Virus record (IMG/VR): IMGVR_UViG_3300048883_000431
Location: 32,001-96,000 of that record
Strand: one strand, 5' to 3'
DNA length: 64,000 nucleotides
From: a virus
Shown here: piece after piece, positions 1 through 64,000 of the stretch
Numbering within the stretch: position 1 is the first letter of the stretch
How the letters are laid out: each line of letters starts with the position of its first letter
Notes under the pieces: generated by a model
What the model was told of the DNA's origin: nothing
The model's database searches: none
The model's input: only the letters and a program-made list of their open reading frames with translations
Position numbers and translations under genes: made by a program

Positions 1-861
1 GCGCTCCACAGCAAGGGGCATGTAGTGTCCGGGTGTTCGCGGCGCGGTCGCACACACAACTGTGGGCTCCACGAGCACATCCGGGTCTTCAAGGCGGACC
101 TCACCGACCCCGTGGCCTGCTTCTGGGCCGTCAACGGCATCGAGCCGACTGTCGTGGTCCACCTCGCCGGGGCCACGAACGTGCGGGACGCGGTGGCATC
201 GCCGCACGCCACACTCGCACTAAACGTGGGCGCACTCTTCAACCTCACGAACTTCCTGTCGCACGTCTGGCCGATCCGCTACATCGTGGCAAGCTCGTCC
301 GAGGTCTACGGCGACACGCTGGGCGTTCTGACCGACCTTACACCCCCGGCACCGAAGTCGGTGTACGGTGTCAGCAAGATGGCACAGGAGCATGTGCTGG
401 AGGAGCAGGTCAACGTCCGTACGTTTTGGAACATCAACCCCCTGCGCGCGGACAGCGCGATCTCCCAGTTCGCGCGGAAGATCGCCGAGGTCGAGGCGGG
501 GATGCGGGATGACGTGGATCACGGCGACCTGGAGTCGCTCAGGTCCTTCATGGACTACACCGACGTTGTCCGTGCTTACCTGGTTCTCATCGAGAGCGGC
601 GTGACGGAGGGCACCTACAACGTCGGGTCTGACCTAGCAACGGACGTCCACCGCATCGGCGACTACCTCGACATCTTGCGCGACATGGCGGCCTGCGACA
701 TCCCAACACGGACTAACATTCGGGACACCGGGGAGCGGGACGTGGTACACCCCGGACTGCCCGACATTAACCCCATGAAGGCGCTGCGGTGGGCTCCCAC
801 AAGCAGGCTGGAGGAGTCGCTCGCACACGCGCTCCACCACGCGCGGGGGCTGGTGGCATGA
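1..861 (+). CDS. NAD-dependent epimerase/dehydratase (GDP-mannose dehydratase / GDP-4-keto-6-deoxymannose reductase-like), 5' truncated by the window edge
   Basis: Frame open from base 1; VVHLAG, ASSSEVYG, catalytic YGVSK (YxxxK), HGDLESLRSFMD and YNVGS motifs of extended SDR sugar enzymes. Confidence 0.85.
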   Translation, partial: ALHSKGHVVSGCSRRGRTHNCGLHEHIRVFKADLTDPVACFWAVNGIEPTVVVHLAGATNVRDAVASPHATLALNVGALFNLTNFLSHVWPIRYIVASSSEVYGDTLGVLTDLTPPAPKSVYGVSKMAQEHVLEEQVNVRTFWNINPLRADSAISQFARKIAEVEAGMRDDVDHGDLESLRSFMDYTDVVRAYLVLIESGVTEGTYNVGSDLATDVHRIGDYLDILRDMAACDIPTRTNIRDTGERDVVHPGLPDINPMKALRWAPTSRLEESLAHALHHARGLVA

Positions 862-1982
862 GGGTACCGGGGAAGCTCACGCAGATATGGAAGTTAGCGG
901 ACGAGCTGTCCCGCTCCTTCACCAAGGACGAGCGCTCGGGGCGGAGCTTCGAGGTGCTTAGGTCCTGCGTGCGGGAAACGGCGTCAGTCGCGGAGCGTCA
1001 CCAACGTGCCCTCGCGGGACCCCTACCCGATGCACCGACCGGAGAACAGCAGATGATCGACTTCACGCCGCCCAAGCTAATCGAGGACGGGGACACCCCC
1101 AAGCCAAGACCGAAGCCGAGGCCGCCCGCACGCCCCCACAAGACGGTGCTCCCCCATGAGCACTTCCACGCGTTCAACCCGGTGGCATTCGAGAAGGCGA
1201 AGCGAGTGGGTGTGCCCAGGTTCTCCAGCTCCGGGCTAGGTATCGGGGACGTCCTCTTCGCTGTACCCGCCATCAAGGCGCTCGGCGGCGGCGAACTCAG
1301 CATCACCTGCTTCGACACGTTCTTCTCCTGGTCCCCGTCACACCCGTTCACCAGCGCCAGTTACCGGGGGCGCACCTACCACAACCTCGCGAAGTTCCTT
1401 GCGTCGCAGGACTACATCACGGAGTGCAAGGCGGTGTCCTATGATCCGTCAGTCTACTACGACGTGGAGTTCGACAACGTGCGCCACATCTGGCACCGTG
1501 TGGTGAATGAGAACATCCCCCTGCTGGATCTATACCAGAGCTACGTGGGCGGTAGGCTGCGACTCGACGACGCCTGGCTCACGCCCCCGGACGAGGTGTA
1601 CCCCGAGTTCCAAGACGCCGTGGTAATCAACATGAACGACCGGCGCGTCTGCGAGCTCGACCTCCGTGTGCTGGGCGACTACGAGCACGTCGTGTTCCTC
1701 GGGCTCCCCCGCGAGTGGGAATTCTTCCAGAATGAGTGGGGGATCAGCGCGACTCACCACGAGGCCAAGGACTTCTTCGATATGGCGTCACTGATGAACT
1801 CCTGTCGCATGTTCATAGGGTGCTCGTCGTCGCCCATCGTGCTTGCGGACGGACTCAACGTGGACCGTATCTACTGCCAGTGGGTCAGTAAGCCCCACCA
1901 CCAATCCGTGGGTGGGAACACAGTGACCGTGTCGACCGACGAGCAGTTCGTCGACGCACTCCTTGATCGGGGCATCCTATGA
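858..1982 (+). CDS. GT9-like (heptosyltransferase-type GT-B) glycosyltransferase with N-terminal extension
   Basis: ATGA overlap with upstream stop; GLGIGDVLFAVPAIKAL and FIGCSSSPIVLADGL motifs; Pro-rich linker before the GT domain. Confidence 0.7.
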   Translation: MRVPGKLTQIWKLADELSRSFTKDERSGRSFEVLRSCVRETASVAERHQRALAGPLPDAPTGEQQMIDFTPPKLIEDGDTPKPRPKPRPPARPHKTVLPHEHFHAFNPVAFEKAKRVGVPRFSSSGLGIGDVLFAVPAIKALGGGELSITCFDTFFSWSPSHPFTSASYRGRTYHNLAKFLASQDYITECKAVSYDPSVYYDVEFDNVRHIWHRVVNENIPLLDLYQSYVGGRLRLDDAWLTPPDEVYPEFQDAVVINMNDRRVCELDLRVLGDYEHVVFLGLPREWEFFQNEWGISATHHEAKDFFDMASLMNSCRMFIGCSSSPIVLADGLNVDRIYCQWVSKPHHQSVGGNTVTVSTDEQFVDALLDRGIL

Positions 1983-2173
1983 GCTTTCCCAAGTCCCTCC
2001 GCCGCCTCGACCCGCCGCCTGGACGGTTTACTAATATCCGCCAGGACGGGCTTGGGAGCGAAACCACCCGGTGCGCACAGCGCTACCTTGCCATTCCCCG
2101 CAGTGTGTGGAATACTATACTTGACGAGGCCGGGATGCTTCCGATCATGGAGCTCCTCAACTACGACGTATGA
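1979..2173 (+). CDS. small hypothetical protein
   Basis: ATGA-coupled to the upstream gene and fills the gap to the next RBS. Confidence 0.35.
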   Translation: MSFPKSLRRLDPPPGRFTNIRQDGLGSETTRCAQRYLAIPRSVWNTILDEAGMLPIMELLNYDV

Positions 2174-2186
2174 GAAAGGATCGCAC

Positions 2187-2834
2187 ATGTCCTGGACATT
2201 CGAGCCATCGTTTGAACGTAAGGCGTCGGTTGCGGCGCTGTTTGCTACGCTTCCGCACCGGGAGAAGATTGACGGCCCAGGCCGTGCGGGGGGCTCCCCA
2301 GACTACTACCCGGTCCTCCACGACGTGGCACGACTCATCGACGCCACGTCCGTGCTTGAAATCGGCGTCCGTCTTGGGTACGGCGCGATTGCGATACTTA
2401 GCGCCTCCCCGAGATGCGAGCGCTACGTGGGCGTGGATAACGAGTCCTACATCCCCGAATCGAACACCCTGGCCCTGGCGAATATCCTTCACGGACACGC
2501 GGGCTTCAACGCAAAGATCGTCCTCGACAACTCGGCAAAGGGACTTCCGCCGGAGGTGGGCAAGAAGAAGTTCGGACTGGCCTACGTCGACGGGAGTAAG
2601 GATAACATCGCCAAGGACGTGAAGAACGCCTGGGATGCCCTCTTGGTTGGCGGGTCGCTGCTCATTGACGACGTTCAGGTGGAAACCGAAACCCGTGAGC
2701 AGGCGGCGGACGGGCTGGCGTCCATTGGGGGCCAGTCAGAGATCGGCCCCATCATCGAGGTGTTTACGGGCACGGCGGAAGTCCCGAGAGGACTGTTGTG
2801 GGTAACCAAACTTCGCCCCCTCTCAGCAAACTGA
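2187..2834 (+). CDS. class I SAM-dependent methyltransferase (Methyltransf_24-like)
   Basis: GAAAGGA RBS; VLEIGVRLGYG motif I, YVGVD, AYVDGS, GGSLLIDD. Confidence 0.8.
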   Translation: MSWTFEPSFERKASVAALFATLPHREKIDGPGRAGGSPDYYPVLHDVARLIDATSVLEIGVRLGYGAIAILSASPRCERYVGVDNESYIPESNTLALANILHGHAGFNAKIVLDNSAKGLPPEVGKKKFGLAYVDGSKDNIAKDVKNAWDALLVGGSLLIDDVQVETETREQAADGLASIGGQSEIGPIIEVFTGTAEVPRGLLWVTKLRPLSAN

Positions 2835-3388
2835 CCCACGTTGGTCTGAACGTAGGGTGCGGTACAGACTACAGGGAGGGGTTTGTGAACGTGGACGCGT
2901 CCAATCACGGACAGCGGGTGGACGTGGTTCTGACAATTCCCCAAGACTCCCTCCTCGACGTAGTCGCCCCTGGGCAGTGCCACACCATCGTGTGTAACCA
3001 CATGCTGGAGCACCTACATAGGTGGGAGGCGGATGCTCTTTTACGAGAGTTCGTAGTTCTTCTATCCCACGGAGGGACACTGTCGCTGAGTGTCCCAAAC
3101 GTCGCGTGGATCGTGGCGAACATGTCCGAGGAAACTCTGCTTCGGTTCCTATACGGGGGGCAGGACGCCCCGCACCCAGGGGACTCGGACGTGAAGGCGC
3201 ACCGCCGCAGGACGAGCCCCGAACTGTTCGTCCACCGTTTTGGGTACACGCGGGCTACTCTGGAATCATCCCTCCTTCGGGCGGGACTAACCGACGTCGC
3301 CATCGTCGAGGATGGCCAACAACTGCATTCGGTATCCAAGTGTTCCCGGCATCACGACGGAGGCGTGGGCGATAGGGCTCCCCAGTAG
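2798..3388 (+). CDS. class I SAM-dependent methyltransferase (type 11-like, glycan-locus type)
   Basis: LNVGCGTDYREGFVNVD, NHMLEHL, LSHGGTLSLSVPN. Confidence 0.8.
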   Translation: MGNQTSPPLSKLTHVGLNVGCGTDYREGFVNVDASNHGQRVDVVLTIPQDSLLDVVAPGQCHTIVCNHMLEHLHRWEADALLREFVVLLSHGGTLSLSVPNVAWIVANMSEETLLRFLYGGQDAPHPGDSDVKAHRRRTSPELFVHRFGYTRATLESSLLRAGLTDVAIVEDGQQLHSVSKCSRHHDGGVGDRAPQ

Positions 3389-4355
3389 GCAACTGATCAT
3401 CGAAGCCACGGCGAACAACATCGGCGACACGTTCGTCAACGTAGGAGCACGTCGTCTGGTTCCGGGATTAGGGTCTGGGTACGTCCAGTCCCTTCCGCCC
3501 GAGAACTACCAGCACGACCCGGCGTGGCTGGAGGAGCGCACCGCCCTGAGCTTCGACGTAATCTACATCGTGGGGACCCCGTGGTTCTTCCGAGGGTGGG
3601 CGACCTCGGACAAGTCCAAGATGCTCGCGAGGGTCGTGGAGCGCTACCCCAACACACCGAAGATAATGCTGAGTCCTGGCCACTGCGTTCCCAGCGTTGG
3701 GTATGGGACCGTCTACGATTCCCCAGGGCTTGGGGATTCCGACCTCGTGAACCATATGGACCTCATCGTGTGCAGGGACCGGTATGCCTACGACTACACC
3801 AGTGGGCTATCCGACTGCGCGGATCGAGTCGTCCTCGCCAAGTGTGCCTCGCACGCGGCGTACTTGCCGGAGGACTTCGGGAACCCGCCACAGTCTGGGT
3901 CGGTCTGCGTGTGGATGGACTTCGCGTCACTGTCGGGACACGCGGGCTACCGGGCTTACCAAGCCCTCAGCGCCATAACGCCGGAGCAGTGGCAGTCGTC
4001 TATTGACCACGAGGCCACGGTGGCCGACGCAGTATGCGTCAACTCCGCGCGGGACGCAGAGGTGTACACCGCCAAGTTCGGGCGACCACCGGACATGAGC
4101 CACCGCGACCCCCACGACTACGCGGAGTGGGTGTCCCACTTTGAGAGCATGGTGACGTCGCGTGTACACTCGGCCACGATTGGGCACTCCCTCGGACTGG
4201 ACGTAAGACTCCTGGCGGCTGACACCCGTGCCGATACCGCCTACCTCTGCGGCGTGAGCTCCTACCTCGACCTCCCCGCCACCGAGACCACCCACACCGT
4301 GACTAGCTGGGATGACGTAAATGATAGAATTCTCTCACTCAGGGGCGCTCGGTGA
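3312..4355 (+). CDS. polysaccharide pyruvyl transferase family protein
   Basis: NNIGD, IVCRDRYAY and VTSRVHSATIGHSLG match the NxGD / RD / SRxH motifs of this family. Confidence 0.7.
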   Translation: MANNCIRYPSVPGITTEAWAIGLPSRQLIIEATANNIGDTFVNVGARRLVPGLGSGYVQSLPPENYQHDPAWLEERTALSFDVIYIVGTPWFFRGWATSDKSKMLARVVERYPNTPKIMLSPGHCVPSVGYGTVYDSPGLGDSDLVNHMDLIVCRDRYAYDYTSGLSDCADRVVLAKCASHAAYLPEDFGNPPQSGSVCVWMDFASLSGHAGYRAYQALSAITPEQWQSSIDHEATVADAVCVNSARDAEVYTAKFGRPPDMSHRDPHDYAEWVSHFESMVTSRVHSATIGHSLGLDVRLLAADTRADTAYLCGVSSYLDLPATETTHTVTSWDDVNDRILSLRGAR

Positions 4356-5118
4356 CATCCTCTACTCACTGCCGACGATCCGCGCAATGGGCGGCGGTCA
4401 CCTCACCCTCATCCTTAACAACCCCGCCGATCCGCCCATAGAGGAACCAACTGACGATTGGGTTCTTCTCGCCCCGACGGCCGGGGAGTTCATACGCCCG
4501 CTTCTGGAGATACAGGATTACATACACGGGGTCTCCCTCGTGGAGTTCAAAGACTACGAACCGGACCCGGATCGGGTCGATCTGGACGCCTGGCGTAAGT
4601 CCCCCGTTCGGTTCTGGGACGGCATCCCGCTGGCCCACAGATACGTGTTTGTGACGGGTCTTCCGGTGGACGCTGAGTCCGCGTATGTCCACGTCGACCC
4701 GTTCGTGGACACGGAGCCCTACGTCGTCCAACAGCTAACCCGCAGGTACCGTGGGGGGTCGCGGGTGTCCCACGACGCCTTAGCGAGCACGCCCCACAAA
4801 CTCGTCTTCGTAGGCTGGCCACACGAGTTTGAGACCCTCGCAGCCCCTGGGGCGGTGTACCGTCCGGTGTCGAACATGGTCGAGATGGCCAGCCTCATCG
4901 CGGGGGCCGTGTGTTTTGTAGGGAATCAGTCCTGTGGGTGGGCTCTGGCGCAGGGGATGAAGACCCCCCGCGTACTGGAGGGCTTCGGCCGCTCGCTCTG
5001 TGACGGTATGAAGCCTGGGCCTAACGGTGTCGCGTGCCTAGTCCAGGCCCATTACGACGACGCTCTCCGCCGCTTCGGCGTGCTCCCCGAAGACTTCGGA
5101 CTTATGCACGAGGGGTGA
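4321..5118 (+). CDS. GT9-like glycosyltransferase
   Basis: SGALGDILYSLPTIRAMGGG and FVGNQSCGWALAQGMKTPRVLE; paralogue of 858-1982. Confidence 0.75.
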   Translation: MIEFSHSGALGDILYSLPTIRAMGGGHLTLILNNPADPPIEEPTDDWVLLAPTAGEFIRPLLEIQDYIHGVSLVEFKDYEPDPDRVDLDAWRKSPVRFWDGIPLAHRYVFVTGLPVDAESAYVHVDPFVDTEPYVVQQLTRRYRGGSRVSHDALASTPHKLVFVGWPHEFETLAAPGAVYRPVSNMVEMASLIAGAVCFVGNQSCGWALAQGMKTPRVLEGFGRSLCDGMKPGPNGVACLVQAHYDDALRRFGVLPEDFGLMHEG

Positions 5119-5125
5119 CCCGCAC

Positions 5126-5134
5126 GGCTATACT
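5126..5134 (+). promoter_or_regulatory. putative -10 element GGCTATACT upstream of the neck genes
   Basis: Identical 9-mer at 7542-7550; followed by GGGAGG RBS. Confidence 0.5.
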
Positions 5135-5165
5135 ACAGCAGACAAACACGCGAGGGAGGTAGGCA

Positions 5166-6092
5166 ATGCCGGTAGTTTCAGGGAACCTGACATCCACTGT
5201 ACGTGTGAAGGAGGTGATGGACCTACAGTCCTCCGACACGCGCGACGACGCGATCATACACTCGCTCATCAACAGTGCCTCCGCGCTCGTTTCCTCCTAT
5301 TGCAAGCGCGACTTCAAGTACGGTAGTGTCACCGAGCGCATCGACGGGCTTGGCGACTGCTACATACTCACGGACAAGTACCCGATCATCGCGGTGACCA
5401 CGCTGCACATCGACAGCCTGCGCACGTTTGGTGCCACGTCGCTGCAGACCGAGGATACCCATTACTACGTTGAGGCGGCTACGGGCAAGATCAGGGGATT
5501 GACCTCGGGTGTGTTCACATGGGGGGTCGCGAACATCCAGGTCGTATACACCCACGGACCCGCCGCGTACAAGATGAGCGCATCTAACAACACCCTAGCC
5601 TTCGTCGAGAACGGCACCAGCAGGACCGCCACGGTCGCCGTGGGCGATTACAATGCAGTATCCTTCGCCACTGCCCTGCAGACCGCCATGGACGCCGTAA
5701 GCGGCGGCGATACGAACTACACGGTCACCTACGACGTGACCGGCGAGACCTTCACCATCACGATGGCCGGGACGTCAGTGAGCGAGCTCCAGCTAAACTG
5801 GACGACCAGCACGTACATGGCGACGCTCATGGGCTTCGATACCGGGGCGAACGACACTGGGGCGACCACCTACATCAGCGACGAGCCGAGCCCAGGCGTC
5901 ATCACCGGGATCGAGGAGGCCACGCGTGACTTGGTGCAGTACTGGTCGCGGTTGGTCTACGAGCGCGACTGGGGTGTGCGTCGTCGCGAGGTTCGGGAGA
6001 CGGTGACGATGTTCGAGATCACCGACATCCCGCCGCTTATTAGGCTCCAGCTTGACCTACACGTCAGGCGTTACGTGAGGACGACCTACTAA
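5166..6092 (+). CDS. head-tail connector/adaptor protein with inserted Thr-rich domain
   Basis: DAIIHSLINSASALVSSYCKRDF, NIQVVYTHG and IEEATRDLV fit gp6/gp15-type adaptors; position at the start of the neck module. Confidence 0.7.
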   Translation: MPVVSGNLTSTVRVKEVMDLQSSDTRDDAIIHSLINSASALVSSYCKRDFKYGSVTERIDGLGDCYILTDKYPIIAVTTLHIDSLRTFGATSLQTEDTHYYVEAATGKIRGLTSGVFTWGVANIQVVYTHGPAAYKMSASNNTLAFVENGTSRTATVAVGDYNAVSFATALQTAMDAVSGGDTNYTVTYDVTGETFTITMAGTSVSELQLNWTTSTYMATLMGFDTGANDTGATTYISDEPSPGVITGIEEATRDLVQYWSRLVYERDWGVRRREVRETVTMFEITDIPPLIRLQLDLHVRRYVRTTY

Positions 6093-7048
6093 TGGCGACC
6101 CGTAGACGGCGTAGTTTTGGTGCTGCAGGACAGGGTATCCGCCGTCCGTTGAAGGTCACGACGGCGGTGACCGGCCCCCTCTCCGACCGTAGCCGCACCA
6201 AGGACTTCGTGCGAGAGTTCGAGAGGGTTCTCGCTCGCGAGCTGCGGCCCATCGCCATCAAGCACGGCGAATCCGTCGCGCAGCGCGCGTTGGACAACGC
6301 CAGCAACCGTGGTCGCGGACCCGGCAATCTGAGGCACCACCGCCCCATCGGACTCAAGAAGAACTTCCGGGTCGCTGTCGCCAAGCGGGCGGAGATGGAG
6401 CGCCAGCTCAGGACCGCAAACACGAGCGCCCCAGGCATGTTTGAGGTGCAGTTCAACTCCTCCAACTCCCTCGTCAACTGGATGGCGGAGATGCTGGAGG
6501 GCAAGAACGACCGGGTCAAGGGCAACATCGAGCGCCCAGGCTACGGTAAGCAGCCCAAGGTGACCCTGAAGCCCACCAAGGCTAAGAACTTCCTGATCCC
6601 CAACATGCGCGCGAAGTTCGGCGGGGCTGCCACACGCCTCCTTACGGACATCGCTGCGCGCGACTCCCGCGATCCCAAGCGCCGGTATGTCAGCTTCCGA
6701 AGCCGCAGCGGGCGTAGGCGTCTCACGGACCAGCGCCCGACCGGCGGGTTCCGGTGGTTCGTAGCGGGCGGGAAACTGAGCGCCAGGCTCCGCATCCCCA
6801 AGGGCATCTACCTGTCGCCGACGCGCCGGAGATCAGGTAGGGACACCAAGCTCATCTTGGCCTACTACCTCAAGCCCGAGGTAAAGGTGCGTCCCAACGC
6901 ATGGTTCAGCAGCGCGCTCAACGACTGGTTCGTCGGTCGGGGCGGGCGGAACACCTTCGCGTCCATGAGCAGCGAGATTGAGGTGGCAACGGAGAAGGCG
7001 TGGGAAGAGGCATTCGCGACCAAGACGACCGAGAAGAAGGGAAGCTAA
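6092..7048 (+). CDS. basic neck/tail-completion (virion morphogenesis) protein
   Basis: Arg/Lys-rich; C-terminal VKVRPNAWFSSAL like HK97 gp10-type proteins; synteny. Confidence 0.5.
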   Translation: MATRRRRSFGAAGQGIRRPLKVTTAVTGPLSDRSRTKDFVREFERVLARELRPIAIKHGESVAQRALDNASNRGRGPGNLRHHRPIGLKKNFRVAVAKRAEMERQLRTANTSAPGMFEVQFNSSNSLVNWMAEMLEGKNDRVKGNIERPGYGKQPKVTLKPTKAKNFLIPNMRAKFGGAATRLLTDIAARDSRDPKRRYVSFRSRSGRRRLTDQRPTGGFRWFVAGGKLSARLRIPKGIYLSPTRRRSGRDTKLILAYYLKPEVKVRPNAWFSSALNDWFVGRGGRNTFASMSSEIEVATEKAWEEAFATKTTEKKGS

Positions 7049-7049
7049 C

Positions 7050-7532
7050 ATGGGCGTGAGAGCCTTTGCTTACGACTTGGTGCAGGCGCAGTTGGTGACT
7101 ATCCTAACAGCGGATGGATTCTCCCAGGACATCACCACGGACAACATCGAGGAATACCAGGCGGGCAACCACCGTCGCAGTCGAAGCCACTACCCGCTCA
7201 TCGAGATCTCCTACGTAGGCGAGGACCTGCAGCGCGCGGACGACCAGCAGGACAATGTCTCGATGGTGTTCGTGATCCGACTCGCCCTCCGTAACGACAC
7301 GCATCAGAATCTCCTAGAGTTCATAGATGACGCGGTCCAGGTCCTTACGACCATGGAGGCGATGCCGTCTGGCTACGAATCCCTAACGGATGTGGAAGTA
7401 CACACCGCGCGTGTAACCAGTGTGGACGTGCCCACCGACACCGATGAGAACGTCGACAGCGTGCAGGAGTGTGAGGTCAGCCTGGAGATCGGTGTCCACT
7501 ACACCTTCCAGAGACACGGCTCCGAGCAGTAA
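7050..7532 (+). CDS. tail terminator-like protein
   Basis: Acidic 160 aa with YPLIEISYVGE, immediately before the major tail gene. Confidence 0.55.
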   Translation: MGVRAFAYDLVQAQLVTILTADGFSQDITTDNIEEYQAGNHRRSRSHYPLIEISYVGEDLQRADDQQDNVSMVFVIRLALRNDTHQNLLEFIDDAVQVLTTMEAMPSGYESLTDVEVHTARVTSVDVPTDTDENVDSVQECEVSLEIGVHYTFQRHGSEQ

Positions 7533-7541
7533 GCCACGACA

Positions 7542-7550
7542 GGCTATACT
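7542..7550 (+). promoter_or_regulatory. putative -10 element GGCTATACT upstream of the major tail gene
   Basis: Identical to 5126-5134; AAGGAG RBS downstream. Confidence 0.5.
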
Positions 7551-7588
7551 GGTCTGAAGGATTAACGGACAACGCCAAGGAGAGACCA

Positions 7589-8416
7589 ATGGCGAGAGCA
7601 GCGCTCCCTTACGTTGGTGGTGGCGGGGACTTCACGCCCCACCACTCCATCAGCATTCCCGCAGCGATTTACCTCAAGAAGCACAACCTGACTGCGGCCT
7701 CCGGTAACGCCGTCCCTGACCCAGGAACCCTCAACAACAACGCTGAGTCCTCGGCCGACGCGATCCTGTTCGGATCGGTCACGGCCCTAGCCAACTCGGG
7801 GCTTATGGACGAGCCGTTTGACTACGACCTTACCGGCGCGAGCGGTACCGACGTCAACGCCTCCGCTTTGCCCGGCAACGCGACGGCGTGCATCGGCATG
7901 ACGTCCGGTGGCGTCCGACTCCGTAAGGAGCAGGACACGGTCGTATACAACTCGGACCAGTTGCGTGGTAACTTCGACGAAGACGCCACGAGTAACCTCT
8001 GGGCCATCGACTGCTCCATGCAGGAGATGAATCTCTACAACCTCGCCCTGGCGTGGGGACGAAGCGTTGCCGCCGTGGGCAGCTCGTCCATCATGCTGAT
8101 GAAGGCCGGGGACCAGGAGTTCCACTCCCTCTCCATGGTGACGAAGGCACCGCAGGCGAGCTTCGAGAGCTCGGTGGGCGCGTACCGCCGTGGCACGCGT
8201 GTCTACTCGTTCTTCAAGGTCAAGGCGTGGGCGAACGGGGAAATCCCCCACACCCGCGACGATGTCCAGTCCATCCCGGTTACGTTTATGACGTACTGCG
8301 ATGGTAACGAGAACTGGGGCGTGCTGTTCGACTCGTACCACGATTACAGCCCCTCCGGCAGCGGCCACGCAGCCCAAGCCATCGTCCCGACCATCTACAA
8401 CGATGCCGTGGCGTAA
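7589..8416 (+). CDS. major tail (tube) protein
   Basis: IGMTSGGVRL, MQEMNLYNLALAWG, IPVTFMTY tube-like pattern; strong RBS; own terminator; synteny. Confidence 0.75.
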   Translation: MARAALPYVGGGGDFTPHHSISIPAAIYLKKHNLTAASGNAVPDPGTLNNNAESSADAILFGSVTALANSGLMDEPFDYDLTGASGTDVNASALPGNATACIGMTSGGVRLRKEQDTVVYNSDQLRGNFDEDATSNLWAIDCSMQEMNLYNLALAWGRSVAAVGSSSIMLMKAGDQEFHSLSMVTKAPQASFESSVGAYRRGTRVYSFFKVKAWANGEIPHTRDDVQSIPVTFMTYCDGNENWGVLFDSYHDYSPSGSGHAAQAIVPTIYNDAVA

Positions 8417-8444
8417 GCACCGGGCTGCGTCAACACCCGAGAGG

Positions 8445-8467
8445 AGCCCAGCGAGAGCTGGGCTTTT
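8445..8467 (+). terminator. intrinsic terminator
   Basis: AGCCCAGC-GAGA-GCTGGGCT perfect 8-bp stem followed by a short T run. Confidence 0.75.
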
Positions 8468-8470
8468 CCC

Positions 8471-8500
8471 TTGCCCACCCCCTCCGTATGGTGATATACT
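8471..8500 (+). promoter_or_regulatory. sigma70-type promoter for the GT pair in the tail operon
   Basis: TTGCCC, 18 nt, TATACT with extended TG; GGAGG RBS follows. Confidence 0.55.
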
Positions 8501-8518
8501 CCCATCGGAGGCGTCTAC

Positions 8519-9649
8519 ATGGCTACTATCTTCTTTGCGAGCGACTGGCTCAAGCGTGTCCTACTTCCACCGGAGGGCACGACTTGGCACGACACACCAC
8601 AGACCGGCTACGGGAATCTCCGAAGCATGGTGCGTAAATGGGCCGACCTTCGCGGGCACACGCTTACCACCGCCCCGGAGGATGCCGACATGGAGATTCT
8701 CGTGGGCGATCCAGGAACTAAGCCTGACCCCCACATGTGGCCGTCTGCCGCCCTCACCATGTTCGAGCAGTCCAGAACCCCCGCCAAGTGGTCGCAGGCA
8801 CTGTCCGGCTGGACCTATGTCCTGCTTCCGTCGACGTGGTGCGTGTCGTGCTTCAAGGAGCAGTTCCATGAGCTAGGGTACTCGGAGGCCGCCGACCGAG
8901 TTCGGCATATACCACTCGGGTTCGTGCCTGAGAACTTCCCCTACGTCGAACGCCCGAGCCGTGACACGTGGACAATCATCGCGCAGGGGGTGGAGCTTCG
9001 GGACCGCAAGGGACTGGAGCACTTCCACGGCATCTTCTCGACTCCGGGGACGTATCCACTCCCAAACGATCTCCGAATCGTAATCAAAATCCTCCCGGTC
9101 GCGGGTGACGGTGTCGTTGTGGACCCCTACCTCTTCGAGTTGGGGAGACTTACGATTAACGCGCGAGTTCTTCCATCGGACGAGTTCCAGACGCTTCTAG
9201 GCAACTGCGACTACTCGGTCAACCCCACCGCCGGGGAGGGGTTCGGACTAATCCCCGTGGAGCACATGTCTACCGGGATGGGGGTATCCGTAACACACTG
9301 GTCGGGGGTGATGGACTATGTTAGGGATGACCTGTTCCGCCCCATTGACTTTAGTCTAGGGCAGGGGCAACTTCCTGGGGCGATGGTGGCAGTCCCCCAC
9401 ATCGACTCGGTCTACGAGAACATCATGTGGAGCTACGAGAACCAGGACGAGGCGCGTCGTCGCGGACGCGTAGGGAGCGACTACGTCAGGGACAACTGGA
9501 CGGTCGAGAGAATGTACACCGCCCTGGATGATCTCGTCACGGACATGCTGCCAATTGACCGGGAGATGAACACACGACGTCGCCCGGTAAGGCACCGCTC
9601 GGACGACGGACTTACTATCCACGAGGACGGAAGGGTTGAGCGCGTATGA
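8519..9649 (+). CDS. GT4-like glycosyltransferase
   Basis: TGYG, DRKG and GEGFGLIPVEHMSTG (E-x7-E motif). Confidence 0.85.
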   Translation: MATIFFASDWLKRVLLPPEGTTWHDTPQTGYGNLRSMVRKWADLRGHTLTTAPEDADMEILVGDPGTKPDPHMWPSAALTMFEQSRTPAKWSQALSGWTYVLLPSTWCVSCFKEQFHELGYSEAADRVRHIPLGFVPENFPYVERPSRDTWTIIAQGVELRDRKGLEHFHGIFSTPGTYPLPNDLRIVIKILPVAGDGVVVDPYLFELGRLTINARVLPSDEFQTLLGNCDYSVNPTAGEGFGLIPVEHMSTGMGVSVTHWSGVMDYVRDDLFRPIDFSLGQGQLPGAMVAVPHIDSVYENIMWSYENQDEARRRGRVGSDYVRDNWTVERMYTALDDLVTDMLPIDREMNTRRRPVRHRSDDGLTIHEDGRVERV

Positions 9650-10644
9650 TCCGACTAGAGCCAGAGTACCCTGACTACGAGGTCATCGTGCCGACCTTCG
9701 AGCGCCCCAAGATGCTCGATGCTTTCCTCGGGCAGGTGCGGCACTGCAACGCCCACAAGCCCCCCAAGCGAGTCATCGTGGTGGACGACGGCTCTTCGCC
9801 GGAGACCGTCGAGAGTACCAAGCGCCTTCGGTCCAAGCACAGCGACGCGGCAATGCGTGTTGCACTCGTCCTACGCGAGGAGCAGGGTGGGTACCAGGCC
9901 GCAACGCGTGACGGACTTTCCCACGTGGAGACCAAGTACGCCGTGGTGTGCGCCGACGATGTTCGTCTGGGGCAGGAGACTAGTCCCGGCGTGTTCTCCT
10001 GCCCGTCGGACCCCAACCCATTCGTAACGCTTGTCTACTACCTGGCGGGCGCGGAGCGCGTCCGAAGCAACATACAGAATGCGGAGGAGGAGGCACGCGT
10101 CCCCTACCCGGTGGGCGTGGTTATCCCTTGGGGGGTGAAGTTGGAGACCCCAGGCACGGTGAGCGCGTCCAATCGGGAGATGTGGTCGCTAAGTGCGGGC
10201 ATCCTCCCACTGGTTACGGACCAGAAGAGTGGTTTTGGCCTCGACGCGCTTGTAGGTGTGGAGGAGCTTGCGTTCTACGAGGGGTCAGTTGGCGCGCACT
10301 ACTGCTTCGCGCTCGACATGAACTACTACCGGTCTCTCGGTGGATTAGACCCGGAGCTCGACGGTCCCAACATGTACTCATTTTGGGACTATACTCTGCG
10401 CGCGAGGAATACAGGGGTTGCGACCTACTTTACGAACCGTGCGGTCTACATGCACCGCACCCAGCCGTACACCAAGCACCGTGCGTCGCTCGCGAACACG
10501 GTTCTCCACGGCAAAACGTCCATACGAACCGGGGAGCTTCTCCTTTCCCGGTGGGAGCGCTATTCGATTGCGGGCCTCAACCGGCCGATAAACCCGCCAC
10601 ACACAGACTTCACGGGGATGATGAACAATGCCTGGAGTGGATGA
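9646..10644 (+). CDS. GT2-family glycosyltransferase
   Basis: VIVPTFERPKML, VIVVDDGS, ADD (DxD-like), LGGLD, WDYTLRAR. Confidence 0.85.
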   Translation: MIRLEPEYPDYEVIVPTFERPKMLDAFLGQVRHCNAHKPPKRVIVVDDGSSPETVESTKRLRSKHSDAAMRVALVLREEQGGYQAATRDGLSHVETKYAVVCADDVRLGQETSPGVFSCPSDPNPFVTLVYYLAGAERVRSNIQNAEEEARVPYPVGVVIPWGVKLETPGTVSASNREMWSLSAGILPLVTDQKSGFGLDALVGVEELAFYEGSVGAHYCFALDMNYYRSLGGLDPELDGPNMYSFWDYTLRARNTGVATYFTNRAVYMHRTQPYTKHRASLANTVLHGKTSIRTGELLLSRWERYSIAGLNRPINPPHTDFTGMMNNAWSG

Positions 10645-11227
10645 CAAAACGGACGCGCCGATTCTGATTGAGGACGACGTGGCGGACACCGCGCCCGTTG
10701 GCGCGAACGACGAACAGCTGGGGCCGGGGATCGACGCGGGAATGCCCACGGACGAAGAGACGGCCGCGCGCGTGCGTAACGCCGGGCTGGTGGACCTGAC
10801 GCAGTCCTTCAACGAGCGCGTGGCGAACGTCCCGCGCGAGTACGAGGTGGGCGGTAAGACCGTCTACATCCACAGCAAGCCTATAGGCGACATCATCCGC
10901 ATCGACGCCGAGGTGATCCGGCTCCAGAAACTGGTCAACACCACGGTGTCAACAGCGGAGGACAACGAGCGACTGGCGGCCGACCCCGACTACCTCGCCG
11001 AGATGTACGACCGCCTCTCCGAGCGCCAGACCCAGATCTGGAATCTCGTCCGCAAGATTATCTGCGGAATTGCCAACGGCCCCGACACGCCGAAGGTCGA
11101 CAAACTCACGCCCACAGACGCGGATCGCATGACGATGGATCAGGCTAACGAAATCATCGAGGCCTACATCCACTATAATGATATTGAGGGTCTGTTAAAA
11201 AACGTGACGGGGGCGAGGAGCTTCTAA
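10628..11227 (+). CDS. tail assembly chaperone (gpG-like)
   Basis: Upstream of the tape measure; slippery heptamer near its 3' end. Confidence 0.7.
   Translation: MPGVDDKTDAPILIEDDVADTAPVGANDEQLGPGIDAGMPTDEETAARVRNAGLVDLTQSFNERVANVPREYEVGGKTVYIHSKPIGDIIRIDAEVIRLQKLVNTTVSTAEDNERLAADPDYLAEMYDRLSERQTQIWNLVRKIICGIANGPDTPKVDKLTPTDADRMTMDQANEIIEAYIHYNDIEGLLKNVTGARSF
11197..11203 (+). promoter_or_regulatory. programmed -1 ribosomal frameshift site A AAA AAC
   Basis: tta aaa aac in frame; the -1 frame is open (KRDGGEELLSKPSPGNRKYDPSFMVTQ...) to 11523. Confidence 0.8.
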
Positions 11228-11523
11228 GCAAACCTTCGCCCGGCAACCGTAAGTACGATCCGTCGTTCATGGTGACGCAGATCGCGAACATCATGGACTG
11301 GCAGCCCTTCTCGTGGCAGACGATCCTGGATGAGTGGCCGTATGCCTCCCTCCAGCTCATCATGTCGCGTGTCGCAGAGAACGTCCGCAAGCAGAACACC
11401 AAGCCTGGTGATCCGGGGTTCACGAGCCTCGACACCAGCAAGTCCGCGTCGCCCGGACAGGTGATGGCTGACCTTGAGGAGCGTGCGATGGTCGCGAATC
11501 CCAACAGCATGGACGAGGGGTAA
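11203..11523 (+). CDS. frameshifted C-terminal extension of the tail chaperone (gpT-like)
   Basis: -1 frame relative to 10628; ends 3 nt before the tape measure ATG. Confidence 0.7.
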   Translation, partial: RDGGEELLSKPSPGNRKYDPSFMVTQIANIMDWQPFSWQTILDEWPYASLQLIMSRVAENVRKQNTKPGDPGFTSLDTSKSASPGQVMADLEERAMVANPNSMDEG

Positions 11524-11526
11524 GCC

Positions 11527-14500
11527 ATGGCGCTAGTCCGCATTGCCATTCAGGCCCACTCGACCGGCTTCGACAAGGCCGCCCGGGACGTCAACCGGGC
11601 GGTCACTGATGCTGAGAACGCTCTCACACAGCACGCTCAGGGTGCCCTTGCGAACCTGGAGCGCCAGGCCGACAATGCGCTCATCGCGGTTCGCGGCGTC
11701 ACCGCCAAAATCTCCCAGGAAGGCAAGATCGAGGACCTCCCCAGGGCCTTTGAAGAGGCCACGAGGACGTTCAAGGACTTCGCGGAAGCGAGCCGTGGCG
11801 GTGTCCAGAACCTGAAGCTGATGAAGCAGACGATCAACGGCATCACCTTCGAGTTCGATGCCATGGCGAATGCTGCCGAGAACGTCGGACGCACGTTCAC
11901 CGCCGCCGGTCAGAAGGCCGTCGACCAGGCACGCGACCAGCTTGAGCTCGAAGAGAAGATCATCCGGGCCAGGGAGCGCTCGGCGCAGGCGTTCACCGCC
12001 TCACGCGCGCAGATCGACCGGGCGGGCGGCGTCCTTGCCAGTGACATGGGCCAGCAGGCGGCCATCAACGATCCCGCCGTCCAGGCCGCGCGTATCGCCT
12101 CGGGACAGGCGCGTGCGCGTCAGACCACCGCAGCGGATGCGCTCGCCGTCGGTCAAGGAACCATCGGCAGGGGGGAGCACGTCGCGGATGTACGGAAGGA
12201 GATTCGGGTACAGACCGAGCTCAACCGGAAGATGGCGAAGGCCCTCGCTCTCCAGGAGCAGCTCAACGACGCGTTCAACTTCGGGAACCGCACCGCCGCG
12301 ACCCGCGCAAAGACCAAGGCGCTCAACAAGCAGAACGTCGAGCTACGTGAAGGACAGGATCGTGTGGTGGCGCTTCGGAAGGCGGTCGTCAGCCTCGACC
12401 GTGTGCTGGAGGAGGGGGACACCGAGGTAGACGCCCTCACCCACAGCATGGAGTTCCTTACGGCCGAGTCGGGAAAGGCCGCCAAGAAGCTGGCGTCGCT
12501 CCAGATCGCACTGGACCGTCTGAATGTAAAGGGCGGGGGGTCGAAGGTAGACCGGCAGGCGCTGAAGGAGAAGATCGAAGAGCAGCAGGCTCTCCTCCGG
12601 TCGATTGAGAAGGTGCGTCGGACTGGACTGGGCGGGAGCATTCCGGGGCCTGGCGCGCGTCCCTTCGGCGACCTTGAGTCCAAGAGCCTCCGGGAGCTCC
12701 AGGTCGAGATCGACAAGCTCGACAAGAAGAACCAGAAGGCCGCCGATAGCACGCAGGAACTCAGGACTGAGATTCACGAGCTTCGCGGGGAGGAGCTGGA
12801 GAAGGCCGACGAGGCCGTTCGTGTGCTGGACCGTCGGCTGACGGACGTGGCCGAGACGATTGAGACCAAGGACGTCACCGCGCTCAGGAAGCTCGAACTC
12901 GCACTCGAACGGTCGTCCAAGGAATTCGACGATCTCAGGATCAAGGCTGACAAGGCCGAGGACAAGCTGCGCATCGCGCTCGAAGCGGGTATCGAGGAGC
13001 CCGCGCGCCAGGCGGAGAAGGAACTCAAGGACCTGGAGAAGCAGCTCGACAGGGTGACGACTGCGGGGGAGCGCACCACGCGTGAGATGCGCGAGCTTGC
13101 GTTGTCGACCATCCGCTCCGGCGGTGACGTATCGAACATCGACGCGCCCGGCTTTCGGAAGGAGGGAACGGGCGGTGGGCGTGGGGGCGGTGGGCGTGCC
13201 CAGCGTGGTACCGTAGACTTCACCGACGTCAAGAGGGAGGTGGATAAGAAGAACCCCTTCGGCGGGTTCTCCCGATTCGGTTCCAAGGTCCTCATCATCA
13301 CCGGGCTGGTGTACACCGCGCTCGGTCTCGCGCAGGCCGCCTTCCGTGGGTTCACGTTCGCGGCTAACTCCGTGGCTAAGGCGGAACGATTCAGCGACAC
13401 CCTGAACACCTACATCAATCTTTCGGAGGAGTCCGGGACCGGACTCGAATCCCTCGGGCGCGTGTTCAACGCACTGGGCGGTACCGTCGACCGCTTCTCG
13501 GTAGTCACGGCGGCCGCGAAGGCGCGCATGTCGGGACTGGCCGAGGAGACCATCCCGCAGATCGCGCAGGCGGCGCGTATCCTGTCGCGCGCGGTGGGTG
13601 TTGAGGTGACCGAGGCGTTTGACCGCCTGTCACGTGGTATCGCGAAGCAGGAAGTTGAGATTCTCGACGAACTCGGGATCATCGTGCGCCTGAACGACGC
13701 CCTGGAGAAGTGGGCGTTGAAGAACGGACGCACCGTGGAGAGCCTGAGCGCGCAGGAGCGACAGGTCGCCTTCGCGAACGAGGTGCTTGGTGTTCTTGCC
13801 GCACGGTACGCCCAGATCGGCACGCAGATGACCCGGACGTCCGACAAGCTGGACATCTTCAAGGCGCGCTGGGCCGACCTCAGCATCACGATGTCCCACG
13901 GACTGCGTGGCTGGGCCGCCGTTGGGCTTGGGCTCGGGAACTTCGCCGCGAACATCCTTGAGGGCGTCTTCCCGGCCACGCTGAAGATGAAGACCCGGAT
14001 GGAGCTACTGGATTCGGTTGTCCAGAACTTCGGGACGAGTCTAGAGGGTGTGATGGGGCGTAGGGGTACCATCGCGGACGCCATCGCCCAGATCGAGCTG
14101 ATGTCCGCCGGTATTCGTGCGGCGTCTCCTGGGAGCCTCCTCTATCAGGAGCGTCTTGACGAGATGAACCGTGTGCTCGGTAAGATGGTGGTCACGTTCC
14201 CCGAGCTCAACACCGTGATCCGAAGCACGAACTTCCTGCTCAAGGGAAGCACCGACGAGCTACGCAACTCCTTGATCGTCCTTCAGTCCGAGTTCGAGGT
14301 TCTGAGGAAGGCGTCGAATGAGAAGCGCGGCAAGGCGTTCGCCTCCCTGCAGCTTGAGATCGTAATTCTTACCGAGCAGCTCCAGGGCGCAATCGAGAAA
14401 AGAGACGATCTTTTCTTATCAGCCCCATTTGAGTTCAAGGCCATGGCGAAGGCCCGCAACGAGGTAGCCCTCCTGACGAACGAGCTCTCGTCGCTCCAGG

Positions 14501-17500
14501 GGATGTTCGGGGGCGGGAACCTCACTGGCGCGAAGCTGGGTCCCGTTGGCGAGGCGGCGCTCACCAACCTGACTCAGATTTTCCAGGGACTCGACGTGGG
14601 CACACGTCTCGGTGGGGTCGGGGGTGTGGACAGCGACCAGCGGAAGCGCGTGGCGAACCGAGTCGAGCAGTTGATGAGCTCGCTGGGTCCATCGGTGGAG
14701 CAGGGCATCCTGACGGAAAGAGCGGCGGAAGGTATTCGCGGGCAGTCCGTGGCCTTCATCTCGGGGGATCGAAACGAGGCGATGCGCGCCGTCAGCCAGA
14801 TGCTCGACATCCTCTCAGAGGGCGTGGAGAACGCGGCCCCCGACGCGACCAAGGCGTTCATGTTCGACCTCTTCAATGACCTCCGGGAGTCGGCCCTCCG
14901 TGCATTCGTCGACGCCGGGGGAAGAACCGGGGGAAGCGGCCTCGACCCGACCAAGACCCTGAAGGAGATCATCGAGTCGCGGCGTCCCGGCGGGCAGCGT
15001 TCCTTTGACATTCCCATACCCTTCACCGAGGCGTCGCGGCGCGGGCGCGCTGCGCTCAGTGGCAGTATCGTGCCCCTGGGCGGCATCAAGGCCGCGACGG
15101 CGCAGGCAACGCTGGCCGAGACGCTGGCGAAAATGGTCATCGAGGGCGAGGGTATCGCCAAGTCCAACACGGAACTACAGGGACTCACGGCGGCGTTCAT
15201 CAAGGGTGAGCGTGCGAGGCTCGCCCAAGAAATCCTCGACATCAGGGAGCTCACGCAGCTCAAGGTCACTGCCAAGGAGCAGGCCATTGAGGAAGCGCGC
15301 ATCACGGAGCTCATCAGGAAGGCCACCACGAAGTCTAAGCAGACCGAGCTCGACATCTCCGAGACGACCAACAGTATCATCCGCAACCGGGTGAGCACGT
15401 TCGCGCAGTCCGCTGGTAACCGTCCGGTGGGTAAGCTGGGTAAGGTCGTCGAGGGACTCCAAGCGGATGTCCTGACTCGCGAGGGCGACCTGAGCGCCCA
15501 AGTCCTCGCCGCACAGCAGAAGGAAGTCGAGGCACGCCTCGCCTCGGAGTCCGCCACAGCACGTAAGGCGGTCGCCGACTTCCAGGCCACCATCTCGACC
15601 ACCGTCAAGGGGTTCACCGAGGAGCTGTCCGACCTACGCGCGGCGATCCGCGAGAGCGACAACGAGACCGGCGAGACGGTCACCGCCCTCTCCGACGGCA
15701 TCACGGAGATGACGGAACTTCAGACGCGTGCGGCTGCTAAGGCCAAGGAGCTGGAGACGCTGATCACCAACGACCTCTCCAAACTGATGACCGGCGACAT
15801 CCCGGCCGCCGTGAAGGCGATGCTAACGACCCTGTTCGCCGTCACCGACACCGTGGGCGACGATGTGCGTGCGCGTGAGTCCCGGTTCCCGGCTCTGTTC
15901 CGCGCTGGCAGCACCGGCTCCGAATCGTCCCTGCGGAACCTCGGCGACGCGCGTACGCGCACGGCCGACAAGCAGGGCGACTTCGCACGACTGTTCAATC
16001 TCACCGGCTTGGGCGACATCTCGGGAATCTCGGGACTGTCCGCCGGGCGGCGTCAGCTCGAAACGCAGGCCAGTGGATTCGAGAACGCGGCGGGGCCGCT
16101 GCGCAAGGTCGCAGACCTGGGCGAGGCTCGTGCGGCGAAGGTCCTGGACCTAATGAACCAGGCGACCAGGGCCGGTAGGGGACAGGGCGACGAGTTCATG
16201 GAGCTCGCCAACATCTACAATTCCCTAGAGGAAGAGTCCGAAAAGCTCCGAGAGGAGTTGGCAGCCCTACAGGTGCAGGCGGACGCGACGCGCGTCACGG
16301 GAACCGACCTTCTGGCGGATTCGGCAACGCGACTTGCGGGAGCCCTCGGAACGAACGCAGCCCGCGCAGCGCGGGAAGCATCCCGTAGCCTGGAGGCACT
16401 CACCGGCACCCCGGAGAAGATGGACCGTCTCCGCGCGATCATGGGCGGACGGGCAGCGGACGTCTCCGCGAACCTCGGCGGACGTGGGGATGAGTTTGCG
16501 TTCGGGTCGCCCGCCGAGGTCGACCGCCGCCGCCTTACCCTGGAGACCCAGGTCGAGCAGCTCACGAAGCGGCGCGACGCACTCATCACGAGCACGCGGA
16601 CTGCCAAGGAAGGCGGCGCGTCGAGCGAGTCTCTGAGCGGCGTACGCGCCCAGACACACGAGTTGTCGCGCCAAATCCTGACCCGTCAGGTGATCTTGGA
16701 CGACCTTCTCGTCCAGTCGGACGCTATCCGCGCTTCCATCGTCGCTGGTGACTTCGCCAAGCTCGACATGGACATCCAGAAGGTCGTGGAGTCGGGGAGC
16801 GTCGAGACCATTACCCGCAACATGGGCTTCCTCAACGATGTCCTCGACGAGATGAACGACTTGACCGATGACGAGCGTGGCGGGATCAAGAAGCTGATCG
16901 ACGATCTCGATGGCGCGAAGAAGGCTGCACAGAACGCACGCGAACTCGCCGACGAACTCAAGCGCATCAAGAGTGTGTCGTCCGCCCGACAGGGCGCAAT
17001 ACGCGCCGTGGGCAGTGTGGCTGGCGGGAGGGCCGGTAGTGTGCTTGGCTCGATTGCGGGCATCGTGGGGGGCGTTACCTCGTTCTCCAGCATCGCGGCT
17101 ACGCGCACGGCGTCCCACGAGAGTAACCTCGCCGAGCGGGACGCCGGAACAATCAACCAGGGAACCTTCACCAACAACGAGTCCGCCATCAACACTGTCG
17201 CCACCATGGGCAAGATCGCGGCCGGGGCGGAGCTTGTCGGGCAGGGCATCAGCATCGCCACCACGGCCTGGTCGATGTTCAACGCGCGTGCTGAGGCAGC
17301 CAAGCAGAAGGTGCGTGAGATTCAGGAAGCCGCCAACGCGATGGGTGACGCCATCGCAGGTGGCATCGCGGCGGGCTTTGATGAGGGAGCGCAGTCGTTC
17401 GACGACTTCATGCGCAACTTCCTCCTGAACGAGTTTAGAACGAACCTCGCGGAGACTGTGCTGGAGACGTCAGGGATACGCGCGTTCACCGACGACCTGG

Positions 17501-18195
17501 CGGCCACCAAGACCCTCCTCGCGGATACGACCGACAGGGTTGACGAAATCCTTGTGCAAAACAAGGGACTCAACAAGTCCATCACCCCGGACGTCCTGAC
17601 TAACCTCAGCAAACTGGACCCGGCACTACTGCAGAACGCTAAGAACCTCACGGCACTCCAACGCCTAACCATCCTCAAGAACGCGGGGGCCGTACTACCA
17701 CAGAATGAGTTCGGGGATACGATCCCCCAGGGGACGACGGAATTCCTACAGACCCTCGGAAACGAGTTGGCCACGCGTGCGAAGCTCGGTGGGCAGCTCC
17801 AGGACGCGGCCGGGGAGGTCGAGGGGTTCAGCGAGGCCATCGCGGGTGTCCAGCCGATCTTCGACGGGTTCCGGGAGGCGCTGGGACTGAGCACTGGCGC
17901 GGTGAAGGGCGTGTCCGAGATCGCGACGTCCACGTTCCGCGCTGTCACCGAGCCACAGGCGAACCTGTTGCTCAGTGCCACCATCGAGATGCGCGACCTG
18001 CAGGTCCAGATCGAGTTCAACACACGGCGCACTGCGGAGGTCCTCACACACGACATCCTCGGCGCGCTGTTGGCGAACGGGTTCAACGCGGGCGCAAGAG
18101 AGCCAGAGGACGTTCCGACAACCCCCGCAAACCTGAAGCTCGGTGACCTGAAGCAGGGGGCCGAGCAGGTCCAGAACGGTCAGGGAGTCCTCTGA
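11527..18195 (+). CDS. tape measure protein (2222 aa)
   Basis: Very long Ala/Glu-rich helical ORF after the chaperone; GIAKQEVEILDELGI TMP motif; hydrophobic segments. Confidence 0.92.
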   Translation: MALVRIAIQAHSTGFDKAARDVNRAVTDAENALTQHAQGALANLERQADNALIAVRGVTAKISQEGKIEDLPRAFEEATRTFKDFAEASRGGVQNLKLMKQTINGITFEFDAMANAAENVGRTFTAAGQKAVDQARDQLELEEKIIRARERSAQAFTASRAQIDRAGGVLASDMGQQAAINDPAVQAARIASGQARARQTTAADALAVGQGTIGRGEHVADVRKEIRVQTELNRKMAKALALQEQLNDAFNFGNRTAATRAKTKALNKQNVELREGQDRVVALRKAVVSLDRVLEEGDTEVDALTHSMEFLTAESGKAAKKLASLQIALDRLNVKGGGSKVDRQALKEKIEEQQALLRSIEKVRRTGLGGSIPGPGARPFGDLESKSLRELQVEIDKLDKKNQKAADSTQELRTEIHELRGEELEKADEAVRVLDRRLTDVAETIETKDVTALRKLELALERSSKEFDDLRIKADKAEDKLRIALEAGIEEPARQAEKELKDLEKQLDRVTTAGERTTREMRELALSTIRSGGDVSNIDAPGFRKEGTGGGRGGGGRAQRGTVDFTDVKREVDKKNPFGGFSRFGSKVLIITGLVYTALGLAQAAFRGFTFAANSVAKAERFSDTLNTYINLSEESGTGLESLGRVFNALGGTVDRFSVVTAAAKARMSGLAEETIPQIAQAARILSRAVGVEVTEAFDRLSRGIAKQEVEILDELGIIVRLNDALEKWALKNGRTVESLSAQERQVAFANEVLGVLAARYAQIGTQMTRTSDKLDIFKARWADLSITMSHGLRGWAAVGLGLGNFAANILEGVFPATLKMKTRMELLDSVVQNFGTSLEGVMGRRGTIADAIAQIELMSAGIRAASPGSLLYQERLDEMNRVLGKMVVTFPELNTVIRSTNFLLKGSTDELRNSLIVLQSEFEVLRKASNEKRGKAFASLQLEIVILTEQLQGAIEKRDDLFLSAPFEFKAMAKARNEVALLTNELSSLQGMFGGGNLTGAKLGPVGEAALTNLTQIFQGLDVGTRLGGVGGVDSDQRKRVANRVEQLMSSLGPSVEQGILTERAAEGIRGQSVAFISGDRNEAMRAVSQMLDILSEGVENAAPDATKAFMFDLFNDLRESALRAFVDAGGRTGGSGLDPTKTLKEIIESRRPGGQRSFDIPIPFTEASRRGRAALSGSIVPLGGIKAATAQATLAETLAKMVIEGEGIAKSNTELQGLTAAFIKGERARLAQEILDIRELTQLKVTAKEQAIEEARITELIRKATTKSKQTELDISETTNSIIRNRVSTFAQSAGNRPVGKLGKVVEGLQADVLTREGDLSAQVLAAQQKEVEARLASESATARKAVADFQATISTTVKGFTEELSDLRAAIRESDNETGETVTALSDGITEMTELQTRAAAKAKELETLITNDLSKLMTGDIPAAVKAMLTTLFAVTDTVGDDVRARESRFPALFRAGSTGSESSLRNLGDARTRTADKQGDFARLFNLTGLGDISGISGLSAGRRQLETQASGFENAAGPLRKVADLGEARAAKVLDLMNQATRAGRGQGDEFMELANIYNSLEEESEKLREELAALQVQADATRVTGTDLLADSATRLAGALGTNAARAAREASRSLEALTGTPEKMDRLRAIMGGRAADVSANLGGRGDEFAFGSPAEVDRRRLTLETQVEQLTKRRDALITSTRTAKEGGASSESLSGVRAQTHELSRQILTRQVILDDLLVQSDAIRASIVAGDFAKLDMDIQKVVESGSVETITRNMGFLNDVLDEMNDLTDDERGGIKKLIDDLDGAKKAAQNARELADELKRIKSVSSARQGAIRAVGSVAGGRAGSVLGSIAGIVGGVTSFSSIAATRTASHESNLAERDAGTINQGTFTNNESAINTVATMGKIAAGAELVGQGISIATTAWSMFNARAEAAKQKVREIQEAANAMGDAIAGGIAAGFDEGAQSFDDFMRNFLLNEFRTNLAETVLETSGIRAFTDDLAATKTLLADTTDRVDEILVQNKGLNKSITPDVLTNLSKLDPALLQNAKNLTALQRLTILKNAGAVLPQNEFGDTIPQGTTEFLQTLGNELATRAKLGGQLQDAAGEVEGFSEAIAGVQPIFDGFREALGLSTGAVKGVSEIATSTFRAVTEPQANLLLSATIEMRDLQVQIEFNTRRTAEVLTHDILGALLANGFNAGAREPEDVPTTPANLKLGDLKQGAEQVQNGQGVL

Positions 18196-18216
18196 ACTCC
18201 GCCGTCTAACCTGGAG

Positions 18217-18245
18217 TTCGCAAAACGGAGCGCGCGTGCTATAAT
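18217..18245 (+). promoter_or_regulatory. promoter for tail-tip genes
   Basis: TTCGCA, 17 nt, TATAAT with extended TG; preceded by GAACTCC/GGAGTTC hairpin (18194-18219). Confidence 0.6.
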
Positions 18246-18302
18246 AGATGGGGGACAGTCGCCAGTGGCCTTGCCCGAAACACCTTGTATGGGAGTTGTC
18301 CA

Positions 18303-18389
18303 ATGGCGAGTCCAGAGGAACGCGACGTTGTCGTAAACCAGATCACGGTGCCTACGTTCACCGCAGATGTATGGAATGAGTTGTCGTAA
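18303..18389 (+). CDS. 28-aa micro-ORF MASPEERDVVVNQITVPTFTADVWNELS
   Basis: GGGAG RBS; its TAA overlaps the ATG of the next gene (TAATG). Confidence 0.45.
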   Translation: MASPEERDVVVNQITVPTFTADVWNELS

Positions 18390-19531
18390 TGGCGAACCTG
18401 GCGTGGACCAACGCGGGGATACCCGTATCCTACAAGATCAACGGCGTCAACATCCGCGAGGAGTTCGGGGTTGAGATGTCGTTGCCCAACGCCCTTATGC
18501 CCGGCGTTCGCGGACGGACATCCAATCCCTCCCAGACGCACGGGGAGGTTGACAGCGGGGCCTTCTACGGCACACGCCAGTTCTCGGTGACCGGGCGGAT
18601 CATCGCCACAACCCACGCGTTGTTCACGTCCCAGATGGACGAGTTCACCGCGTGGCTTCGACTGGAGGACAACCTCCAGCAGTTCTCGCTTCGGGGGCGC
18701 ACCCTATCGGGTATGCGACTGGAGATCGCGGGTCACGGGCTGGCGGAGCCCAGGACCCTCATCGTCACCTACAGTGGCAATGCCACGATCAGCCCGATCT
18801 CCACCGCCCACTTCAAGGGGCGTGCGTACGACTTCGGGTTGGGGCTGAAGGCGTCCTACCCGTTCTGGCTCACCCAGGAGGAGACGGACGCCCACAGGGA
18901 CACGAGCGCTCACCAGTGGATACGGGTACCGAAGGACACGTCGGGGGCCTTGGGCACGTCCCAAACATACCCCGAATACACACTCGACGGGCCGGTAAGC
19001 GGAGCGAATGTCACCATCGCGCACGGGCGATTCGGACTGAGCGTTCGGTTCAACGACCTGTCGCTGGCGGAGTCGGGTAACGGACTGGCGTTCACCGCGA
19101 CCAACATCTACGGTGACTCGACAGTGGGGACGTTCCAGAACCAAGTGGAGCTCACCGCTGTTGCGTCGACGGAGGGCGAGGGCTCGGGGGAGAGCGTGGG
19201 GCTGCACGGGTCGGCAAGCGGCGGGTCCGGCTCACTCATCAAGCTCCCCATCCGAAACGCGCAGTCACTGGCCGTGAACCCGAATGACTCGCAGGACGCG
19301 GACTACTTCAACGGCGCAGTCGGAACCTTCGGGTGCTTCTTCAAGCCTAACTTCGACATCATAGCGGGCGTGCAGGACAGCGAGAAGCGTAACGTCCTCC
19401 TAAACCTGGGTGCGGCCACGGCGGCGAACAACATGCAGATACGGTTCGCGGATTCGTCGGACAAGCGTGTTGTGGAGCTAAGGACGGTTAACGGCGCGGG
19501 GACGGTCCTGAGCAAGACGAATAACTCGTAA
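18389..19531 (+). CDS. distal tail (Dit-like) protein, N-terminal part, ending within a LamG-like domain
   Basis: First large gene after the TMP; YGTRQFSVTG, LKASYPFW, GTSQTYPEYTLDG Dit pattern; ends GTFGCFFKPNF...VELRTVNG. Confidence 0.7.
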   Translation: MANLAWTNAGIPVSYKINGVNIREEFGVEMSLPNALMPGVRGRTSNPSQTHGEVDSGAFYGTRQFSVTGRIIATTHALFTSQMDEFTAWLRLEDNLQQFSLRGRTLSGMRLEIAGHGLAEPRTLIVTYSGNATISPISTAHFKGRAYDFGLGLKASYPFWLTQEETDAHRDTSAHQWIRVPKDTSGALGTSQTYPEYTLDGPVSGANVTIAHGRFGLSVRFNDLSLAESGNGLAFTATNIYGDSTVGTFQNQVELTAVASTEGEGSGESVGLHGSASGGSGSLIKLPIRNAQSLAVNPNDSQDADYFNGAVGTFGCFFKPNFDIIAGVQDSEKRNVLLNLGAATAANNMQIRFADSSDKRVVELRTVNGAGTVLSKTNNS

Positions 19532-19540
19532 GGATTTGCC

Positions 19541-21841
19541 ATGGCCAAGTCAGCTTCCACTTACCAGGGCTTCCAGGTCCCGGCACTTCAGACCGACACC
19601 ATTGGGTTTGACGACGACTTCGCTGCGTTCAAGACCCACCTCGACGCCGCCCTATCCAGCCACGCCTCGAACATCTCGGGGTCTGCGAACGCGGCGGGCG
19701 GGACCTCCTACGCCAGCAACGCGGGCAAGATTCTCTCGGCGTCGGCGAGCTCTCCGAGCCCTCTAGGACGAGTCTTCCCCCTCTCCGCGAGCACCGACTC
19801 GATTCTGATGTTCCAGGAGAACCCTGGCGGCAACACTGCGGGTAACGACAAGTGGGTCATTGGGTACGACGACTCCAGCGGCTTCTTCGCCATCCACGAC
19901 GCAGCGACTATACCGACGACCATCCGCGACGCGCGGGTGAGCATATCTGCTAACGCGATGTACGTGACGACCAACGACTCGGGCGCGACGGTCAACTCGA
20001 ACTACGACGATCTCGTCGTGGAGGTCGCCGCCACCGGGGGGATCACCATACTCGGCCCGGACGCGACCGAGTTGGGGCTTGTGTTCGGAAACGTCACGCA
20101 GCCAATCAACGCTGCCATCACGATGCAGTCTAACGACAAGCTACGGATGTTCACGTCAGTAGACGACGGCGAGATTAAGTTCGCCACCGACGTGGACTCG
20201 CTGGCCATGACCATCGACAAGAACCAGCATGTCGTCGTCCACAGCGGGTCGCTCACGGTCATTAGGAGCGGTATCCAGTCGGGATCGGACGTCAATATTG
20301 GCGCGGACGACTTGGTTATCGACGCCTCCAACAGTGCCGGGATGTCGATACTTACGAAGGCGAACTTCAGCGCCAGCGTATTCCTCGGGGCCAACGGCTC
20401 GGCTAATGACGCGGCGCGCATACAGTGGGCGGACGACGTGGACCTCTTCCACATAGGCACGAACTACGCTGGCGCTGAGGTCCGACTACGAACGGACACC
20501 AACACCCTCGCTTTGACCCTTGGGTCGGACCAGTCCGCCACGTTCGTAGGGGACGTCGTTGCGGAATCCAACCTTGACGTCGAAGGGTATGCGGCCATCG
20601 GGGACGGGTCCTCCCTCGACGCGGACTGGACCCTGACCGTCGACCGCGACTTCTCGTCCACCACAAACCCCCGTATGCTCAACATCCGTGGGATTATGAC
20701 GGTGACGGCCGGGACAAGCAACCTCTACGGTCTGTTCGCTGACACGTCCATGGTTATCAACTCCGCGTCGGCGGAGGTCCACCCCGAGGTCGCGCAGTTC
20801 TACATCTCGGACCCCGACATCTCCCTGGGGGGCACGTCGCCGGGAACCCTTACCCTGGCCGCAACCCTCCTCGTTGACGGTAAGCCCACCGAGGGTACGA
20901 AGAACGCAGGGATTTGGGTGCAGTCGGGAAGCTCCACTGCCACGCCCGACACCGGGGCCAACACCCTCGTCATCGAGGGGTCCGATCCCGACGGGACGGG
21001 GGCTAGCATACTCTCAGCCAACGGTAAGGAGTCGCGACTGTACTTCGGCTCCCCCGCTGACGGGAATGGGGCTCGAATTACCTGGGGGTATAACGCTGGG
21101 TTGCTATCCATCGCGAGCTATGTGAGCGGGGCCAATGTCGAACTCTTCAGTGGTACAGGGACGGCGGGCATAACGATTGCGGGCAACAGCGGCGACGTGA
21201 CCGTAGACGGCACGACCACCTCGACCGGCGACATTATCGCTGGCGGGGACATCGGGCTTTCCGGCGATCAGGACCTGATCTCCTTGGCGGCGAACCTGGT
21301 GACCGTCAACGGCGCGCTCACGACGACCGGCGTCATCACGACGGCGGACGACCTGATCGTCGATGGAACCAACATCGGGATCACCACAGACCTCGACCTA
21401 ATCACACTCGCGCTGAACTTGCTCACCGTGACGGGTGCCCTGACCGTCTCCCTCGACCTCATCGTGGAGGGGGGCGACATCGGGATCGCCGCCGACACCG
21501 ATCTCCTTGCTCTGGCGGCCAACGCGTTCACGATCAACGGTGCCGTCACCCAGGTCGGCGCGTTCCTCACCTCCCTGGCAGGCGATCTCCTCGTCGACGG
21601 TGGCGACATCGGCATCACGGGGGATACCGACCTCATGCAGCTCTCCAGCGCGGCGCTAACCGTGAACGGCAGCCTAAGCGCCACATCGTTCGTATCGACG
21701 CCCCTCATCTCCCTCACGGGTTCCACCGGGGACTACCTCCAGTTTGACGCGGAAGGCACGGCCCCCAACACCGCCGCCGGAAGCGTTAAGGTGGATGTTG
21801 GCGGGGCGGTTCGGTATCTCATCACATACTCTTCGCTGTAA
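19541..21841 (+). CDS. tail fibre / receptor-binding protein with internal repeats
   Basis: Gly/Ser/Thr/Asp-rich beta repeats: three DDLV(V/I)-G-SIL-FG units and four GGDIG-D-DL-L-TVNG units. Confidence 0.7.
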   Translation: MAKSASTYQGFQVPALQTDTIGFDDDFAAFKTHLDAALSSHASNISGSANAAGGTSYASNAGKILSASASSPSPLGRVFPLSASTDSILMFQENPGGNTAGNDKWVIGYDDSSGFFAIHDAATIPTTIRDARVSISANAMYVTTNDSGATVNSNYDDLVVEVAATGGITILGPDATELGLVFGNVTQPINAAITMQSNDKLRMFTSVDDGEIKFATDVDSLAMTIDKNQHVVVHSGSLTVIRSGIQSGSDVNIGADDLVIDASNSAGMSILTKANFSASVFLGANGSANDAARIQWADDVDLFHIGTNYAGAEVRLRTDTNTLALTLGSDQSATFVGDVVAESNLDVEGYAAIGDGSSLDADWTLTVDRDFSSTTNPRMLNIRGIMTVTAGTSNLYGLFADTSMVINSASAEVHPEVAQFYISDPDISLGGTSPGTLTLAATLLVDGKPTEGTKNAGIWVQSGSSTATPDTGANTLVIEGSDPDGTGASILSANGKESRLYFGSPADGNGARITWGYNAGLLSIASYVSGANVELFSGTGTAGITIAGNSGDVTVDGTTTSTGDIIAGGDIGLSGDQDLISLAANLVTVNGALTTTGVITTADDLIVDGTNIGITTDLDLITLALNLLTVTGALTVSLDLIVEGGDIGIAADTDLLALAANAFTINGAVTQVGAFLTSLAGDLLVDGGDIGITGDTDLMQLSSAALTVNGSLSATSFVSTPLISLTGSTGDYLQFDAEGTAPNTAAGSVKVDVGGAVRYLITYSSL

Positions 21842-21851
21842 GGATTTACGC

Positions 21852-22181
21852 ATGGCAAAGTTCCTATCGGGATACGCCTTCACGGTAAAGGCTACCCTCG
21901 GACCTGACGGGGACACCCGTGTGGTGAGGGTTCGGGCGAGCTACACCCTGGCCGACACCGAGGACGAGCGTCTCAGTACCAAGCGCGACCTCGACCTTGT
22001 ACTGTCCACCGATCCTAGATCGGCGGACGTGGGCGAGAAGGGCCTCGACATCGAGCCCCCGGATGCGGCGATTGAACGGGGCATCGTGTCCGCCATTGAG
22101 AGGTCCATACGTAGGGCGTCCAAGGGGATGGAGTCCCTGCCAATACTTGACGACGAGAAGGAGCCTGTGGCGAGGGGATGA
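21852..22181 (+). CDS. small fibre-associated hypothetical protein
   Basis: AAGGA RBS; starts MAKFLSGYAF; follows the fibre gene. Confidence 0.55.
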   Translation: MAKFLSGYAFTVKATLGPDGDTRVVRVRASYTLADTEDERLSTKRDLDLVLSTDPRSADVGEKGLDIEPPDAAIERGIVSAIERSIRRASKGMESLPILDDEKEPVARG

Positions 22182-22238
22182 GTTGCCGAACGACGTTCCC
22201 CCGAGGTATAGTTCTGCCACACACCACAGGAGCTCCGA

Positions 22239-22649
22239 ATGAAACCCCTCACGATTCCGCTGTCGCGCCTGATCTTTGGTGAGGGGGATGGCCAAGTCGT
22301 ACAGCAGAACGACGCGGTCATAGCCCTTCGCTTCGCGCAGCTTTTCGACTACCTCAAGCACAGTATGGCGGAGAAGCGCGCCGCAATCGAGCTTCGGGAC
22401 GAGGCCACCCGTGCTGTCGACGGGGAGCTGGACACCCTGGAGCTCTCCAAAGACGCGGTCAGACTACTGAGTAAGATCTGCGAGTCCCCGATGGACCATC
22501 TCAAGGAGAAGACGGCGGTCGGCGCGGAAGGAATCGACGTCAAGGAGGGATTCCTCAACACCGACACCGCCCAATCCGCTATACTCAGTCTGGAACCAGC
22601 CTGCAAGGCCGCGCTGGGGGAAGAGGTAGCTACCACGGAGGCTGAGTAA
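22239..22649 (+). CDS. hypothetical protein, possible fibre chaperone
   Basis: AGGAG RBS; helical acidic 136 aa; possible promoter TTGCCG-18-TATAGT at 22183-22212. Confidence 0.55.
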   Translation: MKPLTIPLSRLIFGEGDGQVVQQNDAVIALRFAQLFDYLKHSMAEKRAAIELRDEATRAVDGELDTLELSKDAVRLLSKICESPMDHLKEKTAVGAEGIDVKEGFLNTDTAQSAILSLEPACKAALGEEVATTEAE

Positions 22650-22651
22650 CC

Positions 22652-25267
22652 ATGTCGGAGATCTACGTCCAGGAGGGCGTCTGGCACCACCTCGCCGTGG
22701 TGTGGGACGATAACGCGAACACCTCTGCCATCTACATCGACGGTGTGGAGGTGTTCGCGGGGACTGCCACCAGCGGAAACTTGCCCACGGTGTCCTCCCT
22801 CCAGAACGTGATGGGGATTGGCGGGCTCGTTGGGGGCTACGGCGCAACCTCCGTTCAGGAGCTCTCCGGCGGGGACAGCATCGAATCCGACATCGACGGC
22901 CCCACGATATGGGGCAAGGCCCTCACCGCCACCGAGATTCTTCGACTGTTCACGGCGTCTGGCAGTCCCGTCGTTGCCGATGGGTCCGCACAGATCGCGG
23001 CCAAGGGGTCCAGCTTCCGCGTAGCGCCCTCCCATATCCTTGCCCACGTTCCTTTTGACGACGACGAGTCGCTATCGCTTACGTCCAGCCTGGTGGCCTC
23101 CACGCAGCTCATTAAGTACCTCGGCACAGGGTTCGGCGGACGTTACAACATCGGAACGTCCTCGGGGGCCGGCGCGACAAACGTCTACCTCGATCTCCTA
23201 AGCTCCCTCGCGAACACGGACACGAACGAGACCGACCAGCCCATCTTTTGGACCGACCACTTCCGCACCACAAGCCCGCAGAACCTGTATAGGTTGTACA
23301 ACCGTGCGACGAGCGGGGCGATGGACTCGGAGATAGTAAGCGCGGCCTCCTGGGCAGAAGGCTCTCACCTACTCACCGTGTCCGACGATCTAAACGCTAC
23401 GTACGACAAGGATGTCGGGCAGCTACAGCGCAACCTCATTGCCGACGGCGACTTCGAGATTCCGGGCGGGTTTGGGTCAAGCTCCTACTGGGCTGATGTT
23501 GGAGGAGCAACGACCAGCAGGCAGACCGGGGCACTCGTCTCGCAGGGACAGGCCTCCGCGAAGATAGTCAGCGCCGGATCGGCCGAAGGAACCTCCCAGG
23601 ATTTGAGGGGTGGGTACGCCTCGACTTCGGGGAGTACCTACAACTCAACGGACTGGGTGGCCTTCTTCGACTTCTACCCAACTATGGCGGTCAGTGGCTC
23701 CGGAGCCATCAGCTTCTTGGAAACCTCGTCGACCACGAGCACGACCGGTCTCTACTATGTAGCATTCGACCAGAAGACCGAGTGGGGCGATGCGATTGCG
23801 CAGGACTCGTGGAACCAGATGGTGTATGTCCACACCGGAAACGCTTACGACGCCGAGAACTACTTCCACCTCATAAACCCCGCGTCCGGGACCGCCTACT
23901 ATGACAACGCGCAGCTTCTGATGAGTGAGATTGTCGAGGGGAACTTCCACCTCGGGACTAACGGGAGCTGGAGTGCGTCAGGAACGGCCGCCGCACACTG
24001 GAGCATTCTTGCGGCGGGGGGGTTCGGGGTGTTCGCCGAGAGGTCCCACGTCGGGGCCAGATACGGGACTGTTGCGCTACCGGTGGAGGCCACCACAGAT
24101 ATAACGCAGACGTTCAGCCTGGCGTCGAGGGGCAGTAGGCGGTTCCTTGCGACCGTGTACGCCAAGCTCATAGACGGCGACGCCGTCACTGCCACGCTGG
24201 CGGTGAAGGACGACGGTGGGACCACCCTCGCAACCGTCTCCGAGTCCCTTACCACCGTCGCGGCCACTGGGGACTACACCAAGCTCTCGGTCCTGTTCGC
24301 CGCAGACACTGACGCTGGCTCTAACCACGACATGGTGGTGACCATCACGGGGGATGCCGGTGACGTGGTGTACCTCGCCACCGCCTACGTCATCGAGATG
24401 ACCGCGATCCCCGGCGAGGTCCGTGTGATGCCCGAGGAGCACGCCATCGTCCCCACGAAGGATCGCGCGGGCGCGCAGTTCGTGCCGGGCAACCAGGGAC
24501 TTTCGTTCAGCACGACGTACCTCAACCCGAACGAAGCCGGGTTCCTCGTCCGATTCCGACCTCAGTTCTCCAGCGATCTGAACGAGGCGACGCCGCGCGC
24601 ACTGTTCGACTGGAAGGTCGACGCCAATAACGCGGTGAGTCTTTCCTACATATCGGGGGTATGGGAGTCCACCTGGGAACAGGGCGGCACGGACAGGGAC
24701 GTGACCCCGGCCACCGTCACTGCGTTCGGGCACGACGACCTCATGGAGCTTTCCGGGTGGTTCGATACCGAGGGTCGGAGTATCGACGGTACGACCTACT
24801 ACGGGAAACTGTTCCTAAACGGTGAGGAGATAGGGAGCACCACCACCGCGTGCCCTGCTATGAGCGCCTCCCTGGCCACCGCGTACGTGGGGTCCGACAG
24901 CAGCGCGAACTCCGCCGCGAGCGTCATAGACGAAATCTATCTGATGACACAGGCCCCGACCGACCTGGAGTGCAAGGGGTTCTACGTCCAGGGCGACGCA
25001 CTACACAACGATAATCGGGACTTCTCGTGGATCGCGACCACCAACGCGGGGGACCACATCCGTCTCGACACCTTCACGCAGACGTTCGAGGTCTACAATA
25101 CGCCGGACATCCCCGAAGGCGCGGGGGACTTGGCCACGAGGAGCGCGCTCACCGCCGCGACCGGGGTTCCGCCGTCGGTCAAGCCGTACGGCTCCCGAAA
25201 GGGTTGGGTGGTTGTGGACAAGAACGTGAAGGAACTTAGGATCACCTACCGCAAAGAGTTCATATAA
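22652..25267 (+). CDS. LamG/carbohydrate-binding tail protein; apparent C-terminal part of Dit
   Basis: Begins with the second half of a LamG domain (WHHLAVVWD, IYIDG); NLIADGDFE CBM-like; second LamG; ends HIRLDT...LRITYRKEFI like Dit C-termini. Confidence 0.7.
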   Translation: MSEIYVQEGVWHHLAVVWDDNANTSAIYIDGVEVFAGTATSGNLPTVSSLQNVMGIGGLVGGYGATSVQELSGGDSIESDIDGPTIWGKALTATEILRLFTASGSPVVADGSAQIAAKGSSFRVAPSHILAHVPFDDDESLSLTSSLVASTQLIKYLGTGFGGRYNIGTSSGAGATNVYLDLLSSLANTDTNETDQPIFWTDHFRTTSPQNLYRLYNRATSGAMDSEIVSAASWAEGSHLLTVSDDLNATYDKDVGQLQRNLIADGDFEIPGGFGSSSYWADVGGATTSRQTGALVSQGQASAKIVSAGSAEGTSQDLRGGYASTSGSTYNSTDWVAFFDFYPTMAVSGSGAISFLETSSTTSTTGLYYVAFDQKTEWGDAIAQDSWNQMVYVHTGNAYDAENYFHLINPASGTAYYDNAQLLMSEIVEGNFHLGTNGSWSASGTAAAHWSILAAGGFGVFAERSHVGARYGTVALPVEATTDITQTFSLASRGSRRFLATVYAKLIDGDAVTATLAVKDDGGTTLATVSESLTTVAATGDYTKLSVLFAADTDAGSNHDMVVTITGDAGDVVYLATAYVIEMTAIPGEVRVMPEEHAIVPTKDRAGAQFVPGNQGLSFSTTYLNPNEAGFLVRFRPQFSSDLNEATPRALFDWKVDANNAVSLSYISGVWESTWEQGGTDRDVTPATVTAFGHDDLMELSGWFDTEGRSIDGTTYYGKLFLNGEEIGSTTTACPAMSASLATAYVGSDSSANSAASVIDEIYLMTQAPTDLECKGFYVQGDALHNDNRDFSWIATTNAGDHIRLDTFTQTFEVYNTPDIPEGAGDLATRSALTAATGVPPSVKPYGSRKGWVVVDKNVKELRITYRKEFI

Positions 25268-28200
25268 ATGCCATCTGAGCGGTTTTTCCTACAGGTATGG
25301 GACAAGGACGCGAAGCTCGTCACCCACTGGCTCCCCTACGCCCACGACATTGTGGAGGAGGAGGAGCTCAACGTCGAGCACACGCTCAAGTTCAAGCTCC
25401 CCATGTCGGACTCGCGGTCGGCTGACGTCGGGTTCCGTAATATCGTGCGGCTCATCGACGCGGAGAAGGGGTTCTTCGCTACGTCGTGCTCCGGTGTGGA
25501 CGAGGGAGCCAAGACGATAGACGTTCCTGACGCAAGTCGCCTATCCGTGGACGACTACGTCCTCATCTACGACTCCCCGACCACGCCAACCAAGTCGTTC
25601 GTCGCCAAGATACTCGCCGTGGACGGAACAACGCTGACGCTGTCACGGATGGACTTCGTGCCCACCGCAGGGACAGAGTCTGGCGGACGCACCTACGCGG
25701 AGATTGAGGGGGACGCCTACGTCGACTGGGTGGGGCGCGGGTACATCGACCTCCTCGGCGACTCGGGCGTCGCGAGTACCGGGTCGCCGGTAATGAAGTG
25801 GACGGGTAAGACGTTCCGCGTATGGGACGTCCGAGACAGTCGCGGGGCGGACGGAGCCCCCGTCCGGGATGTCACGTGCAACCACATAAGCTACGACCTC
25901 AACGACACACGGTTCCTAATAGACAGTCGAACGGACATCACGTTTGGACTGGCATCCACACAGTCGGTTACCAGCAAGCTCATCACCCCGGAGAGGATAG
26001 TGGACGAGGTCGTCAAGACCCAGAGAACCGCGGCAACCGATTTCTCCAATGGGTGGATCAAGGGCGACATCAGTGCACAACTGACGAAGCGTACGGAGAC
26101 CACCTACTCCGCGTCCGTGGCGATAAGCACGGCATCGAGGACGGTGACGGGAACCGGAACCTCCTTCCTATCGGGGGTACGGCAGGGGAGCCGACTCTAC
26201 ACGATCAACCTCGGGACCCTCAACGCCATTGTCGACTACGTGGTTTCCGACACGGAGCTACTACTCAAGTCCCTCCCACGGTTCACCACGACATCCGCAG
26301 TTATACAGACCGACCCCGACGTCCGCACCTTCGAGTTCGACACCAACGGGAGCCTTCGATCCGCCATCGTCAAGATAGCGGAGGTCTGGCGTGACGACAA
26401 ACAGGACGTCCACCTGACCTACGGCGAGGACAAGTCGATCAACGTGGCGAAGGTGGATAACCCGAACGCATCCGATCCCACCGGGGACATGGAGATACGT
26501 CTCGGGAAGAACCTCCAGTCGTCCTCGCGGAAGCAAGACGTAGCGGGGTTCGGGAACACCGTGTACGCGACGGGCGGGACAAGCGGGTGGGTGGGAGCGC
26601 AAACGGGACAGCACTTTACCATAGGGGGTAATCCGGCCACGCTTCCGTTCCACCGTAACACCCGTGACAAGTTCCGTCTAGACACCCCGACCGAGATACG
26701 TCAGCTACGGTGGGGCGACCCCGTCACGATCATGCACCAGCCCATGAACGTGAACGTGAGCGGGTGGACTGACGACAACGAGATTTTGATTAACTTCCGC
26801 GGGGCAATCCCCACCATATCCAGCGCTCTAGGCGATACGTTCGGCCACCTCGACTCCGACACAACCTACTACTTCCGAGTGGCTCCGGTGGACGCGGACG
26901 GTAAGGAGGGGCCTGCCTCACTGGAGGCCACGGAAACACTGGCCCCTGGGGAGCACTCCGTCATGGTGTCCTACTCGGGGGGCGGGTCTACCTACAGGGT
27001 CTACTTCTCAACCACATCCGGGGAGTACACGGAATACATCACCGACACGGCCTCCCCCTTCCAGCTTACGACCGAGGGAGGGGCCAAGAAGGGCTCCCCC
27101 AAGGACTTCGACGCGACGAGCTACACAAACGGCATGATACTCGTCCGTGACTACGACAGCTCCGGTGCGGGCTCGGTCGTCGACGTGGACATCGGAGCGG
27201 GACAGCTACGGACCATCGAGTCCATGACCAAGGTGGGCCACGTGTCGAACACGGACGAGTCCTCTCTCTACTACCGCGTCAAGACTACCAGCCCTTGGGC
27301 AGTCCTTCCGTCAACCCACTACGATGTCGTCTTGTGCAAGGGCCCCGACGCGTTTATGACTCCCATAACCGGGTTCGGGGTGTTCCAGAAGCGTCTGCCG
27401 TCCGACGGAAGCTACTCCAGCCAGGAGCCCCATGCCACCATCGAGACTGGGTCGGGGGGCCGCCGGTTCAACGCGCGGCTCGGGGACCCGGGGGTGGGGT
27501 ACCAGTCAAGCACCCACGCTTCGGGCTTTGACACGTTCAAGGACCACTACACGGGCGGGGTCATCCAGCTTAGGGACAGTAGGGGGACGTCCGCTACGAC
27601 TAGTTCCCTGGCGGACGATACCCAGCTTGACGGGCAGCAGCGAGTGATACTGTCCAGCGGGCGTGGGAGTCAGAACGAGTCCCACGCGTCGCAGACGGAC
27701 ATGATCGTTAAGTTCAAGAGCCCCGGAACCCTCAACAACCTCCTCCCCCACTACGAGATGACGGGTCCATCGCAGCTTGTGCACGAATACGACGACGGGG
27801 ACTACGACATCACCACGGAAATCGTTACCACCCCAGTCAACGGACTGAGGGTCACGGTGGTCGGGGCGGAGCGCACACGTACGAACACGGTGACCTACAC
27901 CAACTCGGCGTCACAGAAGTACGGGCAGGATCGCGGCGGGGAACTCGACTTCCTTGAGATTTCCGTGGGGGACGAAGTCTACGCGGAGTACGGCGGGGAG
28001 TGGCTGATCGGGAACGTGGGGATGGTCGACGTGGCCAACAAGCGTGTCTGGCTCGACGGCGGGTTTATCAACGGGATGTACACCGGAGGGTCACTCGACG
28101 AGCACACCCCGTCGACGAACGCCCCCATGATTATCCGCAAGCCTCGGCCCAACTTCAACCACGAGTCCGGCATTGGAAACATGTTCCATCCGGTCCTTCA

Positions 28201-29884
28201 CCGGGACAGTGCCGGGGACGGGGATTCGCCGGATTCTGTTCAGGGACACTGCTACTTGGCGGAAGCGGACTACACCGACTCGGGTGGGGATACCGCCTCC
28301 TGGGGGACTGGTGCTGAATCCGACGTCGGCGGGGTCAAGGAGGGGATTGGGCACGCCCTGGAGGTATCCACGCAGAGCGCGATTGAGAACCAGCTCTACC
28401 TTCTTTGGGACGGCGCGGCATCGACCACGCACACCGACATCACCCTCAAAAGGATACTCCTCGTTCGGCCGAACACCTTCACCTGGGTGTCGACCCTACA
28501 GTCCCCCTTCAAGTACGCCGACGGGGATGTTGTCGTTCTTATGATCGCGGAGACCGGCGGTCCCCTAACAATTGGTAAGCGCATTGCGGGGCAGTCCTGG
28601 GTCTACGGGGTCACCGGGGACCTCTCGGAGGACCACGAGTACGGGGGTATCACGGGGACGGCGATCCCGGTCCAGGATGGGCATGGGGTAAGGTTCCCCG
28701 CCGGGTCGCGTGTCTTCATCGGTGCCCAGGCCCCAAACACCGCCATCGAGTACGCCACCCGACGGGGGGACGCTAGGCTCGGGCAGGTACGCGAGGTGGA
28801 CAGTGTGGTAGTGGGCGCGGATCAGTCCCCCACGAGAGCGTTCGACATTCTCAACCTCACGGCGCGTTTGGACACCCTCCCCCAGCCGGGCGACCGGGTC
28901 GAGGTCCTGACGGTGGCGGACGCGGCGTCGATCTCCACCTACGGGCGCGTGGAACGCCCTGCCGAGCACACGGAAATCCTGGACCCCGAGGAGCTCTACC
29001 GGATTGCCCGGAAGGACTTACGACTAGGGAAGGACCCGATCCCACGCTACGAGGTGTCCGTGCTTGATCTGGAGTTTATGAACCCGACCAGTCGATACGA
29101 GTTCGACGGGGCGGTCATCGGGAACACATACAGGATCATAGACAGCGACTACGACCTGGATAGGTCTGACTTCAAGCTCGTGAAGATCAAGCGGGACTAC
29201 GAGACCCCCCTTGAGTCCCGGATGCAGTTCGACCACCACGAGAAGACGCTCATGCGTGGATTCACTCTGTCCACGGAGTTCCGTCTCCGCAAGGAAGCCC
29301 TGGCGAGAGAGCAAGTACGGTACGCCCAGGACTCGCCCAAGTGCATCTACTTCGACACGGTCACCCGACGGTGCAGGAAGGTCAAGCCGCCGAACTCGTT
29401 CTGCAATACGCAGTCGAGCAACCGCGACGGGCGTCTTCGCGGCGACAACGCACGCTTGACCACCAGTGACTGTCGGAACTTCACCCCGCCTGACAACGCG
29501 AACCTGAAATTCTTCAGCCACACGGATTCGCAGAGCTTCACGCTGGGGAGTGGGACCACGAGCCTGTCCTTCGACCTCGACGTGCTCGCCAACCCCGATC
29601 AAGGGACCACGGGGATGCAGTGGGACATCGAGGACAAGCCGAAGCCCGTCGCGTTCGTGACCGACGCCTACTACCTGGACCAGTACTCCAACAAGACGTA
29701 CGTGTCCCCCGGGGACCTCTCCGCCACGTTTGACCAGGACGACGACGGGGAGTTCACACCCAACGACGCTTTCTTCGGTACGGGAGCCCGTGTTACAATA
29801 GCCAGAGCCGGGTCGTTTGACTCCGGCGAGGCGTTGACCATCTTAGGAACACTACTGGTCGTTCTTCCTGGGTCTAGGGCTTAA
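25268..29884 (+). CDS. Tal / tail-tip hub protein with inserted domains (FN3-like)
   Basis: EEELNVEHTLKFKLP, VTCNHISYDL, IRLGKNLQS, NTVYATGG, SISTYGRVE prophage tail motifs; TTYYFRVAPVD FN3. Confidence 0.75.
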   Translation: MPSERFFLQVWDKDAKLVTHWLPYAHDIVEEEELNVEHTLKFKLPMSDSRSADVGFRNIVRLIDAEKGFFATSCSGVDEGAKTIDVPDASRLSVDDYVLIYDSPTTPTKSFVAKILAVDGTTLTLSRMDFVPTAGTESGGRTYAEIEGDAYVDWVGRGYIDLLGDSGVASTGSPVMKWTGKTFRVWDVRDSRGADGAPVRDVTCNHISYDLNDTRFLIDSRTDITFGLASTQSVTSKLITPERIVDEVVKTQRTAATDFSNGWIKGDISAQLTKRTETTYSASVAISTASRTVTGTGTSFLSGVRQGSRLYTINLGTLNAIVDYVVSDTELLLKSLPRFTTTSAVIQTDPDVRTFEFDTNGSLRSAIVKIAEVWRDDKQDVHLTYGEDKSINVAKVDNPNASDPTGDMEIRLGKNLQSSSRKQDVAGFGNTVYATGGTSGWVGAQTGQHFTIGGNPATLPFHRNTRDKFRLDTPTEIRQLRWGDPVTIMHQPMNVNVSGWTDDNEILINFRGAIPTISSALGDTFGHLDSDTTYYFRVAPVDADGKEGPASLEATETLAPGEHSVMVSYSGGGSTYRVYFSTTSGEYTEYITDTASPFQLTTEGGAKKGSPKDFDATSYTNGMILVRDYDSSGAGSVVDVDIGAGQLRTIESMTKVGHVSNTDESSLYYRVKTTSPWAVLPSTHYDVVLCKGPDAFMTPITGFGVFQKRLPSDGSYSSQEPHATIETGSGGRRFNARLGDPGVGYQSSTHASGFDTFKDHYTGGVIQLRDSRGTSATTSSLADDTQLDGQQRVILSSGRGSQNESHASQTDMIVKFKSPGTLNNLLPHYEMTGPSQLVHEYDDGDYDITTEIVTTPVNGLRVTVVGAERTRTNTVTYTNSASQKYGQDRGGELDFLEISVGDEVYAEYGGEWLIGNVGMVDVANKRVWLDGGFINGMYTGGSLDEHTPSTNAPMIIRKPRPNFNHESGIGNMFHPVLHRDSAGDGDSPDSVQGHCYLAEADYTDSGGDTASWGTGAESDVGGVKEGIGHALEVSTQSAIENQLYLLWDGAASTTHTDITLKRILLVRPNTFTWVSTLQSPFKYADGDVVVLMIAETGGPLTIGKRIAGQSWVYGVTGDLSEDHEYGGITGTAIPVQDGHGVRFPAGSRVFIGAQAPNTAIEYATRRGDARLGQVREVDSVVVGADQSPTRAFDILNLTARLDTLPQPGDRVEVLTVADAASISTYGRVERPAEHTEILDPEELYRIARKDLRLGKDPIPRYEVSVLDLEFMNPTSRYEFDGAVIGNTYRIIDSDYDLDRSDFKLVKIKRDYETPLESRMQFDHHEKTLMRGFTLSTEFRLRKEALAREQVRYAQDSPKCIYFDTVTRRCRKVKPPNSFCNTQSSNRDGRLRGDNARLTTSDCRNFTPPDNANLKFFSHTDSQSFTLGSGTTSLSFDLDVLANPDQGTTGMQWDIEDKPKPVAFVTDAYYLDQYSNKTYVSPGDLSATFDQDDDGEFTPNDAFFGTGARVTIARAGSFDSGEALTILGTLLVVLPGSRA

Positions 29885-32031
29885 TGGGACACAACTCCAT
29901 CGTCTACCAGAGGGAAACTGGGGCCATCGTCCAGAAGACCTCGTCCATGTCCGTCCTTCAGCCGCGCGATGTAGCTAAGGGGCTGGTTCTCCTACATCTC
30001 CCGGCCCATCTCAGCCGAATACTGCTGGTGGAGCACACCCACGTCCGATTGTCCAACGGGGAGGCTGTCGGCTTCCACGCCGTGGGCGGTGGGTTCGGGG
30101 GGTCAGCAATATCCCACACCCAGCCCCTGGTACCCGACGGCAAGGCCAGTAAGATCGCGGTGTCCGCTCTTGGGGACGTCATACTGTCCCTACCCGCTGC
30201 CGAAGAATACGCCCGGACCCTTGACGGGGGGATCACCTACATAACCGACGGGCAGATGGTCGAGTTCCTGAGTCGGATTCCGTTCGTAGCCCGCGCGGTC
30301 TCCGGTCTACGCGCAAGATACGCCCCTGGGAGATACATCAACCTCGGGACACTGGGCGAGGCGGTTCCTCCAAGCGAACGACTCCCCCGACCGGAGCAGT
30401 ACGCGGACATCCTTGGGGTCACCCTCAGCCTGACGAGTATGCCGAATTACCTGACGTCGGGACCAGAGGAACTGGCCTGGGCCTCGTCCGTCGTGGAGAA
30501 TCTCCCTCGCCCCATCGTGATGGTGTCCCCCTTCACGGGGAGCACGTTGAAGGAGTGGCGTAAGGAGCGCGATCTCATGGCAGCCATGCCCGACGTGACC
30601 TTCCTGATGGTGGGGAAGAAGTCGGCGTCCACCGGGCTAGACAACGTCGTGAGCTTGGGCGGTCGGACAACGGTCACGTCGCTCATGTCCCTGATGACAC
30701 TGTGCGATGCAGGCGGCTTCTTGGACACCGGACTCATGCACGTGGCCGGTATGGTGGGGACGCCCTACGTTGCAGTCTTTGGAGGGGTCCATCCCCCGGT
30801 CGAGTTCACATCCCTCTACGATACCGTCCACACGCTGTCATCGCGGGATCATCGCGCCGTCACGGACATGTCCACGTCGGACTGCTCCCCCTGCTACCTC
30901 GGTAAGTCAGGCTCATGCTTGGGGACCGAGCACGAGCGGTGGTGTATGCGGAGTATCGAGATCGACGAGGTGGGGACCAAGCTCCGGGAAGTGCTTGATG
31001 GGAACGGGCGCAGGGGGCCGAGTAAGTGGTCCACGCCGAAGGGGCGTCCACGAAAGGCCACAAAGAGCGTAGCAGTTGTGTGCGTTGGCGGGTTCGGGGA
31101 CACCCTGGTGGCCCTCAACACCCTCCGGGAGTTATCCCCCAAGCTCCGAGAATCCTACCCAAGCGCGGAGATCGACTTCGTAGTTCGGGACGACTATCGG
31201 GCACTGAAGGACCTGCCCTGGTTTGACAACTGGCGGGCGGTCTCCGGTGGCACGACCCAGGCGAAGTCCATGGAGTGGTGCCAGAGTAACTACGACCTCA
31301 CGATAGAGCTCAAGCACGGCAACCCCAAGTCGGACCCGTTCGGTCCCGACCCCATAGCTCTGGTACAGTCCAGAAACCTCGGAGACCTGTCGTTTACCCC
31401 GGACGGTGGGACTCTCACGCACCACCTCGACGTCCTCTCCCCTGGACGTGCCGAGGTGGCCCGGCTATCCCGGGTGCTTCCGCCCGAAGGGGAGTACGTG
31501 GTCTTGGCGAACGGGACCGACGTGACACTTGGGAATCTGACGAAGGCAGTGGGGGGCAAGTTCTTCGGCGACCTGGGACGCCTCATCGCCGAAGCCGGGC
31601 TTACGCCGGTGGTCGTAGGTGTCAAGGGGGCGGGAGCTGTCGCGATCCCCGGCGCGCTCGATCTTGTGGGGAAGACCAGTCTCGGAGGGCTGGCGTCCGT
31701 CCTTCGCGGCGCGCGCGGGGTGGTGTCCATCGACAACGGGGTTGTTCACCTCGCCTCCCAGATAGGCGTCCCGTGTGTCGTTCTGTTTGGGCCGACCAGC
31801 GCCGCCTTCTGGGGGTACGAGTTCAACCTGAACGTGACCCCCGAACCAAACACCTGCAGCGAGGCCCCCTGCTGGCTTACCACCCGGGATTGGCACACGG
31901 CCTGCAAGGTCGACCCGATGTCCACCGGGACCCCGGCCTGCATGGGTTCGTATGACGCTGCTAGAATATGGGCGTTGGCTGGTCGCTATCTGGAAGATCG
32001 TCAGCTCGGGGGCGTCGTCGCGTCGTCGTGA
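29884..32031 (+). CDS. tandem double GT9 glycosyltransferase
   Basis: Two complete sets: SALGDVILSLP / DTGLMHVAGMVGTPYVAVFG and GGFGDTLVAL / DNGVVHLASQIGVPCVVLFGPT, each with a C-terminal Cys cluster. Confidence 0.88.
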   Translation: MGHNSIVYQRETGAIVQKTSSMSVLQPRDVAKGLVLLHLPAHLSRILLVEHTHVRLSNGEAVGFHAVGGGFGGSAISHTQPLVPDGKASKIAVSALGDVILSLPAAEEYARTLDGGITYITDGQMVEFLSRIPFVARAVSGLRARYAPGRYINLGTLGEAVPPSERLPRPEQYADILGVTLSLTSMPNYLTSGPEELAWASSVVENLPRPIVMVSPFTGSTLKEWRKERDLMAAMPDVTFLMVGKKSASTGLDNVVSLGGRTTVTSLMSLMTLCDAGGFLDTGLMHVAGMVGTPYVAVFGGVHPPVEFTSLYDTVHTLSSRDHRAVTDMSTSDCSPCYLGKSGSCLGTEHERWCMRSIEIDEVGTKLREVLDGNGRRGPSKWSTPKGRPRKATKSVAVVCVGGFGDTLVALNTLRELSPKLRESYPSAEIDFVVRDDYRALKDLPWFDNWRAVSGGTTQAKSMEWCQSNYDLTIELKHGNPKSDPFGPDPIALVQSRNLGDLSFTPDGGTLTHHLDVLSPGRAEVARLSRVLPPEGEYVVLANGTDVTLGNLTKAVGGKFFGDLGRLIAEAGLTPVVVGVKGAGAVAIPGALDLVGKTSLGGLASVLRGARGVVSIDNGVVHLASQIGVPCVVLFGPTSAAFWGYEFNLNVTPEPNTCSEAPCWLTTRDWHTACKVDPMSTGTPACMGSYDAARIWALAGRYLEDRQLGGVVASS

Positions 32032-32977
32032 ACGCCTCCCTGACCGCCTTGGCTGCCCTCGCGACCTTGAATCCGACCACCAAGTGCCCTCCCACCCTCA
32101 TAACGCGCTGACGGGCTTCCCACGCACCGAGGTGATCCCCCGATACGTTCACGGAGCACCGACGCACCGTGGGGTCAGCCATCTCCGCGATGACCGTGTC
32201 CCTGTACGCGCCGTCTCTCCTACGGATGGACACCCCGAACATGTCGACCGGCTCCCCGTCCAGGTCAGTCCGGTAGTCCTCGATGTTGTCGTAAGCGCCG
32301 TCGAGCTTCCCCTGGAAGTAGTGGCTCATCGTCTTGCGTTCGTAGGCAGTAGGGATGGCGTAGTACTCGAAGTTCTGGATGTAGACCGTGTTGGGGGAGT
32401 TGAAGTCCGGCGGGCTCTGCCCCCGCCACCCGTCGGTGCACAGGTTCACGGACACGGGTACCGGGATGTCGCGGGAGCCCATCAGTAGACCAGCCCCCAT
32501 CCGCTCCTTGCCCCCGTGGTGCAGGTCCGGGTGGTTGCGAGAGAGAACCGGGAGGACCTTGGGGATGGCGTGCTTAACATGCCAACCGTTGAAGTAGTTG
32601 ACCGACCCTAGTCCTATGGACACGACACTACGCGGAAGGGGCGGGAGAACCTTCTGGAAGAGCGGTGCCACCGTGCGGTCGATCACCCAATACGGCTCCA
32701 TCTCGATGAGCCAGTCCTGCCCCAGCTTACGTCGGGTCTCCGTCTTCCACTGGCCGAGGGGGCCCGCGACGTTGAGGGGGATGTTCGCCTCCTCGACAGT
32801 GACGTTCTGGTACTGACCCGCCAACTCCTGGCAGAGCTCGTGTGTCCCGTCCTCGAACCGTGGGTCGTAGTCGATGTGGACCCGCTCCACGACGGCGGCG
32901 ACGGCGTCGACGGACGCACGGAGTGGCTCGTCGAACTCGACAGGACGGCTGAGGTTGTAGAAGGCCGCTACTGACAT
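31961..32977 (-). CDS. GT2-like (GT-A fold) glycosyltransferase, divergent
   Basis: FDEPLRASVDAVAAVVERVHI, EDGTHEL, DWLIEME pattern. Confidence 0.55.
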   Translation of the reverse strand: MSVAAFYNLSRPVEFDEPLRASVDAVAAVVERVHIDYDPRFEDGTHELCQELAGQYQNVTVEEANIPLNVAGPLGQWKTETRRKLGQDWLIEMEPYWVIDRTVAPLFQKVLPPLPRSVVSIGLGSVNYFNGWHVKHAIPKVLPVLSRNHPDLHHGGKERMGAGLLMGSRDIPVPVSVNLCTDGWRGQSPPDFNSPNTVYIQNFEYYAIPTAYERKTMSHYFQGKLDGAYDNIEDYRTDLDGEPVDMFGVSIRRRDGAYRDTVIAEMADPTVRRCSVNVSGDHLGAWEARQRVMRVGGHLVVGFKVARAAKAVREAFTTTRRRPRADDLPDSDQPTPIF

Positions 32978-32986
32978 CGTTACCCC

Positions 32987-34060
32987 TTACTGGAGATCAT
33001 GGAGCCACCTGTTGAGCTTCTCGGCGTGGAAGTCCCAGTCGAACAGGGTCTGCGCTATATCGTAGCATCGACGCCCCACGCGGTCAAGCCAGGGAATGTC
33101 CGACGTGAGCTCGCGGATGAGTCCAGCACAGCTCTCCGGGCTGTTCAGGTCAAACTCGAAGCAGGTCTCGCCGGGGATGAGGTACCTCCCGGCGGTGCGG
33201 AAAGCGTAGAACGACTGTGGCACCAGGGCGGGGCGTCCCGCGTAGACGGTCTGGAGTAGCGAGTGTCCCCACCCCTCGTGCAGCTTCATGTGGAGATTCA
33301 GGGAGGTGTCGCGGACCTTCCCCGGAATCTCGCCCTCGGACAGAAGTTCGGACGCCTCCCCCTCGTTCCCCCCACCGTACAGAAGGAACTCATGTCCAGG
33401 AAGCTGCCCCCGCACGGTCTTCCAGTATCCGTAGGGGTCGTATCGAACCTCGTCGGTGGGTGCCTGGCAGTAGGGGCACTCCCTGGTGTCAAAGTCGTGC
33501 TTCACGAACTGCGCGTTGGTCATGTCCGTAAAGCAGTTGATGAAGGTCCCAATGCGCCGCGCGTTGGCGTGCGTTATGGGGGTATAGGACTCCCCGCACT
33601 GGAGGTTGAGCTCCTGGGGGAGCATGATCTTGCGTACCCCCGGAGGGGCGGCATTGTAGGTGAAGGTGTCCGACGATATTAGGTTCGGGAAGTCCGCCCA
33701 GGAGTACTGCGTCCCCTCGTTGCCCGCATGGCAGACCATCTTCGCGTTGGGGTGGTACTTGTCCCGCCACTTGGTGAACAGGGGCATGGTGTCGATCCGC
33801 GTGCACAGCAGAATGTCCCACTCGGTGTCTCTGAACTCCGAGAACCCGATGGTCCCGTGCGGCGGCCACCCTTCGCGGTCGGGCCACGCGCCCCAGTCCT
33901 TGTCCCACATGCTTTCGTGGAAGATGCCGCCCCCAAAGGCACGCCACATCGGGGCGAAGGACTCGTCGGGTCCGTAAGCCTCGTGACCGCATCGACCGGA
34001 CAGGGTGGACAGCAGTCCACGGAACAGTCCGTAGTGGTGGAAGTCAACGAATATCTTCAC
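32987..34060 (-). CDS. GT-B glycosyltransferase
   Basis: GTG start overlapping upstream TGA; LHMKLHEGWGHSLLQTVYAGRPALV; YLIPGETC. Confidence 0.65.
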   Translation of the reverse strand: MKIFVDFHHYGLFRGLLSTLSGRCGHEAYGPDESFAPMWRAFGGGIFHESMWDKDWGAWPDREGWPPHGTIGFSEFRDTEWDILLCTRIDTMPLFTKWRDKYHPNAKMVCHAGNEGTQYSWADFPNLISSDTFTYNAAPPGVRKIMLPQELNLQCGESYTPITHANARRIGTFINCFTDMTNAQFVKHDFDTRECPYCQAPTDEVRYDPYGYWKTVRGQLPGHEFLLYGGGNEGEASELLSEGEIPGKVRDTSLNLHMKLHEGWGHSLLQTVYAGRPALVPQSFYAFRTAGRYLIPGETCFEFDLNSPESCAGLIRELTSDIPWLDRVGRRCYDIAQTLFDWDFHAEKLNRWLHDLQ

Positions 34061-34764
34061 GCCAGGTCCTTCCTTACCATGTACGCGTGCGGGTGTTCCC
34101 ACAGTGCTCTCGGCCATTTCGGGTCTTCGACGAAGTCGCCCTCAAGGAGGGACACGAACTCCGCCACACCGCCGCGTCCGTGCACCTCAGCAGCTATCCG
34201 CCTCATCCGTGTCAGGGTGGCGCGCGGTGCGTTCGCCACCACGTCCCACTCCGCCCCCTCGCAGTCCATCTTGAGTATCTGGACCTCACGGCTGGGGAAG
34301 TCCCGCAGTGCCGACCCCAGCGTGATGGTGTGGGTGACATAGTGACCACTGACCCACACCGGCGCGGTTTCCCCCACAAATCTGTGCGGTAAGTCGTCCA
34401 TGGGGATTTTGACGGTCAGTGCCTCTCCGTCCACCCGGCCTATTGCGCGGCACCACAGAACGGGGGCCAGTGGGTGATCGTTGAGTGCGAAGTGGCACGC
34501 CTGTAGAGCTACGTTCTCAGGTATGGGCTCCACGATAACCGCCTGACACCCAAACAAGGCGGAGGCAGCGAGTCCGAACGCCCCGATATGACCGCCAACG
34601 TCCAGGACCAGGTCGCCTGCCCGCAGCCCCGCCTCGGCGAGACGGTAGACATCCTTGTGTATCACCTGGTGGGCTATGGACTTATCGTTGGTCCCCTCCC
34701 GATGGAACAGACGGAGGTCCCGCTTGGTGACAATCGACGTGCGAGCCATCGGCTGACTATACAT
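34057..34764 (-). CDS. FkbM-family methyltransferase
   Basis: VLDVGGHIGAF, VEPIPEN, ILKMDCEGAEWD, IAAEVH. Confidence 0.9.
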   Translation of the reverse strand: MYSQPMARTSIVTKRDLRLFHREGTNDKSIAHQVIHKDVYRLAEAGLRAGDLVLDVGGHIGAFGLAASALFGCQAVIVEPIPENVALQACHFALNDHPLAPVLWCRAIGRVDGEALTVKIPMDDLPHRFVGETAPVWVSGHYVTHTITLGSALRDFPSREVQILKMDCEGAEWDVVANAPRATLTRMRRIAAEVHGRGGVAEFVSLLEGDFVEDPKWPRALWEHPHAYMVRKDLA

Positions 34765-34765
34765 G

Positions 34766-35842
34766 CTACCAACTCCCAACGTATCCGCGCACGGCCTTGC
34801 GCCACTTAGCGTCAATCGTTGCGCGACCGAAGTGCTTGATGGCGGCGGCTCGCGCGCGACGCCCCATCTTCTCCCGCCGGTTCACCGCCTTCGAGGTGTT
34901 CCCCATGAGAGACTCAAGATCAGCCCTGCTCGGACTGTTGAGGACGAGGCACCCCTTACCAAGAATCTTGTCGAGCTCGAACCGTGGGAATATGGGGTCG
35001 CCGTGGTCGTAAGCGGGTGTGACCACGGGCATCCCGGTCATAGCAGCTTCCACTGGGGCGAGTGTGTAAGGGGCCGGGTGGGTACCGAGGTTGAAGAAGA
35101 CGCTACTCGCCCGCATCTGCGCCTGGAGTTCGGTATACGATAGGAAGCGCGCGCTCTCACCGAGGGACTCGTTGCCCCTCCCCCCAAGAACCCAGTTGTC
35201 GCCCGGGCGTGTCTGGGTGAAGAGGTCCATGTGGCAGGAGTCACGTCGGCTCTCCAACTGGTTGGCGACGTAGAGGACGTTTCCCTCGTGACCCGTCCAG
35301 CCCTTCCAGGTGTCCGGGTCCCGTCCGAAGTGGATGACCGGCATCTTGGAGGAAAACAGCGCCGCCTGGGACTTGGAGTAGCTCACAACGAGCGCCCCGT
35401 CGTCGTTCAGACACTGCAGCCCGAACTCCGCGTGCTTACTCATCTGTCCGTTGAGGTGGAGTATGAACGGCATGTGTGGGGCCAGGGCTCCCGCGTAGAG
35501 CGTGATGAACCCATACCCGAAGTCGCATTTCTTCGCGAAGTGCTCGATGGCGGTCCTGGCACGGTCATAGGTCCACGCGTCGATGGTGGGCGCGTCGCGG
35601 AAGGGGTCGTTCCCCTTCTCTCCGTATAGCTTCACCCATCCCTGGGTTCCCCAGATGGCGTCGTATATCTGCTCTTGGAGGTAGTAGTCGTCCTTCGTCG
35701 TGCCGACGTCAAGCTGCCCGCGCGACGGGTTGGCTCGCACCCCATAAACGGAGGGGGCGCACACGTCAAGCCCGAGGCGCTGGAACATGGTGATGAAATC
35801 CCACTCATGCTCCTCGTGCCCCGATGTCATCATAACCCGCAT
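34766..35842 (-). CDS. GT4-like glycosyltransferase
   Basis: VFFNLGTHPAPYTLAPVEAAMTGMPVVT; MGRRARAAAIKHF. Confidence 0.75.
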   Translation of the reverse strand: MRVMMTSGHEEHEWDFITMFQRLGLDVCAPSVYGVRANPSRGQLDVGTTKDDYYLQEQIYDAIWGTQGWVKLYGEKGNDPFRDAPTIDAWTYDRARTAIEHFAKKCDFGYGFITLYAGALAPHMPFILHLNGQMSKHAEFGLQCLNDDGALVVSYSKSQAALFSSKMPVIHFGRDPDTWKGWTGHEGNVLYVANQLESRRDSCHMDLFTQTRPGDNWVLGGRGNESLGESARFLSYTELQAQMRASSVFFNLGTHPAPYTLAPVEAAMTGMPVVTPAYDHGDPIFPRFELDKILGKGCLVLNSPSRADLESLMGNTSKAVNRREKMGRRARAAAIKHFGRATIDAKWRKAVRGYVGSW

Positions 35843-35850
35843 GTCCGCCC

Positions 35851-36426
35851 CTACATGTAGACGAACGCTAGTCCGGGGGCACGGGTGTCGGCCCAGACGA
35901 CTCGGAATCGACCGGCGGACTCGATGTCGGATACCACACCACGAACGTCCGCCGACACGGAGTCGTGTATGGCGACCATCCCGCCAGACCTAACCATGGG
36001 GGAGTAGTGGTTCCAGTCGCTGGTGCAGCCCCCGACGGTATGATCCCCGTCTATGAACAGTAGATCGACCCCGGAGGCGTAGGCGTCAAGTATCGTCGAC
36101 ACCGAGTCCACCGAGGGCATATCCCGAGAGCTCCCCACAATGTGGTGGTAGGCAAACCCCTCCTGGGAGGCGAAGTCGGACACGGCACGTCGGTGGTGGT
36201 CCATATCGGGCTGGTGGAGATCGACGGATATGAGGAGGTCGGGCCGGGTGAGTGCCAGGAGGGCGGTTGTTCCGAACCTGAAGGTCCCGATCTCAAGTAT
36301 CGTGCGGGCCTTGCCCATGTGAGCCGCCGCCGCCGAGAGTATGAGTTGCCTCTCGTGCTCGGGGGTGTTGCTTTCGTGCATCGCTAGGTGGGTCATAAGT
36401 CGCACACTCATCAAGCAGTACCCCAT
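35851..36426 (-). CDS. class I SAM methyltransferase (Methyltransf_24-like)
   Basis: ILEIGTFRFGT, DLLFIDGDHT, GGMVAIHD. Confidence 0.88.
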   Translation of the reverse strand: MGYCLMSVRLMTHLAMHESNTPEHERQLILSAAAAHMGKARTILEIGTFRFGTTALLALTRPDLLISVDLHQPDMDHHRRAVSDFASQEGFAYHHIVGSSRDMPSVDSVSTILDAYASGVDLLFIDGDHTVGGCTSDWNHYSPMVRSGGMVAIHDSVSADVRGVVSDIESAGRFRVVWADTRAPGLAFVYM

Positions 36427-37328
36427 CCTGATAGAGCGTCGTTAAGCTGCTGGTCAACCACGCCGTGGGAGAAATACCTGACCGCCGCGCGCCGGGCGCT
36501 CGCCCCACGCTCCGCAAGCCAGTCCATATCTCGGGGTGTTGGGGAGGTTATCCGGGCTAGGCCGGACGAGCTGTGCATCCCGGACGAGCTGAACTCTGTC
36601 CTGTCTTGGGGAACAGTCCTGAACCGAGGGAGCCCCACGTCCCCGGACCCCAGGTAATCGGACACGTTGTACCGACACTGGGGGGAACTCTTGTGGTGCT
36701 GGTGGTTGGGAAGGGAAAGAGGCATCCCCACCATAGCGGCCTCGACGACGCGCGGGGTGTAGTGCGTGCGTGGGTCACCGCAGTCATAGTACAGTCGGTG
36801 GGATCGCATAGCGGACAGTCGGGACCCAGGGGAGACATCGTTGCACGCCGCCTTTGCCCCCATGTCGACCGCCGCTTCTCCCATGACCGTGCTCTGCTGT
36901 GCGTTCCTGCCTGAGTTGAGTCCGTTTCTTGTGTGCGTGGACACCGGGTCGTTGGCGTGGGGGGTGTCCATGTAGTAGAGAACTGACTGGAACTTACCGT
37001 CCCACCCGACCCACCAGGAGGGGTCCACCCCGTACCGCACGAGGGACCCCCACCCAAGCTGCTCCACCATGGAGTCCTCGTACAGGAGCAGCAGCCCACC
37101 GCAGTTGGACAGTGCTTCGATTTCGGGAAGTCCGTCCGTTGGGATAGCTTTGTCCAGGTGGAGGATGGTGGGTCCGTCGTGCATCATCGCGGCGGCTACG
37201 GTCGGGTCGTTGGTGTAGGACACATCCGTATCACCACCCCCCGTGGACGTCCCGTGCCCCAGACGCTCGAACGCCTGACGCGTCGCCCGCCCCACGTCTG
37301 ATATGCCCGTTCCGAATCTAACCCTCAC
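36411..37328 (-). CDS. GT4-like glycosyltransferase, divergent paralogue of 34766-35842
   Basis: AGGAGG RBS plus GTG; YGVDPSWWVGWDG vs FGRDPDTWKGWTG; VVEAAMVGMP. Confidence 0.65.
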   Translation of the reverse strand: MRVRFGTGISDVGRATRQAFERLGHGTSTGGGDTDVSYTNDPTVAAAMMHDGPTILHLDKAIPTDGLPEIEALSNCGGLLLLYEDSMVEQLGWGSLVRYGVDPSWWVGWDGKFQSVLYYMDTPHANDPVSTHTRNGLNSGRNAQQSTVMGEAAVDMGAKAACNDVSPGSRLSAMRSHRLYYDCGDPRTHYTPRVVEAAMVGMPLSLPNHQHHKSSPQCRYNVSDYLGSGDVGLPRFRTVPQDRTEFSSSGMHSSSGLARITSPTPRDMDWLAERGASARRAAVRYFSHGVVDQQLNDALSGWGTA

Positions 37329-37950
37329 TCGACGCCTCCTTGATGACCACCCCGTACCCGGTCTGGTTTGGGGGGACGTGCTTCTCCAGTCTGTAGGGGT
37401 GGTCCGACGCCACCAGCTCTTCCCAGAATATGGACACGTTTGGCTCGCCGTATGCGTTGGGTGGCTCGCCCCCGGTCTCCACGTCGTGGATGAAGATGAC
37501 CGCTCTGTCCGCCGACAGCGCTGCGTAATCCGCAAAGTCCCGCCTCACACCGTGCAGGCTGTGGTCCCCGTCTACCACAACCGCGTCGGGGGCGTGGCCT
37601 ACCGCGCTGATTATGGACCGAAGCATGAGCTTGACTTCCCCGTGGTGTGAGTCCCCCTCCAGGGGGTAGTAGTCGACCCCGAGACGGTCGCACACCTTGT
37701 GCATCTTTGAGTATACCATACCGCGAGACAGTCCGGGTAGGTCAATCGAGACGAAAACCTCCGGCTGCATCTTCACGAGACGGTAGGCTAGCCCGCACAT
37801 GCGGGTCCCTATCTCCAGTATAAACCTGGGGGTCCCCCCAAGCTCTCGGGACGTGACCCTCTCGAAAATTTCCAACTCGGCTTGACTTGTGGCCTGGTGC
37901 TCCTCCGAGGCCCATCGCAGCAGAGGAGGATCGTTCGCATCGTCACGCAT
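37318..37950 (-). CDS. class I SAM methyltransferase (Methyltransf_24-like)
   Basis: ILEIGTRMCG, VSIDLP, VVVDGDHS, IFIHDV. Confidence 0.85.
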   Translation of the reverse strand: MRDDANDPPLLRWASEEHQATSQAELEIFERVTSRELGGTPRFILEIGTRMCGLAYRLVKMQPEVFVSIDLPGLSRGMVYSKMHKVCDRLGVDYYPLEGDSHHGEVKLMLRSIISAVGHAPDAVVVDGDHSLHGVRRDFADYAALSADRAVIFIHDVETGGEPPNAYGEPNVSIFWEELVASDHPYRLEKHVPPNQTGYGVVIKEASSEG

Positions 37951-38647
37951 GTGGCTCCCCCTCCAGGGTGTACCCGAACTCCTCTATCTCATGGACGCAC
38001 GCGCGTGCCACCACGTGTACGTCGGCCCGCGACAGAACCTCGTTGGGGGGCCGAGCGTCCATCCGAACTCCCCCGCCGATGTGGGGTACCCCCACGGTGA
38101 GTCCAAGCCCAAGCCTGTCACTCAGACGCCCCAGCTCGCCGTGTAGGTCCTCGTACCGCATCACGTGGTCCACCAGTATCGTATTGTCCCACGTGTACAT
38201 GCTCCAGTTTGACTCCCGCCCGAGGAAGAGTCCCCCCTGGATTGCCTCGGACAGGGTTGGGTCGCCGGTTACGCCGGGGTTCCCGTCCCACCCCATGCCG
38301 CGCTCATGGTAATACTGTGAGACGATCCTGTCCCAGGGATTGCGCTCCGTGCAGAACGTGTAGTAGTCACGCCACTCCCGTGGGAAGACGTCCCGTATTT
38401 TGACGGCCGTCATGTGGGGCGGCCACAGCACGTCGGCGTGTGTCCAGGGCCTACTGGACGGAAACAGTGGCCCAAAGCAGTTCTGCGGGCCGCGCGGGCC
38501 GTCCTCACTTCCCCTGCCGTCCCCCAGAGCTAGTGGGGTGATGATGTCCTCGTCCCCGCATACCGAGGATAGTGCCCACTCGATGCTACTTCCCGCCACC
38601 TTAGCGCACTTCACGTATATAAATCTGTGTCTGTGGGAGATTATCAC
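37943..38647 (-). CDS. sulfotransferase (Sulfotransfer_2-like), copy 3
   Basis: MIISHRHRFIYVKCAKVAGSS (5'-PSB), RNPWDRIVSQY (3'-PB), VMRYEDL. Confidence 0.85.
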   Translation of the reverse strand: MIISHRHRFIYVKCAKVAGSSIEWALSSVCGDEDIITPLALGDGRGSEDGPRGPQNCFGPLFPSSRPWTHADVLWPPHMTAVKIRDVFPREWRDYYTFCTERNPWDRIVSQYYHERGMGWDGNPGVTGDPTLSEAIQGGLFLGRESNWSMYTWDNTILVDHVMRYEDLHGELGRLSDRLGLGLTVGVPHIGGGVRMDARPPNEVLSRADVHVVARACVHEIEEFGYTLEGEPHA

Positions 38648-39345
38648 TGGGCAATCCCATCGTGGAGCGTGTAGCCGAACTCCCGGATTATGGAGGCGGA
38701 GTCTTTGGCGATGATCTCGGCCTGTTTAGAGGTAAGGACCAGTGACGGGTGCCTCCTGTCACGTCGGAACTCCGCATGGAGCCTCGGGAGTACCGGGACC
38801 GGCACCCCCAGCCTACCGCAGAAGTCCCGAAGCTCCGCATCGTAGTTCTCGTACCGCATCACGTGGTCCACTATGATGTTGTCGTCCGAGTCCGTGTAGA
38901 ATCTCCTGTTGGTGACCTGCACACCGAGTAGCCCCTGGTCTAGGCACTCCGAGAGGGTGGGTCGGTCGACGTCGTCGCCCGTGAACTTCTTGGAGTAGTA
39001 TGCCTCGTAGTAGTGCGAGATGATTCGGTCCCACGGGTTGCGCTCCGTGACGAACGTGTAGTAGTCCTCCCATTCCTTGGGAAACTCCGCCATGATCGCG
39101 GAGGGCTCCGTGTGGGCGACCCACCTGGTGTCCGCCCTGGTGGGCGGGCGGTTCGGGGGGTACAGGGGGTAGTAGCAGTTCTGCGCACCACGGTTTCCCT
39201 CGACCTCCCACCGTGGGTCCGGGTACCCGTACGGGGTGACGATGTCGTCGGGACCGCACAGTGACGAGAGTCCGAATTCGAGGCTCGTTGCGCCGACATT
39301 GACGCACTTGACATGGATGAAGCGGTGCTTGTGGGAAATTATCAA
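38644..39345 (-). CDS. sulfotransferase, copy 2 (PSB Lys replaced by Asn)
   Basis: FIHVKCVNVGATS, RNPWDRIISHY, MRYENY. Confidence 0.8.
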   Translation of the reverse strand: MIISHKHRFIHVKCVNVGATSLEFGLSSLCGPDDIVTPYGYPDPRWEVEGNRGAQNCYYPLYPPNRPPTRADTRWVAHTEPSAIMAEFPKEWEDYYTFVTERNPWDRIISHYYEAYYSKKFTGDDVDRPTLSECLDQGLLGVQVTNRRFYTDSDDNIIVDHVMRYENYDAELRDFCGRLGVPVPVLPRLHAEFRRDRRHPSLVLTSKQAEIIAKDSASIIREFGYTLHDGIAQ

Positions 39346-40013
39346 CGGGCAACCCCGTCGTGTAGTGTGTAGCCGAACTCACGTATGATGCTCGCGCTGT
39401 CCCGGGACACAATGTCTGCGTCAGCCTGTGTGAGAACCTCGGAGGGGTGCCGCCTGTCGCGTCTGAACTTCGCGTGCAGCCTCGGCAACGTCGGTACCTC
39501 GACCCCCAGCCGGTCGCACAGCGCTGCCAGCTCCGCATCGTAGTTCTCGTACCGCATCACGTGGTCCACTATGATGTTGTCGTCCGAGTCCGTGTAGAAT
39601 CTCCTGTTGGTGACCCGCACACCGAGTAGCCCCTGGTCTAGGCACTCCGAGAGGGTGGGTCGGTCGACGTCGTCGTGGTGCTGGTAGTATGCCCCGTAGT
39701 AGTGCGAGATGATGCGGTCCCACGGGTTGCGCTCCGTGACGAACGTGTAGTAGTCCTCCCATTCCTTGGGAAACTCCGCCATGATCTCGGGGGGCTCCGT
39801 GTGGGGGACCCACCTGGTGTCCGCCCTGGTGGGCGGGCGGTTCGGGGGGTACAGGGGGTAGTAGCAGTTCTGCGCACGGTTTCCCCCGACCTCCCACCGT
39901 GGGGTGATGATGTCGTCGGGACCGCACAGTGACGAGAGTCCGAATTCGAGGCTCGTTGCACCGACCTTGGCACACTTGACGTGGATGAACCGATGCTTGT
40001 GGGATATAATCAC
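39342..40013 (-). CDS. sulfotransferase, copy 1
   Basis: GTG start overlapping upstream TGA; FIHVKCAKVGATS, RNPWDRIISHY. Confidence 0.85.
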   Translation of the reverse strand: MIISHKHRFIHVKCAKVGATSLEFGLSSLCGPDDIITPRWEVGGNRAQNCYYPLYPPNRPPTRADTRWVPHTEPPEIMAEFPKEWEDYYTFVTERNPWDRIISHYYGAYYQHHDDVDRPTLSECLDQGLLGVRVTNRRFYTDSDDNIIVDHVMRYENYDAELAALCDRLGVEVPTLPRLHAKFRRDRRHPSEVLTQADADIVSRDSASIIREFGYTLHDGVAR

Positions 40014-41056
40014 TCCGCGTGCTCCTTGAACGGGATGATCAGACTGCGGGAGTCCCTTGTATCCCTCGGTCCCTCGCCCAGCGGCGCGGCAAGGACCCAA
40101 GACAGGATGTCATCGTCGGAGACCAGCCTATCGGTGCAGTGGAGGTTCAGGGAATCGTCGTGCTGTAGGGTGAGGAAGTTCAGGAGTCCCTCACGCCCCT
40201 CGGCAGTGTCGGGGTAACCGTTCCTGGCGACCGCGAGAGTCACGTTGTTGCGGTCCCACAGGGTACACCCCAGGTGGGTCCACGTCTCGGCACTGACCCG
40301 AACGTCGGCGGCGTCGAGGGCGGCAATCGCCCTGAATATGTCGTTCTTCTGGTCGACGTGGGTCACCAGCCCCGGGTGGAGGGCCCCCGCAGCCCTTGCC
40401 GCGACCGTCCGCGCGTAATACTGTGGGTCGCTCAAGTCCATCACTCCGCCCCCCAGCCACACGACGGCCCACCCTGCCCCGAGGAGTCCCTCCGTGATGT
40501 CCAGCCACGCGTGCCCGTCAAGGTGTGTGCGTCCGAAGGGGGCAAGGACGGCGAGGGGGCGTCCGCAAGCCCACGACTGGAACTCGCGGACGTACCCTTC
40601 GTACTCCGAAGGGACGTGCAGTCCGGTGTGGGCATAGGGGACCACCACACGCCTTGAATCCCTAAGACGTCGGTTCCACGCGCGCAGGGCATACGGAACC
40701 ACGGTCAGGGGGTCGTCCGTCCCTGACGGCGGGGCGAAGTCGTCGGGCATTCCGAGTGACTTGACCACCATGCCAGCCTCGGAGGGGTCGATGCAGACAA
40801 CATGACTGAGTCTGGGGTCGCATGACAGTAGCCTCTCGCTGGCCTTCCGGCGTGTTCGACCAGAAACGGACTCGTCGTACACGAGAACCACGCCCGCCTC
40901 CACGTCGCACACCCTTGCGACGTCCAGGAGATCGGGCACACGCCTAACGATGAACCGTATGACGTCCCCGATCCCGGTACCCGGGTAATCCCATAGGACG
41001 CCCGAAGGGAGACTCTTGGGGGAGCGGGAGACTGCGGGCCCCATGCTAGGCTCCAA
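40010..41056 (-). CDS. divergent GT9-like glycosyltransferase
   Basis: GTGIGDVIRF, LAVLAPFG, GWAVVWLGG, AIAALDAADVRVSAET. Confidence 0.55.
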   Translation of the reverse strand: MEPSMGPAVSRSPKSLPSGVLWDYPGTGIGDVIRFIVRRVPDLLDVARVCDVEAGVVLVYDESVSGRTRRKASERLLSCDPRLSHVVCIDPSEAGMVVKSLGMPDDFAPPSGTDDPLTVVPYALRAWNRRLRDSRRVVVPYAHTGLHVPSEYEGYVREFQSWACGRPLAVLAPFGRTHLDGHAWLDITEGLLGAGWAVVWLGGGVMDLSDPQYYARTVAARAAGALHPGLVTHVDQKNDIFRAIAALDAADVRVSAETWTHLGCTLWDRNNVTLAVARNGYPDTAEGREGLLNFLTLQHDDSLNLHCTDRLVSDDDILSWVLAAPLGEGPRDTRDSRSLIIPFKEHAE

Positions 41057-42017
41057 GGAGTAGGGAGGTTCGCCCGGAATCGGTCTCGGGCACCCCGGTG
41101 CACCACCGAACCAAGTCGCATGGGGTCGGTAGATGGCGGACGAACACCCGGTTACTGGCGATTCCGTCCTGGTGAATGAGATCGGAGATTCCCCTATTGG
41201 ACGGAGTGTACTCCCCCGAGGGGGCGCGGCAAAGATCGCCGACGAGGAAGAAGTGGCGGTCCCACAGGGTGAGGACGGTTAAGGACCATGTAACCGTGGA
41301 CATCCCCGCCCTGCACAGGTCAGCGGCGGCTACGACCCTGAATATACTCCCCGCGTCTTGGCGCAGACGTGAAACGCTCCCGGGGAAGTCCTCGTGGAGC
41401 TTCCTTACCATGGGCTCCGCCGGTATGCGGATCGCACCCGGGTGTCCCTTCTGCCGAACTCGGTCGAACTCCCCCCCACCGGATATGATAAGGGCCCACC
41501 CAAGCCGGAGGAGCCTCCTTGCGGCTTTGTCTAGAAACCCCACATCGTAGTCCCCCCTACCGAACGGGCACATGAGAAGCGAGGGGGCCCGATCCACCAG
41601 AAGGCGCATCTCCTGAACATAGTCCCCGTAGTTGGGGGGCGCGTACAGCCCTTGGGGTACCGTGCAAATAGGAGCTTGAGCTACGGCGTCGGCCTTGTCC
41701 CGATGCTCCAGATCAAGTATGGTCGGGGTGGGGGTCCCCCCAAGGTGGTCGGCGAGTTCCTTTCTGTCCGCCATTATCATACGGTCGATGCGCGGGTCGT
41801 GCTCAAGTGCTTCGAGGATGCCCCTTCGCCGCATTGCCCCAGCAGGGGCCCGTCCCTGGGACAGAACTACTGTGTTGGGCACGCCCAGTGACTTGGCGAG
41901 AGATGACTTGAGGTGCGCCTCCGCGACGGTATTTCGGAGGGCGTCCCCGATGCCCGCCGGGAACACCGAGATGACCTGATCCTCCCCGAGCAGCGAGAGG
42001 TCCTGTGTTACGTCCAT
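41046..42017 (-). CDS. divergent GT9-like glycosyltransferase, paralogue of 40010-41056
   Basis: PAGIGDALRN, LMCPFG, GWALIISGG, SIFRVVAAAD, TLWDR shared with its neighbour. Confidence 0.55.
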   Translation of the reverse strand: MDVTQDLSLLGEDQVISVFPAGIGDALRNTVAEAHLKSSLAKSLGVPNTVVLSQGRAPAGAMRRRGILEALEHDPRIDRMIMADRKELADHLGGTPTPTILDLEHRDKADAVAQAPICTVPQGLYAPPNYGDYVQEMRLLVDRAPSLLMCPFGRGDYDVGFLDKAARRLLRLGWALIISGGGEFDRVRQKGHPGAIRIPAEPMVRKLHEDFPGSVSRLRQDAGSIFRVVAAADLCRAGMSTVTWSLTVLTLWDRHFFLVGDLCRAPSGEYTPSNRGISDLIHQDGIASNRVFVRHLPTPCDLVRWCTGVPETDSGRTSLLLGA

Positions 42018-42023
42018 CCCCCG

Positions 42024-42608
42024 TCACTCCTCCAGCATCCTCTGTAACAGTTCGACTGAGGCGTCGTGCATCCGCTTCACGGAGGCATAGGAGAGTCCGA
42101 GGCGTCGGCTTGCGCCCCGTATGGTCTCGCCCTCCAAGTATACCATATTCAGGATGTCGGGGTAAGGGTAACATATGCGCTCGGACACCGCAACGAAGTC
42201 ACGCGCCTCCGCGTCCGCTTCGGCCTCCGGGGCTACGAACATGCCGGAGGTGTCGATAGCGTCCGTCGAGACGTACTCGTGGATCGGGTTGTCCGTGAGA
42301 ACACGGTGCCACGACACCGCGACGTTGCCGTTCTTGTGCTTGGCGATGCAGCGGATCATCCCGAGGTAGATAGCACGTCCGGCGTAGGTGGAGAACTTGG
42401 CGCGCTCCGGGTCGTAGCTCTGTGTGGCCCGCGCGAGGGCCTCGTACCCGGACTGCTCAACGTCTTCGTAGAACTCGGAGAAGGCAAGGGAGTACCCTCC
42501 ACCGTCGAACTTGGGGCGTATCTTGCCTAGAATGTGGGGGACAAGTTTCATGTTGTCCTCCACCACCTGGCGCTGACCGTCCGTTAGTGGCACAACTGGT
42601 TTAGCCAT
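42024..42608 (-). CDS. sigma-70 family RNA polymerase sigma factor (regions 2 and 4)
   Basis: VEDNMKLV, EDVEQSGYEALARATQSYDPERAKFSTYA, C-terminal HTH. Confidence 0.85.
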   Translation of the reverse strand: MAKPVVPLTDGQRQVVEDNMKLVPHILGKIRPKFDGGGYSLAFSEFYEDVEQSGYEALARATQSYDPERAKFSTYAGRAIYLGMIRCIAKHKNGNVAVSWHRVLTDNPIHEYVSTDAIDTSGMFVAPEAEADAEARDFVAVSERICYPYPDILNMVYLEGETIRGASRRLGLSYASVKRMHDASVELLQRMLEE

Positions 42609-42798
42609 GAGTCGATCCTCCGTCTATTGATAGGAGGGACCGACGCGGGGACATGCTGTCCACGCCCAAGGCCCACTCCGTTATGCTATCGACACTGCCT
42701 CCCCCTTCAAGGAAGTAGAGATTCCGTCCGTGGTCCGTAAGGAGCTGGGGGTCGAGGAGCGCATCGGGGTTGTTGGTGATAGGGATGCTGTGCGGCAT
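42601..42798 (-). CDS. small hypothetical protein
   Basis: TAATG coupling to the upstream MTase; overlaps the sigma factor start. Confidence 0.4.
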   Translation of the reverse strand: MPHSIPITNNPDALLDPQLLTDHGRNLYFLEGGGSVDSITEWALGVDSMSPRRSLLSIDGGSTHG

Positions 42799-44048
42799 TA
42801 GAACAACATGTCGTCGCCCTCTGGTTGTCGCTTCGCCTTCTTGAATCCGAAGGGGGCCTCGTCGTGGCCCATCTGCCTGGACGCGAGTGTGTGTGTCCAC
42901 ATTGCGTCGAGCCTTGACTCGGCGATGGCGCGGAAGTCGGGGCTTAACTCCACGCCTACGAAGTTGAAGTTGGTCGCGATGGCAGCCATTCCGGTGCTCC
43001 CCGACCCCATGAACCCATCGAGAACCATGCCCCCCTTTGGGGTCACGAGCTTGATGAGATACCGCATCAGTGCCAGCGGTTTGCAGGTGGGGTGGTCGTT
43101 CTTCACCGCTGTCTTGGCGTCACCCCCGCCACCGTAGCCCTTATTATACACCTCAACGCGTGCCTTAGTCGAGAGACCCTCGCAGCCGAAGTCCTTCTCC
43201 CCCCTGGAAGGCTTGTCAACGTACGCAAAGCGAAGGGTCTCCAAGTCGAAGATTTCCTCCGACTCGAAGACCCTGTAGAACGGGGTCACCTCCTGCTCTG
43301 CTTGTGCTTCCATCAGCAAAGCTGTCGTTCGATCCATTATAGCATTTTGCGGGTAGCGTCCGCCGGGGTGGGGCGACCAGTAGTAGCCGAACTCCTCGTC
43401 GGACTGCATCTGATCCTTGGGTGTCTCGCCTTCCGCATACTGCACGCGCGCGGACCCGGCGTTGATCGCCCCGGTTCTCCACTTGATGATGTTCGCTGCG
43501 ATGGTCGGCTCACTGATGGGCTTCTGTGCCAGGATGATGGGCTCGTAGGCCGGGCGGAGCGTGGTGTTCCAGTCGTCATACTCCTCCGCGAGCTCCGTGT
43601 TGGGCGTGTCGTAAGCGAACTGCCCATACCCACGCTCGTTGACGATGTCCGTCCCCTTGGCGGTGATGACCCGTCCCTTGCGGTCGTTCACGCGTGGCTT
43701 ACCCAACGCCTTGTCGATGTCACGGGCAACAGCGCGTCCCGTGTTGATCGCGTTGGCGTACATCCACATGAGGGTGTCCTTGATGACGAACCCTGCGTCC
43801 TCCATCGCCACCTTCACCCGGTGCACAGTCTTGGGGTGACCGAATACGACTGCGTGACCGCCCGGCTTCAGCACACGGAAGTGCTCGCGCCACATGTCCA
43901 CGTCGTAGGCGATGCCGGACGCGTCCCACTTGTTGCCCGCAAGAAACAGCTCGTAGGGCGGGTCGGTACAGATGGAGTCGATCTTGTTGTCACCGAACGG
44001 GAGCTCCTGGCAGCTCTGATTCCATGTCCTGTATGGCCTGTCTGGCAT
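42798..44048 (-). CDS. DNA amino-methyltransferase (beta class)
   Basis: TDPPY motif IV, HPTCKP, VLDGFMGSGSTG motif I. Confidence 0.92.
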   Translation of the reverse strand: MPDRPYRTWNQSCQELPFGDNKIDSICTDPPYELFLAGNKWDASGIAYDVDMWREHFRVLKPGGHAVVFGHPKTVHRVKVAMEDAGFVIKDTLMWMYANAINTGRAVARDIDKALGKPRVNDRKGRVITAKGTDIVNERGYGQFAYDTPNTELAEEYDDWNTTLRPAYEPIILAQKPISEPTIAANIIKWRTGAINAGSARVQYAEGETPKDQMQSDEEFGYYWSPHPGGRYPQNAIMDRTTALLMEAQAEQEVTPFYRVFESEEIFDLETLRFAYVDKPSRGEKDFGCEGLSTKARVEVYNKGYGGGGDAKTAVKNDHPTCKPLALMRYLIKLVTPKGGMVLDGFMGSGSTGMAAIATNFNFVGVELSPDFRAIAESRLDAMWTHTLASRQMGHDEAPFGFKKAKRQPEGDDMLF

Positions 44049-44487
44049 CGTCGATCTTCCCTTCCCCCGTGAGGACGCACGCCTCGGCTAGCGTAATCAT
44101 CGCGCTGCGGGGGTCGATGAACCCACGGTGCTGCGCGAGCTCGGTCAGTGTCTTGTCGATGGTCCGTGGTTCCCACGTCCTGTCGAGCATGACGAGGTAG
44201 GTGGCGACCACGATGGGCGACCGGCTTACCCCTGCGTGACAATGCACGAGCACCCGACCGCCCCGCTTACACAGGAGCTGGTCGAGGATCATCGACGCGC
44301 GTGCCAGGTCGTAGACGTGGTTGCCCGGCCCGTCGATTAGTCGGGAAGCCCCGTAGAGAATCCTCACGGTGGGACGTCTGTAGAAGCAGTCGTTCGCAAC
44401 ATTCAGGACGGCCTCGATCCCACAGTTGAACAGCGCCCCAACGGTAATCGCTGAGGCGCTGTTGCCAATGGCAATCCTGTCCGTCAC
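43990..44487 (-). CDS. dual-specificity protein phosphatase (start uncertain)
   Basis: VLVHCHAGVSRS (HCxxGxSR), GIEAVLNVA, LIDGPGN. Confidence 0.88.
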   Translation of the reverse strand: MTDRIAIGNSASAITVGALFNCGIEAVLNVANDCFYRRPTVRILYGASRLIDGPGNHVYDLARASMILDQLLCKRGGRVLVHCHAGVSRSPIVVATYLVMLDRTWEPRTIDKTLTELAQHRGFIDPRSAMITLAEACVLTGEGKIDDARQAIQDMESELPGAPVR

Positions 44488-44497
44488 AAAGTCGAAG

Positions 44498-45028
44498 TTA
44501 CCGGATGCCGACGCTGGTAGACTCGACGATGTGGACTCCATCTCCATCGAACTCCCCTGCTTCGACAGCCTTCTTGAGCGCGGACTTGTCGATAGACTCC
44601 GTGGTCTTGATGAACTCGTCGGGTATCTCGGCGTACGCGTCCACCTCCAGCCGCTTCGACCGCCGCAGGAACACCGTCCCGACGTTGGTCTTCACGCTGT
44701 TGATGCTAGCCAGTTCGAGGTTGTAGGCAACGTAGTCGTTCAGCCTGGTCGCCTCGTTCTTGCGCGCCGCCGCCGCCTTCTTCAGGCGGGCGATCTCCCC
44801 CTCGAACACACCAGCCTCTGCCAGCATGGTGTCCGCGTCCATCTCCAGGTTGCGGCGCGCGCGCATACACGCCTCAACCTTCCGGGTGATCTCGGCCTTG
44901 GTCGTCCCGAGGATGTCGGCAGCCACGCCGAGCTCCTCCATGGACAGCTCACCTGTCTGGACACCGGCCACCATCGCACGGTAGTCTTCGGAGATCTCGT
45001 AGAGCTTGCGCTGCTCCTCCGCCATCAC
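44498..45028 (-). CDS. siphovirus Gp157-family protein
   Basis: KLYEI, EIARLKK, IPDEF, IDKSALKKA, final IR. Confidence 0.85.
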   Translation of the reverse strand: MMAEEQRKLYEISEDYRAMVAGVQTGELSMEELGVAADILGTTKAEITRKVEACMRARRNLEMDADTMLAEAGVFEGEIARLKKAAAARKNEATRLNDYVAYNLELASINSVKTNVGTVFLRRSKRLEVDAYAEIPDEFIKTTESIDKSALKKAVEAGEFDGDGVHIVESTSVGIR

Positions 45029-45225
45029 AGGTCCTCCAGGACATCGGCCACCACGTCGAGGGCGGCGTCGATGATGTTGTCGAAGAGCTTCTGCTCCTGC
45101 TCCTCGTCGAGACCGGGGACGTCAATCCTCTCGTTGAGCGCCTTCGCGAGCTTATCATCAATATCGGACAGGACAAGCTCGATGATCCTGGACTTGAGTA
45201 TCACGCGTGCGAACCACCTAAGCAT
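45025..45225 (-). CDS. small acidic hypothetical protein
   Basis: AGGAG RBS; coupled to the next gene; IDVPGLDEEQE. Confidence 0.65.
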   Translation of the reverse strand: MLRWFARVILKSRIIELVLSDIDDKLAKALNERIDVPGLDEEQEQKLFDNIIDAALDVVADVLEDL

Positions 45226-45234
45226 GCAGGTCTC

Positions 45235-46653
45235 CTAATCAAAGAGTCCGTCGAACGCATCCCCGCCCGACGGGTCGGGGAGGTCGGCGGGGCCAACCTT
45301 CGCGGCAGCTTCCGCCTGCTCCTTGCGGGCTTGGACGCTGGGGTCGAAGGCAATGTCATCGTCCGTGTCGCCCGACGCATCCTTCTCGGCGACGGCGGCA
45401 GTGGTGGGGACATAGGTCGCGGCCATCCACTGGACAAACCCGTCAAGGTATGGGGTAGCGACCTCGACGTACACGTCCACCATTGACTCCTGTCCGGGAC
45501 CGTCAAGCAGGAGGTAGATCACGGTCTGCATCACGTCGACGCACGCCAGGTGGGCACGCTCGCCCTTCGCTGTGTACCGCTTGTTGTAGGTGTCGAAGTC
45601 GGCACCGAACCAGGCCATGTGTGTCTTGCCGCCCGTGCGGTGTTCCTCCAGGGGACCAGCGAAGTCCGACGCCTCGACGTACTTGGCGAAGCAGGTGGCC
45701 AGAGCCTTGAAGTTGTCGCCCCCCTCCAAGAGCTGCGCTCCGAAGCGCGCGTAAGCGCCCGTTATGATCTTCGGGGACTTGTCCGACAGCGTCCCGAGCT
45801 GCTTGAGTCGTTTCTCCGTGGCGAACTCCGTTCCGGGTTCGCGCTCCGGCGTGGCCTCGGCGACCTTCTCCCGCTGCGTCTCAGGTTCAGGTTCCGGTTC
45901 GTTGGGAACCTCCGTAACCGTTACGGGTATGTCCTCCTCGGGGACGCGGTTCACGGTGCGCTGCGAGGGGTCGAGCGTCGCCTCGGCGGCCGCCTTACGC
46001 TCGTCGCGTTCGCCGGGTGGAAGCGGGGGTGCGGACTCGGGCGGCACGAGCGCGTCGATGATGCGTGGACGCTCCGTGTCCATCATCTCTTCTTCGCTGT
46101 AGATGCCCGCGCATCCCTCGTCGACCGACCGGAGGACCAGGACCTCGGCAACCTTCTGGATCATGGCATCCGGGTAGGTCTGCCAGGGCTTGGACCCGCG
46201 CTTGTACTGATCGAACGCGGCGAACTTGATGTCGTCCGGCTGGTCCTTCATCGCCCCGATGGCCCACGCGCCGATGAGCTTGCCACGGTTGAAGACTTCC
46301 CGCTTGTGGCGGAAGTTCTTGATGATGAGTTCGCCGTCCACAAACTCCTGCTCGAATTCGACGGTGTCGTTCTCGTATACGACACCCGACCGGCAGGCAA
46401 TGAACGAGGGGTTGCGCTTGGCGATCTTCCGGTAGCCGTCGCGCGAGGTCATCGGACGACCTTCGGGACCCAGGAAAATCTCGCCACGGAATGGGTCGAG
46501 GTCGTAGACGACACACATGTGGAGGAAGACTTCGATCTGTGGGGGTGTCGCCTTCGGCGCGATCACCCTGCGGATCACTTCCATCCGTTCGTCGAGGTAT
46601 TCGCGCGTCATCACGACGCCGCCCTCGACTGGTACCAGTTCGGCTGCCATCAC
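45235..46653 (-). CDS. bet: Bet/RecT single-strand annealing recombinase with long C-terminal extension
   Basis: FLHMCVVYDLDPFRGEI, SRDGYRKIA, LIGAWA, WQTYPDAMIQKVAE, GIYSEEEM. Confidence 0.88.
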   Translation of the reverse strand: MMAAELVPVEGGVVMTREYLDERMEVIRRVIAPKATPPQIEVFLHMCVVYDLDPFRGEIFLGPEGRPMTSRDGYRKIAKRNPSFIACRSGVVYENDTVEFEQEFVDGELIIKNFRHKREVFNRGKLIGAWAIGAMKDQPDDIKFAAFDQYKRGSKPWQTYPDAMIQKVAEVLVLRSVDEGCAGIYSEEEMMDTERPRIIDALVPPESAPPLPPGERDERKAAAEATLDPSQRTVNRVPEEDIPVTVTEVPNEPEPEPETQREKVAEATPEREPGTEFATEKRLKQLGTLSDKSPKIITGAYARFGAQLLEGGDNFKALATCFAKYVEASDFAGPLEEHRTGGKTHMAWFGADFDTYNKRYTAKGERAHLACVDVMQTVIYLLLDGPGQESMVDVYVEVATPYLDGFVQWMAATYVPTTAAVAEKDASGDTDDDIAFDPSVQARKEQAEAAAKVGPADLPDPSGGDAFDGLFD

Positions 46654-47255
46654 GAGCTCCTTACAGCAGTGTTAATCATACGACGTTCGCGGCGCGTGAG
46701 GTATGCCCCGGTTCGCCGCCCGGTTTTCATCAGGCGGTTGGGGTCCTTGTGATGCCGGAGGTCGGCCCAGTGTCCGATCTCGTGGGCCAAGGTGGAGCCA
46801 CGCCCACGCGTGGAGTCCATGAGGATGTAGCCCGAGCGCGATGCGTGCCACCCACGTGAGCCATCGAGGTCCACGAGGAAGACAAGGAGCGCGCTGCCGG
46901 GGTATTCATGGTAGGCGTGATCCTGGCGGAGGGCCTTGGCCTCGAACACCATCCGCCGGTGCAGCCCACTAAGGGCGAAGCGGAAGCCGGGCTTGATCTT
47001 CCTCACCCGAACGCACTCGGTGACCCGTGAGTTCGTCCGACTGAGTGTCACGCGCGCCGAGTCCAGGATGTTCGCGGCGTCGCGGAACCACATGCCCGCA
47101 CGCGCTGCCACGGTCTTACCGTCAAAGGTCTCGCGGCCGTCGACGTTCGCGAACCCGAGCCACAGCTCCTTGCGTGGAAGCGAACTGCTCCCCTGCACGC
47201 GGATCATGCGTTTGGGTTGCTTAACGAGCCACCCCGTCCACCCAAAGATTGACAT
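46650..47255 (-). CDS. zinc metallopeptidase (metzincin-like)
   Basis: TLAHEIGHWADLRH plus NRLM Met-turn. Confidence 0.7.
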   Translation of the reverse strand: MSIFGWTGWLVKQPKRMIRVQGSSSLPRKELWLGFANVDGRETFDGKTVAARAGMWFRDAANILDSARVTLSRTNSRVTECVRVRKIKPGFRFALSGLHRRMVFEAKALRQDHAYHEYPGSALLVFLVDLDGSRGWHASRSGYILMDSTRGRGSTLAHEIGHWADLRHHKDPNRLMKTGRRTGAYLTRRERRMINTAVRSS

Positions 47256-47275
47256 AGCGTCCCTTTCGTGTTGGT

Positions 47276-47304
47276 ATTATACCACACGCAATGCCGGATG
47301 TCAA
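47276..47304 (-). promoter_or_regulatory. perfect consensus sigma70 promoter
   Basis: TTGACA, 17 nt, TATAAT with TG extension; GAAAGGG RBS downstream. Confidence 0.9.
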
Positions 47305-47322
47305 CTTGATTTGGGGGACACG

Positions 47323-47499
47323 TTACCTAGGGTTGTCCCACTCCGCGACCTTGCCGTCGATGTACTTCTTGACCGTGGTGAGCTTCGCGACGACCGCCTT
47401 TGACTCAGCCGCTTCCCTGTTCAGGTTCGTCCGTATCAGCTTGCCTATCTTCTCGCTCGCCACCGTCAGTTCCCTCGACGCGATGTGCAGGATGTCCAT
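47323..47499 (-). CDS. 58-aa ORF MDILHIASREL...EWDNPR, possibly the frameshifted C-terminus of the upstream gene
   Basis: High-GC3 codons in this frame; not in the ORF track (<60 aa). Confidence 0.5.
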   Translation of the reverse strand: MDILHIASRELTVASEKIGKLIRTNLNREAAESKAVVAKLTTVKKYIDGKVAEWDNPR

Positions 47500-47872
47500 T
47501 ACGTGCTCCGTCTCGTAGGTTTGCTAGGTTGACAAGCGTCTGCATGGTTGCAGCGACGGGGACCATTGTCTCCCCGAACCGCTCAAGCACCTCGGCCTGT
47601 GTGAGCCCGACGCACTGCTTGGCGACGAGGTCATTCATCGAACGTAGGAGGAGCCACGAGGACCAGGCAAGGTCGCAGACCAACGCCTCCTCCTCGGGTG
47701 ACTCCATCGTTCCCAGTATAGTGAACGCGGGATCGAACTTGTCTGGTAGCTTGCGCCGCATGAACTGAACGTAATCGTTAATGGACCTCGGGGCTCCGCT
47801 GTCTCCGAGATTCTCCAGAAGGTCCTTGGCCCAAGAGGGGAGCTCGCGTGGGACCGCGTTGGCTGTTACCAT
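47405..47872 (-). CDS. hypothetical protein (3' part probably out of frame)
   Basis: Coding-like until ~47520, then low-GC3 codons. Confidence 0.55.
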   Translation of the reverse strand: MVTANAVPRELPSWAKDLLENLGDSGAPRSINDYVQFMRRKLPDKFDPAFTILGTMESPEEEALVCDLAWSSWLLLRSMNDLVAKQCVGLTQAEVLERFGETMVPVAATMQTLVNLANLRDGARNGHPAHRVEGTDGGEREDRQADTDEPEQGSG

Positions 47873-49335
47873 AGTAGGTCGTCCTTGATCTCTATGTTCC
47901 CTACCCGTATCGTGCGGATGCCGAGTGCTTCCCTAAGTATACGCTCGGTTGCCTCGGCAACATAGTCAGGGTTGAGATCGTTGCCCATGAAGTACCGCTT
48001 CTTCTTGACTGCCACGACCCCGACCGTCCCGGTTCCCATCATCGGGTCAAGGACAGCGGCGGGCAACGTGCCGGTGACCGTGCAGGAACACGTTGGCACC
48101 CATCGGTCCTTCTTGCGCGTGCGGGACATGGACTCAAGGATGCGACGCTTGGTGTCAGACGGGTTCTGCGCCATGTGTCCGGCGTAGTCCTTGCGCGCCT
48201 GCCCGGTGTAGTCTTCGACGAGCGGGGCAAGGTCGGTCTCAACGATGCGGAAGTAGGGAGCGGCGCACTCCAGGCACGCGCACGGCGGTGTGGAGGCCTC
48301 GATGGGGTCCTCGACGAGCTTCTTGGGGAAGGCAGCGTAGTGCTGCCCCTTGAAGGCATGGACGTTGACCACGGTGGCGATGGGTCTGCCCTCGAAGTCC
48401 GTGACAATCCCCTGCTCCTTCGGGTCCCGGTCAAGCATGTCGCTCGTAAGACGTCGGAGTGTCCATGCCGCCGCTTCCCGCGACGACAGCCACACGTCCA
48501 TGGTCCGCCACTGTCGCCCGTGGAGGGAGAGCATGAGCTCTGATTCGAGCACATCCCCTCCCCTGTGCCCACGGTGCATGGTATGTGGCGTCTGTGGAGC
48601 GCTCTCGCCGCTCCACTTGTGCTCGTCGGATCGAGCCGCTAGACGAAGCCCACTGGGTAACGAGGACGCGGCCAGCTCTTGTAGCACCGCGTACCTGTCA
48701 TAGTAGTAGTCGTGTGATACCCACTGATTCGCACGCTTCCAGAGCTTCTTGAGTAGTCTCTGATCGCGCACTGGAGCATGACGGGTGGCGGTGGAAGGAA
48801 GTCCCCTCCGTAGTCCGTCAAACTCGTTAACGTGAGTCCACACGTAATCAGGATCAGGTTTAACACGGACGCCTCGTTTCGTGGGGTGTGTCCAGAAGAC
48901 AGGTGAGTTCGACTTAGAGAACATGAACATGGTTTCGTGACTGATCGTCGGACGGTCGGACGCGCTGCTCGGCAGCACGTTCGGCTTCATCCAGGGTATC
49001 TCCGCGCGCAGTGTCCACCCGCGTCGGCCCATCTCGATGGCAACACGGTGCGGGATGAGGAGCTTGTTCTTGTCGCGACCGTAGGTGTCGCCGATGACGA
49101 GCCACAGCGTGCCGTCCTCGCGGAGGACACGCCACCACTCGGCCGCCATGTCGCAAAGGGTTTTGACGTAATCCTCGATGGAGTCTTCGAGTCCCAACTG
49201 CCCGTCTACCTTGTAATCCCGTTGGAGGTAGTAGGGCGGACTAACGCAGATCATTTGCACGGAGCCTCTGCCCACGCCCTTGAGGTCGCCTGCATCGCCC
49301 ACGTTCACCCGGAAGAGATGATCCATACTATTCAT
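47866..49335 (-). CDS. DNA N4-C/N6-A methyltransferase (beta class) with large insert
   Basis: CVSPPYY, WMKPNVLP, HYAAFP, VLDPMMGTGT, DLNPDY. Confidence 0.9.
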   Translation of the reverse strand: MNSMDHLFRVNVGDAGDLKGVGRGSVQMICVSPPYYLQRDYKVDGQLGLEDSIEDYVKTLCDMAAEWWRVLREDGTLWLVIGDTYGRDKNKLLIPHRVAIEMGRRGWTLRAEIPWMKPNVLPSSASDRPTISHETMFMFSKSNSPVFWTHPTKRGVRVKPDPDYVWTHVNEFDGLRRGLPSTATRHAPVRDQRLLKKLWKRANQWVSHDYYYDRYAVLQELAASSLPSGLRLAARSDEHKWSGESAPQTPHTMHRGHRGGDVLESELMLSLHGRQWRTMDVWLSSREAAAWTLRRLTSDMLDRDPKEQGIVTDFEGRPIATVVNVHAFKGQHYAAFPKKLVEDPIEASTPPCACLECAAPYFRIVETDLAPLVEDYTGQARKDYAGHMAQNPSDTKRRILESMSRTRKKDRWVPTCSCTVTGTLPAAVLDPMMGTGTVGVVAVKKKRYFMGNDLNPDYVAEATERILREALGIRTIRVGNIEIKDDLLW

Positions 49336-49521
49336 CGAGCTCTCCGCCGTGTATAACGCAGTCCAGAACCACACGCTCCCGACCTACGAACTAAAGGTAC
49401 CCCCTGCCTTCGTCGAGCACCTGAAGTCCGTGCGCCCGGAGGGAGGAACGGGAAGCCGTCGGAGCCCGCAGCAGCTCGTGGATTGGCAGGGCAGACTCCA
49501 CCAAGAAGTCCGTGCCCTGAA

Positions 49522-50568
49522 TCAAGGAACAGGTGGTCCATAGACTGCATAGCGTCCAACTCCCTCACGTGTCACATCCCCGCGCGCTACCGCATTGTCC
49601 AGGCACTCGTGTATCGGTGACAACCATCGGAACTTCTTCGCCAACTCCGCGTGGGGAATCGGACGTTGCTTTGATGCAGCGAACGCCCGGAGGCTGTCCC
49701 CCCAGGGTGTCCTAGCCAGTGGGCGGCCAGTTGATCTTGCGAGCGACTGCATTCGCTCGACTGCGCTCCACCGAACCTGCTTTGCCCGTGACTTCGATAT
49801 ACCAAGCCGCTCCCCTATCTCCAAGTCGCTGTGGACGAGGTGCGGCGGCAGTCCGAAGTGCATGGTGATGACTTCTAAGTCGCGCGGCACAAGAGTACGC
49901 AAGTAGGGCAGTGTATCCTCTACCGGTCTCGTACTGGCTTCCGAAGTACGTACCCGCTCGATGTAGTCGTCGAAGCTCGCGGAAGCATCCGCAAGTGTCG
50001 TGCGGTCCTGTCGATGCGCGTAGTCCGTGCCCTTTAACACCCATAGCTCGTCCATCCCAATGCCTGTGCGCTCCGAGATCTCCTCGGCGAACGGCGCACG
50101 CCCCATCTCGGTCTGCATGTCCCGGTCGGCCTTGGCGATCTCCTGGACGGCGTGGTACACCTCCTTGTTCACGCGTTCGCCGCCGAGCAACTGCCACCGA
50201 GCTCGTCGCACGTAGTTGCGCACCACCTCTGTGGCGTAGGTGATGAACTTCACACCCCGGTCGGGGTCGAACCACTCGACCGCCGCCATCAGTCCGATCA
50301 TTCCCTCGGACACCAGGTCCTCGGTGTAGTCGCGTGCGTTCCCGTGCTGCACCGCCACGCTCAACACCATCCCGAGGTGACGACGCACAAGGCGAGCCAT
50401 CGCCGTGCGCACGCCGCCCTGTGCCATGCGTATGACCGTCAGCTCCTCCGCGCGCTCCATCGGAACCGGCGGGTTGTGCTTGCGGTCCATGATCAGGTGC
50501 CACGGGAGCTTGGTAAACCCACGCCCCAGCGCACCATACTCGCCCCTGACCAGTAGCTTCTCGGTCAT
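49522..50568 (-). CDS. sigma-70 family sigma factor (RpoD/FliA-like, regions 2-4)
   Basis: EDLVSEGMIGLMAAVEWFDPDRGVKFITYA, GRAPFAEEIS, EIGERLGISKSRAKQ. Confidence 0.9.
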   Translation of the reverse strand: MTEKLLVRGEYGALGRGFTKLPWHLIMDRKHNPPVPMERAEELTVIRMAQGGVRTAMARLVRRHLGMVLSVAVQHGNARDYTEDLVSEGMIGLMAAVEWFDPDRGVKFITYATEVVRNYVRRARWQLLGGERVNKEVYHAVQEIAKADRDMQTEMGRAPFAEEISERTGIGMDELWVLKGTDYAHRQDRTTLADASASFDDYIERVRTSEASTRPVEDTLPYLRTLVPRDLEVITMHFGLPPHLVHSDLEIGERLGISKSRAKQVRWSAVERMQSLARSTGRPLARTPWGDSLRAFAASKQRPIPHAELAKKFRWLSPIHECLDNAVARGDVTREGVGRYAVYGPPVP

Positions 50569-50574
50569 GCGCGC

Positions 50575-50628
50575 TCACTTACGGTTACCGTCCCAGTCCC
50601 TGTCGAAGATCGTCGGTATCTTACGCAT
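50575..50628 (-). pseudogene. 17-aa gene remnant MRKIPTIFDRDWDGNRK
   Basis: AGGT RBS; fills the gap between mazG and the sigma gene; looks like a truncated N-terminus. Confidence 0.4.
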
Positions 50629-50631
50629 GGC

Positions 50632-50961
50632 TTACCTGTCGCCCCCACTCCCAGAAAGGACACCGCGCACCGCGCGGCTTGCCAGCTTGGCTATGTTCCG
50701 CCGTGCCACCTCGGCGAGGGACACCTTGAGCTCGTGCGCCAGCGCGACGATATACCACAGCGCGTCCCCGAGCTCGTCGATCAACTCTTGGCGGCGCTCT
50801 TCGGTGAGGACCCCGTGCTCGTCCCGCCCGATTTTCTTGACTTGGTTCGCGATCTCGCCCGCTTCCCCGGCGAGTCCGAGCGCGGCGTACTCGATGTTCG
50901 ACCCCCGTCTCGGGTAGATCGCGGTTGCGTCGGCCTGCTCTTGGTACTTGATGATGTCCAT
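50632..50961 (-). CDS. MazG-like nucleotide pyrophosphohydrolase
   Basis: LGLAGEAGEIANQVKK, ELGDALWY, NIAKLASR, GSGGDR. Confidence 0.92.
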   Translation of the reverse strand: MDIIKYQEQADATAIYPRRGSNIEYAALGLAGEAGEIANQVKKIGRDEHGVLTEERRQELIDELGDALWYIVALAHELKVSLAEVARRNIAKLASRAVRGVLSGSGGDR

Positions 50962-51356
50962 TTGCGCTCCACGATTTTGACTTCGACCCGAGGGTCATCC
51001 TTGTCGACATCAAACTGGTCCGACCAGCCGCCGATGTAGGCCCACGTGTCGTTCGGTATGATCCCCCCCACCTGGAGGGCGTCGAAGATGATCTTCTTGG
51101 CGGCTGCCACGTTGTCCTTGTCCCGCCGCCGGTCTGGGCATACCCACGTGATGACGAAGAACAGCGGGAACGTAGTGCACGCGTGCAGTCCCTGCCGTGC
51201 GATCTCCAGAACGATGATGGTTTCCCACTCGTTCTTCATCGCGTTCCACCTGTTGTACCTCGACTTGCCGCGCCGACCCATAGTGCCACGGGCCTGCAGA
51301 ATCTCGTTCATTCCAGGCATTTTACCGGGGATAACAAGCGTCTGGATTCGAGCCAT
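50781..51356 (-). CDS. rusA: RusA-like Holliday junction resolvase
   Basis: RRRDKDN, KIIFDALQVGGIIPND, DPRVEV. Confidence 0.8.
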   Translation of the reverse strand: MARIQTLVIPGKMPGMNEILQARGTMGRRGKSRYNRWNAMKNEWETIIVLEIARQGLHACTTFPLFFVITWVCPDRRRDKDNVAAAKKIIFDALQVGGIIPNDTWAYIGGWSDQFDVDKDDPRVEVKIVERKWTSSSTKSRPTQPRSTRDGGRTSSTPRSDSPGKRARSRTKSRKSGGTSTGSSPKSAAKS

Positions 51357-52006
51357 TCTCGGCTCCTCGACTGGTCTATGCGTTCGGCGTAGAACTTCTT
51401 ATCCTTAGAGTATACAGCGACCCGCGCGGTATAGAAAGGACAGGAGGACACCAACGCACGAAGGTAGACGTAGGTCGAGCGTCTGAGTTCGAGCGGATCG
51501 TCGGGTCCTGTGGTGTCACACATGTCCCACAGGAACCGATTGAATGTTGCAGGCATGACCCCGAAGTCAGGTGCGATCTCCCGCCCAGTGATGCACGCCT
51601 GGGCGAAGGTCACGTCGAACCCCTCGATGGGGGACCCGTAGTAGCACAGCCAGTAGTACCCACGTATGGACTTGATCGCTATGAGTTCCGGGTAGCGACC
51701 CCGAAGCTCCGCGCCCCTGAACTTACGACGATCCGTCAGCGTCATCAGCTCGGGGATGCGCGATCTGTATACGTTGACCACGGACTCGGCGTGGATCATG
51801 CCGTTGGGGCAGTCCGGGTCGTCGTCCTTACGTAGCAGGACAACGACGGGGTTGGCCAGGTCGGTCAGCGCGGACGCCACGATACGTATGCGCGGGTCGC
51901 GGTCGAGGTATGCGGCGACGGTGCGTAGCTGTTCGCGCGTGATGGAGATGCGGCCGTCGTGGATGATCCTGTCGACGACAAGCCCCGCCTTTACCCGTCC
52001 GCTCAT
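51308..52006 (-). CDS. hypothetical protein
   Basis: ATGA-coupled to the clamp gene; starts MSGRVKAG. Confidence 0.6.
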   Translation of the reverse strand: MSGRVKAGLVVDRIIHDGRISITREQLRTVAAYLDRDPRIRIVASALTDLANPVVVLLRKDDDPDCPNGMIHAESVVNVYRSRIPELMTLTDRRKFRGAELRGRYPELIAIKSIRGYYWLCYYGSPIEGFDVTFAQACITGREIAPDFGVMPATFNRFLWDMCDTTGPDDPLELRRSTYVYLRALVSSCPFYTARVAVYSKDKKFYAERIDQSRSREWLESRRLLSPVKCLE

Positions 52007-53157
52007 GCGTTCACCCCCGCTTTGGACACCACCTGCGGAACCATGAAGCACTGGTTGGAGTAGGCCACGTCCGTCCCGTCGTCGTGGCGCTCGATCATAA
52101 ACGCTTGCTTCTCCGAGGACAGGGTGATCTCCACCACGTCGCCGTTGGCGTGCGCCAGCGCGTCGCGCACCGCGTTCGTCCTCACCTTCTTGGTGATCGG
52201 TGGGCACGACGAGCGGGTCGGGATCAGGTCGGACGTCGCCCCGGTGAGCGCGGTCTCGTCCGTCCGCACCTCGATCTCGTTGCCCCCGAAGATGAGGTCG
52301 GCGATGGGGGCGTCGCTGTCTCCGAATATCTCCGAGCGGTCGAGAGCTTGCGCCAGCTCGGGGCGGTCAACGACGACGGTATCGCACCCCTCCATGTCCA
52401 TGAGGTGCGCCTGGATGGCATCGTAGTACCACTCGCCCTCCAGGCAGCGACACGACAGCCACACGTGGCCGTTGTCGAGGACGAGCATCTTGCCCGACCG
52501 TCCGAGGATAAGGGGCGCGTCAGTCGTGATGGTGCTGGAGATGATCGCGGACGTGGTGTTCGGCACGAGGAACCACGACATCGGTGTGTCGGCAGACTCG
52601 TCGAGGGTTGTGGTCGCTACCGCGCACCGCCGTCGGTCGGTCGCCATGATGGACAGCTCTTGGTCTTCCACACGGTAGTAGACCGCGCCGAGCTCGGGGG
52701 ACTGTCCGCTGCTATCCGATGCGTAGGACGTGTCCGAAACCATGCGTCGGAAGATGTTGCCGTCAGGCAGGACGCCCATCGGCTCGTAATCCTTGCGGTC
52801 GTTCGGGTAGTTCTCCGCCGTCGAGGTGAGCATCGAATACTTGCCCTGTCCCGCCGTGATGTGGAGGGTGGGCTTGCCCTTGTCCTTTCGGAAGGCCACC
52901 GACGCATCGCGCAGCCCGCTGATAAGGCGTGTGAACTTCCGTGCGTCCACTAGGAACTCTTCGGGATCAGTGTCGTGCGTGCCGACCACCACCTCAACGT
53001 AGGCCTGGAGGTTGCTTCCTCGGATGCGCACCGTCTTGTCCGCGTCGATGGACACGCACAGGTTCTTGAGTAGTTCGATCCCACCCGCCGCACGGGCGAG
53101 AAGCTCCGCCGTCTTAGCGCCGGACTGCAGCGCGTCACGGTCGAGTGTCAATTCCAT
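52003..53157 (-). CDS. dnaN: DNA polymerase III beta sliding clamp
   Basis: 384 aa, three-domain length; LVDARKF, ENYP, MATDRRRCA, CRCLEG, VDRPELAQALDR, C-terminal MVP. Confidence 0.85.
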   Translation of the reverse strand: MELTLDRDALQSGAKTAELLARAAGGIELLKNLCVSIDADKTVRIRGSNLQAYVEVVVGTHDTDPEEFLVDARKFTRLISGLRDASVAFRKDKGKPTLHITAGQGKYSMLTSTAENYPNDRKDYEPMGVLPDGNIFRRMVSDTSYASDSSGQSPELGAVYYRVEDQELSIMATDRRRCAVATTTLDESADTPMSWFLVPNTTSAIISSTITTDAPLILGRSGKMLVLDNGHVWLSCRCLEGEWYYDAIQAHLMDMEGCDTVVVDRPELAQALDRSEIFGDSDAPIADLIFGGNEIEVRTDETALTGATSDLIPTRSSCPPITKKVRTNAVRDALAHANGDVVEITLSSEKQAFMIERHDDGTDVAYSNQCFMVPQVVSKAGVNA

Positions 53158-53303
53158 GTTACCGGAGTCCCCTTCCGATTTTTTACCAGATGCACAGGTT
53201 AAAATGTTTAAAACGTGTGGAAGGCAGGCACGCCCCCCACACGCATCAGATTACCGAAAGTGGAAGCGAAACCTATCGCCTCCTGGGGAAATTATCCCCT
53301 TCC

Positions 53304-53972
53304 TCAGACACGGGTAGGAAGACCGAGTCCGAAGTCCTTGACCCGCGCCCATCCTTCCTCGCCGAGGACATCGACGAGTTTCGCGCGGCGCGCGGCCTGT
53401 GAGTTGTAGACGGTGTTGAGGCGCTCGCGGGCGGTGGCGTCCTGCATGTCAACACCGCGAAGCTGCGCATACTTGAGGAAGATGCCGTCCGCCTCATCAT
53501 AGGTGTGGATTGCGCTCGACAGGACGCTGACGAGCTTCGGCAGCTCGGGGGCGAGGTCCGCTTCGAGGTCCTTCGCCGTCCCTGGGAAGCTCGCGCTGAA
53601 CGTCTGGTCCGGGTCCTTGAGGTCGGCACCCGCTCGGAAGATGCGGAGCGTGTACTTGCGCACGGCCTCGCCGTCTTCGTCCTTGGTCGCGCTGCCCGGC
53701 TGTAGCTGACACCGGATGTCTCCTCCGGGAATCTTGAGCGACTGCTTCTTGCCCGCCGCCGCCGGAACCTCCTTGGGCGTGTGCTTCTGGACGTACTCGC
53801 CCGTGACGGTGCTAATCCGTGTGAGCGCGTCCTTGACGTCCTGCGTAAGTTTCGCCTCGCCGTCCTGGATCACAAAGTCCGAGAGGATCGCGACGTCCGC
53901 GCCATAGTCGAGTTCGCCCGAGTCCACGCCCTGATTCACGAGCTTCCGTACCGCCGTTTTGCTGAGTGCCAT
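53304..53972 (-). CDS. hypothetical protein
   Basis: AAGGGA RBS; high-GC3 222-aa ORF. Confidence 0.7.
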   Translation of the reverse strand: MALSKTAVRKLVNQGVDSGELDYGADVAILSDFVIQDGEAKLTQDVKDALTRISTVTGEYVQKHTPKEVPAAAGKKQSLKIPGGDIRCQLQPGSATKDEDGEAVRKYTLRIFRAGADLKDPDQTFSASFPGTAKDLEADLAPELPKLVSVLSSAIHTYDEADGIFLKYAQLRGVDMQDATARERLNTVYNSQAARRAKLVDVLGEEGWARVKDFGLGLPTRV

Positions 53973-53983
53973 TCCGAGTCCCC

Positions 53984-54175
53984 TTAGTTGGATTCGAGCT
54001 CGTCTCGCACGTCATGTGCGAAATCGTAAAGCTCCGCGAGAACGGCGTCGAGGACTGCCCCCTCGCCGTGTTCTGCCGCCACCCCGATTCGTGCCGCGAC
54101 CTTCTCCTTGAAGCTATTGCGGAACGACGGGTGAAGCTGGCTCACGTAGTCTTGTGCGGTCACGTATGCGGGCAT
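53984..54175 (-). CDS. small hypothetical protein
   Basis: GAAGGA RBS directly after a promoter. Confidence 0.65.
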   Translation of the reverse strand: MPAYVTAQDYVSQLHPSFRNSFKEKVAARIGVAAEHGEGAVLDAVLAELYDFAHDVRDELESN

Positions 54176-54195
54176 ACGGTCGTCCTTCCGATAAT

Positions 54196-54224
54196 ATGAT
54201 ACCCCAAGCCACCGTCGGGGTCAA
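54196..54224 (-). promoter_or_regulatory. sigma70 promoter
   Basis: TTGACC, 17 nt, TATCAT. Confidence 0.75.
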
Positions 54225-54242
54225 GTTCATTTCCGAGTTTGG

Positions 54243-55061
54243 TCAGCCGGTGCGCCACAGGAACGAAAGGCCGAGCGTCGGGCCAGGCTGGTCAATGGAC
54301 GCCCACATCCGCATGAGTTTGTCCGAGTCGCGCGACGTGGAGAATCCGCCCTCCTTGACCCCGAAGTCTGCAAGCTCCTTCGTGGAAAGCAGTAGGTGCC
54401 GCGCCTGGACCATGATCTTGAACCCACGCCGGACCTCGGCCACAGGGATGACGACGTTCTTGGCGTTGTATTGGAGCTCCAGGGCGTACGTGGATGCTAC
54501 CCCCCTGATGATGATTGAGGCCGACGCGCGGCGTGTGACACCGAGCTCCCGCAGGGCTGGGGCGAACAGCGCGTAGTCCATCGTGACATCCTGCTGCGCC
54601 CCGACTATGTCCTCCTTCGTGATGCTGCGGTAGAGGTCGTAGGGCTTTGCCTTCGACACGGTAGCAGGAACATCCATCTCGAACCCGCCCGTCGACAGGA
54701 CGTATCCGGGCTTCTCGGGGTTCGTGCGGAATTCTACCCCAACGCCCTTGGTGTTTTCGAGAATCGGTGATACCATCGCAACCACGTGATGGTCAAGGAT
54801 GAGCGGCCCGTGCTCGTCGAAGTACTTGGTCTCGGAGGTAGCCTGGTGAACCAACGCGATATTCATACGCTGGAGATCGGTCGACCAGACCGACGCGTAG
54901 AGGTCGGGTTCGTGCGTGGGCTGCAGGTAGAGCTGCTTCGCCATGATCCCCCTGTGTTCGTTGGTCCCTCCCGTTGCGGGGCAGACCGCGTAGCGCATCG
55001 CACGCCCGAGCAATTCGGGGGATTGGGAACTGAGGATCAAGTCACCTTGCGAACTAGCCAT
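54243..55061 (-). CDS. divergent sliding-clamp-like protein (272 aa)
   Basis: GGAAGG RBS; WSTDLQRMN resembles the clamp ATDxxRL motif; KPYDLYRSI resembles FPDYxxVI. Confidence 0.5.
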   Translation of the reverse strand: MASSQGDLILSSQSPELLGRAMRYAVCPATGGTNEHRGIMAKQLYLQPTHEPDLYASVWSTDLQRMNIALVHQATSETKYFDEHGPLILDHHVVAMVSPILENTKGVGVEFRTNPEKPGYVLSTGGFEMDVPATVSKAKPYDLYRSITKEDIVGAQQDVTMDYALFAPALRELGVTRRASASIIIRGVASTYALELQYNAKNVVIPVAEVRRGFKIMVQARHLLLSTKELADFGVKEGGFSTSRDSDKLMRMWASIDQPGPTLGLSFLWRTG

Positions 55062-55100
55062 CGGACGCCTTCCCATTGGGTGGTACGCGGGTATGGGGAT

Positions 55101-55129
55101 ATGATACCCAAGGGCGTGGGGCGTGTCAA
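55101..55129 (-). promoter_or_regulatory. sigma70 promoter
   Basis: TTGACA, 17 nt, TATCAT; shares flanks with the 54196-54224 promoter. Confidence 0.8.
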
Positions 55130-55145
55130 GTTGGATTCCGGGCAT

Positions 55146-55174
55146 AAAAAGAGCCGCCCGGAGGACCGGACGGC
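55146..55174 (-). terminator. intrinsic terminator
   Basis: GCCGTCCGG-TCCT-CCGGGCGGC stem then TCTTTTT on the minus strand. Confidence 0.75.
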
Positions 55175-55299
55175 GAGCGGGAATGTTGGAGGCGTGATCC
55201 ACAGCCGCAAAAGGGCTGCTGTAACATGAGTAGTATAGACCCCTTCTCGACGACACAGAGTTTTCGAGCCCTTAATTCCGCAAGGAACGATCTCTGATA

Positions 55300-56292
55300 G
55301 TGCGACTCTTCGGAATCCTTAGCGAGCGCGCGAACGCTACCGGGCAAGCCCAGGAGCATCTGTTCTGGAGTTTGTGGCGGTCGTCCGATCTCGGCGAAAT
55401 AGCTACGTTCGAGGAGCTCTACCCGCTGTACACGACCGTGTTCAAGCAGCCGACCGGGGAGCCGCAGTCCAAGCGTGCGCTTCGCAGGTTGCTTGCCGGG
55501 AACGCCCTTCATTGGCGCGTGGTACAATCGCGTCGGCGTGGGGCGTGTTTCGCCCTTATCGGCGCGGCGGACGTTGCCTACGGGCTTTGTGTCCCGCTTA
55601 AATTGACCGGCGCGCGGTATGTCCGCGACGGTATCGACATCGACGTGCCTGACGCTGCCGGGTCCCTGGCGCATCGAAACTCCATCGCGGTGCTGCCGTC
55701 GCTGGTGCGGGGAACAGACGATCCTCGAAGCCAACAGCTTATCGGGACGCAGAACGGGATGTCCCGTCGGTCCCTGGCGACGCACGCCAAGAAGCTCGCG
55801 GAGCTTGGGCATCTCGTCGTCACGCGCAACGAGATCGTGGTTGCCGTCCACGACGACCACCTAGAGGCTACGAAAATACGAGAGGGGCTTGTATCCTGTC
55901 ATCCGGGCAGGGTATTCTTCTTACGCAGCCACGGCGAGCAATACGCCGTGTGCACCGCATCGTGCAACGAATACGAGATCGGCAACTCCGTCTCGATTGC
56001 ACGAACAAGGTCAGTTAAGCGAGTCCGGGCTAGGTTGCGGTCAACCGAGCGAATGCTTGGCCAAACGCGCTGTGAAATCCAGGGGGAACACGCGCCTAGT
56101 CGGACTCGCCGAGCTGCCTTCCTACGAAACGACAAGTCTAAAGCACGCCGCACCCGCAGGCGTCGTCACGAACCACAGAAGCCACATCCGTCAGCCGTCA
56201 TCATCGACGAAGGCTCCAGACGGTTCACGCATGTCGTGGGCTGTGTGCGGGAACACGCGGCTTGGTACGACGGGATGGTTGCCAATGGGTAG
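55300..56292 (+). CDS. Arg-rich winged-HTH protein (replication initiator/regulator-like)
   Basis: Only + strand gene in the right arm; SQQLIGTQNGMSRRSLATHAKKLAELGHL wHTH-like. Confidence 0.55.
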   Translation: MRLFGILSERANATGQAQEHLFWSLWRSSDLGEIATFEELYPLYTTVFKQPTGEPQSKRALRRLLAGNALHWRVVQSRRRGACFALIGAADVAYGLCVPLKLTGARYVRDGIDIDVPDAAGSLAHRNSIAVLPSLVRGTDDPRSQQLIGTQNGMSRRSLATHAKKLAELGHLVVTRNEIVVAVHDDHLEATKIREGLVSCHPGRVFFLRSHGEQYAVCTASCNEYEIGNSVSIARTRSVKRVRARLRSTERMLGQTRCEIQGEHAPSRTRRAAFLRNDKSKARRTRRRRHEPQKPHPSAVIIDEGSRRFTHVVGCVREHAAWYDGMVANG

Positions 56293-56334
56293 TGCTAAGA
56301 ATTGCACACTCAAGGTACAACCCCTCCGGGGATT

Positions 56335-56541
56335 TCATTGCCAGGCTAGGTTGAACAGCATGATCCCGAGTCCTATCACGATTACGACTGCTGCTAGAAA
56401 CGCGCGGTACTGCCATTGCGACTCGAAGTGGATGCGACCGACCCAAGCACCCCATAGCGTGAACCCCCCGGTACAGAATAAGGCGGCACCCAGGACTCCA
56501 GGCACCGCCTGCTTCAGCACGGCCACGAGAGCATCCATCAT
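56335..56541 (-). CDS. small membrane protein
   Basis: Two hydrophobic segments. Confidence 0.55.
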   Translation of the reverse strand: MMDALVAVLKQAVPGVLGAALFCTGGFTLWGAWVGRIHFESQWQYRAFLAAVVIVIGLGIMLFNLAWQ

Positions 56542-56573
56542 CGCCGCCCCCCACATCGAACTCGACGTTTGCC

Positions 56574-56981
56574 CTACACGCTTTGTGTACGCCAAGCTCC
56601 GCGAGCTTCTCCTGCGTCCCGTTCCTGGGCACGCCGTGTGCGAACCCCGTCCGCGACATAGTCGCCGAAGGGAACGTCCTCGCACTCCCCACGGCCCGAC
56701 ACTGTGACGGTCTTCTTGGCGCAGTCCAAGACGATAAGCGGGTCTTCCTCCCCCGTTGGACTCGCCATGATTCCGAAGCCTGTCGTTCCGCCACGGTCGT
56801 CCTGGCCGTCGATCATGTCCTCGAAGACGATCCTCCCGAGGTAGGCCCCGTCATCCCATCGTGCGCGGCCCCGATCCAGCGCGCCCTTGACGACCTCCGC
56901 TAGTTCGGTGCCGCCCCAGTGTGTGTAGAGATACACGGTCTCGCCAAAGTTCTTAACGCCAACGCTCGCGCGATCACCCAT
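56574..56981 (-). CDS. conserved phage hypothetical protein
   Basis: MGDRA, VYLYTHWGG, RWDDGAYLGRIVF, TGFGI. Confidence 0.7.
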   Translation of the reverse strand: MGDRASVGVKNFGETVYLYTHWGGTELAEVVKGALDRGRARWDDGAYLGRIVFEDMIDGQDDRGGTTGFGIMASPTGEEDPLIVLDCAKKTVTVSGRGECEDVPFGDYVADGVRTRRAQERDAGEARGAWRTQSV

Positions 56982-57381
56982 TTGCCGCGTTTCCAATGTG
57001 AGGTGTAGCTCGATCATGCGCGCTCTTTTCAATGTAGAAGACGCCCTCGTCCTCGTCCTCTTGGATGTCGTATCGGTTGCCCTGGAACCCGTTCCCCCGC
57101 AAGAACTTCACGAGAGCCTTCCCGCCTACGGTGTTCGACGTACTCATGCACCTCACGTCGTCGCCCAGGTCGTCGTCCGCCTCCGAGAAGGCGAACCTCC
57201 CTCTATCGGCGTCGTGGAGAAACCGAATAAACCGCCATCCCCCTCCCATTTTGGTCACGAACGCTACGTTGAACCGGACGACGCACACGCTGTGCTTGGC
57301 GTACTCACTGATGGTCATTCGGGGCTTACCCCTGCCGCCTCCGCCCCTCCGGTCGAGGCTTCCAATCTTCTGATATGGCAT
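56974..57381 (-). CDS. hypothetical protein
   Basis: GGGAG RBS; starts MPYQKIG. Confidence 0.6.
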   Translation of the reverse strand: MPYQKIGSLDRRGGGGRGKPRMTISEYAKHSVCVVRFNVAFVTKMGGGWRFIRFLHDADRGRFAFSEADDDLGDDVRCMSTSNTVGGKALVKFLRGNGFQGNRYDIQEDEDEGVFYIEKSAHDRATPHIGNAANG

Positions 57382-57847
57382 TCCGTATCTCCCTAGCCGA
57401 CCGTAAGAAGTGCACTCTATCGACGGGCTCCGTGGTGTCTGTGTAGGGTAGGTGAGCCCATCCCCGGAAGCTGTCCATGTTCGCCAGTCCCTCCGCACCG
57501 AACTCCCGCGCGGCCTCCGCCCCGGCGAGCCACACCTGGTAAAGCTGCTTGGCGATACCCTCGTCCGTCATCGTCCCGGCGCGGGACTTGAACATCTCGA
57601 TGTCCTGCCGAATGCAGGTCGCGTCGAGTCGCTTGGCCATCGCGAGGAGCTGCGCGAGGGTAGTGCCAGGCCCCAGGTACCACGCCTTGTATTGCGGAGA
57701 GAACCTAGCGCCCGCGAACGTGCGTTTGATTCCGTTCACGAGGAGCTCGAACTTACCGTGATCCGTGCTGAACCAAACCGCAATCCAGCCCTTGTGCTCG
57801 TGCTGGACGTAATTCACCTCGTATGGGTCTGTGGATGGCTGACTCAT
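57326..57847 (-). CDS. hypothetical protein
   Basis: ATGA coupling; GARFSPQYKAWY resembles HARP/DUF5710-like motif. Confidence 0.6.
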   Translation of the reverse strand: MSQPSTDPYEVNYVQHEHKGWIAVWFSTDHGKFELLVNGIKRTFAGARFSPQYKAWYLGPGTTLAQLLAMAKRLDATCIRQDIEMFKSRAGTMTDEGIAKQLYQVWLAGAEAAREFGAEGLANMDSFRGWAHLPYTDTTEPVDRVHFLRSAREIRNAISEDWKPRPEGRRRQG

Positions 57848-58167
57848 ACCCTATCCGCGTCCGACCACCTATCTGTTGCGACGAGCGTCATATCCCACCG
57901 AAGGTGGTAGAGGACCTTCCCGTCGGAGTCGTTCCCGAACATGGTGATGCAGGCGGTGCCCGGTGTCTCCCGGTTAATCGTAATAGCAACTGTCTCGTGA
58001 TCTGCCATGTTCGCTGCGCCTTTGACGTTGTTAGGCATCGCCTCGTAGGCCTCCAAGGCCACCATCGAGGTGTCCACCGCGAGGTTCGATAGCCGCTTCC
58101 CGAACCCGCTGTCCGAGTTCGGGTGGGATACCTCTTCGGGTATTGTGTCGGGGTCAATCTTAGCCAT
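57844..58167 (-). CDS. hypothetical protein
   Basis: Abuts neighbouring genes. Confidence 0.6.
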   Translation of the reverse strand: MAKIDPDTIPEEVSHPNSDSGFGKRLSNLAVDTSMVALEAYEAMPNNVKGAANMADHETVAITINRETPGTACITMFGNDSDGKVLYHLRWDMTLVATDRWSDADRV

Positions 58168-58356
58168 CTAGTCAGCCCCTTCTGGACCCTCCTCGCCGTC
58201 GGCCCCCACGATCTCGTCCACGGCCTTCTCGATGGCCGTGGCTAACTGGATGGCCTCCGGGATGTTGGCCGCTCCGCCCGCGTTGTTCATCTGCACTAGC
58301 TGCACGAAGATTGTCGTTGCTGACGCCACCAGGTCACTCTTGCGCTGGCTCCCCAC
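58168..58356 (-). CDS. small hypothetical protein
   Basis: Abuts neighbouring genes; high GC3. Confidence 0.6.
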   Translation of the reverse strand: MGSQRKSDLVASATTIFVQLVQMNNAGGAANIPEAIQLATAIEKAVDEIVGADGEEGPEGAD

Positions 58357-58609
58357 TGTCCTGCTCCTTACTTGAGTTCATCGCTTTGGTGACTCCGTTG
58401 TGGAGTCTAACCGCCATCGACACCGCTCTGTCAGACACACGCTGGTCGAACGCCCTGCCGGTCTCGCCCCGCGTCGGCCGTCCGACTCCGTTCGCATCCA
58501 GAATACCTGCTTCGATCCTTTCGGACCACTCGACCAGGGTGGCTGCCGACGTCACGAGCGTCGGTCCCGTCAAGTCGAGGCTGCTCCATTCACCAGTTCC
58601 GGCCCCCAT
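58334..58609 (-). CDS. hypothetical protein
   Basis: Operon position; start uncertain. Confidence 0.45.
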   Translation of the reverse strand: MGAGTGEWSSLDLTGPTLVTSAATLVEWSERIEAGILDANGVGRPTRGETGRAFDQRVSDRAVSMAVRLHNGVTKAMNSSKEQDSGEPAQE

Positions 58610-58621
58610 GCCTTCGCCCTT

Positions 58622-58676
58622 CCGTATTGCCCGTATTGCCGCCCGTATGCCGCCGTATTGCCGCCGTGTGCCGTCC
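58622..58676. repeat. degenerate tandem repeat of CCGTATTGC(CG), about 5 copies
   Basis: ccgtattgc ccgtattgccgc ccgtatgccg ccgtattgccg ccgtgtgccg. Confidence 0.6.
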
Positions 58677-58749
58677 CAATTCCCGTTCCGGGGTACACCC
58701 GACGGCGGCCCCCGTCGTCGGCGTCCTCCGCGCGCCCCAACTCATGCGT

Positions 58750-59688
58750 TCACGTGACAAGAGCTTCCCCCTTCTCCGTAAGAACCCGCCCGCGTGGGCT
58801 GATGGCCATGAACCCCTCCTGGAGAAGGAACGACTCATGAACGTCGCGCAGCGTCTCGGTGTCCAAGGCTACGTATGCCTTAATAGTCGAAAAAGCAGCC
58901 CGACCGTTGTTTCCATAGATACATTGTAGAATCCTACGGTCGATACTGTCAAGCCCAGTTGAGTCGATACCGAGGTCTTCCAGGCACGAAAGTGCAGTTG
59001 CCTCGTCCAGATGCCCGTCGTTGAGTACAACTGCGAAGTCGTACATCCTACGCGTGAGTCTCTTGGCTATACGCGGTGTCCCGCGCGAGCAACGCCCCAC
59101 CAGCAGCGGCACTTCCTCGTCGCACGTCCCGCCCAGCAGGCCCACGTCCCTCGCGGCGATGGTCGCTAGGTCCTCGGGCGAGTAAAACTGCAGCGTGAGG
59201 TTGATCCCGAACCTGTCGCGCATGGGGGCCGCGACCTGCCCCGCGTTCGTCGTCGCGCCTATCACCGTCACCTTGGGGAGCGTGATCCTCATGGGACGGA
59301 ACCCTGGAATGGACATCGACACCACGCTGTCCTCCATCACAGGGTAGAGCTGTTCCTGCACTGCGTGGTGGACGCTGTGGATTTCGTCGATGAACACCAC
59401 ATCGCCCCTTCCTACGCCGTCGAGGAATCCCGCAAGGTCTGAATTCCCGAGCGCCTTACCGATTGTCTCGCGCACTGTTCCGCCGGTCTCGTTGGCTATA
59501 ACGTATGCGAGCGTCGTCTTGCCCAGTCCCTTCGGACCCGACAGTAGGACGTGGTCGAGTACCTGTCCGCGCGCGTCGGCGCTAGCCATGTACACAGCTA
59601 GGTGCTTCTTGATCGTTGTCTGCCCGACGACATCCGCCAGCATCTGTGGCCGGAATGCTGTTGTGTCGACGGGCTGCACGACTGCCAT
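58750..59688 (-). CDS. ruvB: Holliday junction branch-migration helicase RuvB
   Basis: FRPQMLADVVGQ, DHVLLSGPKGLGKTTLA, VFIDEIH, LYPVMED, GATT, RDRFG, RGTPRIA. Confidence 0.95.
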   Translation of the reverse strand: MAVVQPVDTTAFRPQMLADVVGQTTIKKHLAVYMASADARGQVLDHVLLSGPKGLGKTTLAYVIANETGGTVRETIGKALGNSDLAGFLDGVGRGDVVFIDEIHSVHHAVQEQLYPVMEDSVVSMSIPGFRPMRITLPKVTVIGATTNAGQVAAPMRDRFGINLTLQFYSPEDLATIAARDVGLLGGTCDEEVPLLVGRCSRGTPRIAKRLTRRMYDFAVVLNDGHLDEATALSCLEDLGIDSTGLDSIDRRILQCIYGNNGRAAFSTIKAYVALDTETLRDVHESFLLQEGFMAISPRGRVLTEKGEALVT

Positions 59689-59697
59689 ACGTAGCTC

Positions 59698-59802
59698 CTA
59701 GATGTGGACGTCGTAGACAGACAGGAGGGTGTCGCCGGGGAGGGACATGACCAGTTGAATTTCAGGGTCCTCCCCGATCACGAGCACTGTTGAGTGCGAC
59801 AT
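59698..59802 (-). CDS. 34-aa mini-gene MSHSTVLVIGEDPEIQLVMSLPGDTLLSVYDVHI
   Basis: TGATG coupling to upstream gene; its stop lies at the RBS of ruvB. Confidence 0.5.
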   Translation of the reverse strand: MSHSTVLVIGEDPEIQLVMSLPGDTLLSVYDVHI

Positions 59803-60257
59803 CAGGCAGTCTTTCCTCGTGGTGTGGGGATGCTCAGGTAGAGCCCTCCGAGAAACGGCGCGCTAGCTAGAGCGTCGAGCGACGCCTGGCTTCCCTCGTC
59901 GCCGCCGACCGCTTCCGAGTAACGCTTGAACGCCGACGACACGAGCGCAATGTGGGTCACAACATCGCGCAGCCCACGTTCCTTACAGGTGTCATCCTCC
60001 CCGTCCTCGGTCACGTAGCGCCCGACGATTTCGAGGAACTTCTCGTCCCGGTCGTGGAGTATATCCGCCTTATGCTTGACGGGCATCCCCTCCAGATCGT
60101 AGTTCCTCTCGGCTGCCTTCGCAATCTCCTGATCCCGGATGAACTCGATGTAGACTTCGAGCGTCGCGAACATCTCCTCGAACCCGTGCTCGGCCTCCAT
60201 CGCTACGTATTCGTCGGTCTTGAACACGTCGGGCGTGTGCGCGTCGTTAGAACTCAT
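59802..60257 (-). CDS. hypothetical protein
   Basis: Acidic, high GC3, coupled. Confidence 0.65.
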   Translation of the reverse strand: MSSNDAHTPDVFKTDEYVAMEAEHGFEEMFATLEVYIEFIRDQEIAKAAERNYDLEGMPVKHKADILHDRDEKFLEIVGRYVTEDGEDDTCKERGLRDVVTHIALVSSAFKRYSEAVGGDEGSQASLDALASAPFLGGLYLSIPTPRGKTA

Positions 60258-60540
60258 CCTCGGACCCTTCTTCCAGCAGTTTCCCCGCGAGGCGGTGCGG
60301 GAGCTCCGTCAGTCCCTCGTCCACGTCCACGTCGTAATCCGTCCCGTAGACTTCGAGCGACGCCATCACACCAGCGATCACGTCGAACACGTCGTCCGAC
60401 TCGACGAACAACCGGCTGCGCGTCTTTGCCCGAGCCTCCGGTGCCATCCGGTTGAAGTACACGCAGACCGCGCCGTGTGCGGTGAACCTCTCGACGTTCG
60501 AGCCCCCACGCTCCGTGGGGACTTTGACGACAACCATCAT
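60247..60540 (-). CDS. hypothetical protein
   Basis: ATGA coupling; starts MMVVVKV. Confidence 0.6.
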   Translation of the reverse strand: MMVVVKVPTERGGSNVERFTAHGAVCVYFNRMAPEARAKTRSRLFVESDDVFDVIAGVMASLEVYGTDYDVDVDEGLTELPHRLAGKLLEEGSEDEF

Positions 60541-60866
60541 GCTGCCATCTCCAGCTTCACGAGGTCGCCGGTGTCCGGGTCGATCAGCGACTGTACCAGG
60601 CGGCGCTGCCACCGGGGCGACAGCTCGCTGTACGCGCTTCGCGTGCATCTCGACACCACCCAGGCGACGGGGGCATAGCCGAACACCAGAGTGCTCGCGC
60701 GGTCATCATTTCGTTCGAGGGTGGTCATGCAGTAGTAGCTCGGACGCCCGCCGTGGTTCACTACCTCGGTTTCGTTCACCAGGTAGAACGTGCGGCTGCC
60801 CTTCTCCTTGTAGAGAAGGACGCCTTCGACTCGACGCGCCGTGTCCCTGTAGATCACGTTCATCAT
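60537..60866 (-). CDS. hypothetical protein
   Basis: AGGAG RBS. Confidence 0.65.
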   Translation of the reverse strand: MMNVIYRDTARRVEGVLLYKEKGSRTFYLVNETEVVNHGGRPSYYCMTTLERNDDRASTLVFGYAPVAWVVSRCTRSAYSELSPRWQRRLVQSLIDPDTGDLVKLEMAA

Positions 60867-60877
60867 CTTCCGTTCTC

Positions 60878-61426
60878 CTAGAATGGGGGCTCTGCGGGGC
60901 GATCCTGAACCTCACGGAGGTGTGCAATGTCGTCCATCTGCACGTAGGGGACTTCCCGCAGCGCTGCGACCGAGTCCTCCGCGATGCTCGTGAGGGCCGC
61001 TTGGACCTGCCCGAGATCGAGCTCCCTCAGCTCCACCGCCTCTCGCTCCAGACGATGCGCCTCGTCCTTGTACTTCCCGCAGCCCTTATCCAGCGGACAC
61101 CACATCTCGGCCACTGGGACTGGCCCACGGCCCGACCTGTCTTGCCGCGCGTAGACCTGCTCCAGCCCAACCCGCTCAAGGTCCACGTCGTGATCTCCCG
61201 CCCAGGTGTGGAGATTGTCCTCGGACACATCCGGCAGGGTGTACACCGTGTACTGCCCGCCGTAGAAGGCGGTGTCCTGAAACCGGAGACGGAACTGGTA
61301 TTCCGTGTTACTACCGCAGAAGTCCTCCACCCCCTCACGCTGGCGCGGTGCCCATACGGCACTGCCGTAGACCACCTCGCCTCTGGGGTCTAACGTCTGG
61401 TGATTGTGCGCCACCTTCAGTATCAT
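60878..61426 (-). CDS. hypothetical protein
   Basis: ATGA coupling; ends EPPF. Confidence 0.6.
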   Translation of the reverse strand: MILKVAHNHQTLDPRGEVVYGSAVWAPRQREGVEDFCGSNTEYQFRLRFQDTAFYGGQYTVYTLPDVSEDNLHTWAGDHDVDLERVGLEQVYARQDRSGRGPVPVAEMWCPLDKGCGKYKDEAHRLEREAVELRELDLGQVQAALTSIAEDSVAALREVPYVQMDDIAHLREVQDRPAEPPF

Positions 61427-61932
61427 ACCTTGTCCTCTTCTTCTGGGTCGTCGACGGTCTCGCCGCCAGCCGACGCGATCTCTCTGTCGGCGAAGAACTG
61501 CTGGACTTCCTCGTCCATCTCCTCCGACTCGTTGGTGATGGCCGCCATATCTATGGCGTCATCCACGAAAGTCTCCGACACCAGCATCGACCCGCACGTC
61601 CCCGCCAGTATCTCCTCGATGGGTCGGCGCAGCACCTGCGTGAACATGGTCACGCCGCGCTTGAGCCCGTACAGGTGGACGCACTTCTGGACCACGCCCT
61701 GGATGACGCCCATCGTGTAGCCGATGCCCACCACAGCGTCGCCCACCCCCATCCCGAACTGCACCTCGCGCTTGAGGGACTCGACCATGCCCTCGACGGT
61801 GTTGTAGTCCGAGATCTCCCGCGCGCGTTCCATACCCACGCAGCGCGACACGAAGTCCCTGATCTCGTCAGGTATCTCGTCAACGTCGATCTCCGCGTCG
61901 TCCATGTCCTCGGCGTCCGGTATCTCGTTCAT
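61423..61932 (-). CDS. acidic hypothetical protein
   Basis: GGGAG RBS; very acidic termini. Confidence 0.65.
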   Translation of the reverse strand: MNEIPDAEDMDDAEIDVDEIPDEIRDFVSRCVGMERAREISDYNTVEGMVESLKREVQFGMGVGDAVVGIGYTMGVIQGVVQKCVHLYGLKRGVTMFTQVLRRPIEEILAGTCGSMLVSETFVDDAIDMAAITNESEEMDEEVQQFFADREIASAGGETVDDPEEEDKV

Positions 61933-61944
61933 CCCTGGTGCTCC

Positions 61945-62460
61945 CTAATATTGTAGAGATACATCGTCTAGAACTGCGACGATGAAGTCCACGCGGTGAC
62001 GGAGTTCCATCCTCGCCGCCTGGATGGAGTACAGGTCGACGGCCGACACCGCGACCTTAGCCGCTTGGACCTCCATCCACCCTACCCATCCCCGGCCGCA
62101 CAGGGCGTCGATGCCCCACTCTACCGTGATGACTGCCTGGCGCTCGTCCACCGCTGCGGACCATCTCGTGCTAACCGTAAGGTGTCCTCCCCGCATCCGG
62201 GAGCCGTGTGGGTCATCCGTCTCCTCCCGTCGAGTCACGAAGGAGAACACCGACGCCCAGTTCGACCACGCCTCCTCCATCTCCACGGGACCGTTCCCGA
62301 GATACTGGTCCCCGAAGTACCCCGCGACGGCGAGGCCCAGGTCGAACCTGAGCTTCGTCATCTCATCCATGTCCTCGATGCGGGGAATCTCGTCCCGTGC
62401 CAGTACGTCGCGTAGAATACCGTCCGTGTTCTCGTCCGTCGATTGACGCTCCAAGTTCAC
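61945..62460 (-). CDS. hypothetical protein
   Basis: GTGA coupling. Confidence 0.6.
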   Translation of the reverse strand: MNLERQSTDENTDGILRDVLARDEIPRIEDMDEMTKLRFDLGLAVAGYFGDQYLGNGPVEMEEAWSNWASVFSFVTRREETDDPHGSRMRGGHLTVSTRWSAAVDERQAVITVEWGIDALCGRGWVGWMEVQAAKVAVSAVDLYSIQAARMELRHRVDFIVAVLDDVSLQY

Positions 62461-62759
62461 AGGATCATCCCCCTGAATCGAATCTCCAACACGGCGTCCA
62501 CGGGGATGCTGCGGTAGTTGCGCGCTACCGTATCCCACACGCACACGAGGCCGTTGTCGAGATTCTGTTGGCGACGCTTCTCCGCCCTCACGGCGTCGAG
62601 TTTTGGGTTCTTGGGTCTAACCCCAAGGCGGCAGACCATGCGACGTTCCGTGCCGTCAGTCCGCTTCGTGAACGTCACTCCGAAGAATGTCCCCCGCGTC
62701 GTCTCCCAAAGCGCGTCCTCGAACTGTTCCGTCTGGTCCCTCAACGACAACGAAGCCAT
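62457..62759 (-). CDS. SH3/WYL-like beta-barrel phage protein
   Basis: FFGVTFTKRTDGTERRMVCRLGV, VWD, YRSIP. Confidence 0.65.
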   Translation of the reverse strand: MASLSLRDQTEQFEDALWETTRGTFFGVTFTKRTDGTERRMVCRLGVRPKNPKLDAVRAEKRRQQNLDNGLVCVWDTVARNYRSIPVDAVLEIRFRGMIL

Positions 62760-62940
62760 GGAGAATTCCCTTCCAGTAGCGTTTCTTGTTGTCCAGCAGC
62801 CACGACGTGAGGTTGTGCATCGACATCATGTTGCTGGTCCGCGTCACCCGGTCCCAGTCCAACATGTTGCAGCCACCGTGCATCCTGATGACCTCGATGT
62901 CATTGTAGATGGCCTGCGTTACCTTAGTCTTCTGTGGCAT
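62656..62940 (-). CDS. hypothetical protein
   Basis: GGAGG RBS; GGCNMLD. Confidence 0.55.
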   Translation of the reverse strand: MPQKTKVTQAIYNDIEVIRMHGGCNMLDWDRVTRTSNMMSMHNLTSWLLDNKKRYWKGILHGFVVVEGPDGTVRGRALGDDAGDILRSDVHEAD

Positions 62941-63163
62941 TACGGTCCTCCAGGTCCAGGGACTGCAGCATCTTCACGTCGCCGTCAGCGAAGTCCAGGC
63001 TGTGCTCGACGGACATGAACAGCTCGTCTATCCGCTGCGTGGCACCCGCCCAGTAGATCTCGGCCTCCGTCAGCCGTGACCGCGCCCGACCGAGCAACGA
63101 CAGCGCCTCGGTGAGGGACTCGGTCACACGGTCCTGACGTGCTTCCTCACGCGTCGCTCCCAT
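62924..63163 (-). CDS. small helical hypothetical protein
   Basis: GAGGAG RBS. Confidence 0.6.
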   Translation of the reverse strand: MGATREEARQDRVTESLTEALSLLGRARSRLTEAEIYWAGATQRIDELFMSVEHSLDFADGDVKMLQSLDLEDRNATED

Positions 63164-63470
63164 TCGTCTCCTCCTCGAAGTGGTCCGATCTCGACGCGTC
63201 GCCTATGATGGTGATGTTGGGCTCGATCTCCCCGTTGGGCTTCCGTTCCAGGCAGATGGCGACCAGCTTGATGCCCTTCGACTCGATGAGGTCGAGCCAC
63301 TTCACGAAGTCGAACGCTCGGTACGCCATGTGCGCGTGCTTGGCAGTGCCCGGGTCCGTTGCGAACAGGTCCGTTCGGAGGAACGTGACGCCCTTCTCTT
63401 CCGCGAACCCAACGTCGGCCCCCGCTTTGTCTGGCCCCCCTACCACGGGGGGTTGTACGCGTTCGCTCAT
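63147..63470 (-). CDS. hypothetical protein
   Basis: ATGA coupling. Confidence 0.6.
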   Translation of the reverse strand: MSERVQPPVVGGPDKAGADVGFAEEKGVTFLRTDLFATDPGTAKHAHMAYRAFDFVKWLDLIESKGIKLVAICLERKPNGEIEPNITIIGDASRSDHFEEETNGSDA

Positions 63471-63895
63471 GCCCTTGTCCTATCGTCGACTTGCCGTTGG
63501 AGCGCTGCCGCCAGCGCCCCCAGCTTGGTGTTCACACGCTCCTCGGTAGGTGGCCCTTCGACCTCCTCGTCGGCCCGTGCCGTGCCGTCCGCCAGTATAC
63601 TCTCCGCCAGATACTCCACGACCGTCCACACGACGCAGTTCTTGAACTGATCGTTGGAACGCACGTTCTCGGCCCAACGGTTGGAGAGCAGTTCCAGCTC
63701 GGTGATGCCCACCCTGTCCGCCACGACCCCCAGGCATTCCCACATCTCCGTTGGCCACGCGTCGTAGACCAGGCACGTCTCGGTGTAGTAGGTCAGACCG
63801 GGGATGCCCTGCGTCGCGCTGTGCTTCACGATGTCGGACAGCTCGCCCGCCGTGTAGCGTAGCCGCATCCATTCGTAGAACGATTCAACTGCCAT
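63467..63895 (-). CDS. conserved phage hypothetical protein
   Basis: GGAGG RBS; DIVKHSATQGIPGLTYYTET, FKNCVVWTVVE. Confidence 0.65.
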   Translation of the reverse strand: MAVESFYEWMRLRYTAGELSDIVKHSATQGIPGLTYYTETCLVYDAWPTEMWECLGVVADRVGITELELLSNRWAENVRSNDQFKNCVVWTVVEYLAESILADGTARADEEVEGPPTEERVNTKLGALAAALQRQVDDRTRA

Positions 63896-64000
63896 AGGTT
63901 CCTCCCCTAACATACCGAGTGTATTACGCATTAAGTCTGTTTTCCAGCGCGCTTAGAATGGGGTGTAGTTGGGGTCTACGTTGCACTTGAGCGCCATCAC

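What the first reader, a model, noticed from the sequence alone, without database searches (positions are those of the whole stretch)
1..42017. Phage-encoded ~21-gene glycan assembly and decoration system woven through the virion module (candidate sulfated/methylated/pyruvylated virion glycan coat)
Seen: 11 GT genes (12 domains: 6 GT9-like, 4 GT4/GT-B, 2 GT2), 5 SAM methyltransferases, 3 sulfotransferases, 1 pyruvyltransferase and 1 NDP-sugar reductase/epimerase. They lie in three blocks: before the neck genes (1-5118), inside the tail operon (8519-10644) and right after the tail tip (29884-42017). No flippase, polymerase, ligase or GtrAB-type membrane gene is visible, which argues against O-antigen conversion. 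Known: some mycobacteriophages glycosylate capsid and tail tube using a few GTs encoded among structural genes, and giant viruses build methylated/pyruvylated fibril glycans. Inference: this phage builds a much more complex, anionic, capped glycan in the cytoplasm on virion proteins, for shielding, surface mimicry or adhesion. I know of no characterised tailed phage with sulfotransferases plus pyruvylation in such a pathway.
Basis: partly seen in the sequence, partly recalled or inferred. Interest (0 to 1): 0.93.

Follow-up and report, generated by a model that had tools for sequence, protein, structure and literature searches.

The report
Phage glycan-tailoring genes among virion genes
An uncultured 112-kb tailed phage carries about 23 soluble sugar-adding, methylating, sulfating and pyruvylating enzyme genes packed between and beside its head and tail genes, which most likely decorate its own particle with a complex sugar coat, an unusually large version of something already seen in mycobacteriophages and hinted at in many environmental phages.

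Summary
The 21 ORFs are real, strongly coding and tightly packed. These are 1 NDP-sugar epimerase/dehydratase, 5 methyltransferases, 1 pyruvyltransferase (at the Pfam cut-off), 3 genuine PAPS-type sulfotransferases and 7 glycosyltransferase genes (GT2; double GT9; two GT9-like; three weak GT-B). A fourth GT-B candidate (K) has only weak support. J, T and U are ORFans with no assignable fold.

Two more pathway genes lie left of the window: a sixth methyltransferase and a heptose-7-phosphate kinase (HldA-like).

No polytopic membrane protein, integrase, TET/JBP enzyme or thymidylate-synthase-like hydroxymethylase was found in the 112-kb record. This argues against serotype conversion and DNA glycosylation.

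Distant relatives (capsid 29-44% identical) usually place the adaptor 0.4-2 kb after the capsid gene. Here the gap is 6.4 kb, and two relatives also hold GT2, methyltransferase or epimerase genes at that junction.

Best reading: cytoplasmic glycosylation of virion proteins, as in Corndog/Che8 (about 0.5). Main rival: host envelope remodelling (about 0.25).

The uniqueness claim is overstated. At least 223 IMG/VR contigs encode this sulfotransferase family, cultured cyanophages and phiRSL1 have annotated ones, and P-SSM2 has 24 'LPS' genes. This scan has also reported similar cassettes on other DNA (e.g. e1-3482852). No chemistry is shown.

The parts
1..861 (+). A: NDP-sugar epimerase/dehydratase (SDR); starts 56 nt left of the window
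   Evidence: PF01370 102.6 bits and GDP_Man_Dehyd 91.7 bits. NCBIfam gives no equivalog; best is GalE at 52.8 bits.
858..1982 (+). B: GT9-like glycosyltransferase, paralogue of F (C-terminal ~250 aa)
   Evidence: blastp to F, E 6.5e-8. F-family profile against the GT9 domains of I: hhalign probability 93%. The ATG at 858 overlaps the stop of A. No Pfam hit.
2187..2834 (+). C: class I SAM methyltransferase (Methyltransf_24 / O-MT-like)
   Evidence: PF13578 36.4 bits (cut-off 26.3) and PF01596 25.3 bits. Start refined.
2798..3388 (+). D: probable SAM methyltransferase (Methyltransf_23-like, sub-threshold)
   Evidence: PF13489 25.8 bits against a cut-off of 27. A homologue sits between GT2 genes at the same junction in relative L094.
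3312..4355 (+). E: polysaccharide pyruvyltransferase-like
   Evidence: PF04230 25.4 bits against a cut-off of 25.3, profile positions 1-270 of 280. No NCBIfam hit. No tblastn hit in GenBank phages.
4321..5118 (+). F: GT9-like glycosyltransferase of a phage-typical family
   Evidence: ESM Atlas: nearest clusters are 96-100% viral. The model (pTM 0.88) has TM 0.71 to a GT9 cluster and 0.69 to a viral DUF5672+GT9 cluster. 21 IMG/VR relatives found. hhalign to GT9 domains: 93% probability.
5166..6092 (+). Head-tail adaptor (context; right border of the left block)
   Evidence: phrog_442, E 5.9e-13. Homologues lie 0.4-2 kb after the capsid gene in most relatives.
7589..8416 (+). Probable major tail (tube) protein (context)
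   Evidence: phrog_476 is weak, E 0.0077. Assigned mainly by position before the chaperones and TMP.
8519..9649 (+). G: GT-B (GT4-like) glycosyltransferase, weak
   Evidence: Three GT1-type Pfam families at 18-19 bits, below cut-off. About 23% identity over 80% of its length to annotated glycosyltransferases of Streptomyces, Rhodococcus and Arthrobacter phages, and to a GT-FkbM fusion of Microcystis phage Mel-JY01.
9646..10644 (+). H: GT2 glycosyltransferase; its end overlaps the next (chaperone-position) gene at 10628
   Evidence: PF00535 44.7 bits against a cut-off of 23.3.
25268..29884 (+). Large tail tip protein (Tal-like), translationally coupled to I (context)
   Evidence: phrog_3558 tail protein, E 1.5e-10. 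TAATG overlap at 29882-29886.
29884..32031 (+). I: unassigned ~90-aa N-terminal region plus two GT9 (heptosyltransferase-family) domains
   Evidence: PF01075 72.2 bits in two stretches. Heptosyltransferase I/II/III NCBIfam models score 42-54 bits, below equivalog cut-offs. The N-terminal region matches nothing in the phage.
31961..32977 (-). J: ORFan; GT-A/GT2 claim not verified
   Evidence: No Pfam hit, no PDB hit, no homologue in 5.8e9 proteins, and hhalign to H gives nothing. GC3 0.83. Its 3' end overlaps the 3' end of I by 71 nt.
32987..34060 (-). K: ORFan, weakly GT-B-like
   Evidence: No homologue. AF2 single-sequence model failed, pLDDT 31. hhalign to M/O gives P 0.0033 over 129 co-linear C-terminal columns.
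34057..34764 (-). L: FkbM-family methyltransferase
   Evidence: PF05050 34.1 bits. TIGR01444 56.8 bits against a cut-off of 37.7.
34766..35842 (-). M: GT-B-like glycosyltransferase, weak
   Evidence: PF13524 16.6 bits, sub-threshold. Paralogue of O, E 5.6e-15. hhalign to the G family gives P 0.0012 over 108 columns.
35851..36426 (-). N: Methyltransf_24 SAM methyltransferase
   Evidence: PF13578 42.6 bits and RMNT_CmcI 20.7 bits.
36411..37328 (-). O: paralogue of M (GT-B-like); likely GTG start at 37328 behind an AAGGAGG site
   Evidence: No Pfam hit of its own.
37318..37950 (-). P: Methyltransf_24-like, paralogue of N
   Evidence: PF13578 24.9 bits against a cut-off of 26.3. blastp to N, E 3e-9.
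37943..38647 (-). Q: Sulfotransfer_2 sulfotransferase with intact PAPS-binding motifs
   Evidence: 46-50% identical to R and S. 5'-PSB AKVAGSS and 3'-PB RNPWDRxxS are present.
38644..39345 (-). R: sulfotransferase paralogue, 83% identical to S, with the 5'-PSB Lys replaced by Asn
   Evidence: VNVGATS against AKVGATS.
39342..40013 (-). S: Sulfotransfer_2 sulfotransferase
   Evidence: PF03567 22.0 bits, at the cut-off. 351 homologues carrying PF03567. AF2 pLDDT 88. Top PDB fold hits are all PAPS sulfotransferases.
40010..41044 (-). T: ORFan, paralogue of U; GT9 claim rests on a short N-terminal GIGD motif only
   Evidence: An exhaustive phmmer search over 1.8e9 representatives finds only itself and U. 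hhalign to GT9, F-family, G-family and M/O profiles gives nothing.
41046..42017 (-). U: ORFan, paralogue of T
   Evidence: blastp T-U, E 2e-16. The ESM model is poor (pLDDT 0.39); its best structural neighbour is a GT9 cluster at TM 0.49, which is a lead only.
42024..42608 (-). Sigma-70-family factor gene directly upstream of the minus-strand block (context)
   Evidence: Sigma70_r2 24.4 bits; r4_2 is weak.

Best explanation
The phage encodes a large, entirely soluble glycan-building and glycan-tailoring toolkit.

**Components**
- Sugar-nucleotide epimerase/dehydratase.
- Heptose-7-P kinase.
- GT2, GT9 and GT-B transferases.
- Six SAM methyltransferases.
- A pyruvyltransferase.
- Three PAPS sulfotransferases, one probably inactive.

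**Proposed mechanism (inferred)**
It acts in the host cytoplasm late in infection on the phage's own structural proteins. Transferases add sugars, probably including heptose, from host or phage-boosted nucleotide sugars to Ser/Thr-rich exposed parts of head, neck, tube or fibre proteins. Methyl, pyruvate-ketal and sulfate groups then cap the chains.

**Shown**
- Enzyme families for 17 of the 21 genes.
- Solubility of all of them.
- Placement inside the virion operon.
- Recurrence of such cassettes at the same junction in relatives.

**Inferred**
- The acceptor is a virion protein.
- The three blocks cooperate.
- Sulfate and pyruvate end up on the glycan.
For: 1. Gene order runs TerL, portal, protease, capsid, then [MT, epimerase, B, C, D, E, F], adaptor, tube, [G, H], chaperones, TMP, Dit, Tal, [I]. 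All are on one strand with overlapping stops and starts.
2. In 80 capsid relatives the adaptor usually follows the capsid gene within 0.4-2 kb. Here the gap is 6.4 kb.
3. Relative L094 has capsid, a 131-aa ORF, a weak GT2-like ORF (11.3 bits, below cut-off), GT2, MT, GT2, adaptor. Relative L097 (GC 0.64) has two GT2 genes plus an epimerase in a 7.8-kb gap, and a GT1 gene just after the adaptor.
4. No polytopic membrane protein exists in the whole record, so there is no Wzx, Wzy, WaaL, GtrA/B or polyprenyl-phosphate GT. No integrase was found.
5. No TET/JBP or thymidylate-synthase-like enzyme is present to make a hydroxymethyl base.
6. Precedent: Corndog's O-MT and GT genes lie between portal and protease. 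They were proposed, and later reported, to modify capsid and tail tube (PMC4351075, PMC11600133, PMC12619734).
8. Candidate acceptors are Ser/Thr-rich: fibre 21%, adaptor 22%, the 123-aa post-capsid protein 21%.
Against: - No glycan or acceptor has been observed.
- The largest block (12 genes, 31961-42017) is on the opposite strand. It lies behind a sigma-factor gene and in line with the recombination and DNA-methylase genes, so it may not be late-expressed.
- GT9 enzymes and a heptose-7-P kinase are classic LPS-core functions.
- Soluble GTs can use host lipid-linked acceptors.
- Similar large sugar-gene sets in cyanomyoviruses were interpreted as host-surface modifiers (PMC1079782).
- tblastn with G, I, F, S and E found no mycobacteriophage enzyme.
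- The junction may simply be a tolerated site for accessory (moron) gene insertion.
- Four of the 21 genes have no secure function.
- The host is unknown.
Confidence: 0.5

Rival explanations
1. Host envelope remodelling. The soluble transferases act at the inner face of the membrane on host lipid-linked intermediates such as LPS core, O-antigen or EPS repeat units, or secondary cell-wall polymer. The host's own flippases export the altered, heptosylated, methylated, pyruvylated or sulfated glycan. This would block superinfection or stop progeny from sticking to debris.
For: - GT9 is the LPS heptosyltransferase family.
- The phage encodes an HldA-like heptose-7-P kinase (TIGR02198, 254.7 bits).
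- Homologous kinases, and sulfotransferase-fold proteins annotated as sulfotransferases, occur in cyanomyoviruses.
- P-SSM2's 24 sugar genes were interpreted as altering the host surface (PMC1079782).
- From general knowledge: pyruvylation, sulfation and O-methylation are typical of bacterial EPS and cell-wall polymers.
- The 12-gene block is co-oriented with non-structural genes.
Against: - No integrase was found, so the phage is apparently lytic.
- There is no initiating polyprenyl-phosphate GT, flippase, polymerase or ligase.
- Two blocks are embedded in, and coupled to, structural genes.
- GT/MT cassettes recur at the capsid|adaptor junction in relatives.
- DnaB's nearest cellular relatives are Terrabacteria, many of which lack LPS. 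This is a weak hint only.
Confidence: 0.25
2. This is not one system. The three blocks are independent accessory cassettes acquired separately: a head-proximal cassette, a tube-proximal GT pair, and a paralogue-rich GT/MT/ST array. They have different acceptors, some perhaps on the virion and some on the host, and some members are decaying.
For: - The blocks are separated by 3-19 kb and lie on two strands.
- Relatives carry different subsets at different junctions, including MT24 between TerL and portal and GT2 14 kb after the adaptor.
- R has lost the PAPS-binding Lys.
- J, K, T and U are fast-evolving ORFans.
- Sulfotransferase islands in other viral contigs are unrelated to this phage.
Against: - Paralogous pairs (B/F, M/O, N/P, T/U, Q/R/S) arose within this genome.
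- GT9-like enzymes occur in both the left and right blocks, which fits one sugar chemistry.
- Tight packing and high GC3 argue for maintained function.
Confidence: 0.15
3. DNA hypermodification. The transferases glycosylate hydroxymethylated bases of the phage DNA, and the methyl and sulfate groups decorate that glycan.
For: Phage GTs are known to hypermodify 5hmC with diverse glycans (bioRxiv 10.1101/2023.12.21.572611, listed). The phage has two DNA methylases.
Against: - The methylases are of the N6/N4 type, not C5.
- No Tet_JBP and no thymidylate-synthase-like hydroxymethylase is present in the 92%-complete record.
- The genes sit among virion genes rather than nucleotide-metabolism genes.
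Confidence: 0.03

Closest known systems
Mycobacteriophage virion glycosylation (Corndog gp35-38, Che8 gp108-110, Myrna; Freeman et al. 2023, known here through PMC11600133, PMC12363180, PMC12619734 and PMC4351075)
   Same: Soluble GT genes, with an O-methyltransferase, are inserted inside the virion structural operon of a siphovirus. The enzymes are not virion components. The glycans go on capsid and tail tube.
   Different: - That system has 3-4 genes; this one has about 23.
- It has no sulfotransferase, pyruvyltransferase, GT9 or heptose kinase.
- The insertion site differs: portal|protease there, against capsid|adaptor, tube|chaperone and after the tail tip here.
- tblastn found no sequence kinship for five of the enzymes.
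- No glycan has been demonstrated here.
Cyanomyovirus 'LPS gene' clusters (P-SSM2: 24 genes in two clusters; PMC1079782), and the heptose-kinase and sulfotransferase genes of S-CAM3, S-SSM7, S-T4 and P-SSM7
   Same: Large phage-borne sets of epimerase, transferase and synthase genes in an apparently lytic phage. Homologues of the HldA-like kinase are present, and sulfotransferase-fold proteins annotated as sulfotransferases occur in these phages. Function is untested.
   Different: - Those are T4-like myoviruses, with clusters outside the core structural operon.
- They were interpreted as host-surface modification.
- Here two blocks are interleaved with, and coupled to, head and tail genes of a siphovirus.
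Sulfotransferase/GT/MT islands in uncultured viral contigs (IMG/VR), and earlier notes of this scan (e1-3482852, e1-3356249, e1-5908666)
   Same: Sulfotransfer_2 genes, often in tandem copies, sit next to GT8, GT2 and GT92 genes, FkbM and other methyltransferases, sugar-nucleotide enzymes and APS kinase.
   Different: These contigs are not kin of this phage. This phage adds a pyruvyltransferase, a GT9 family expansion and a heptose kinase, but has no APS kinase.
Autotransporter heptosyltransferases TibC/Aah
   Same: A cytoplasmic GT9-type enzyme uses ADP-heptose to O-glycosylate Ser residues of a beta-helical surface protein and is encoded beside its substrate gene. Here a double-GT9 gene is coupled to the tail-tip gene near a repeat-rich fibre gene.
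   Different: No specific similarity to TibC or Aah was tested, and the acceptor is unknown.
Giant-virus fibril and capsid glycan machineries (Megavirinae, chloroviruses; PMC10117803, listed)
   Same: A virus-encoded, host-independent cytoplasmic glycosylation system with methylated or pyruvylated sugars. Giant viruses also encode proteins with a sulfotransferase fold.
   Different: Those are eukaryotic viruses with full sugar-nucleotide pathways and experimentally determined glycan structures. There is no homology beyond shared superfamilies.

Membership tests
Phage virion glycosylation system (Corndog/Che8 type) | Soluble GT (and MT) genes encoded inside the virion structural gene array | tested here: met
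   The left block lies between capsid and adaptor. G and H lie between tube and chaperones. I is coupled to Tal. No TM segments were found.
Phage virion glycosylation system (Corndog/Che8 type) | Glycan covalently attached to capsid or tail subunits (MS, glycostain) | not testable with these tools
   This needs particles or co-expression. The phage is uncultured and its host is unknown.
Phage virion glycosylation system (Corndog/Che8 type) | Sequence kinship to the characterised mycobacteriophage enzymes | tested here: not met
   tblastn of G, I, F, S and E against 50,697 phage records gave no mycobacteriophage hit. G hits only Streptomyces, Arthrobacter, Rhodococcus and Microcystis phages. 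H and M were not tested.
Sulfotransfer_2 (PF03567) PAPS-dependent sulfotransferases | Profile match at the curated cut-off | tested here: inconclusive
   S scores 22.0 bits, equal to the cut-off. Q (18.7 bits) and R (15.5 bits) are below it. However, 35-41%-identical homologues nearly all carry PF03567.
Sulfotransfer_2 (PF03567) PAPS-dependent sulfotransferases | 5'-PSB Lys loop and 3'-PB Arg/Ser motif | tested here: met
   S and Q have K-V-G/A-x-[ST]-S and RNPWDRxxS. R keeps the 3'-PB motif but has Asn in place of the PSB Lys.
Sulfotransfer_2 (PF03567) PAPS-dependent sulfotransferases | Sulfotransferase fold | tested here: met
   AF2 model with pLDDT 88 and pTM 0.86. All of the roughly 50 top PDB Foldseek hits are PAPS sulfotransferases, the best being 3rnl at E 3e-4.
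GT9 (PF01075, heptosyltransferase family) | Profile match above cut-off | tested here: met
   Met for I only: 72.2 bits in two domains. F and B have no Pfam hit, but hhalign gives 93% probability and the structure gives TM 0.71. T and U are not met.
GT9 (PF01075, heptosyltransferase family) | Use of ADP-heptose as donor | not testable with these tools
   There is indirect support only. An HldA-like kinase lies in the same genome. GmhA, GmhB and HldC were not found.
Polysaccharide pyruvyltransferase (PF04230, CsaB/WcaK type) | Profile match at the curated cut-off over the full domain | tested here: met
   E scores 25.4 bits against a cut-off of 25.3, covering profile positions 1-270 of 280. This is marginal. 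No NCBIfam hit and no phage homologue were found.
Serotype-converting / O-antigen modification modules (GtrABC, Wzx/Wzy/WaaL-dependent) | Polytopic membrane components (flippase, polymerase, ligase, GtrA/B/C) and usually a temperate phage | tested here: not met
   A hydropathy scan of all 135 called ORFs found no protein with more than 2 hydrophobic segments. The flagged glyco-gene segments are Rossmann strands. No PF00589 integrase was found.
Phage DNA glycosyl-hypermodification systems | An enzyme that makes the hydroxymethyl base (TS-like hydroxymethylase or TET/5mYOX with a C5-MTase) | tested here: not met
   PF12851 and PF00303 are absent from the record. The DNA methylases are of the N6/N4 type.
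ADP-heptose biosynthesis pathway (GmhA-HldA/E-GmhB-HldC/E-HldD) | Presence of the pathway enzymes | tested here: inconclusive
   Only the kinase is present: TIGR02198 at 254.7 bits, E 1e-75, below the equivalog cut-off of 345 but far above ribokinase at 80 bits. SIS_2, CTP_transf_like and GmhB are absent. The epimerase matches the HldD model at only 34 bits.

The most novel reading that the evidence does not exclude
A tailed phage assembles, entirely in the cytoplasm and without lipid carriers, a heptose-containing glycan on its own head, neck and tail proteins. The glycan is O-methylated, pyruvylated and sulfated, giving an anionic, capped glycoprotein coat. This would be the first sulfated virion glycan of any bacterial virus. 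Head-proximal, tube-proximal and fibre-proximal enzyme sets would each serve the neighbouring structural protein.
Probability: 0.3. Interest if true: 0.85.

Novelty: new variant of a known kind. Interest (0 to 1): 0.6.

Why it matters
If these enzymes decorate the particle, phage virion glycosylation would no longer be a small actinophage curiosity of 3-4 genes. It would become an elaborate, modular post-translational system with charge-bearing caps (sulfate, pyruvate). That has consequences for adsorption, for avoiding non-productive binding, for environmental stability and for immune recognition of therapeutic phages.

The phage also supplies a compact set of soluble enzymes that could be tested in vitro: a double GT9, compact phage-type GT9-like enzymes, and ~225-aa (223-234 aa) sulfotransferases.

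The same enzyme classes recur in hundreds of environmental viral contigs. A single biochemical demonstration would therefore annotate a large, currently uninterpreted class of phage genes. If the target is instead the host envelope, this is a large lytic-phage surface-remodelling system, which would also be of interest.

Tried and rejected
- Megablast of 12 kb against GenBank phages gave no match.
- Single-protein pattern scans for relatives of F, R, TerL and the HldA-like kinase found nothing.
- A shallow profile of B/F/T/U against the GT9 domains of I, and against PDB, gave nothing. A deeper F-family profile later did hit GT9.
- The search for homologous proteins for K and J returned only self fragments. 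The exhaustive search for T returned only itself, U and low-complexity noise.
- PDB phmmer for J, K and M gave nothing significant.
- The AF2 single-sequence model of K was unusable, with pLDDT 31.
- The N-terminal ~90 aa of I shows no similarity to any other protein of the phage.
- Host inference from DnaB gave only a vague Terrabacteria lean.
- DNA hypermodification and serotype conversion were considered and rejected, for the reasons given under the rival explanations.
- The genome search 'relatives' is not available for virus records.

Full report
**What the DNA is**

The window is bases 32001-96000 of a 112,229-bp IMG/VR virus record that is linear and estimated 92% complete. GC content is about 62%.

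Left of the window lie DnaB, a PolA-type polymerase, TerL, portal, an XkdF-type protease, a probable scaffold and an HK97-fold capsid protein.

The window then continues on the same strand with:
- a head-tail adaptor (5166-6092);
- neck genes;
- a probable tube protein (7589-8416);
- chaperone-position genes;
- a 2222-aa tape measure protein;
- Dit;
- a 766-aa repeat-rich fibre;
- a LamG-containing protein;
- a 1538-aa tail-tip protein.

From 31961 onwards almost everything is on the minus strand. This stretch holds the glycan block, several sigma-70-type factors, two N6/N4 DNA methylases, a dual-specificity phosphatase, RecT, Gp157, a beta clamp and RuvB.

No integrase was found. The nearest cultured capsid is Microcystis phage Mvi-JY20, at 30% identity. 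No close relative exists in the collections I could search.

**Checking the observation**

A GC3-based gene call recovers the 21 ORFs, with GC3 of 0.70-0.84. Refined starts show an almost gap-free arrangement with start/stop overlaps.

*Secure assignments*
- Epimerase/dehydratase A.
- Methyltransferases C, L and N above cut-off, and D and P just below. P is a paralogue of N.
- GT2 H and the double-GT9 I.
- The three sulfotransferases.

*The sulfotransferases*
- S has 351 database homologues, nearly all carrying PF03567.
- The family alignment shows the 5'-PSB and 3'-PB motifs.
- An AF2 model built on that alignment (pLDDT 88) retrieves only PAPS sulfotransferases from the PDB.
- R is 83% identical to S but has Asn in place of the PSB lysine.

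*The pyruvyltransferase*
E sits exactly at Pfam's cut-off but covers the whole profile.

*F and B*
They have no Pfam hit. F belongs to large, almost purely viral protein clusters. Its Atlas model superposes on GT9 proteins at TM 0.71. A 21-sequence family profile matches the GT9 domains of I at 93% hhalign probability.

*G, M and O*
They have sub-threshold GT1-type hits and a co-linear C-terminal profile match to each other. G has distant homologues annotated as glycosyltransferases in actinophages.

*K*
K is an ORFan with a weak match to M/O (P 0.0033).

*J, T and U*
All three are ORFans. No family, structure or homologue could be found.

*Summary of the count*
- '11 GT genes' becomes 7 supported, 1 weak and 3 unassigned.
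- The other classes hold.
- Two related genes lie outside the window: a Methyltransf_23 gene between the capsid region and A, and a PfkB kinase 17 kb upstream.
- That kinase matches the heptose-7-phosphate kinase model at 254.7 bits, against 80 bits for ribokinase.
- GmhA, GmhB and HldC are absent.

**What the surroundings say**

A hydropathy scan of all 135 called ORFs finds no polytopic membrane protein. The phage therefore brings no flippase, polymerase, ligase, GtrA/B or polyprenyl-phosphate transferase. Every glyco enzyme is soluble.

The record lacks TET/JBP and thymidylate-synthase-like enzymes. The usual route to glycosylated DNA bases is therefore missing. It also lacks APS kinase, so PAPS must come from the host.

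**Comparative evidence**

I built a capsid alignment from four relatives and retrieved 80 loci with capsids 29-44% identical.
- In most loci where the adaptor is recognisable, it starts 0.4-2 kb after the capsid gene. In this phage the gap is 6.4 kb.
- Two relatives have the same kind of insertion.
  - L094 reads capsid, a 131-aa ORF, a weak GT2-like ORF (11.3 bits, below cut-off), GT2 (99 bits), an MT homologous to D, GT2 (52 bits), adaptor.
  - L097 (GC 0.64) has two GT2 genes and an epimerase homologous to A in a 7.8-kb gap, plus a GT1 gene 1.6 kb after the adaptor.
- Other relatives carry an N-like methyltransferase between TerL and portal.

Glycan genes therefore recur at structural-gene junctions in this lineage, with changing content. 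This matches an earlier follow-up of this scan on other DNA (e1-3482852).

**Sulfotransferases in other viruses**

An alignment-based scan found at least 223 IMG/VR contigs with relatives of S. Many carry 2-6 tandem copies.

A Pfam tally of 150 neighbouring ORFs in 14 such loci gave:
- 23 Sulfotransfer_2;
- 6 GT8;
- 6 cytidylyltransferase-like;
- 4 GDP-mannose dehydratase/epimerase;
- 3 UDP-glucose dehydrogenase;
- 3 GT92 and 3 GT2;
- several methyltransferases, including FkbM;
- 2 APS kinases.

tblastn of S against 50,697 GenBank phage records found nothing. A fold search against BFVD, however, shows annotated sulfotransferase-fold proteins in Ralstonia phage phiRSL1, Prochlorococcus phage P-SSM7, several Synechococcus phages and many giant viruses.

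Homologues of the heptose kinase are likewise annotated in cyanomyoviruses. P-SSM2 was reported in 2005 to carry 24 putative LPS genes in two clusters, interpreted as host-surface modification (PMC1079782).

Large phage sugar-gene sets, and phage sulfotransferase genes, are therefore not new as annotations. Their function remains untested.

**Mechanism**

The best-supported reading is late, cytoplasmic glycosylation of virion proteins, followed by methyl, pyruvyl and sulfate capping.

*For this reading*
- Embedding in, and coupling to, the structural genes.
- Recurrence at the same junction in relatives.
- Absence of any export or lipid-carrier machinery.
- The apparently lytic lifestyle.
- Absence of a DNA-modification route.
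- The Corndog precedent, where an O-methyltransferase and three GTs between portal and protease were proposed, and later reported, to modify capsid and tail tube (PMC4351075, PMC11600133, PMC12619734).
- The GT9 expansion plus a heptose kinase suggests a heptose-rich glycan.
- From my own knowledge, GT9-related TibC and Aah heptosylate beta-helical adhesins in the cytoplasm. This gives a mechanistic analogy for the double-GT9 gene that is coupled (TAATG overlap) to the tail-tip gene near a repeat-rich fibre.

*Against this reading*
- The 12-gene block is on the other strand, behind a sigma-factor gene.
- GT9 enzymes and HldA are classic LPS-core functions.
- Soluble GTs can work on host lipid-linked acceptors.

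I put virion glycosylation at about 0.5, host envelope remodelling at about 0.25, 'several independent cassettes with mixed targets' at about 0.15 and DNA modification at about 0.03.

**Novelty and score**

This is a new, unusually elaborate variant of a known kind. It has about 23 genes. It combines three sulfotransferases, a pyruvyltransferase, six methyltransferases, a GT9 family expansion and a heptose kinase, all interleaved with siphovirus head and tail genes.

It is not categorically new, because virion glycosylation, phage 'LPS' clusters and phage sulfotransferase genes are all on record. This scan has also already flagged many similar cassettes.

Nothing chemical is shown, the host is unknown and four genes are unassigned. 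I score interest at 0.6.

Noticed in passing
L002:2015-3082 (+), i.e. genome 14015-15082, 17 kb left of the window: A PfkB-family kinase that matches the D-glycero-beta-D-manno-heptose-7-phosphate kinase model (TIGR02198, 254.7 bits, E 1e-75) far better than any other sugar kinase. It stands alone, without GmhA, GmhB or HldC. Homologues are annotated in cyanomyoviruses (S-CAM3, S-SSM7, S-T4).
   Followed up: partly
   Followed up: partly
window 42024-42608 and 49522-50568; L003:10160-10768; L002:7053-7736: At least four sigma-70-family factor genes are spread over the genome. One sits directly upstream of the minus-strand glycan block. This suggests phage-controlled temporal transcription.
   Followed up: no
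window 38644-39345 (-): Sulfotransferase paralogue R is 83% identical to S but has the PAPS 5'-phosphosulfate-binding Lys replaced by Asn. It may be inactive or repurposed, for example as a binding module.
   Followed up: yes
window 31961-32031: The 3' ends of the convergent genes I (+) and J (-) overlap by 71 nt. This is unusual, and no terminator-like site was detected between the two arms.
   Followed up: no
window 31961-34117 and 40010-42017 (-): J, K, T and U are strongly coding (GC3 0.73-0.83). They have no homologue outside this phage in 5.8 billion clustered (J, K) or 1.8 billion representative (T, with U as its only relative) proteins. T and U are paralogues.
   Followed up: yes
L004:1716-4608 (-), genome 97716-100608: A MoxR-type AAA ATPase sits next to a VWA-domain protein. 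This pair is known from chaperone-like and some defence-related systems. Its role in this phage is unknown.
   Followed up: no
window 43990-44547 (-): A dual-specificity protein phosphatase (DSPc, 47 bits) lies between a DNA methylase and the Gp157/RecT recombination genes.
   Followed up: no
L039, L043-L045, L059, L062, L069, L071, L085 (IMG/VR contigs): Unrelated viral contigs carry 4-6 Sulfotransfer_2 paralogues within 20 kb. Nearby are GT8/GT92, cytidylyltransferase, GDP-mannose dehydratase and APS-kinase genes. This is a recurrent, uncharacterised viral sulfated-glycan gene island.
   Followed up: partly
L089:4750-8430 (Microcystis phage Mel-JY01, PP395634.1): A 1226-aa protein annotated 'methyltransferase FkbM' has an N-terminal region homologous to G (GT-B-like). 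It is a GT-MT fusion next to a structural protein gene and a 640-aa cytidylyltransferase-like gene in a cultured cyanophage.
   Followed up: no

Follow-up and report, generated by a model that had tools for sequence, protein, structure and literature searches.

A putative virion-glycosylation gene pair between the tail tube and tail assembly chaperone genes of an uncultured siphovirus

Two glycosyltransferase genes interrupt the run from the tail tube gene to the tail assembly chaperone gene in an uncultured siphovirus with a 112-kb genome and a long tail, which raises the question of what these enzymes modify and why they are encoded at this particular place. The window analyzed here, a 64,000-nt stretch (positions 32,001 to 96,000) of IMG/VR record IMGVR_UViG_3300048883_000431, carries a GT4-type gene and a GT2 gene between the tube and chaperone genes, as described in the initial annotation. 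That annotation regarded tube, chaperone, and tape measure genes as almost always contiguous in siphoviruses; the "almost always" needs softening, since cultured phages provide exceptions, namely, Corndog (gp50 to gp53 and gp56) and KellEzio (gp28 and gp29). Our main reading, to which we assign a probability of roughly 55%, is that the two enzymes add sugars to virion proteins in the cytoplasm late in infection, that the tube is the leading candidate acceptor, and that the pair forms a conserved component of the tail module.

The product of the first gene (7589 to 8416, plus strand, 275 aa) had no direct sequence match in Pfam, PHROG, or PDB. A profile of its homologues picked up relatives of 170 to 220 aa, and 6 of the 46 aligned sequences of this family, remote homologues of the product, matched PF25681 (Phage_TTP_17), with a best E value of 1.1e-8. 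The AlphaFold model built on the homologue alignment reached a pLDDT of 74 and a pTM of 0.71, compared with a pLDDT of only 32 for the single-sequence prediction. Foldseek matched the alignment-based model to the solved tubes of Douge, Bxb1, Mycofy1, HFTV1, YSD1, Chi, and lambda (E values of 1.5e-7 and weaker), as well as to "major tail protein" models in BFVD (1.8e-10). Considering the modeled beta-sandwich fold and the place of the gene upstream of the chaperone and tape measure genes, the product is identified as the siphovirus tail tube (major tail) protein. The Ser/Ala/Asn-rich N-terminal region previously attributed to it corresponds to residues 35 to 97, an insert of ∼65 aa with low model confidence, in which the fraction of small and polar residues is 0.63 to 0.73 versus about 0.45 in the core and which is missing from the shorter remote homologues. 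The C-terminal tail is flexible as well, with Ser, Pro, and Gly. The N-X-S/T sites of the insert were not conserved across homologues, and tube and capsid had no common terminal motif.

The GT4-type gene (8519 to 9649, plus strand, 376 aa) is preceded by a GGAGG ribosome-binding site 7 nt upstream, and its product matched phrog_2170 at 7.6e-21. Its own scores against the Pfam GT1/GT4 families were 18 bits, below the cutoffs (26 bits), while its homologues carry PF13692, and the EX7E motif (E240/E248) is invariant across the family. The family profile found PDB entry 3oy2 as the best solved structure (4.8e-7, over the C-terminal domain). Judged from its C-terminal Glycos_transf_1-type domain together with EX7E, the protein is assigned as a CAZy GT4-type retaining glycosyltransferase of predicted GT-B fold. 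The next gene (9646 to 10644, plus strand, 332 aa) encodes a GT2 glycosyltransferase (GT-A fold) with DDGS and ADD motifs, which matched PF00535 at 1.8e-11 (44.7 bits versus a cutoff of 23.3), with no NCBIfam equivalog reaching its cutoff. The two frames are coupled by an ATGA overlap, in agreement with the coupling proposed before. Neither protein contains a 19-residue window with a hydropathy above 1.5 (the top value in GT2 is 0.85), so both were read as cytoplasmic proteins that are apparently soluble and catalytically intact. A GtrB-type bactoprenol glucosyltransferase was considered for GT2 and rejected, because C-terminal transmembrane helices are lacking and the match to phrog_841 ("GtrB-like O-antigen conversion," 1e-6) is confined to residues 13 to 104.

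Downstream, the short form of the chaperone (10628 to 11227, plus strand, 199 aa, G-like) had no family match in Pfam, PHROG, or NCBIfam and is recognized from its place directly upstream of the tape measure gene and from its frameshift anatomy. The slippery heptamer A_AAA_AAC (11197 to 11203, plus strand) would allow a −1 frameshift into a frame that is open from 11188 to 11523, giving a long form of 299 aa (10628 to 11523). This frame ends 3 nt ahead of the tape measure gene, whose ATG is at 11527 and which was identified by its size and by its place behind the frameshifted chaperone (11527 to 18195, plus strand, 2,222 aa). With overlapping frames, a −1 heptamer, and a tape measure gene immediately behind, the arrangement is that of a putative lambda G/GT-type chaperone pair. 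The last 17 nt of GT2, which stops at 10644, fall within the chaperone frame, bearing out the overlap noted in the initial annotation. Because all of these genes share one strand, GT2 and the chaperone gene overlap, and no terminator lies between them, the pair, the chaperone gene, and the tape measure gene very probably belong to one transcript; the earlier suggestion that chaperone and tape measure expression runs through the glycosyltransferase transcript is thus supported.

A terminator behind the tube gene and an extended −10 promoter ahead of the pair had also been proposed, and candidate elements for both were found. The first is a terminator-like hairpin (8441 to 8468, plus strand) with a GC-rich stem and a GAGA loop, followed by TTTTCC; its folding energy of −28.9 kcal/mol (z = −3.2) was reached by none of 200 shuffled sequences. 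The U-tract comprises just 4 U, and a simple terminator scanner did not list this hairpin, which is probably a partial terminator or attenuator behind an abundant tube gene. The second is a promoter-like site (8471 to 8500, plus strand) of the form TTGCCC-18-TATACT with an extended −10 TG (TGATATACT at 8492 to 8500). The corresponding motif class, TGNTATAMT, occurs six times in the window against 0.6 expected (a tenfold enrichment; none of 100 shuffles reached six), and all copies are co-oriented with the local genes. Reading the site as a promoter is nevertheless not secure, given the short U-tract of the hairpin and the two sigma factors that the phage brings in addition to those of its host.

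Homologues of the GT4 enzyme with 48 to 57% identity were about as numerous as close homologues of the tube. Genes of close relatives were linked through equal contig sizes, which is an indirect link: a GT4 homologue and a GT2 homologue (47% identity) lie on 117,857-bp contigs, the size of the contig of the closest tube homologue, and another GT4 homologue lies on a 7,891-bp contig, matching in size that of a second tube homologue. For one tube relative (54% identical, 105,703-bp contig), no GT4 or GT2 homologue was listed with that contig size, and this relative may lack the pair. A metagenome scan with the GT4 alignment yielded nine loci, one of which (L005, from a distant metagenomic phage) also had a tube homologue. 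There, the order is tube, GT4, methyltransferase, frameshifted chaperone, and tape measure, with a gap of 15 nt between tube and GT4. The two tubes are about 16% identical (hhalign probability of 97.8%, HMM E value of 4.5e-23), while the GT4 orthologue aligns over 313 aa that span both domains, at 30% identity (E = 6e-30). The chaperone of L005 has the same A_AAA_AAC heptamer at the same place, its tape measure protein matches PF10145, and its methyltransferase fusion is unrelated to GT2. The tube of L005 has 172 aa and no Ser/Ala/Asn-rich insert, yet GT4 is adjacent, so the insert does not tie the enzyme to the tube. Other searches were negative: tube queries in the viral, metagenome, and genome contig collections, GT4 queries in the viral and genome contig collections, and two remote tube homologues in the viral contig collection. 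Cultured phages gave no match either, whether to the region by megablast or to the tube, a remote homologue of it, or GT2 by tblastn.

Results thus indicate that the pair is a conserved part of the tail gene module of this lineage. The initial annotation had noted that close relatives lacking the pair would point to a simple moron; as far as contig sizes and L005 allow a judgment, relatives carry it. A simple or recent moron was rejected given that no terminator follows GT2, that GT2 overlaps the chaperone gene, and that homologues occur in relatives and in L005. Like lambdoid morons, the pair breaks into an otherwise conserved gene order, and a promoter-like site immediately precedes it. However, such morons have their own promoter and terminator, whereas here a downstream terminator is lacking, an essential gene is overlapped, relatives have the pair, a distant phage keeps its GT4 gene in the corresponding position, and there is no sign of lysogeny.

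From the overlaps, motifs, and gene order described above, we infer the following pattern and timing of expression. The hairpin at the end of the tube gene would probably reduce read-through, and a promoter of the recurrent extended −10 class would restart transcription behind it. One transcript could then yield both transferases, the frameshifted chaperone, and the tape measure protein at a late stage of infection and in the compartment of tail assembly, the cytoplasm. The enzymes would most likely transfer sugars from nucleotide-sugar donors onto a virion protein, for which a flexible surface segment of the tube, e.g., the C-terminal tail or the 35 to 97 insert, is a candidate acceptor site. 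The pair probably works with many other sugar-modifying genes flanking the head, neck, and tail-tip genes, including those for an epimerase, methyltransferases, a pyruvyl transferase, a double GT9 enzyme, and sulfotransferases. A more specific version, in which the tail module of a deep uncultured siphovirus lineage, probably with Gram-negative hosts, includes a tube-dedicated GT4 as an ancestral and fixed element that starts a methylated, sulfated, or pyruvylated tail glycan coat in the present phage, is put forward only tentatively.

The initial annotation took the location of the pair as the strongest positional evidence for a virion target. This is overstated: the Corndog transferase genes lie inside the structural operon beside the capsid gene, yet their products are reported to modify both capsid and tail tube (PMC11600133, citing Freeman 2023), so position does not define the acceptor and is weak evidence of the target. 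Coupling of tube glycosylation to tail assembly, which the annotation also proposed, we retain only as conjecture. It is accordingly conceivable, though on balance unlikely, that the pair belongs to a virion-glycosylation pathway whose acceptor is not the tube but the capsid, a decoration protein, fibers, or several of these, or that it only extends a glycan begun by another enzyme, its insertion site being merely tolerated and inherited. Apart from Corndog, this would fit the three separate blocks of sugar genes around the head, tail, and tail-tip genes and the lack of a tube-specific sequon. When virion and non-virion proteins were compared, no di- or tripeptide was clearly enriched; the best dipeptide candidate, Ser-Gly, had a z score of 3.2 that was not significant after multiple-testing correction, and SGS, TGS, DGY, SD, and STA showed no enrichment in virion proteins. 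Set against a non-tube acceptor is the retention of GT4 directly after the tube across a deep split in which the second gene differs, which exceeds the expectation for a randomly tolerated site, and none of the other sugar genes of the phage is a paralogue of GT4 or GT2.

We regard it as still less probable that the enzymes modify the host envelope (e.g., LPS or a surface polysaccharide) during infection, which could block superinfection or the sticking of progeny to debris, with the virion not being the target. Many phage GT2 and GtrB-like enzymes act in this way, the partial similarity of GT2 to phrog_841 points in the same direction, GT9 heptosyltransferase-like domains of the kind typical for LPS core synthesis are encoded in the genome, and a promoter of its own gives the pair a moron-like appearance. 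GtrB-type enzymes, however, are membrane proteins, and no membrane segment was detected in the pair or in 11 other sugar-gene products checked; moreover, the pair has no terminator behind it, overlaps an essential tail gene, is conserved in relatives, and lies next to the tube gene. Lysogenic conversion is also unlikely, because the ∼60 window and genome proteins scanned included no integrase; this, together with the phage's own PolA, DnaB, clamp, and two sigma factors, fits a lytic lifestyle. Glycosylation of phage DNA or a small molecule, for anti-restriction hypermodification or another metabolic role, is very improbable: DNA-modifying phage glycosyltransferases are well known (reviewed in work cited by PMC12619734) and two DNA methylases show that this phage invests in DNA modification, but a non-exhaustive scan of its proteins found no hydroxymethylase, thymidylate-synthase-like, or other base-hypermodification gene, the pair lies in the tail operon rather than among replication genes, and similarity to it in the phage collection was limited to transferases of Arthrobacter and Microcystis phages.

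Virion glycosylation with the tube as leading candidate has parallels in mycobacteriophages, in which the capsids and tail tubes of Che8, Corndog, and Myrna are reported to be glycosylated by phage-encoded transferases (Freeman et al. 2023, Cell Host Microbe 31:1216, as cited by PMC11600133, PMC12363180, and PMC12619734). As in those systems (Che8 gp108 to gp110, Corndog gp35 to gp38, and Myrna), glycosyltransferases are encoded by the phage along with methyltransferases, and, as in Corndog, they lie within the virion structural operon; the present pair may hence be a variant of mycobacteriophage-type virion glycosylation. The differences are considerable. Beyond the superfamily level there is no homology to the enzymes of Che8 (gp108 to gp110) and Corndog (gp36 to gp38), none being found by tblastn, and the genes here separate the tube gene from the chaperone gene, whereas those of the mycobacteriophages lie next to the capsid gene or in the right arm. 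Furthermore, the surrounding set of sugar genes is much larger, with sulfotransferases, a pyruvyl transferase, and GT9 domains, and whereas capsid and tube subunits are proven targets in mycobacteriophages, the targets here are candidates. To our knowledge, glycosylation of phage particles has so far been demonstrated only in a few mycobacteriophages.

In a tblastn search of 50,697 phage records, GT4 matched only Arthrobacter and Microcystis phages, and GT2 matched none. Arthrobacter phage KellEzio and its relatives also have a GT4-type gene in a siphovirus tail module: in KellEzio, gp28 lies between the tail terminator gene (gp27) and gp29 and gp30, ahead of the frameshifted chaperones and the tape measure gene, and its donor-binding C-terminal domain is similar to that of GT4 (25% identity, tblastn E value of 4e-7, hhalign probability of 95.7%). 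It differs in that the alignment covers the C-terminal half only and that the gene comes before, not after, the presumed tube gene. KellEzio gp30 was also tried as a member of the tube family studied here, and no similarity was found. Chlorovirus B736L (PDB entry 3oy2) resembles GT4 in being a virus-encoded, soluble GT-B enzyme, but it comes from a eukaryotic giant virus, and only the donor-binding domain is similar. The capsid protein of chloroviruses is glycosylated by cytoplasmic enzymes that these viruses encode themselves. Among cultured phages, the capsid found its best relatives in Microcystis phage Mvi-JY20 (30% identity), then in T5-like phages (23%), and in no others, making it by sequence a distantly T5-like capsid; no tube or GT4 homologue was found within the examined stretch of the Mvi-JY20 genome. 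The endolysin, of the GH108 plus PG_binding_3 type, suggests a Gram-negative host.

If this phage and its relatives sugar-coat their tails, the trait would reach an unrelated lineage that is environmental (probably marine) and likely infects Gram-negative hosts, and the stable tube-GT4 gene pair would serve as a usable genomic marker for such systems. Should the tentative ancestral tube-GT4 reading also hold, virion glycosylation would not be an actinophage peculiarity, and tail assembly and tube glycosylation would be coregulated from one transcript. In mycobacteriophages, virion glycosylation blunts antibody recognition, which raises the question of what use a glycan coat would be to a phage that does not encounter immune defenses of an animal kind. 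Possible roles include protection from proteases, grazing, or defense sensors that recognize the tube, as well as control of adsorption.

A canonical terminator plus TGCTATAAT cassette likewise follows the capsid module, which lies immediately to the left of the window, and opens another block of sugar genes. Terminator-promoter cassettes behind the capsid and tube genes would offer a simple, testable model for how the ratios of these proteins are set.

Every part of the arrangement described in the initial annotation for this segment of the tail module (a tail tube gene, a hairpin, a promoter-like site, coupled GT4 and GT2 glycosyltransferase genes and an overlap with the tail assembly chaperone) was borne out. 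The interval inspected, between the stop of the tube gene (7589-8416) and the next ATG (8519), contained on the + strand a hairpin at 8441-8468 (GC-rich stem and GAGA loop, then TTTTCC; -28.9 kcal/mol, z -3.2), a promoter-like site between the hairpin and GT4 (TTGCCC, 18 nt, TATACT with an upstream TG), and GGAGG 7 nt 5' of the GT4 ATG. The GT4 (8519-9649) and GT2 (9646-10644) genes overlap in ATGA, and the chaperone ORF (10628-11227) begins 17 nt ahead of the GT2 stop. This early start is supported by the third-position G+C of its first 38 codons (about 76%, counted by eye), because real genes here show the same level; G+C is ~62% across the whole window. Also on the + strand are a slippery heptamer, A_AAA_AAC, at 11197-11203, a -1 frame that opens at 11188 and ends at 11523, and the tape measure ATG at 11527. 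Judged from sequence, 10628-11527 has the layout of the classical G/GT chaperone arrangement.

The window contains six copies of the motif TGNTATAMT where 0.6 would be expected, a count reached in 0 of 100 shuffles. Two copies are on the + strand (8492 and 18237) and four on the - strand (37718, 42145, 43344, and 47284), each sharing the orientation of the genes around it, and most of them precede a gene start by 15-20 nt or by about 100 nt; short leaders are typical. This co-oriented recurrence elsewhere in the genome strengthens the promoter call before GT4, and TGNTATAMT is probably the main promoter class of the phage. One more copy of the motif lies left of the window, about 770-830 bases before its start, at L002:17170-17232 (genome 31170-31232; L002 is a stretch of the same virus record). 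There, TGCTATAAT comes after a canonical intrinsic terminator with a GC stem, a TTCG loop, and seven T, and the two elements lie between the capsid and 123-aa genes on one side and the first sugar-gene block on the other. Since terminator-promoter cassettes of the same kind come after the capsid module and after the tube gene, transcription units seem to be ended after each abundant subunit gene and restarted with a TGNTATAMT-type promoter.

As no direct family match was obtained for 7589-8416, the name "major tail protein" was tested separately. Six close homologues (53-67% identity) were found, and their profile retrieved 47 proteins from 1.84 billion representatives, most of them 170-220 aa long and matching tube positions of about 98-250. 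Pfam PF25681 (Phage_TTP_17) was matched by 6 of 46 aligned tube-family sequences (best 1.1e-8), and the tube profile gave a weak PDB match to the phage Chi tail tube (0.014). An AlphaFold model built with the 46-sequence alignment had a pLDDT of 74 and a pTM of 0.71 (pLDDT only 32 without the alignment). The best PDB matches of this model in Foldseek were the tail tube chains of mycobacteriophages Douge, Bxb1, and Mycofy1, followed by HFTV1, YSD1, Chi, and lambda V (E from 1.5e-7 across the PDB set), while its BFVD matches were "major tail protein" entries (from 1.8e-10). Given the Phage_TTP_17 matches among homologues and the resemblance of the model to solved tubes, 7589-8416 is assigned, on its predicted fold, as the tail tube protein. 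Its residues 35-97, with pLDDT below 50, have a high content of Ser, Thr, Asn, Gly, Ala, Pro, and Asp, vary among close homologues, and are absent from the shorter remote ones.

Regarding the enzymes, 8519-9649 matched PHROG glycosyltransferase family 2170 (7.6e-21) and the Pfam GT1/GT4 families only below their cut-offs; the EX7E motif (E240, E248) is invariant in the seven-member GT4 family, the best solved relative being the chlorovirus transferase B736L (4.8e-7). The product of 9646-10644 scored above the Pfam GT2 cut-off and has DDGS and ADD motifs. No membrane-spanning hydrophobic stretch was found in either protein.

Whether the pair is a recent insert was approached by two routes, namely, database homologues and a metagenome scan with the GT4 alignment. 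GT4 homologues at 48-57% identity were about as numerous as close tube homologues; one comes from a contig of 117,857 bp, the exact size listed for the contig of tube homologue P0004 (67% identity), and another from a contig of 7,891 bp, the exact size listed for that of tube homologue P0007 (55%). The sole GT2 homologue (47%) is likewise on a 117,857-bp contig. A 7.9-kb contig carrying both would place tube and GT4 within a few kilobases of each other. No GT4 or GT2 homologue was listed with the contig size of a further tube homologue (105,703 bp), and this relative may lack the pair or have a more diverged one. The metagenome scan yielded nine loci, one of which had a tail module, at 9429-16159 of the distant 27-kb phage contig Ga0180008_1000632 (L005). 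There, an SU10-type adaptor is followed in turn by an HK97 gp10-like protein, a 172-aa protein, GT4, a 426-aa protein, a 161-aa ORF, a 1051-aa tape measure (PF10145), and a Dit-like protein. The 172-aa protein is a member of the window's tube family (HMM E 4.5e-23; hhalign 97.8%), and the L005 GT4 aligns with the window GT4 over 313 residues and both domains (30% identity, E 6e-30); it starts 15 nt past the tube stop and has GGAGG, with no hairpin or promoter between the two genes. The 161-aa ORF has the same heptamer, A_AAA_AAC, as the window, and its -1 frame ends just before the tape measure ATG. Gene anatomy and conservation are what the analysis shows, the tube-GT4 order being kept across a divergence that leaves the two tubes with only about 16% identity. 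The gene after GT4 is not shared: GT2 in the window is unrelated to the 426-aa protein of L005, which combines an N-terminal methyltransferase domain with an unassigned 300-aa C-terminal part. A simple moron missing from close relatives, the outcome set against the glycosylation reading in the initial annotation, is the opposite of what was seen, given this shared order and the GT4 and GT2 homologues on contigs sized like those of tube homologues.

The premise that tube, chaperone, and tape measure genes are almost always contiguous has exceptions, as the order is already interrupted in deposited genomes. In mycobacteriophage Corndog, four genes on the reverse strand separate tube from chaperone, and an HNH gene precedes the tape measure. 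In Arthrobacter phage KellEzio, a GT4-type gene is placed between the tail terminator and the gene that precedes the chaperones; transferases inside tail modules are therefore already present in such genomes. The present system appears to function like the Che8/Corndog kind, yet to be no member of it by descent, because tblastn with GT4 or GT2 did not find the Che8/Corndog enzymes. It differs from that kind in the conserved tube-GT4 adjacency, the very large surrounding sugar-gene set, the Tara Oceans mesopelagic origin of one homologue, a GH108/PG_binding_3 endolysin (L003:8417-9196 in genome coordinates, - strand, left of the window) with GT9 domains elsewhere in the phage, and a distant lineage. 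Among cultured phages, the nearest relatives of the capsid protein (L002:15370-16758, + strand, left of the window) are that of Microcystis phage Mvi-JY20 (30% identity) and those of T5-like phages of Vibrio and Klebsiella (23%); at 112 kb, the genome is also of T5-like size. Endolysins of this type are associated with phages of Gram-negative hosts, which, along with the GT9 domains, is a hint of a Gram-negative, proteobacterial host.

To our knowledge, the only role shown experimentally for phage transferases among structural genes is capsid/tail tube glycosylation in mycobacteriophages. We infer the acceptor, the sugars, and the timing: GT4 and GT2 would glycosylate a virion protein in the cytoplasm while particles assemble, and virion protein glycosylation of some kind, on the tube or another acceptor, is given a probability of roughly 0.55. 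This reading is favored because the enzymes are soluble, on the late strand, conserved beside the tube, and overlapping an essential tail gene, because a scan of roughly 60 proteins from the window and the rest of the genome showed no integrase, and because of the mycobacteriophage precedent. In three articles citing Freeman et al. 2023 (PMC11600133, PMC12363180, PMC12619734), mycobacteriophage capsid and tail tube subunits are described as glycosylated, with glycans at the C-termini of both proteins (PMC12619734). The tube subunit would be the leading candidate acceptor, held only tentatively. The earlier proposal of tail-tube glycosylation is partly supported, by the conserved tube-GT4 adjacency and the overlap with the chaperone, but position does not identify the acceptor in the only system for which it is known: Corndog has both tube and capsid reported as modified, with its three transferase genes just upstream of the capsid gene. 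The L005 tube is without the Ser/Ala/Asn-rich insert, the N-X-S/T sites in the window tube's insert are not conserved, and a comparison of di- and tripeptides in virion versus non-virion proteins gave no convincing over-representation. By analogy with the mycobacteriophage proteins, a site in the flexible C-terminal tail, which has SPSGSG in the window tube and TSTPPKTT in that of L005, is no less likely than one in the 35-97 insert.

A gene survey of the window (bases 32001-96000 of a 112,229-bp IMG/VR virus record, 92% complete by CheckV) and its flanks broadly agreed with the view that many sugar genes are interwoven with the virion module. Left of the window, the + strand encodes a PfkB sugar kinase and DNA polymerase A, a probable large terminase (called from size and position, with no family match), and portal, S78 protease, and HK97-type capsid protein, then the 123-aa protein and a methyltransferase. 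Within it, the + strand continues with an NDP-sugar epimerase, two methyltransferases, pyruvyl transferase, and two unassigned proteins, then a head-tail adaptor (phrog_442), two small neck or tail genes before the tube region, and, after the pair and chaperone, the 2222-aa tape measure, tail-tip genes, and a double GT9 enzyme. On the - strand, methyltransferase and GT-like genes alternate, with three tandem sulfotransferase-like paralogues at 37943-40100, two of them 83% identical and the third 46-50% identical to these (blastp); Pfam support was weak in two (E 2e-4 to 2e-3) and absent in the third. The PfkB-family kinase (L002:15-1082, + strand; genome 14015-15082) is encoded in the early or middle region and may help the phage to supply its own nucleotide sugars, e.g., through a heptose pathway for the GT9 enzymes. 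The phage also encodes its own replication genes and two - strand sigma factors (42024-42608 and 49522-50568), one of them short and containing regions 2 and 4, the other 348 aa long and containing regions 2, 3, and 4, either of which could drive the promoter class seen in late genes. The untranslated 190-nt gap 3' of the tape measure gene (18196-18388) holds the region's strongest sigma-70-like site (TTCGCA, 17 nt, TATAAT with TG), about 145 nt upstream of the next long ORF.

Follow-up and report, generated by a model that had tools for sequence, protein, structure and literature searches.

A phage Dit gene interrupted within a LamG domain and probably expressed as two reassembling chains

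The distal tail protein (Dit) is the hub for siphophage tail-tip assembly. In the phage DNA analysed here (64,000 nt, referred to as the window), which derives from marine or hydrothermal-vent metagenomes, two ORFs resembling the beginning and the end of a Dit are separated by three other genes, and the question is how a Dit would be obtained from such a locus. The answer that we consider probable is an evolved Dit made as two chains, which reassemble non-covalently and are never rejoined (a "gene in pieces"). This reading has the best support: homologues without the split exist, an HMM aligns across the break with no seam, relatives keep the positions of the stop and the start, and the complex model passes its controls.

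Layout of the locus

The window contains five co-oriented genes at this position: Dit-N, a fibre-like ORF, two small ORFs and Dit-C. Both Dit-like ORFs are intact (18389-19531 and 22652-25267), with 3123 nt from the TAA stop of Dit-N to the ATG of Dit-C, and frame 2 is common to the starts at 18389, 19541 and 22652. The spacing, the shared frame and the three-gene insert (19541-21841, 21852-22181 and 22239-22649) are thus as the initial annotation had described them. Upstream of Dit-N lies a 2222-aa ORF (11527-18195), read as the tape measure gene from its size and position. The 1538-aa ORF that starts at 25268, directly after Dit-C, matches Prophage_tail (Tal-type), in agreement with the earlier statement that the second half ends just before Tal. 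The interrupted gene therefore occupies the place of a Dit gene, between a putative tape measure gene (by size and position) and the Tal/hub gene. The features are as follows.

18217..18245, + strand: promoter-like site upstream of the Dit-N gene, TTCGCA-17-TATAAT with TG (consensus scan, 10/12 matches; a pattern match only)
18389..18808, + strand: Dit-N residues 1-140, ring-forming N-terminal Dit domain (phrog_33, Sipho_tail, N-termini of unsplit Dits)
18809..19024, + strand: Dit-N residues ~141-212, first half of the peripheral Dit C-domain (alignment to unsplit Dits; boundaries approximate)
19025..19528, + strand: Dit-N residues ~213-380, N-terminal strands of LamG-1 with a loop at the end (custom LamG HMM; model)
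19529..19549, + strand: junction with TAA stop, AAGGA Shine-Dalgarno, 6-nt spacer and ATG of the fibre-like gene (read from the sequence)
19541..21841, + strand: fibre-like protein P0003, 766 aa, Gly/Ala/Ser/Thr-rich, four ~40-aa repeats near the C-terminus
21852..22181, + strand: 109-aa ORF of no family, coupled to the fibre-like gene through the repeated junction
22239..22649, + strand: 136-aa ORF of no family, stop 2 nt before the Dit-C start
22652..22951, + strand: Dit-C residues 1-100, C-terminal strands of LamG-1 (Laminin_G_3, pentraxin 6ype, custom HMM)
22952..24436, + strand: Dit-C residues 101-595, linker and beta-rich decoration domains, probably CBM-like (colinear with P0016 924-1447)
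24437..25006, + strand: Dit-C residues 596-785, complete LamG-2 (custom LamG HMM, 77 bits, positions 15-170)
25007..25267, + strand: Dit-C residues 786-871 and stop, canonical Dit C-terminal strands (phmmer; A3 C-termini motif match)

Each ORF has a Shine-Dalgarno site and an ATG of its own, and no terminator-like site was found on the + strand in 18000-25600. Since the genes are co-oriented and Shine-Dalgarno-coupled, with no such site between them, they are probably co-transcribed, and the pieces would be made together. The junction motif of 19529-19549 recurs at 21839-21860, exactly twice in 64 kb (0 expected in shuffles). Within the fibre-like gene, the direct repeat family D1 spans 21226-21634; the atlas neighbours of its product P0003 belong to viral tail or fibre clusters and serve only as a lead. 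No family was found for any of the three insert ORFs (Pfam, E up to 0.01; PHROGs, E up to 5).

Two halves of one evolved Dit

The Dit-N product (P0001) is 380 aa long and ends with ...SKTNNS, followed by TAA. Its N-terminal ring (RIFT/belt) domain is recognized by phrog_33 (Dit; residues 16-210, E 4.9e-7) and by Sipho_tail (PF05709; residues 31-91, E 2.4e-4, 21.8 bits, under the Pfam cut-off of 24.2), and homologues pass the same profiles. Residues 1-140 are 76% identical to the relative P0006. The next segment (~141-212) aligns to the region that precedes the LamG insert in unsplit Dits (P0012 182-275, P0013 261-356, P0016 268-378). Positions 9-77 of a custom LamG HMM, built from six intact LamG domains of unsplit Dit homologues, correspond to residues 301-380 and run on into Dit-C; Laminin_G_3 gives no Pfam match in Dit-N alone. 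That this ORF carries a Dit N-terminus and stops inside a LamG fold, as first noticed, is confirmed by phrog_33 and the custom HMM. An AlphaFold2 model of P0001 alone, from a six-sequence alignment, had a pLDDT of 36 and was unusable.

The Dit-C product (P0002, 871 aa) begins with MSEIYVQEGVWHHLAVVWD. A GGAGG lies 10 nt upstream of its ATG, and the in-frame TGA at 22643-22645, two codons ahead, means that the ORF cannot begin farther upstream. Only profile positions 76-150/151 of Laminin_G_3 (PF13385) are found at its N-terminus (residues 6-96, E 9e-11), where the sequence also matches residues 82-178 of 205 in the pentraxin 6ype and positions 78-165 of the custom HMM (the region of residues 1-100). 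The colinear segment of P0016 (924-1447) carries CBM_4_9, while residues 101-595 of Dit-C gave no Pfam match of their own. Short unsplit Dits have one LamG domain, e.g. P0012 336-532, and LamG-2 is its homologue. The lectin-like modules of the peripheral domain, typical for an evolved Dit, comprise one split and one whole LamG domain. Residues 786-871 are colinear with the C-termini of unsplit Dits and show the highest conservation within the chain (66% identity to P0005); with phmmer, Dit-C residues 867-868 of 871 align with 570 of 573 in P0024 and 1572 of 1576 in P0013. The expected order, a second LamG half at the start and a Dit-like C-terminus at the end, is thus what Laminin_G_3 and phmmer display.

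The search for unsplit homologues, suggested at the outset, was successful. Single-chain Dits of 573-1576 aa (P0012, 579 aa; P0024, 573 aa; P0017; P0013, 1576 aa; P0016, 1494 aa; and others, found with P0001) are Dit-N-like at the N-terminus and Dit-C-like at the C-terminus, colinear with both ORFs. The matching parts are residues 10-220 of P0001 and 600-868 of P0002. They carry Sipho_tail or phrog_33 matches together with whole Laminin_G_3 domains, and CBM_4_9 occurs beside Laminin_G_3 among them. The model of P0012 (pLDDT 84) has its best Foldseek matches in Bxb1 tail-tip chain M, which we infer to be the Bxb1 Dit, the Douge baseplate and the phage 80alpha baseplate; a VIA structural search with the same model was filled by ConA-like folds.

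The cut itself is conserved. P0001 ends at the same alignment column as P0006, P0041, P0042 and P0010 (64-35% identity), and P0005, the one known Dit-C counterpart among the relatives (50% identity), begins exactly at the residue where P0002 does; for both P0005 and P0006 the longest contig is 117,857 nt. Other searches were negative: a homologue search with P0001 at longer lengths, a profile search with A1 for further partners, DNA and protein searches of the phage collection, and a search for relatives in IMG/VR. Metagenome scans for relatives returned nothing beyond one 1,314-nt cut contig, the GTDB scan only unrelated LamG proteins, and sequence searches of the PDB did not reach the classical Dit structures.

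These comparisons support the view that the two ORFs are halves of one ancestral evolved Dit, broken inside LamG.

Reassembly at LamG-1 and competing explanations

Joined in order, P0001 and P0002 give a single gapless match to the custom LamG HMM across the junction (HMM 9-165, 38.2 bits), compared with 24.9 bits for P0002 and less than 3 for P0001 as single chains; the reversed-order control gave no joint match. For the relative pair P0006 and P0005 the score is 25.3 bits joined versus 13.9. No complete Laminin_G_3 is present within one polypeptide in the case of LamG-1, and the whole domain is covered only by the joined pair.

A complex of P0001 255-380 with P0002 1-112 was modelled in three runs with 3 controls. 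In agreement with the expectation of one LamG domain from two chains, the LamG-1 sheet is rebuilt with an ipSAE of 0.62 (0.00 for the best of the 3 controls), although this pass may stem from intact LamG folds that the model has learned and is to be read as likeness, not binding. Of 80 solved complexes 58 attain the ipSAE mark applied, as do 2 of 110 mismatched pairs. The interface comprises 342-397 contacts, at least 68% of them common to the three runs; the pLDDT is at least 60 for the partner and only 50-58 for chain 1. Strand 311-319 of P0001 runs antiparallel to strand 10-18 of P0002, the FFKP strand facing the WHHLAV strand. Pairing of hydrophobic core strands of this type is the usual arrangement in LamG/ConA-like domains.

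According to the proposed mechanism, the break would have arisen when a 3.1-kb block (the fibre-like gene and two small genes) was placed at a loop-coding position of LamG-1; a stop codon and a start codon may be all that the insertion added. Dit-N would supply the ring domain and the opening strands of LamG-1, with the first half of the peripheral Dit C-domain between them; Dit-C would supply the remaining LamG-1 strands, the lectin/CBM-like decoration domains, the whole of LamG-2 and the Dit C-terminal strands. The chains would associate by fragment complementation, without rejoining. Complementation at LamG-1 is supported by profile alignment and modelling, and the colinearity with single-chain Dits suggests that the Dit C-domain would be completed by the P0002 C-terminus.

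An alternative, which we regard as unlikely, is that two chains are made whose LamG halves are mere remnants and fail to fold with each other, with Dit-N alone as a working ring and Dit-C as an independent adhesin or baseplate protein, attached e.g. via its Dit C-terminal strands or the fibre. The ring domain is indeed contained in P0001 alone, the LamG half is the least conserved portion of that chain (45%, versus 76% for the ring domain), and the modelling confidence is moderate. However, half a beta-sandwich is unlikely to be soluble, yet both halves show no decay, with indels of at most 1-2 residues across 35-64% identity. Half-domain conservation (45-49%) is near that of the other decoration domains (41-60%). 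The junction is also gapless against intact LamG domains, and the modelled interface is large and domain-like.

Rejoining into one polypeptide or gene, by intron splicing, intein trans-splicing, ribosomal bypass or excision of a mobile element, is very improbable. The shared frame of the two ORFs, a 1-in-3 coincidence, is in its favour; against it stand several observations. No Rfam family, and hence no group I or II intron, is found in 18000-26000 (E up to 1), no direct or inverted repeats flank the cassette, and its three ORFs match no homing endonuclease or other endonuclease, recombinase or intein family (same Pfam and PHROGs limits). The junction lacks the surplus residues of an intein, and no split intein halves (about 100 aa + 35 aa) are present. 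The in-frame TGA lies just ahead of the second start, and relatives keep the places of both stop and start. A bypass of 3.1 kb would far exceed the 50-nt ribosomal bypass of T4 gene 60 (bioRxiv 10.1101/2022.08.31.505936). No cassette-less joint occurs in contigs of four runs, in which rare forms are below the reach of contigs. Thus, of the two routes to one Dit considered in the initial annotation, reassembly by fragment complementation agrees with the HMM, the homologues and the model, while splicing, bypass or excision is disfavoured by the evidence above and by the translation signals that each ORF has for itself.

It is equally far from probable that readthrough of the TAA at 19529 yields a minor Dit-N-fibre fusion, anchoring the fibre covalently to the ring. 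The fibre-like ORF does lie in frame behind the stop, as noted earlier, with three open codons after it, but for the fusion there is nothing beyond a 1-in-3 frame coincidence. There is no visible readthrough signal, an ordinary Shine-Dalgarno site overlaps the stop, and the next ORF, which is in a different frame, has the same junction ahead of it. A further hint, from matches of 20-52 nt, is that in a diverged co-occurring relative contig the junction spacing is 596 instead of 597 nt, which would break the frame if the difference is intergenic.

The assembly of the region is sound: a misassembly or a recently broken pseudogene, conceivable for a metagenome-derived contig, is hardly credible, given a 4,535-nt contig, obtained independently from a different sample and study, that covers 18944-23478 with one difference and bridges both junctions, a 56,808-nt contig (possibly the source) that spans the region with no differences, and relatives that share the stop and start positions at identities as low as 35%. 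Contigs of the runs X6 and X7 cover the region in short pieces only.

Known systems and meaning of the split

In evolved siphophage Dits, CBM or lectin modules are found in peripheral galectin-domain loops, as in Lactobacillus phage J-1, lactococcal and streptococcal phages (PMC7291167), and the distal tail protein of mycobacteriophage Bxb1 has extra domains (PDB 9d93; PMC13252515). The present gene, likewise situated between the tape measure and a Tal-like gene, combines a ring domain and a peripheral domain with inserted lectin-like modules. Unlike evolved Dits, it consists of two genes 3.1 kb apart with the break within an inserted module, its modules are LamG/ConA-like and not CBMs of the BppA type, and its origin is in marine or hydrothermal-vent samples and not in lactic acid bacteria phages. 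With LamG/ConA-like jelly-roll domains (PF13385; pentraxins) the joined halves align end to end, but LamG-1 would be built from two polypeptides.

Genes in pieces are represented by nrdA of Aeromonas phage Aeh1, which is interrupted by the homing endonuclease gene mobE and uses interaction segments derived from the mobile element, and by split DNA polymerase genes in T4-like phages (PMC3045599, PMC2988022). As there, an essential gene is interrupted and, as proposed here, the pieces are translated separately and reassemble without splicing. In contrast to those enzymes interrupted by homing endonuclease genes, the insert is a fibre-like gene with two small ORFs and no detectable nuclease. The interrupted gene encodes a structural hub of the virion, and, unlike in Aeh1, the break has gained no extra residues. 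No description of a split Dit was found in the literature.

A natural and conserved two-chain Dit sharing a beta-sandwich would mean that virion hub proteins tolerate fission within a domain, and such a natural split-domain pair is a candidate protein-assembly tag. For annotation it is a warning, as one functional unit may hide behind a "truncated" Dit and the domain-less adhesin next to it. Should split Dits recur, modular host-range evolution would have a route that has been overlooked. It is a tentative and rather doubtful idea that the split is adaptive and not an accident that is tolerated. With the fibre genes inside Dit and the half that bears the adhesin as a plug-in chain of its own, the fibre cassette and Dit-C could be swapped or dosed as a single module; the mounting of the fibre and the decoration arm on the ring could then depend on the re-formed LamG seam or on the order of translation, and split Dits would be a recurrent design principle of tail tips.

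Tail module and the two Dit chains

The IMG/VR virus record to which the window belongs is 112,229 bp long (CheckV completeness 92%); GC content is ~62%. Near-identical DNA is present in several hydrothermal-vent metagenomes, and the names of the relatives are TARA mesopelagic. The tail module comprises:

11527-18195, + strand, 2222-aa ORF, read as tape measure protein by size and position only
18389-19531, + strand, P0001 (Dit-N chain), 380 aa, Dit match
19541-21841, + strand, P0003 (fibre-like), 766 aa, without family
21852-22181, + strand, 109-aa ORF, without family
22239-22649, + strand, 136-aa ORF, without family
22652-25267, + strand, P0002 (Dit-C chain), 871 aa, partial Laminin_G_3 match
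25268-29884, + strand, 1538-aa ORF, Prophage_tail match
29884-32031, + strand, 715-aa protein directly after the Tal-like gene, two GT9 (heptosyltransferase) matches

The Prophage_tail (Tal-type) match lies at residues 1217-1328 of its ORF, not at the N-terminus, where it is usually found in Tal proteins.

The Dit N-terminus, placed by the initial annotation in the first ORF, is recovered as a match of P0001 to phrog_33 (E 4.9e-7; the Sipho_tail match, E 2.4e-4, is under the Pfam cut-off). The second half of a LamG domain indeed opens P0002: the Laminin_G_3 match is confined to residues 6-96, corresponding to profile positions 76-150 of 151, and P0005, a relative of P0002, shows an equal half match. 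In a profile of both proteins, residues 5-107 align to a pentraxin structure of 205 residues at its positions 82-178, once more the latter half of a jelly roll. The halves share a frame, as had been noted, with 3123 nt from TAA to ATG (the starts at 18389, 19541 and 22652 are all in that frame), and the P0002 start is fixed by an in-frame TGA two codons upstream.

Unsplit homologues and the break point

With P0001 as query, a full phmmer search retrieved 35 proteins; of these, searched with P0001 and P0002, many are single chains matching both ORFs, the unsplit homologues that the initial annotation had proposed to look for. Their N-termini align to P0001 ~10-220 and their C-termini to P0002 ~600-868, the alignments to P0002 stopping no more than 3-4 residues short of both C-termini. 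Examples are P0012 (579 aa), P0024 (573 aa), P0017 (658 aa), P0013 (1576 aa), P0016 (1494 aa) and P0021 (1340 aa). All contain complete Laminin_G_3 domains, and most match Sipho_tail and/or phrog_33; P0016, which also has CBM_4_9, is colinear with the entire P0001-to-P0002 series. By these alignments, the two ORFs are halves of a single ancestral Dit.

The predicted fold of P0012 is confident (pLDDT 84, pTM 0.82, 19-sequence alignment), with top Foldseek matches to Bxb1 tail-tip chain M, which we infer to be the Bxb1 Dit, and to the Douge and 80alpha baseplates. Against Dits of 290-314 residues the alignments span 483-506 columns, lengths that are consistent with, but only suggestive of, a LamG insertion that has Dit core on either side. 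Extra domains have been described for the Bxb1 distal tail protein (PMC13252515), and evolved Dits are described as carrying CBMs within their peripheral galectin domain, as loop insertions (PMC7291167). P0012, P0024 and P0033 (another unsplit Dit) carry at residues ~120-190 of the unsplit-Dit alignment a ~70-aa inserted domain that is absent from P0001; it matches the N-termini of three kinds of protein: tail-fibre PHROGs, the F2-pyocin side fibre and PDB 23gd_B 'Distal tail protein gp20'.

The break was located with a custom HMM of six intact LamG domains from unsplit Dits. Joined P0001+P0002 gives a single hit (residues 301-481, HMM 9-165, 38.2 bits), gapless at the junction and with nothing missing, which bears out the claim that the gene is broken within a LamG domain (LamG-1). 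P0002 alone scores 24.9 bits (HMM 78-165) and P0001 alone <3 bits; the reversed-order control gives no joint hit. For the relatives, joined P0006+P0005 gives a single hit of 25.3 bits and P0005 alone 13.9 bits. From the scores and positions of joined and single chains, the insertion falls in a loop that immediately precedes the WHHLAV core strand; its sole additions are one stop codon and one start codon.

Integrity of the locus and the cassette

Rejoining by splicing or excision, which the initial annotation had offered as one outcome, is not borne out: an Rfam search around the locus found nothing, no repeats flank the cassette, its ORFs match no nuclease, recombinase or intein family, and no cassette-less joint was seen among the metagenome contigs compared. 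Every gene starts from an ATG with a Shine-Dalgarno of its own, and a scan of the split locus found no + strand terminator-like site. Misassembly, named at the outset as a refuting condition, likewise fails, since both junctions are bridged by a 4,535-nt contig (18944-23478, one difference) that comes from another sample and another study; a 56,808-nt contig, possibly the source contig, covers the whole region with zero differences. No artefact explains the arrangement, and its halves stay separate chains.

P0004, a variant of P0002 (621 aa, 7,986-nt contig), is identical to it over 567 residues and then follows another frame further downstream (window ~24350-24470), so that one assembly must have lost roughly 100 nt and shifted frame; either the variant is defective or the assembly may be in error.

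The cassette proteins match no family. P0003 is Gly/Ala/Ser/Thr-rich with four repeats of ~40 aa, and its atlas neighbours, as a lead only, are viral tail or fibre clusters. A near-identical stop/Shine-Dalgarno/start motif, TAAGGATTT..CATGGC.AAG, occurs in the 64 kb at just two sites, 19529-19549 (before the fibre gene) and 21839-21860 (before the next ORF), and both ORFs begin MAK; the junction may have been duplicated, or it may mark a seam for module exchange. A diverged contig from a vent metagenome (run X1 record 2, 7,113 nt) is colinear with 18665-19731 (junction spacing 597 versus 596 nt), a weak hint that a relative may have the Dit-N-to-fibre junction in common with this phage while differing in the frame relation. 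This relative co-occurs with the phage in one vent sample at similar depth (50.8 and 64.7).

Two-chain model and conservation of the split

Complementation of the fragments, the other outcome proposed, was modelled by folding P0001 255-380 with P0002 1-112 (three runs, three controls). The prediction agrees with it, at an ipSAE of 0.62 (runs 0.63, 0.62 and 0.53) versus 0.00 for the best control, a mark that 58 of 80 solved complexes attain, as do 2 of 110 mismatched pairs; since the intact LamG fold is familiar, the pass expresses likeness to one domain and is no measure of binding. At least 68% of contacts (342-397 in the interface) are common to the runs, with partner pLDDT of at least 60. 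P0001 311-319 is modelled antiparallel to P0002 10-18 and also contacts 86-91, and this strand pairing is the arrangement expected in an intact LamG sheet.

The column at which P0001 ends is the exact end of P0006 (64% identity), P0041 (43%), P0042 (48%) and P0010 (35%), and P0005 (50% identity to P0002) has the same first residue as P0002. P0005 and P0006 are each on record in four contigs, the longest common to both (117,857 nt). Between relatives, the half-domains show identity (45-49%) similar to that of the other decoration domains (41-60%), and conservation is highest in the ring domain (76%) and in the Dit C-terminal strands (66%). Judged from these comparisons, the split is old and has been maintained.

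The Dit gene in two pieces thus holds as a real, conserved gene in pieces, its stop and start positions being kept in relatives. LamG-1 is most likely rebuilt by the two chains together, as the model predicts, and by inference so is the Dit C-domain. In T4-like phages, split nrdA and polymerase genes offer a parallel, and the Dit gene would work in pieces in the same way, but here the insert carries no nuclease and it is a structural hub that is split (PMC3045599, PMC2988022).
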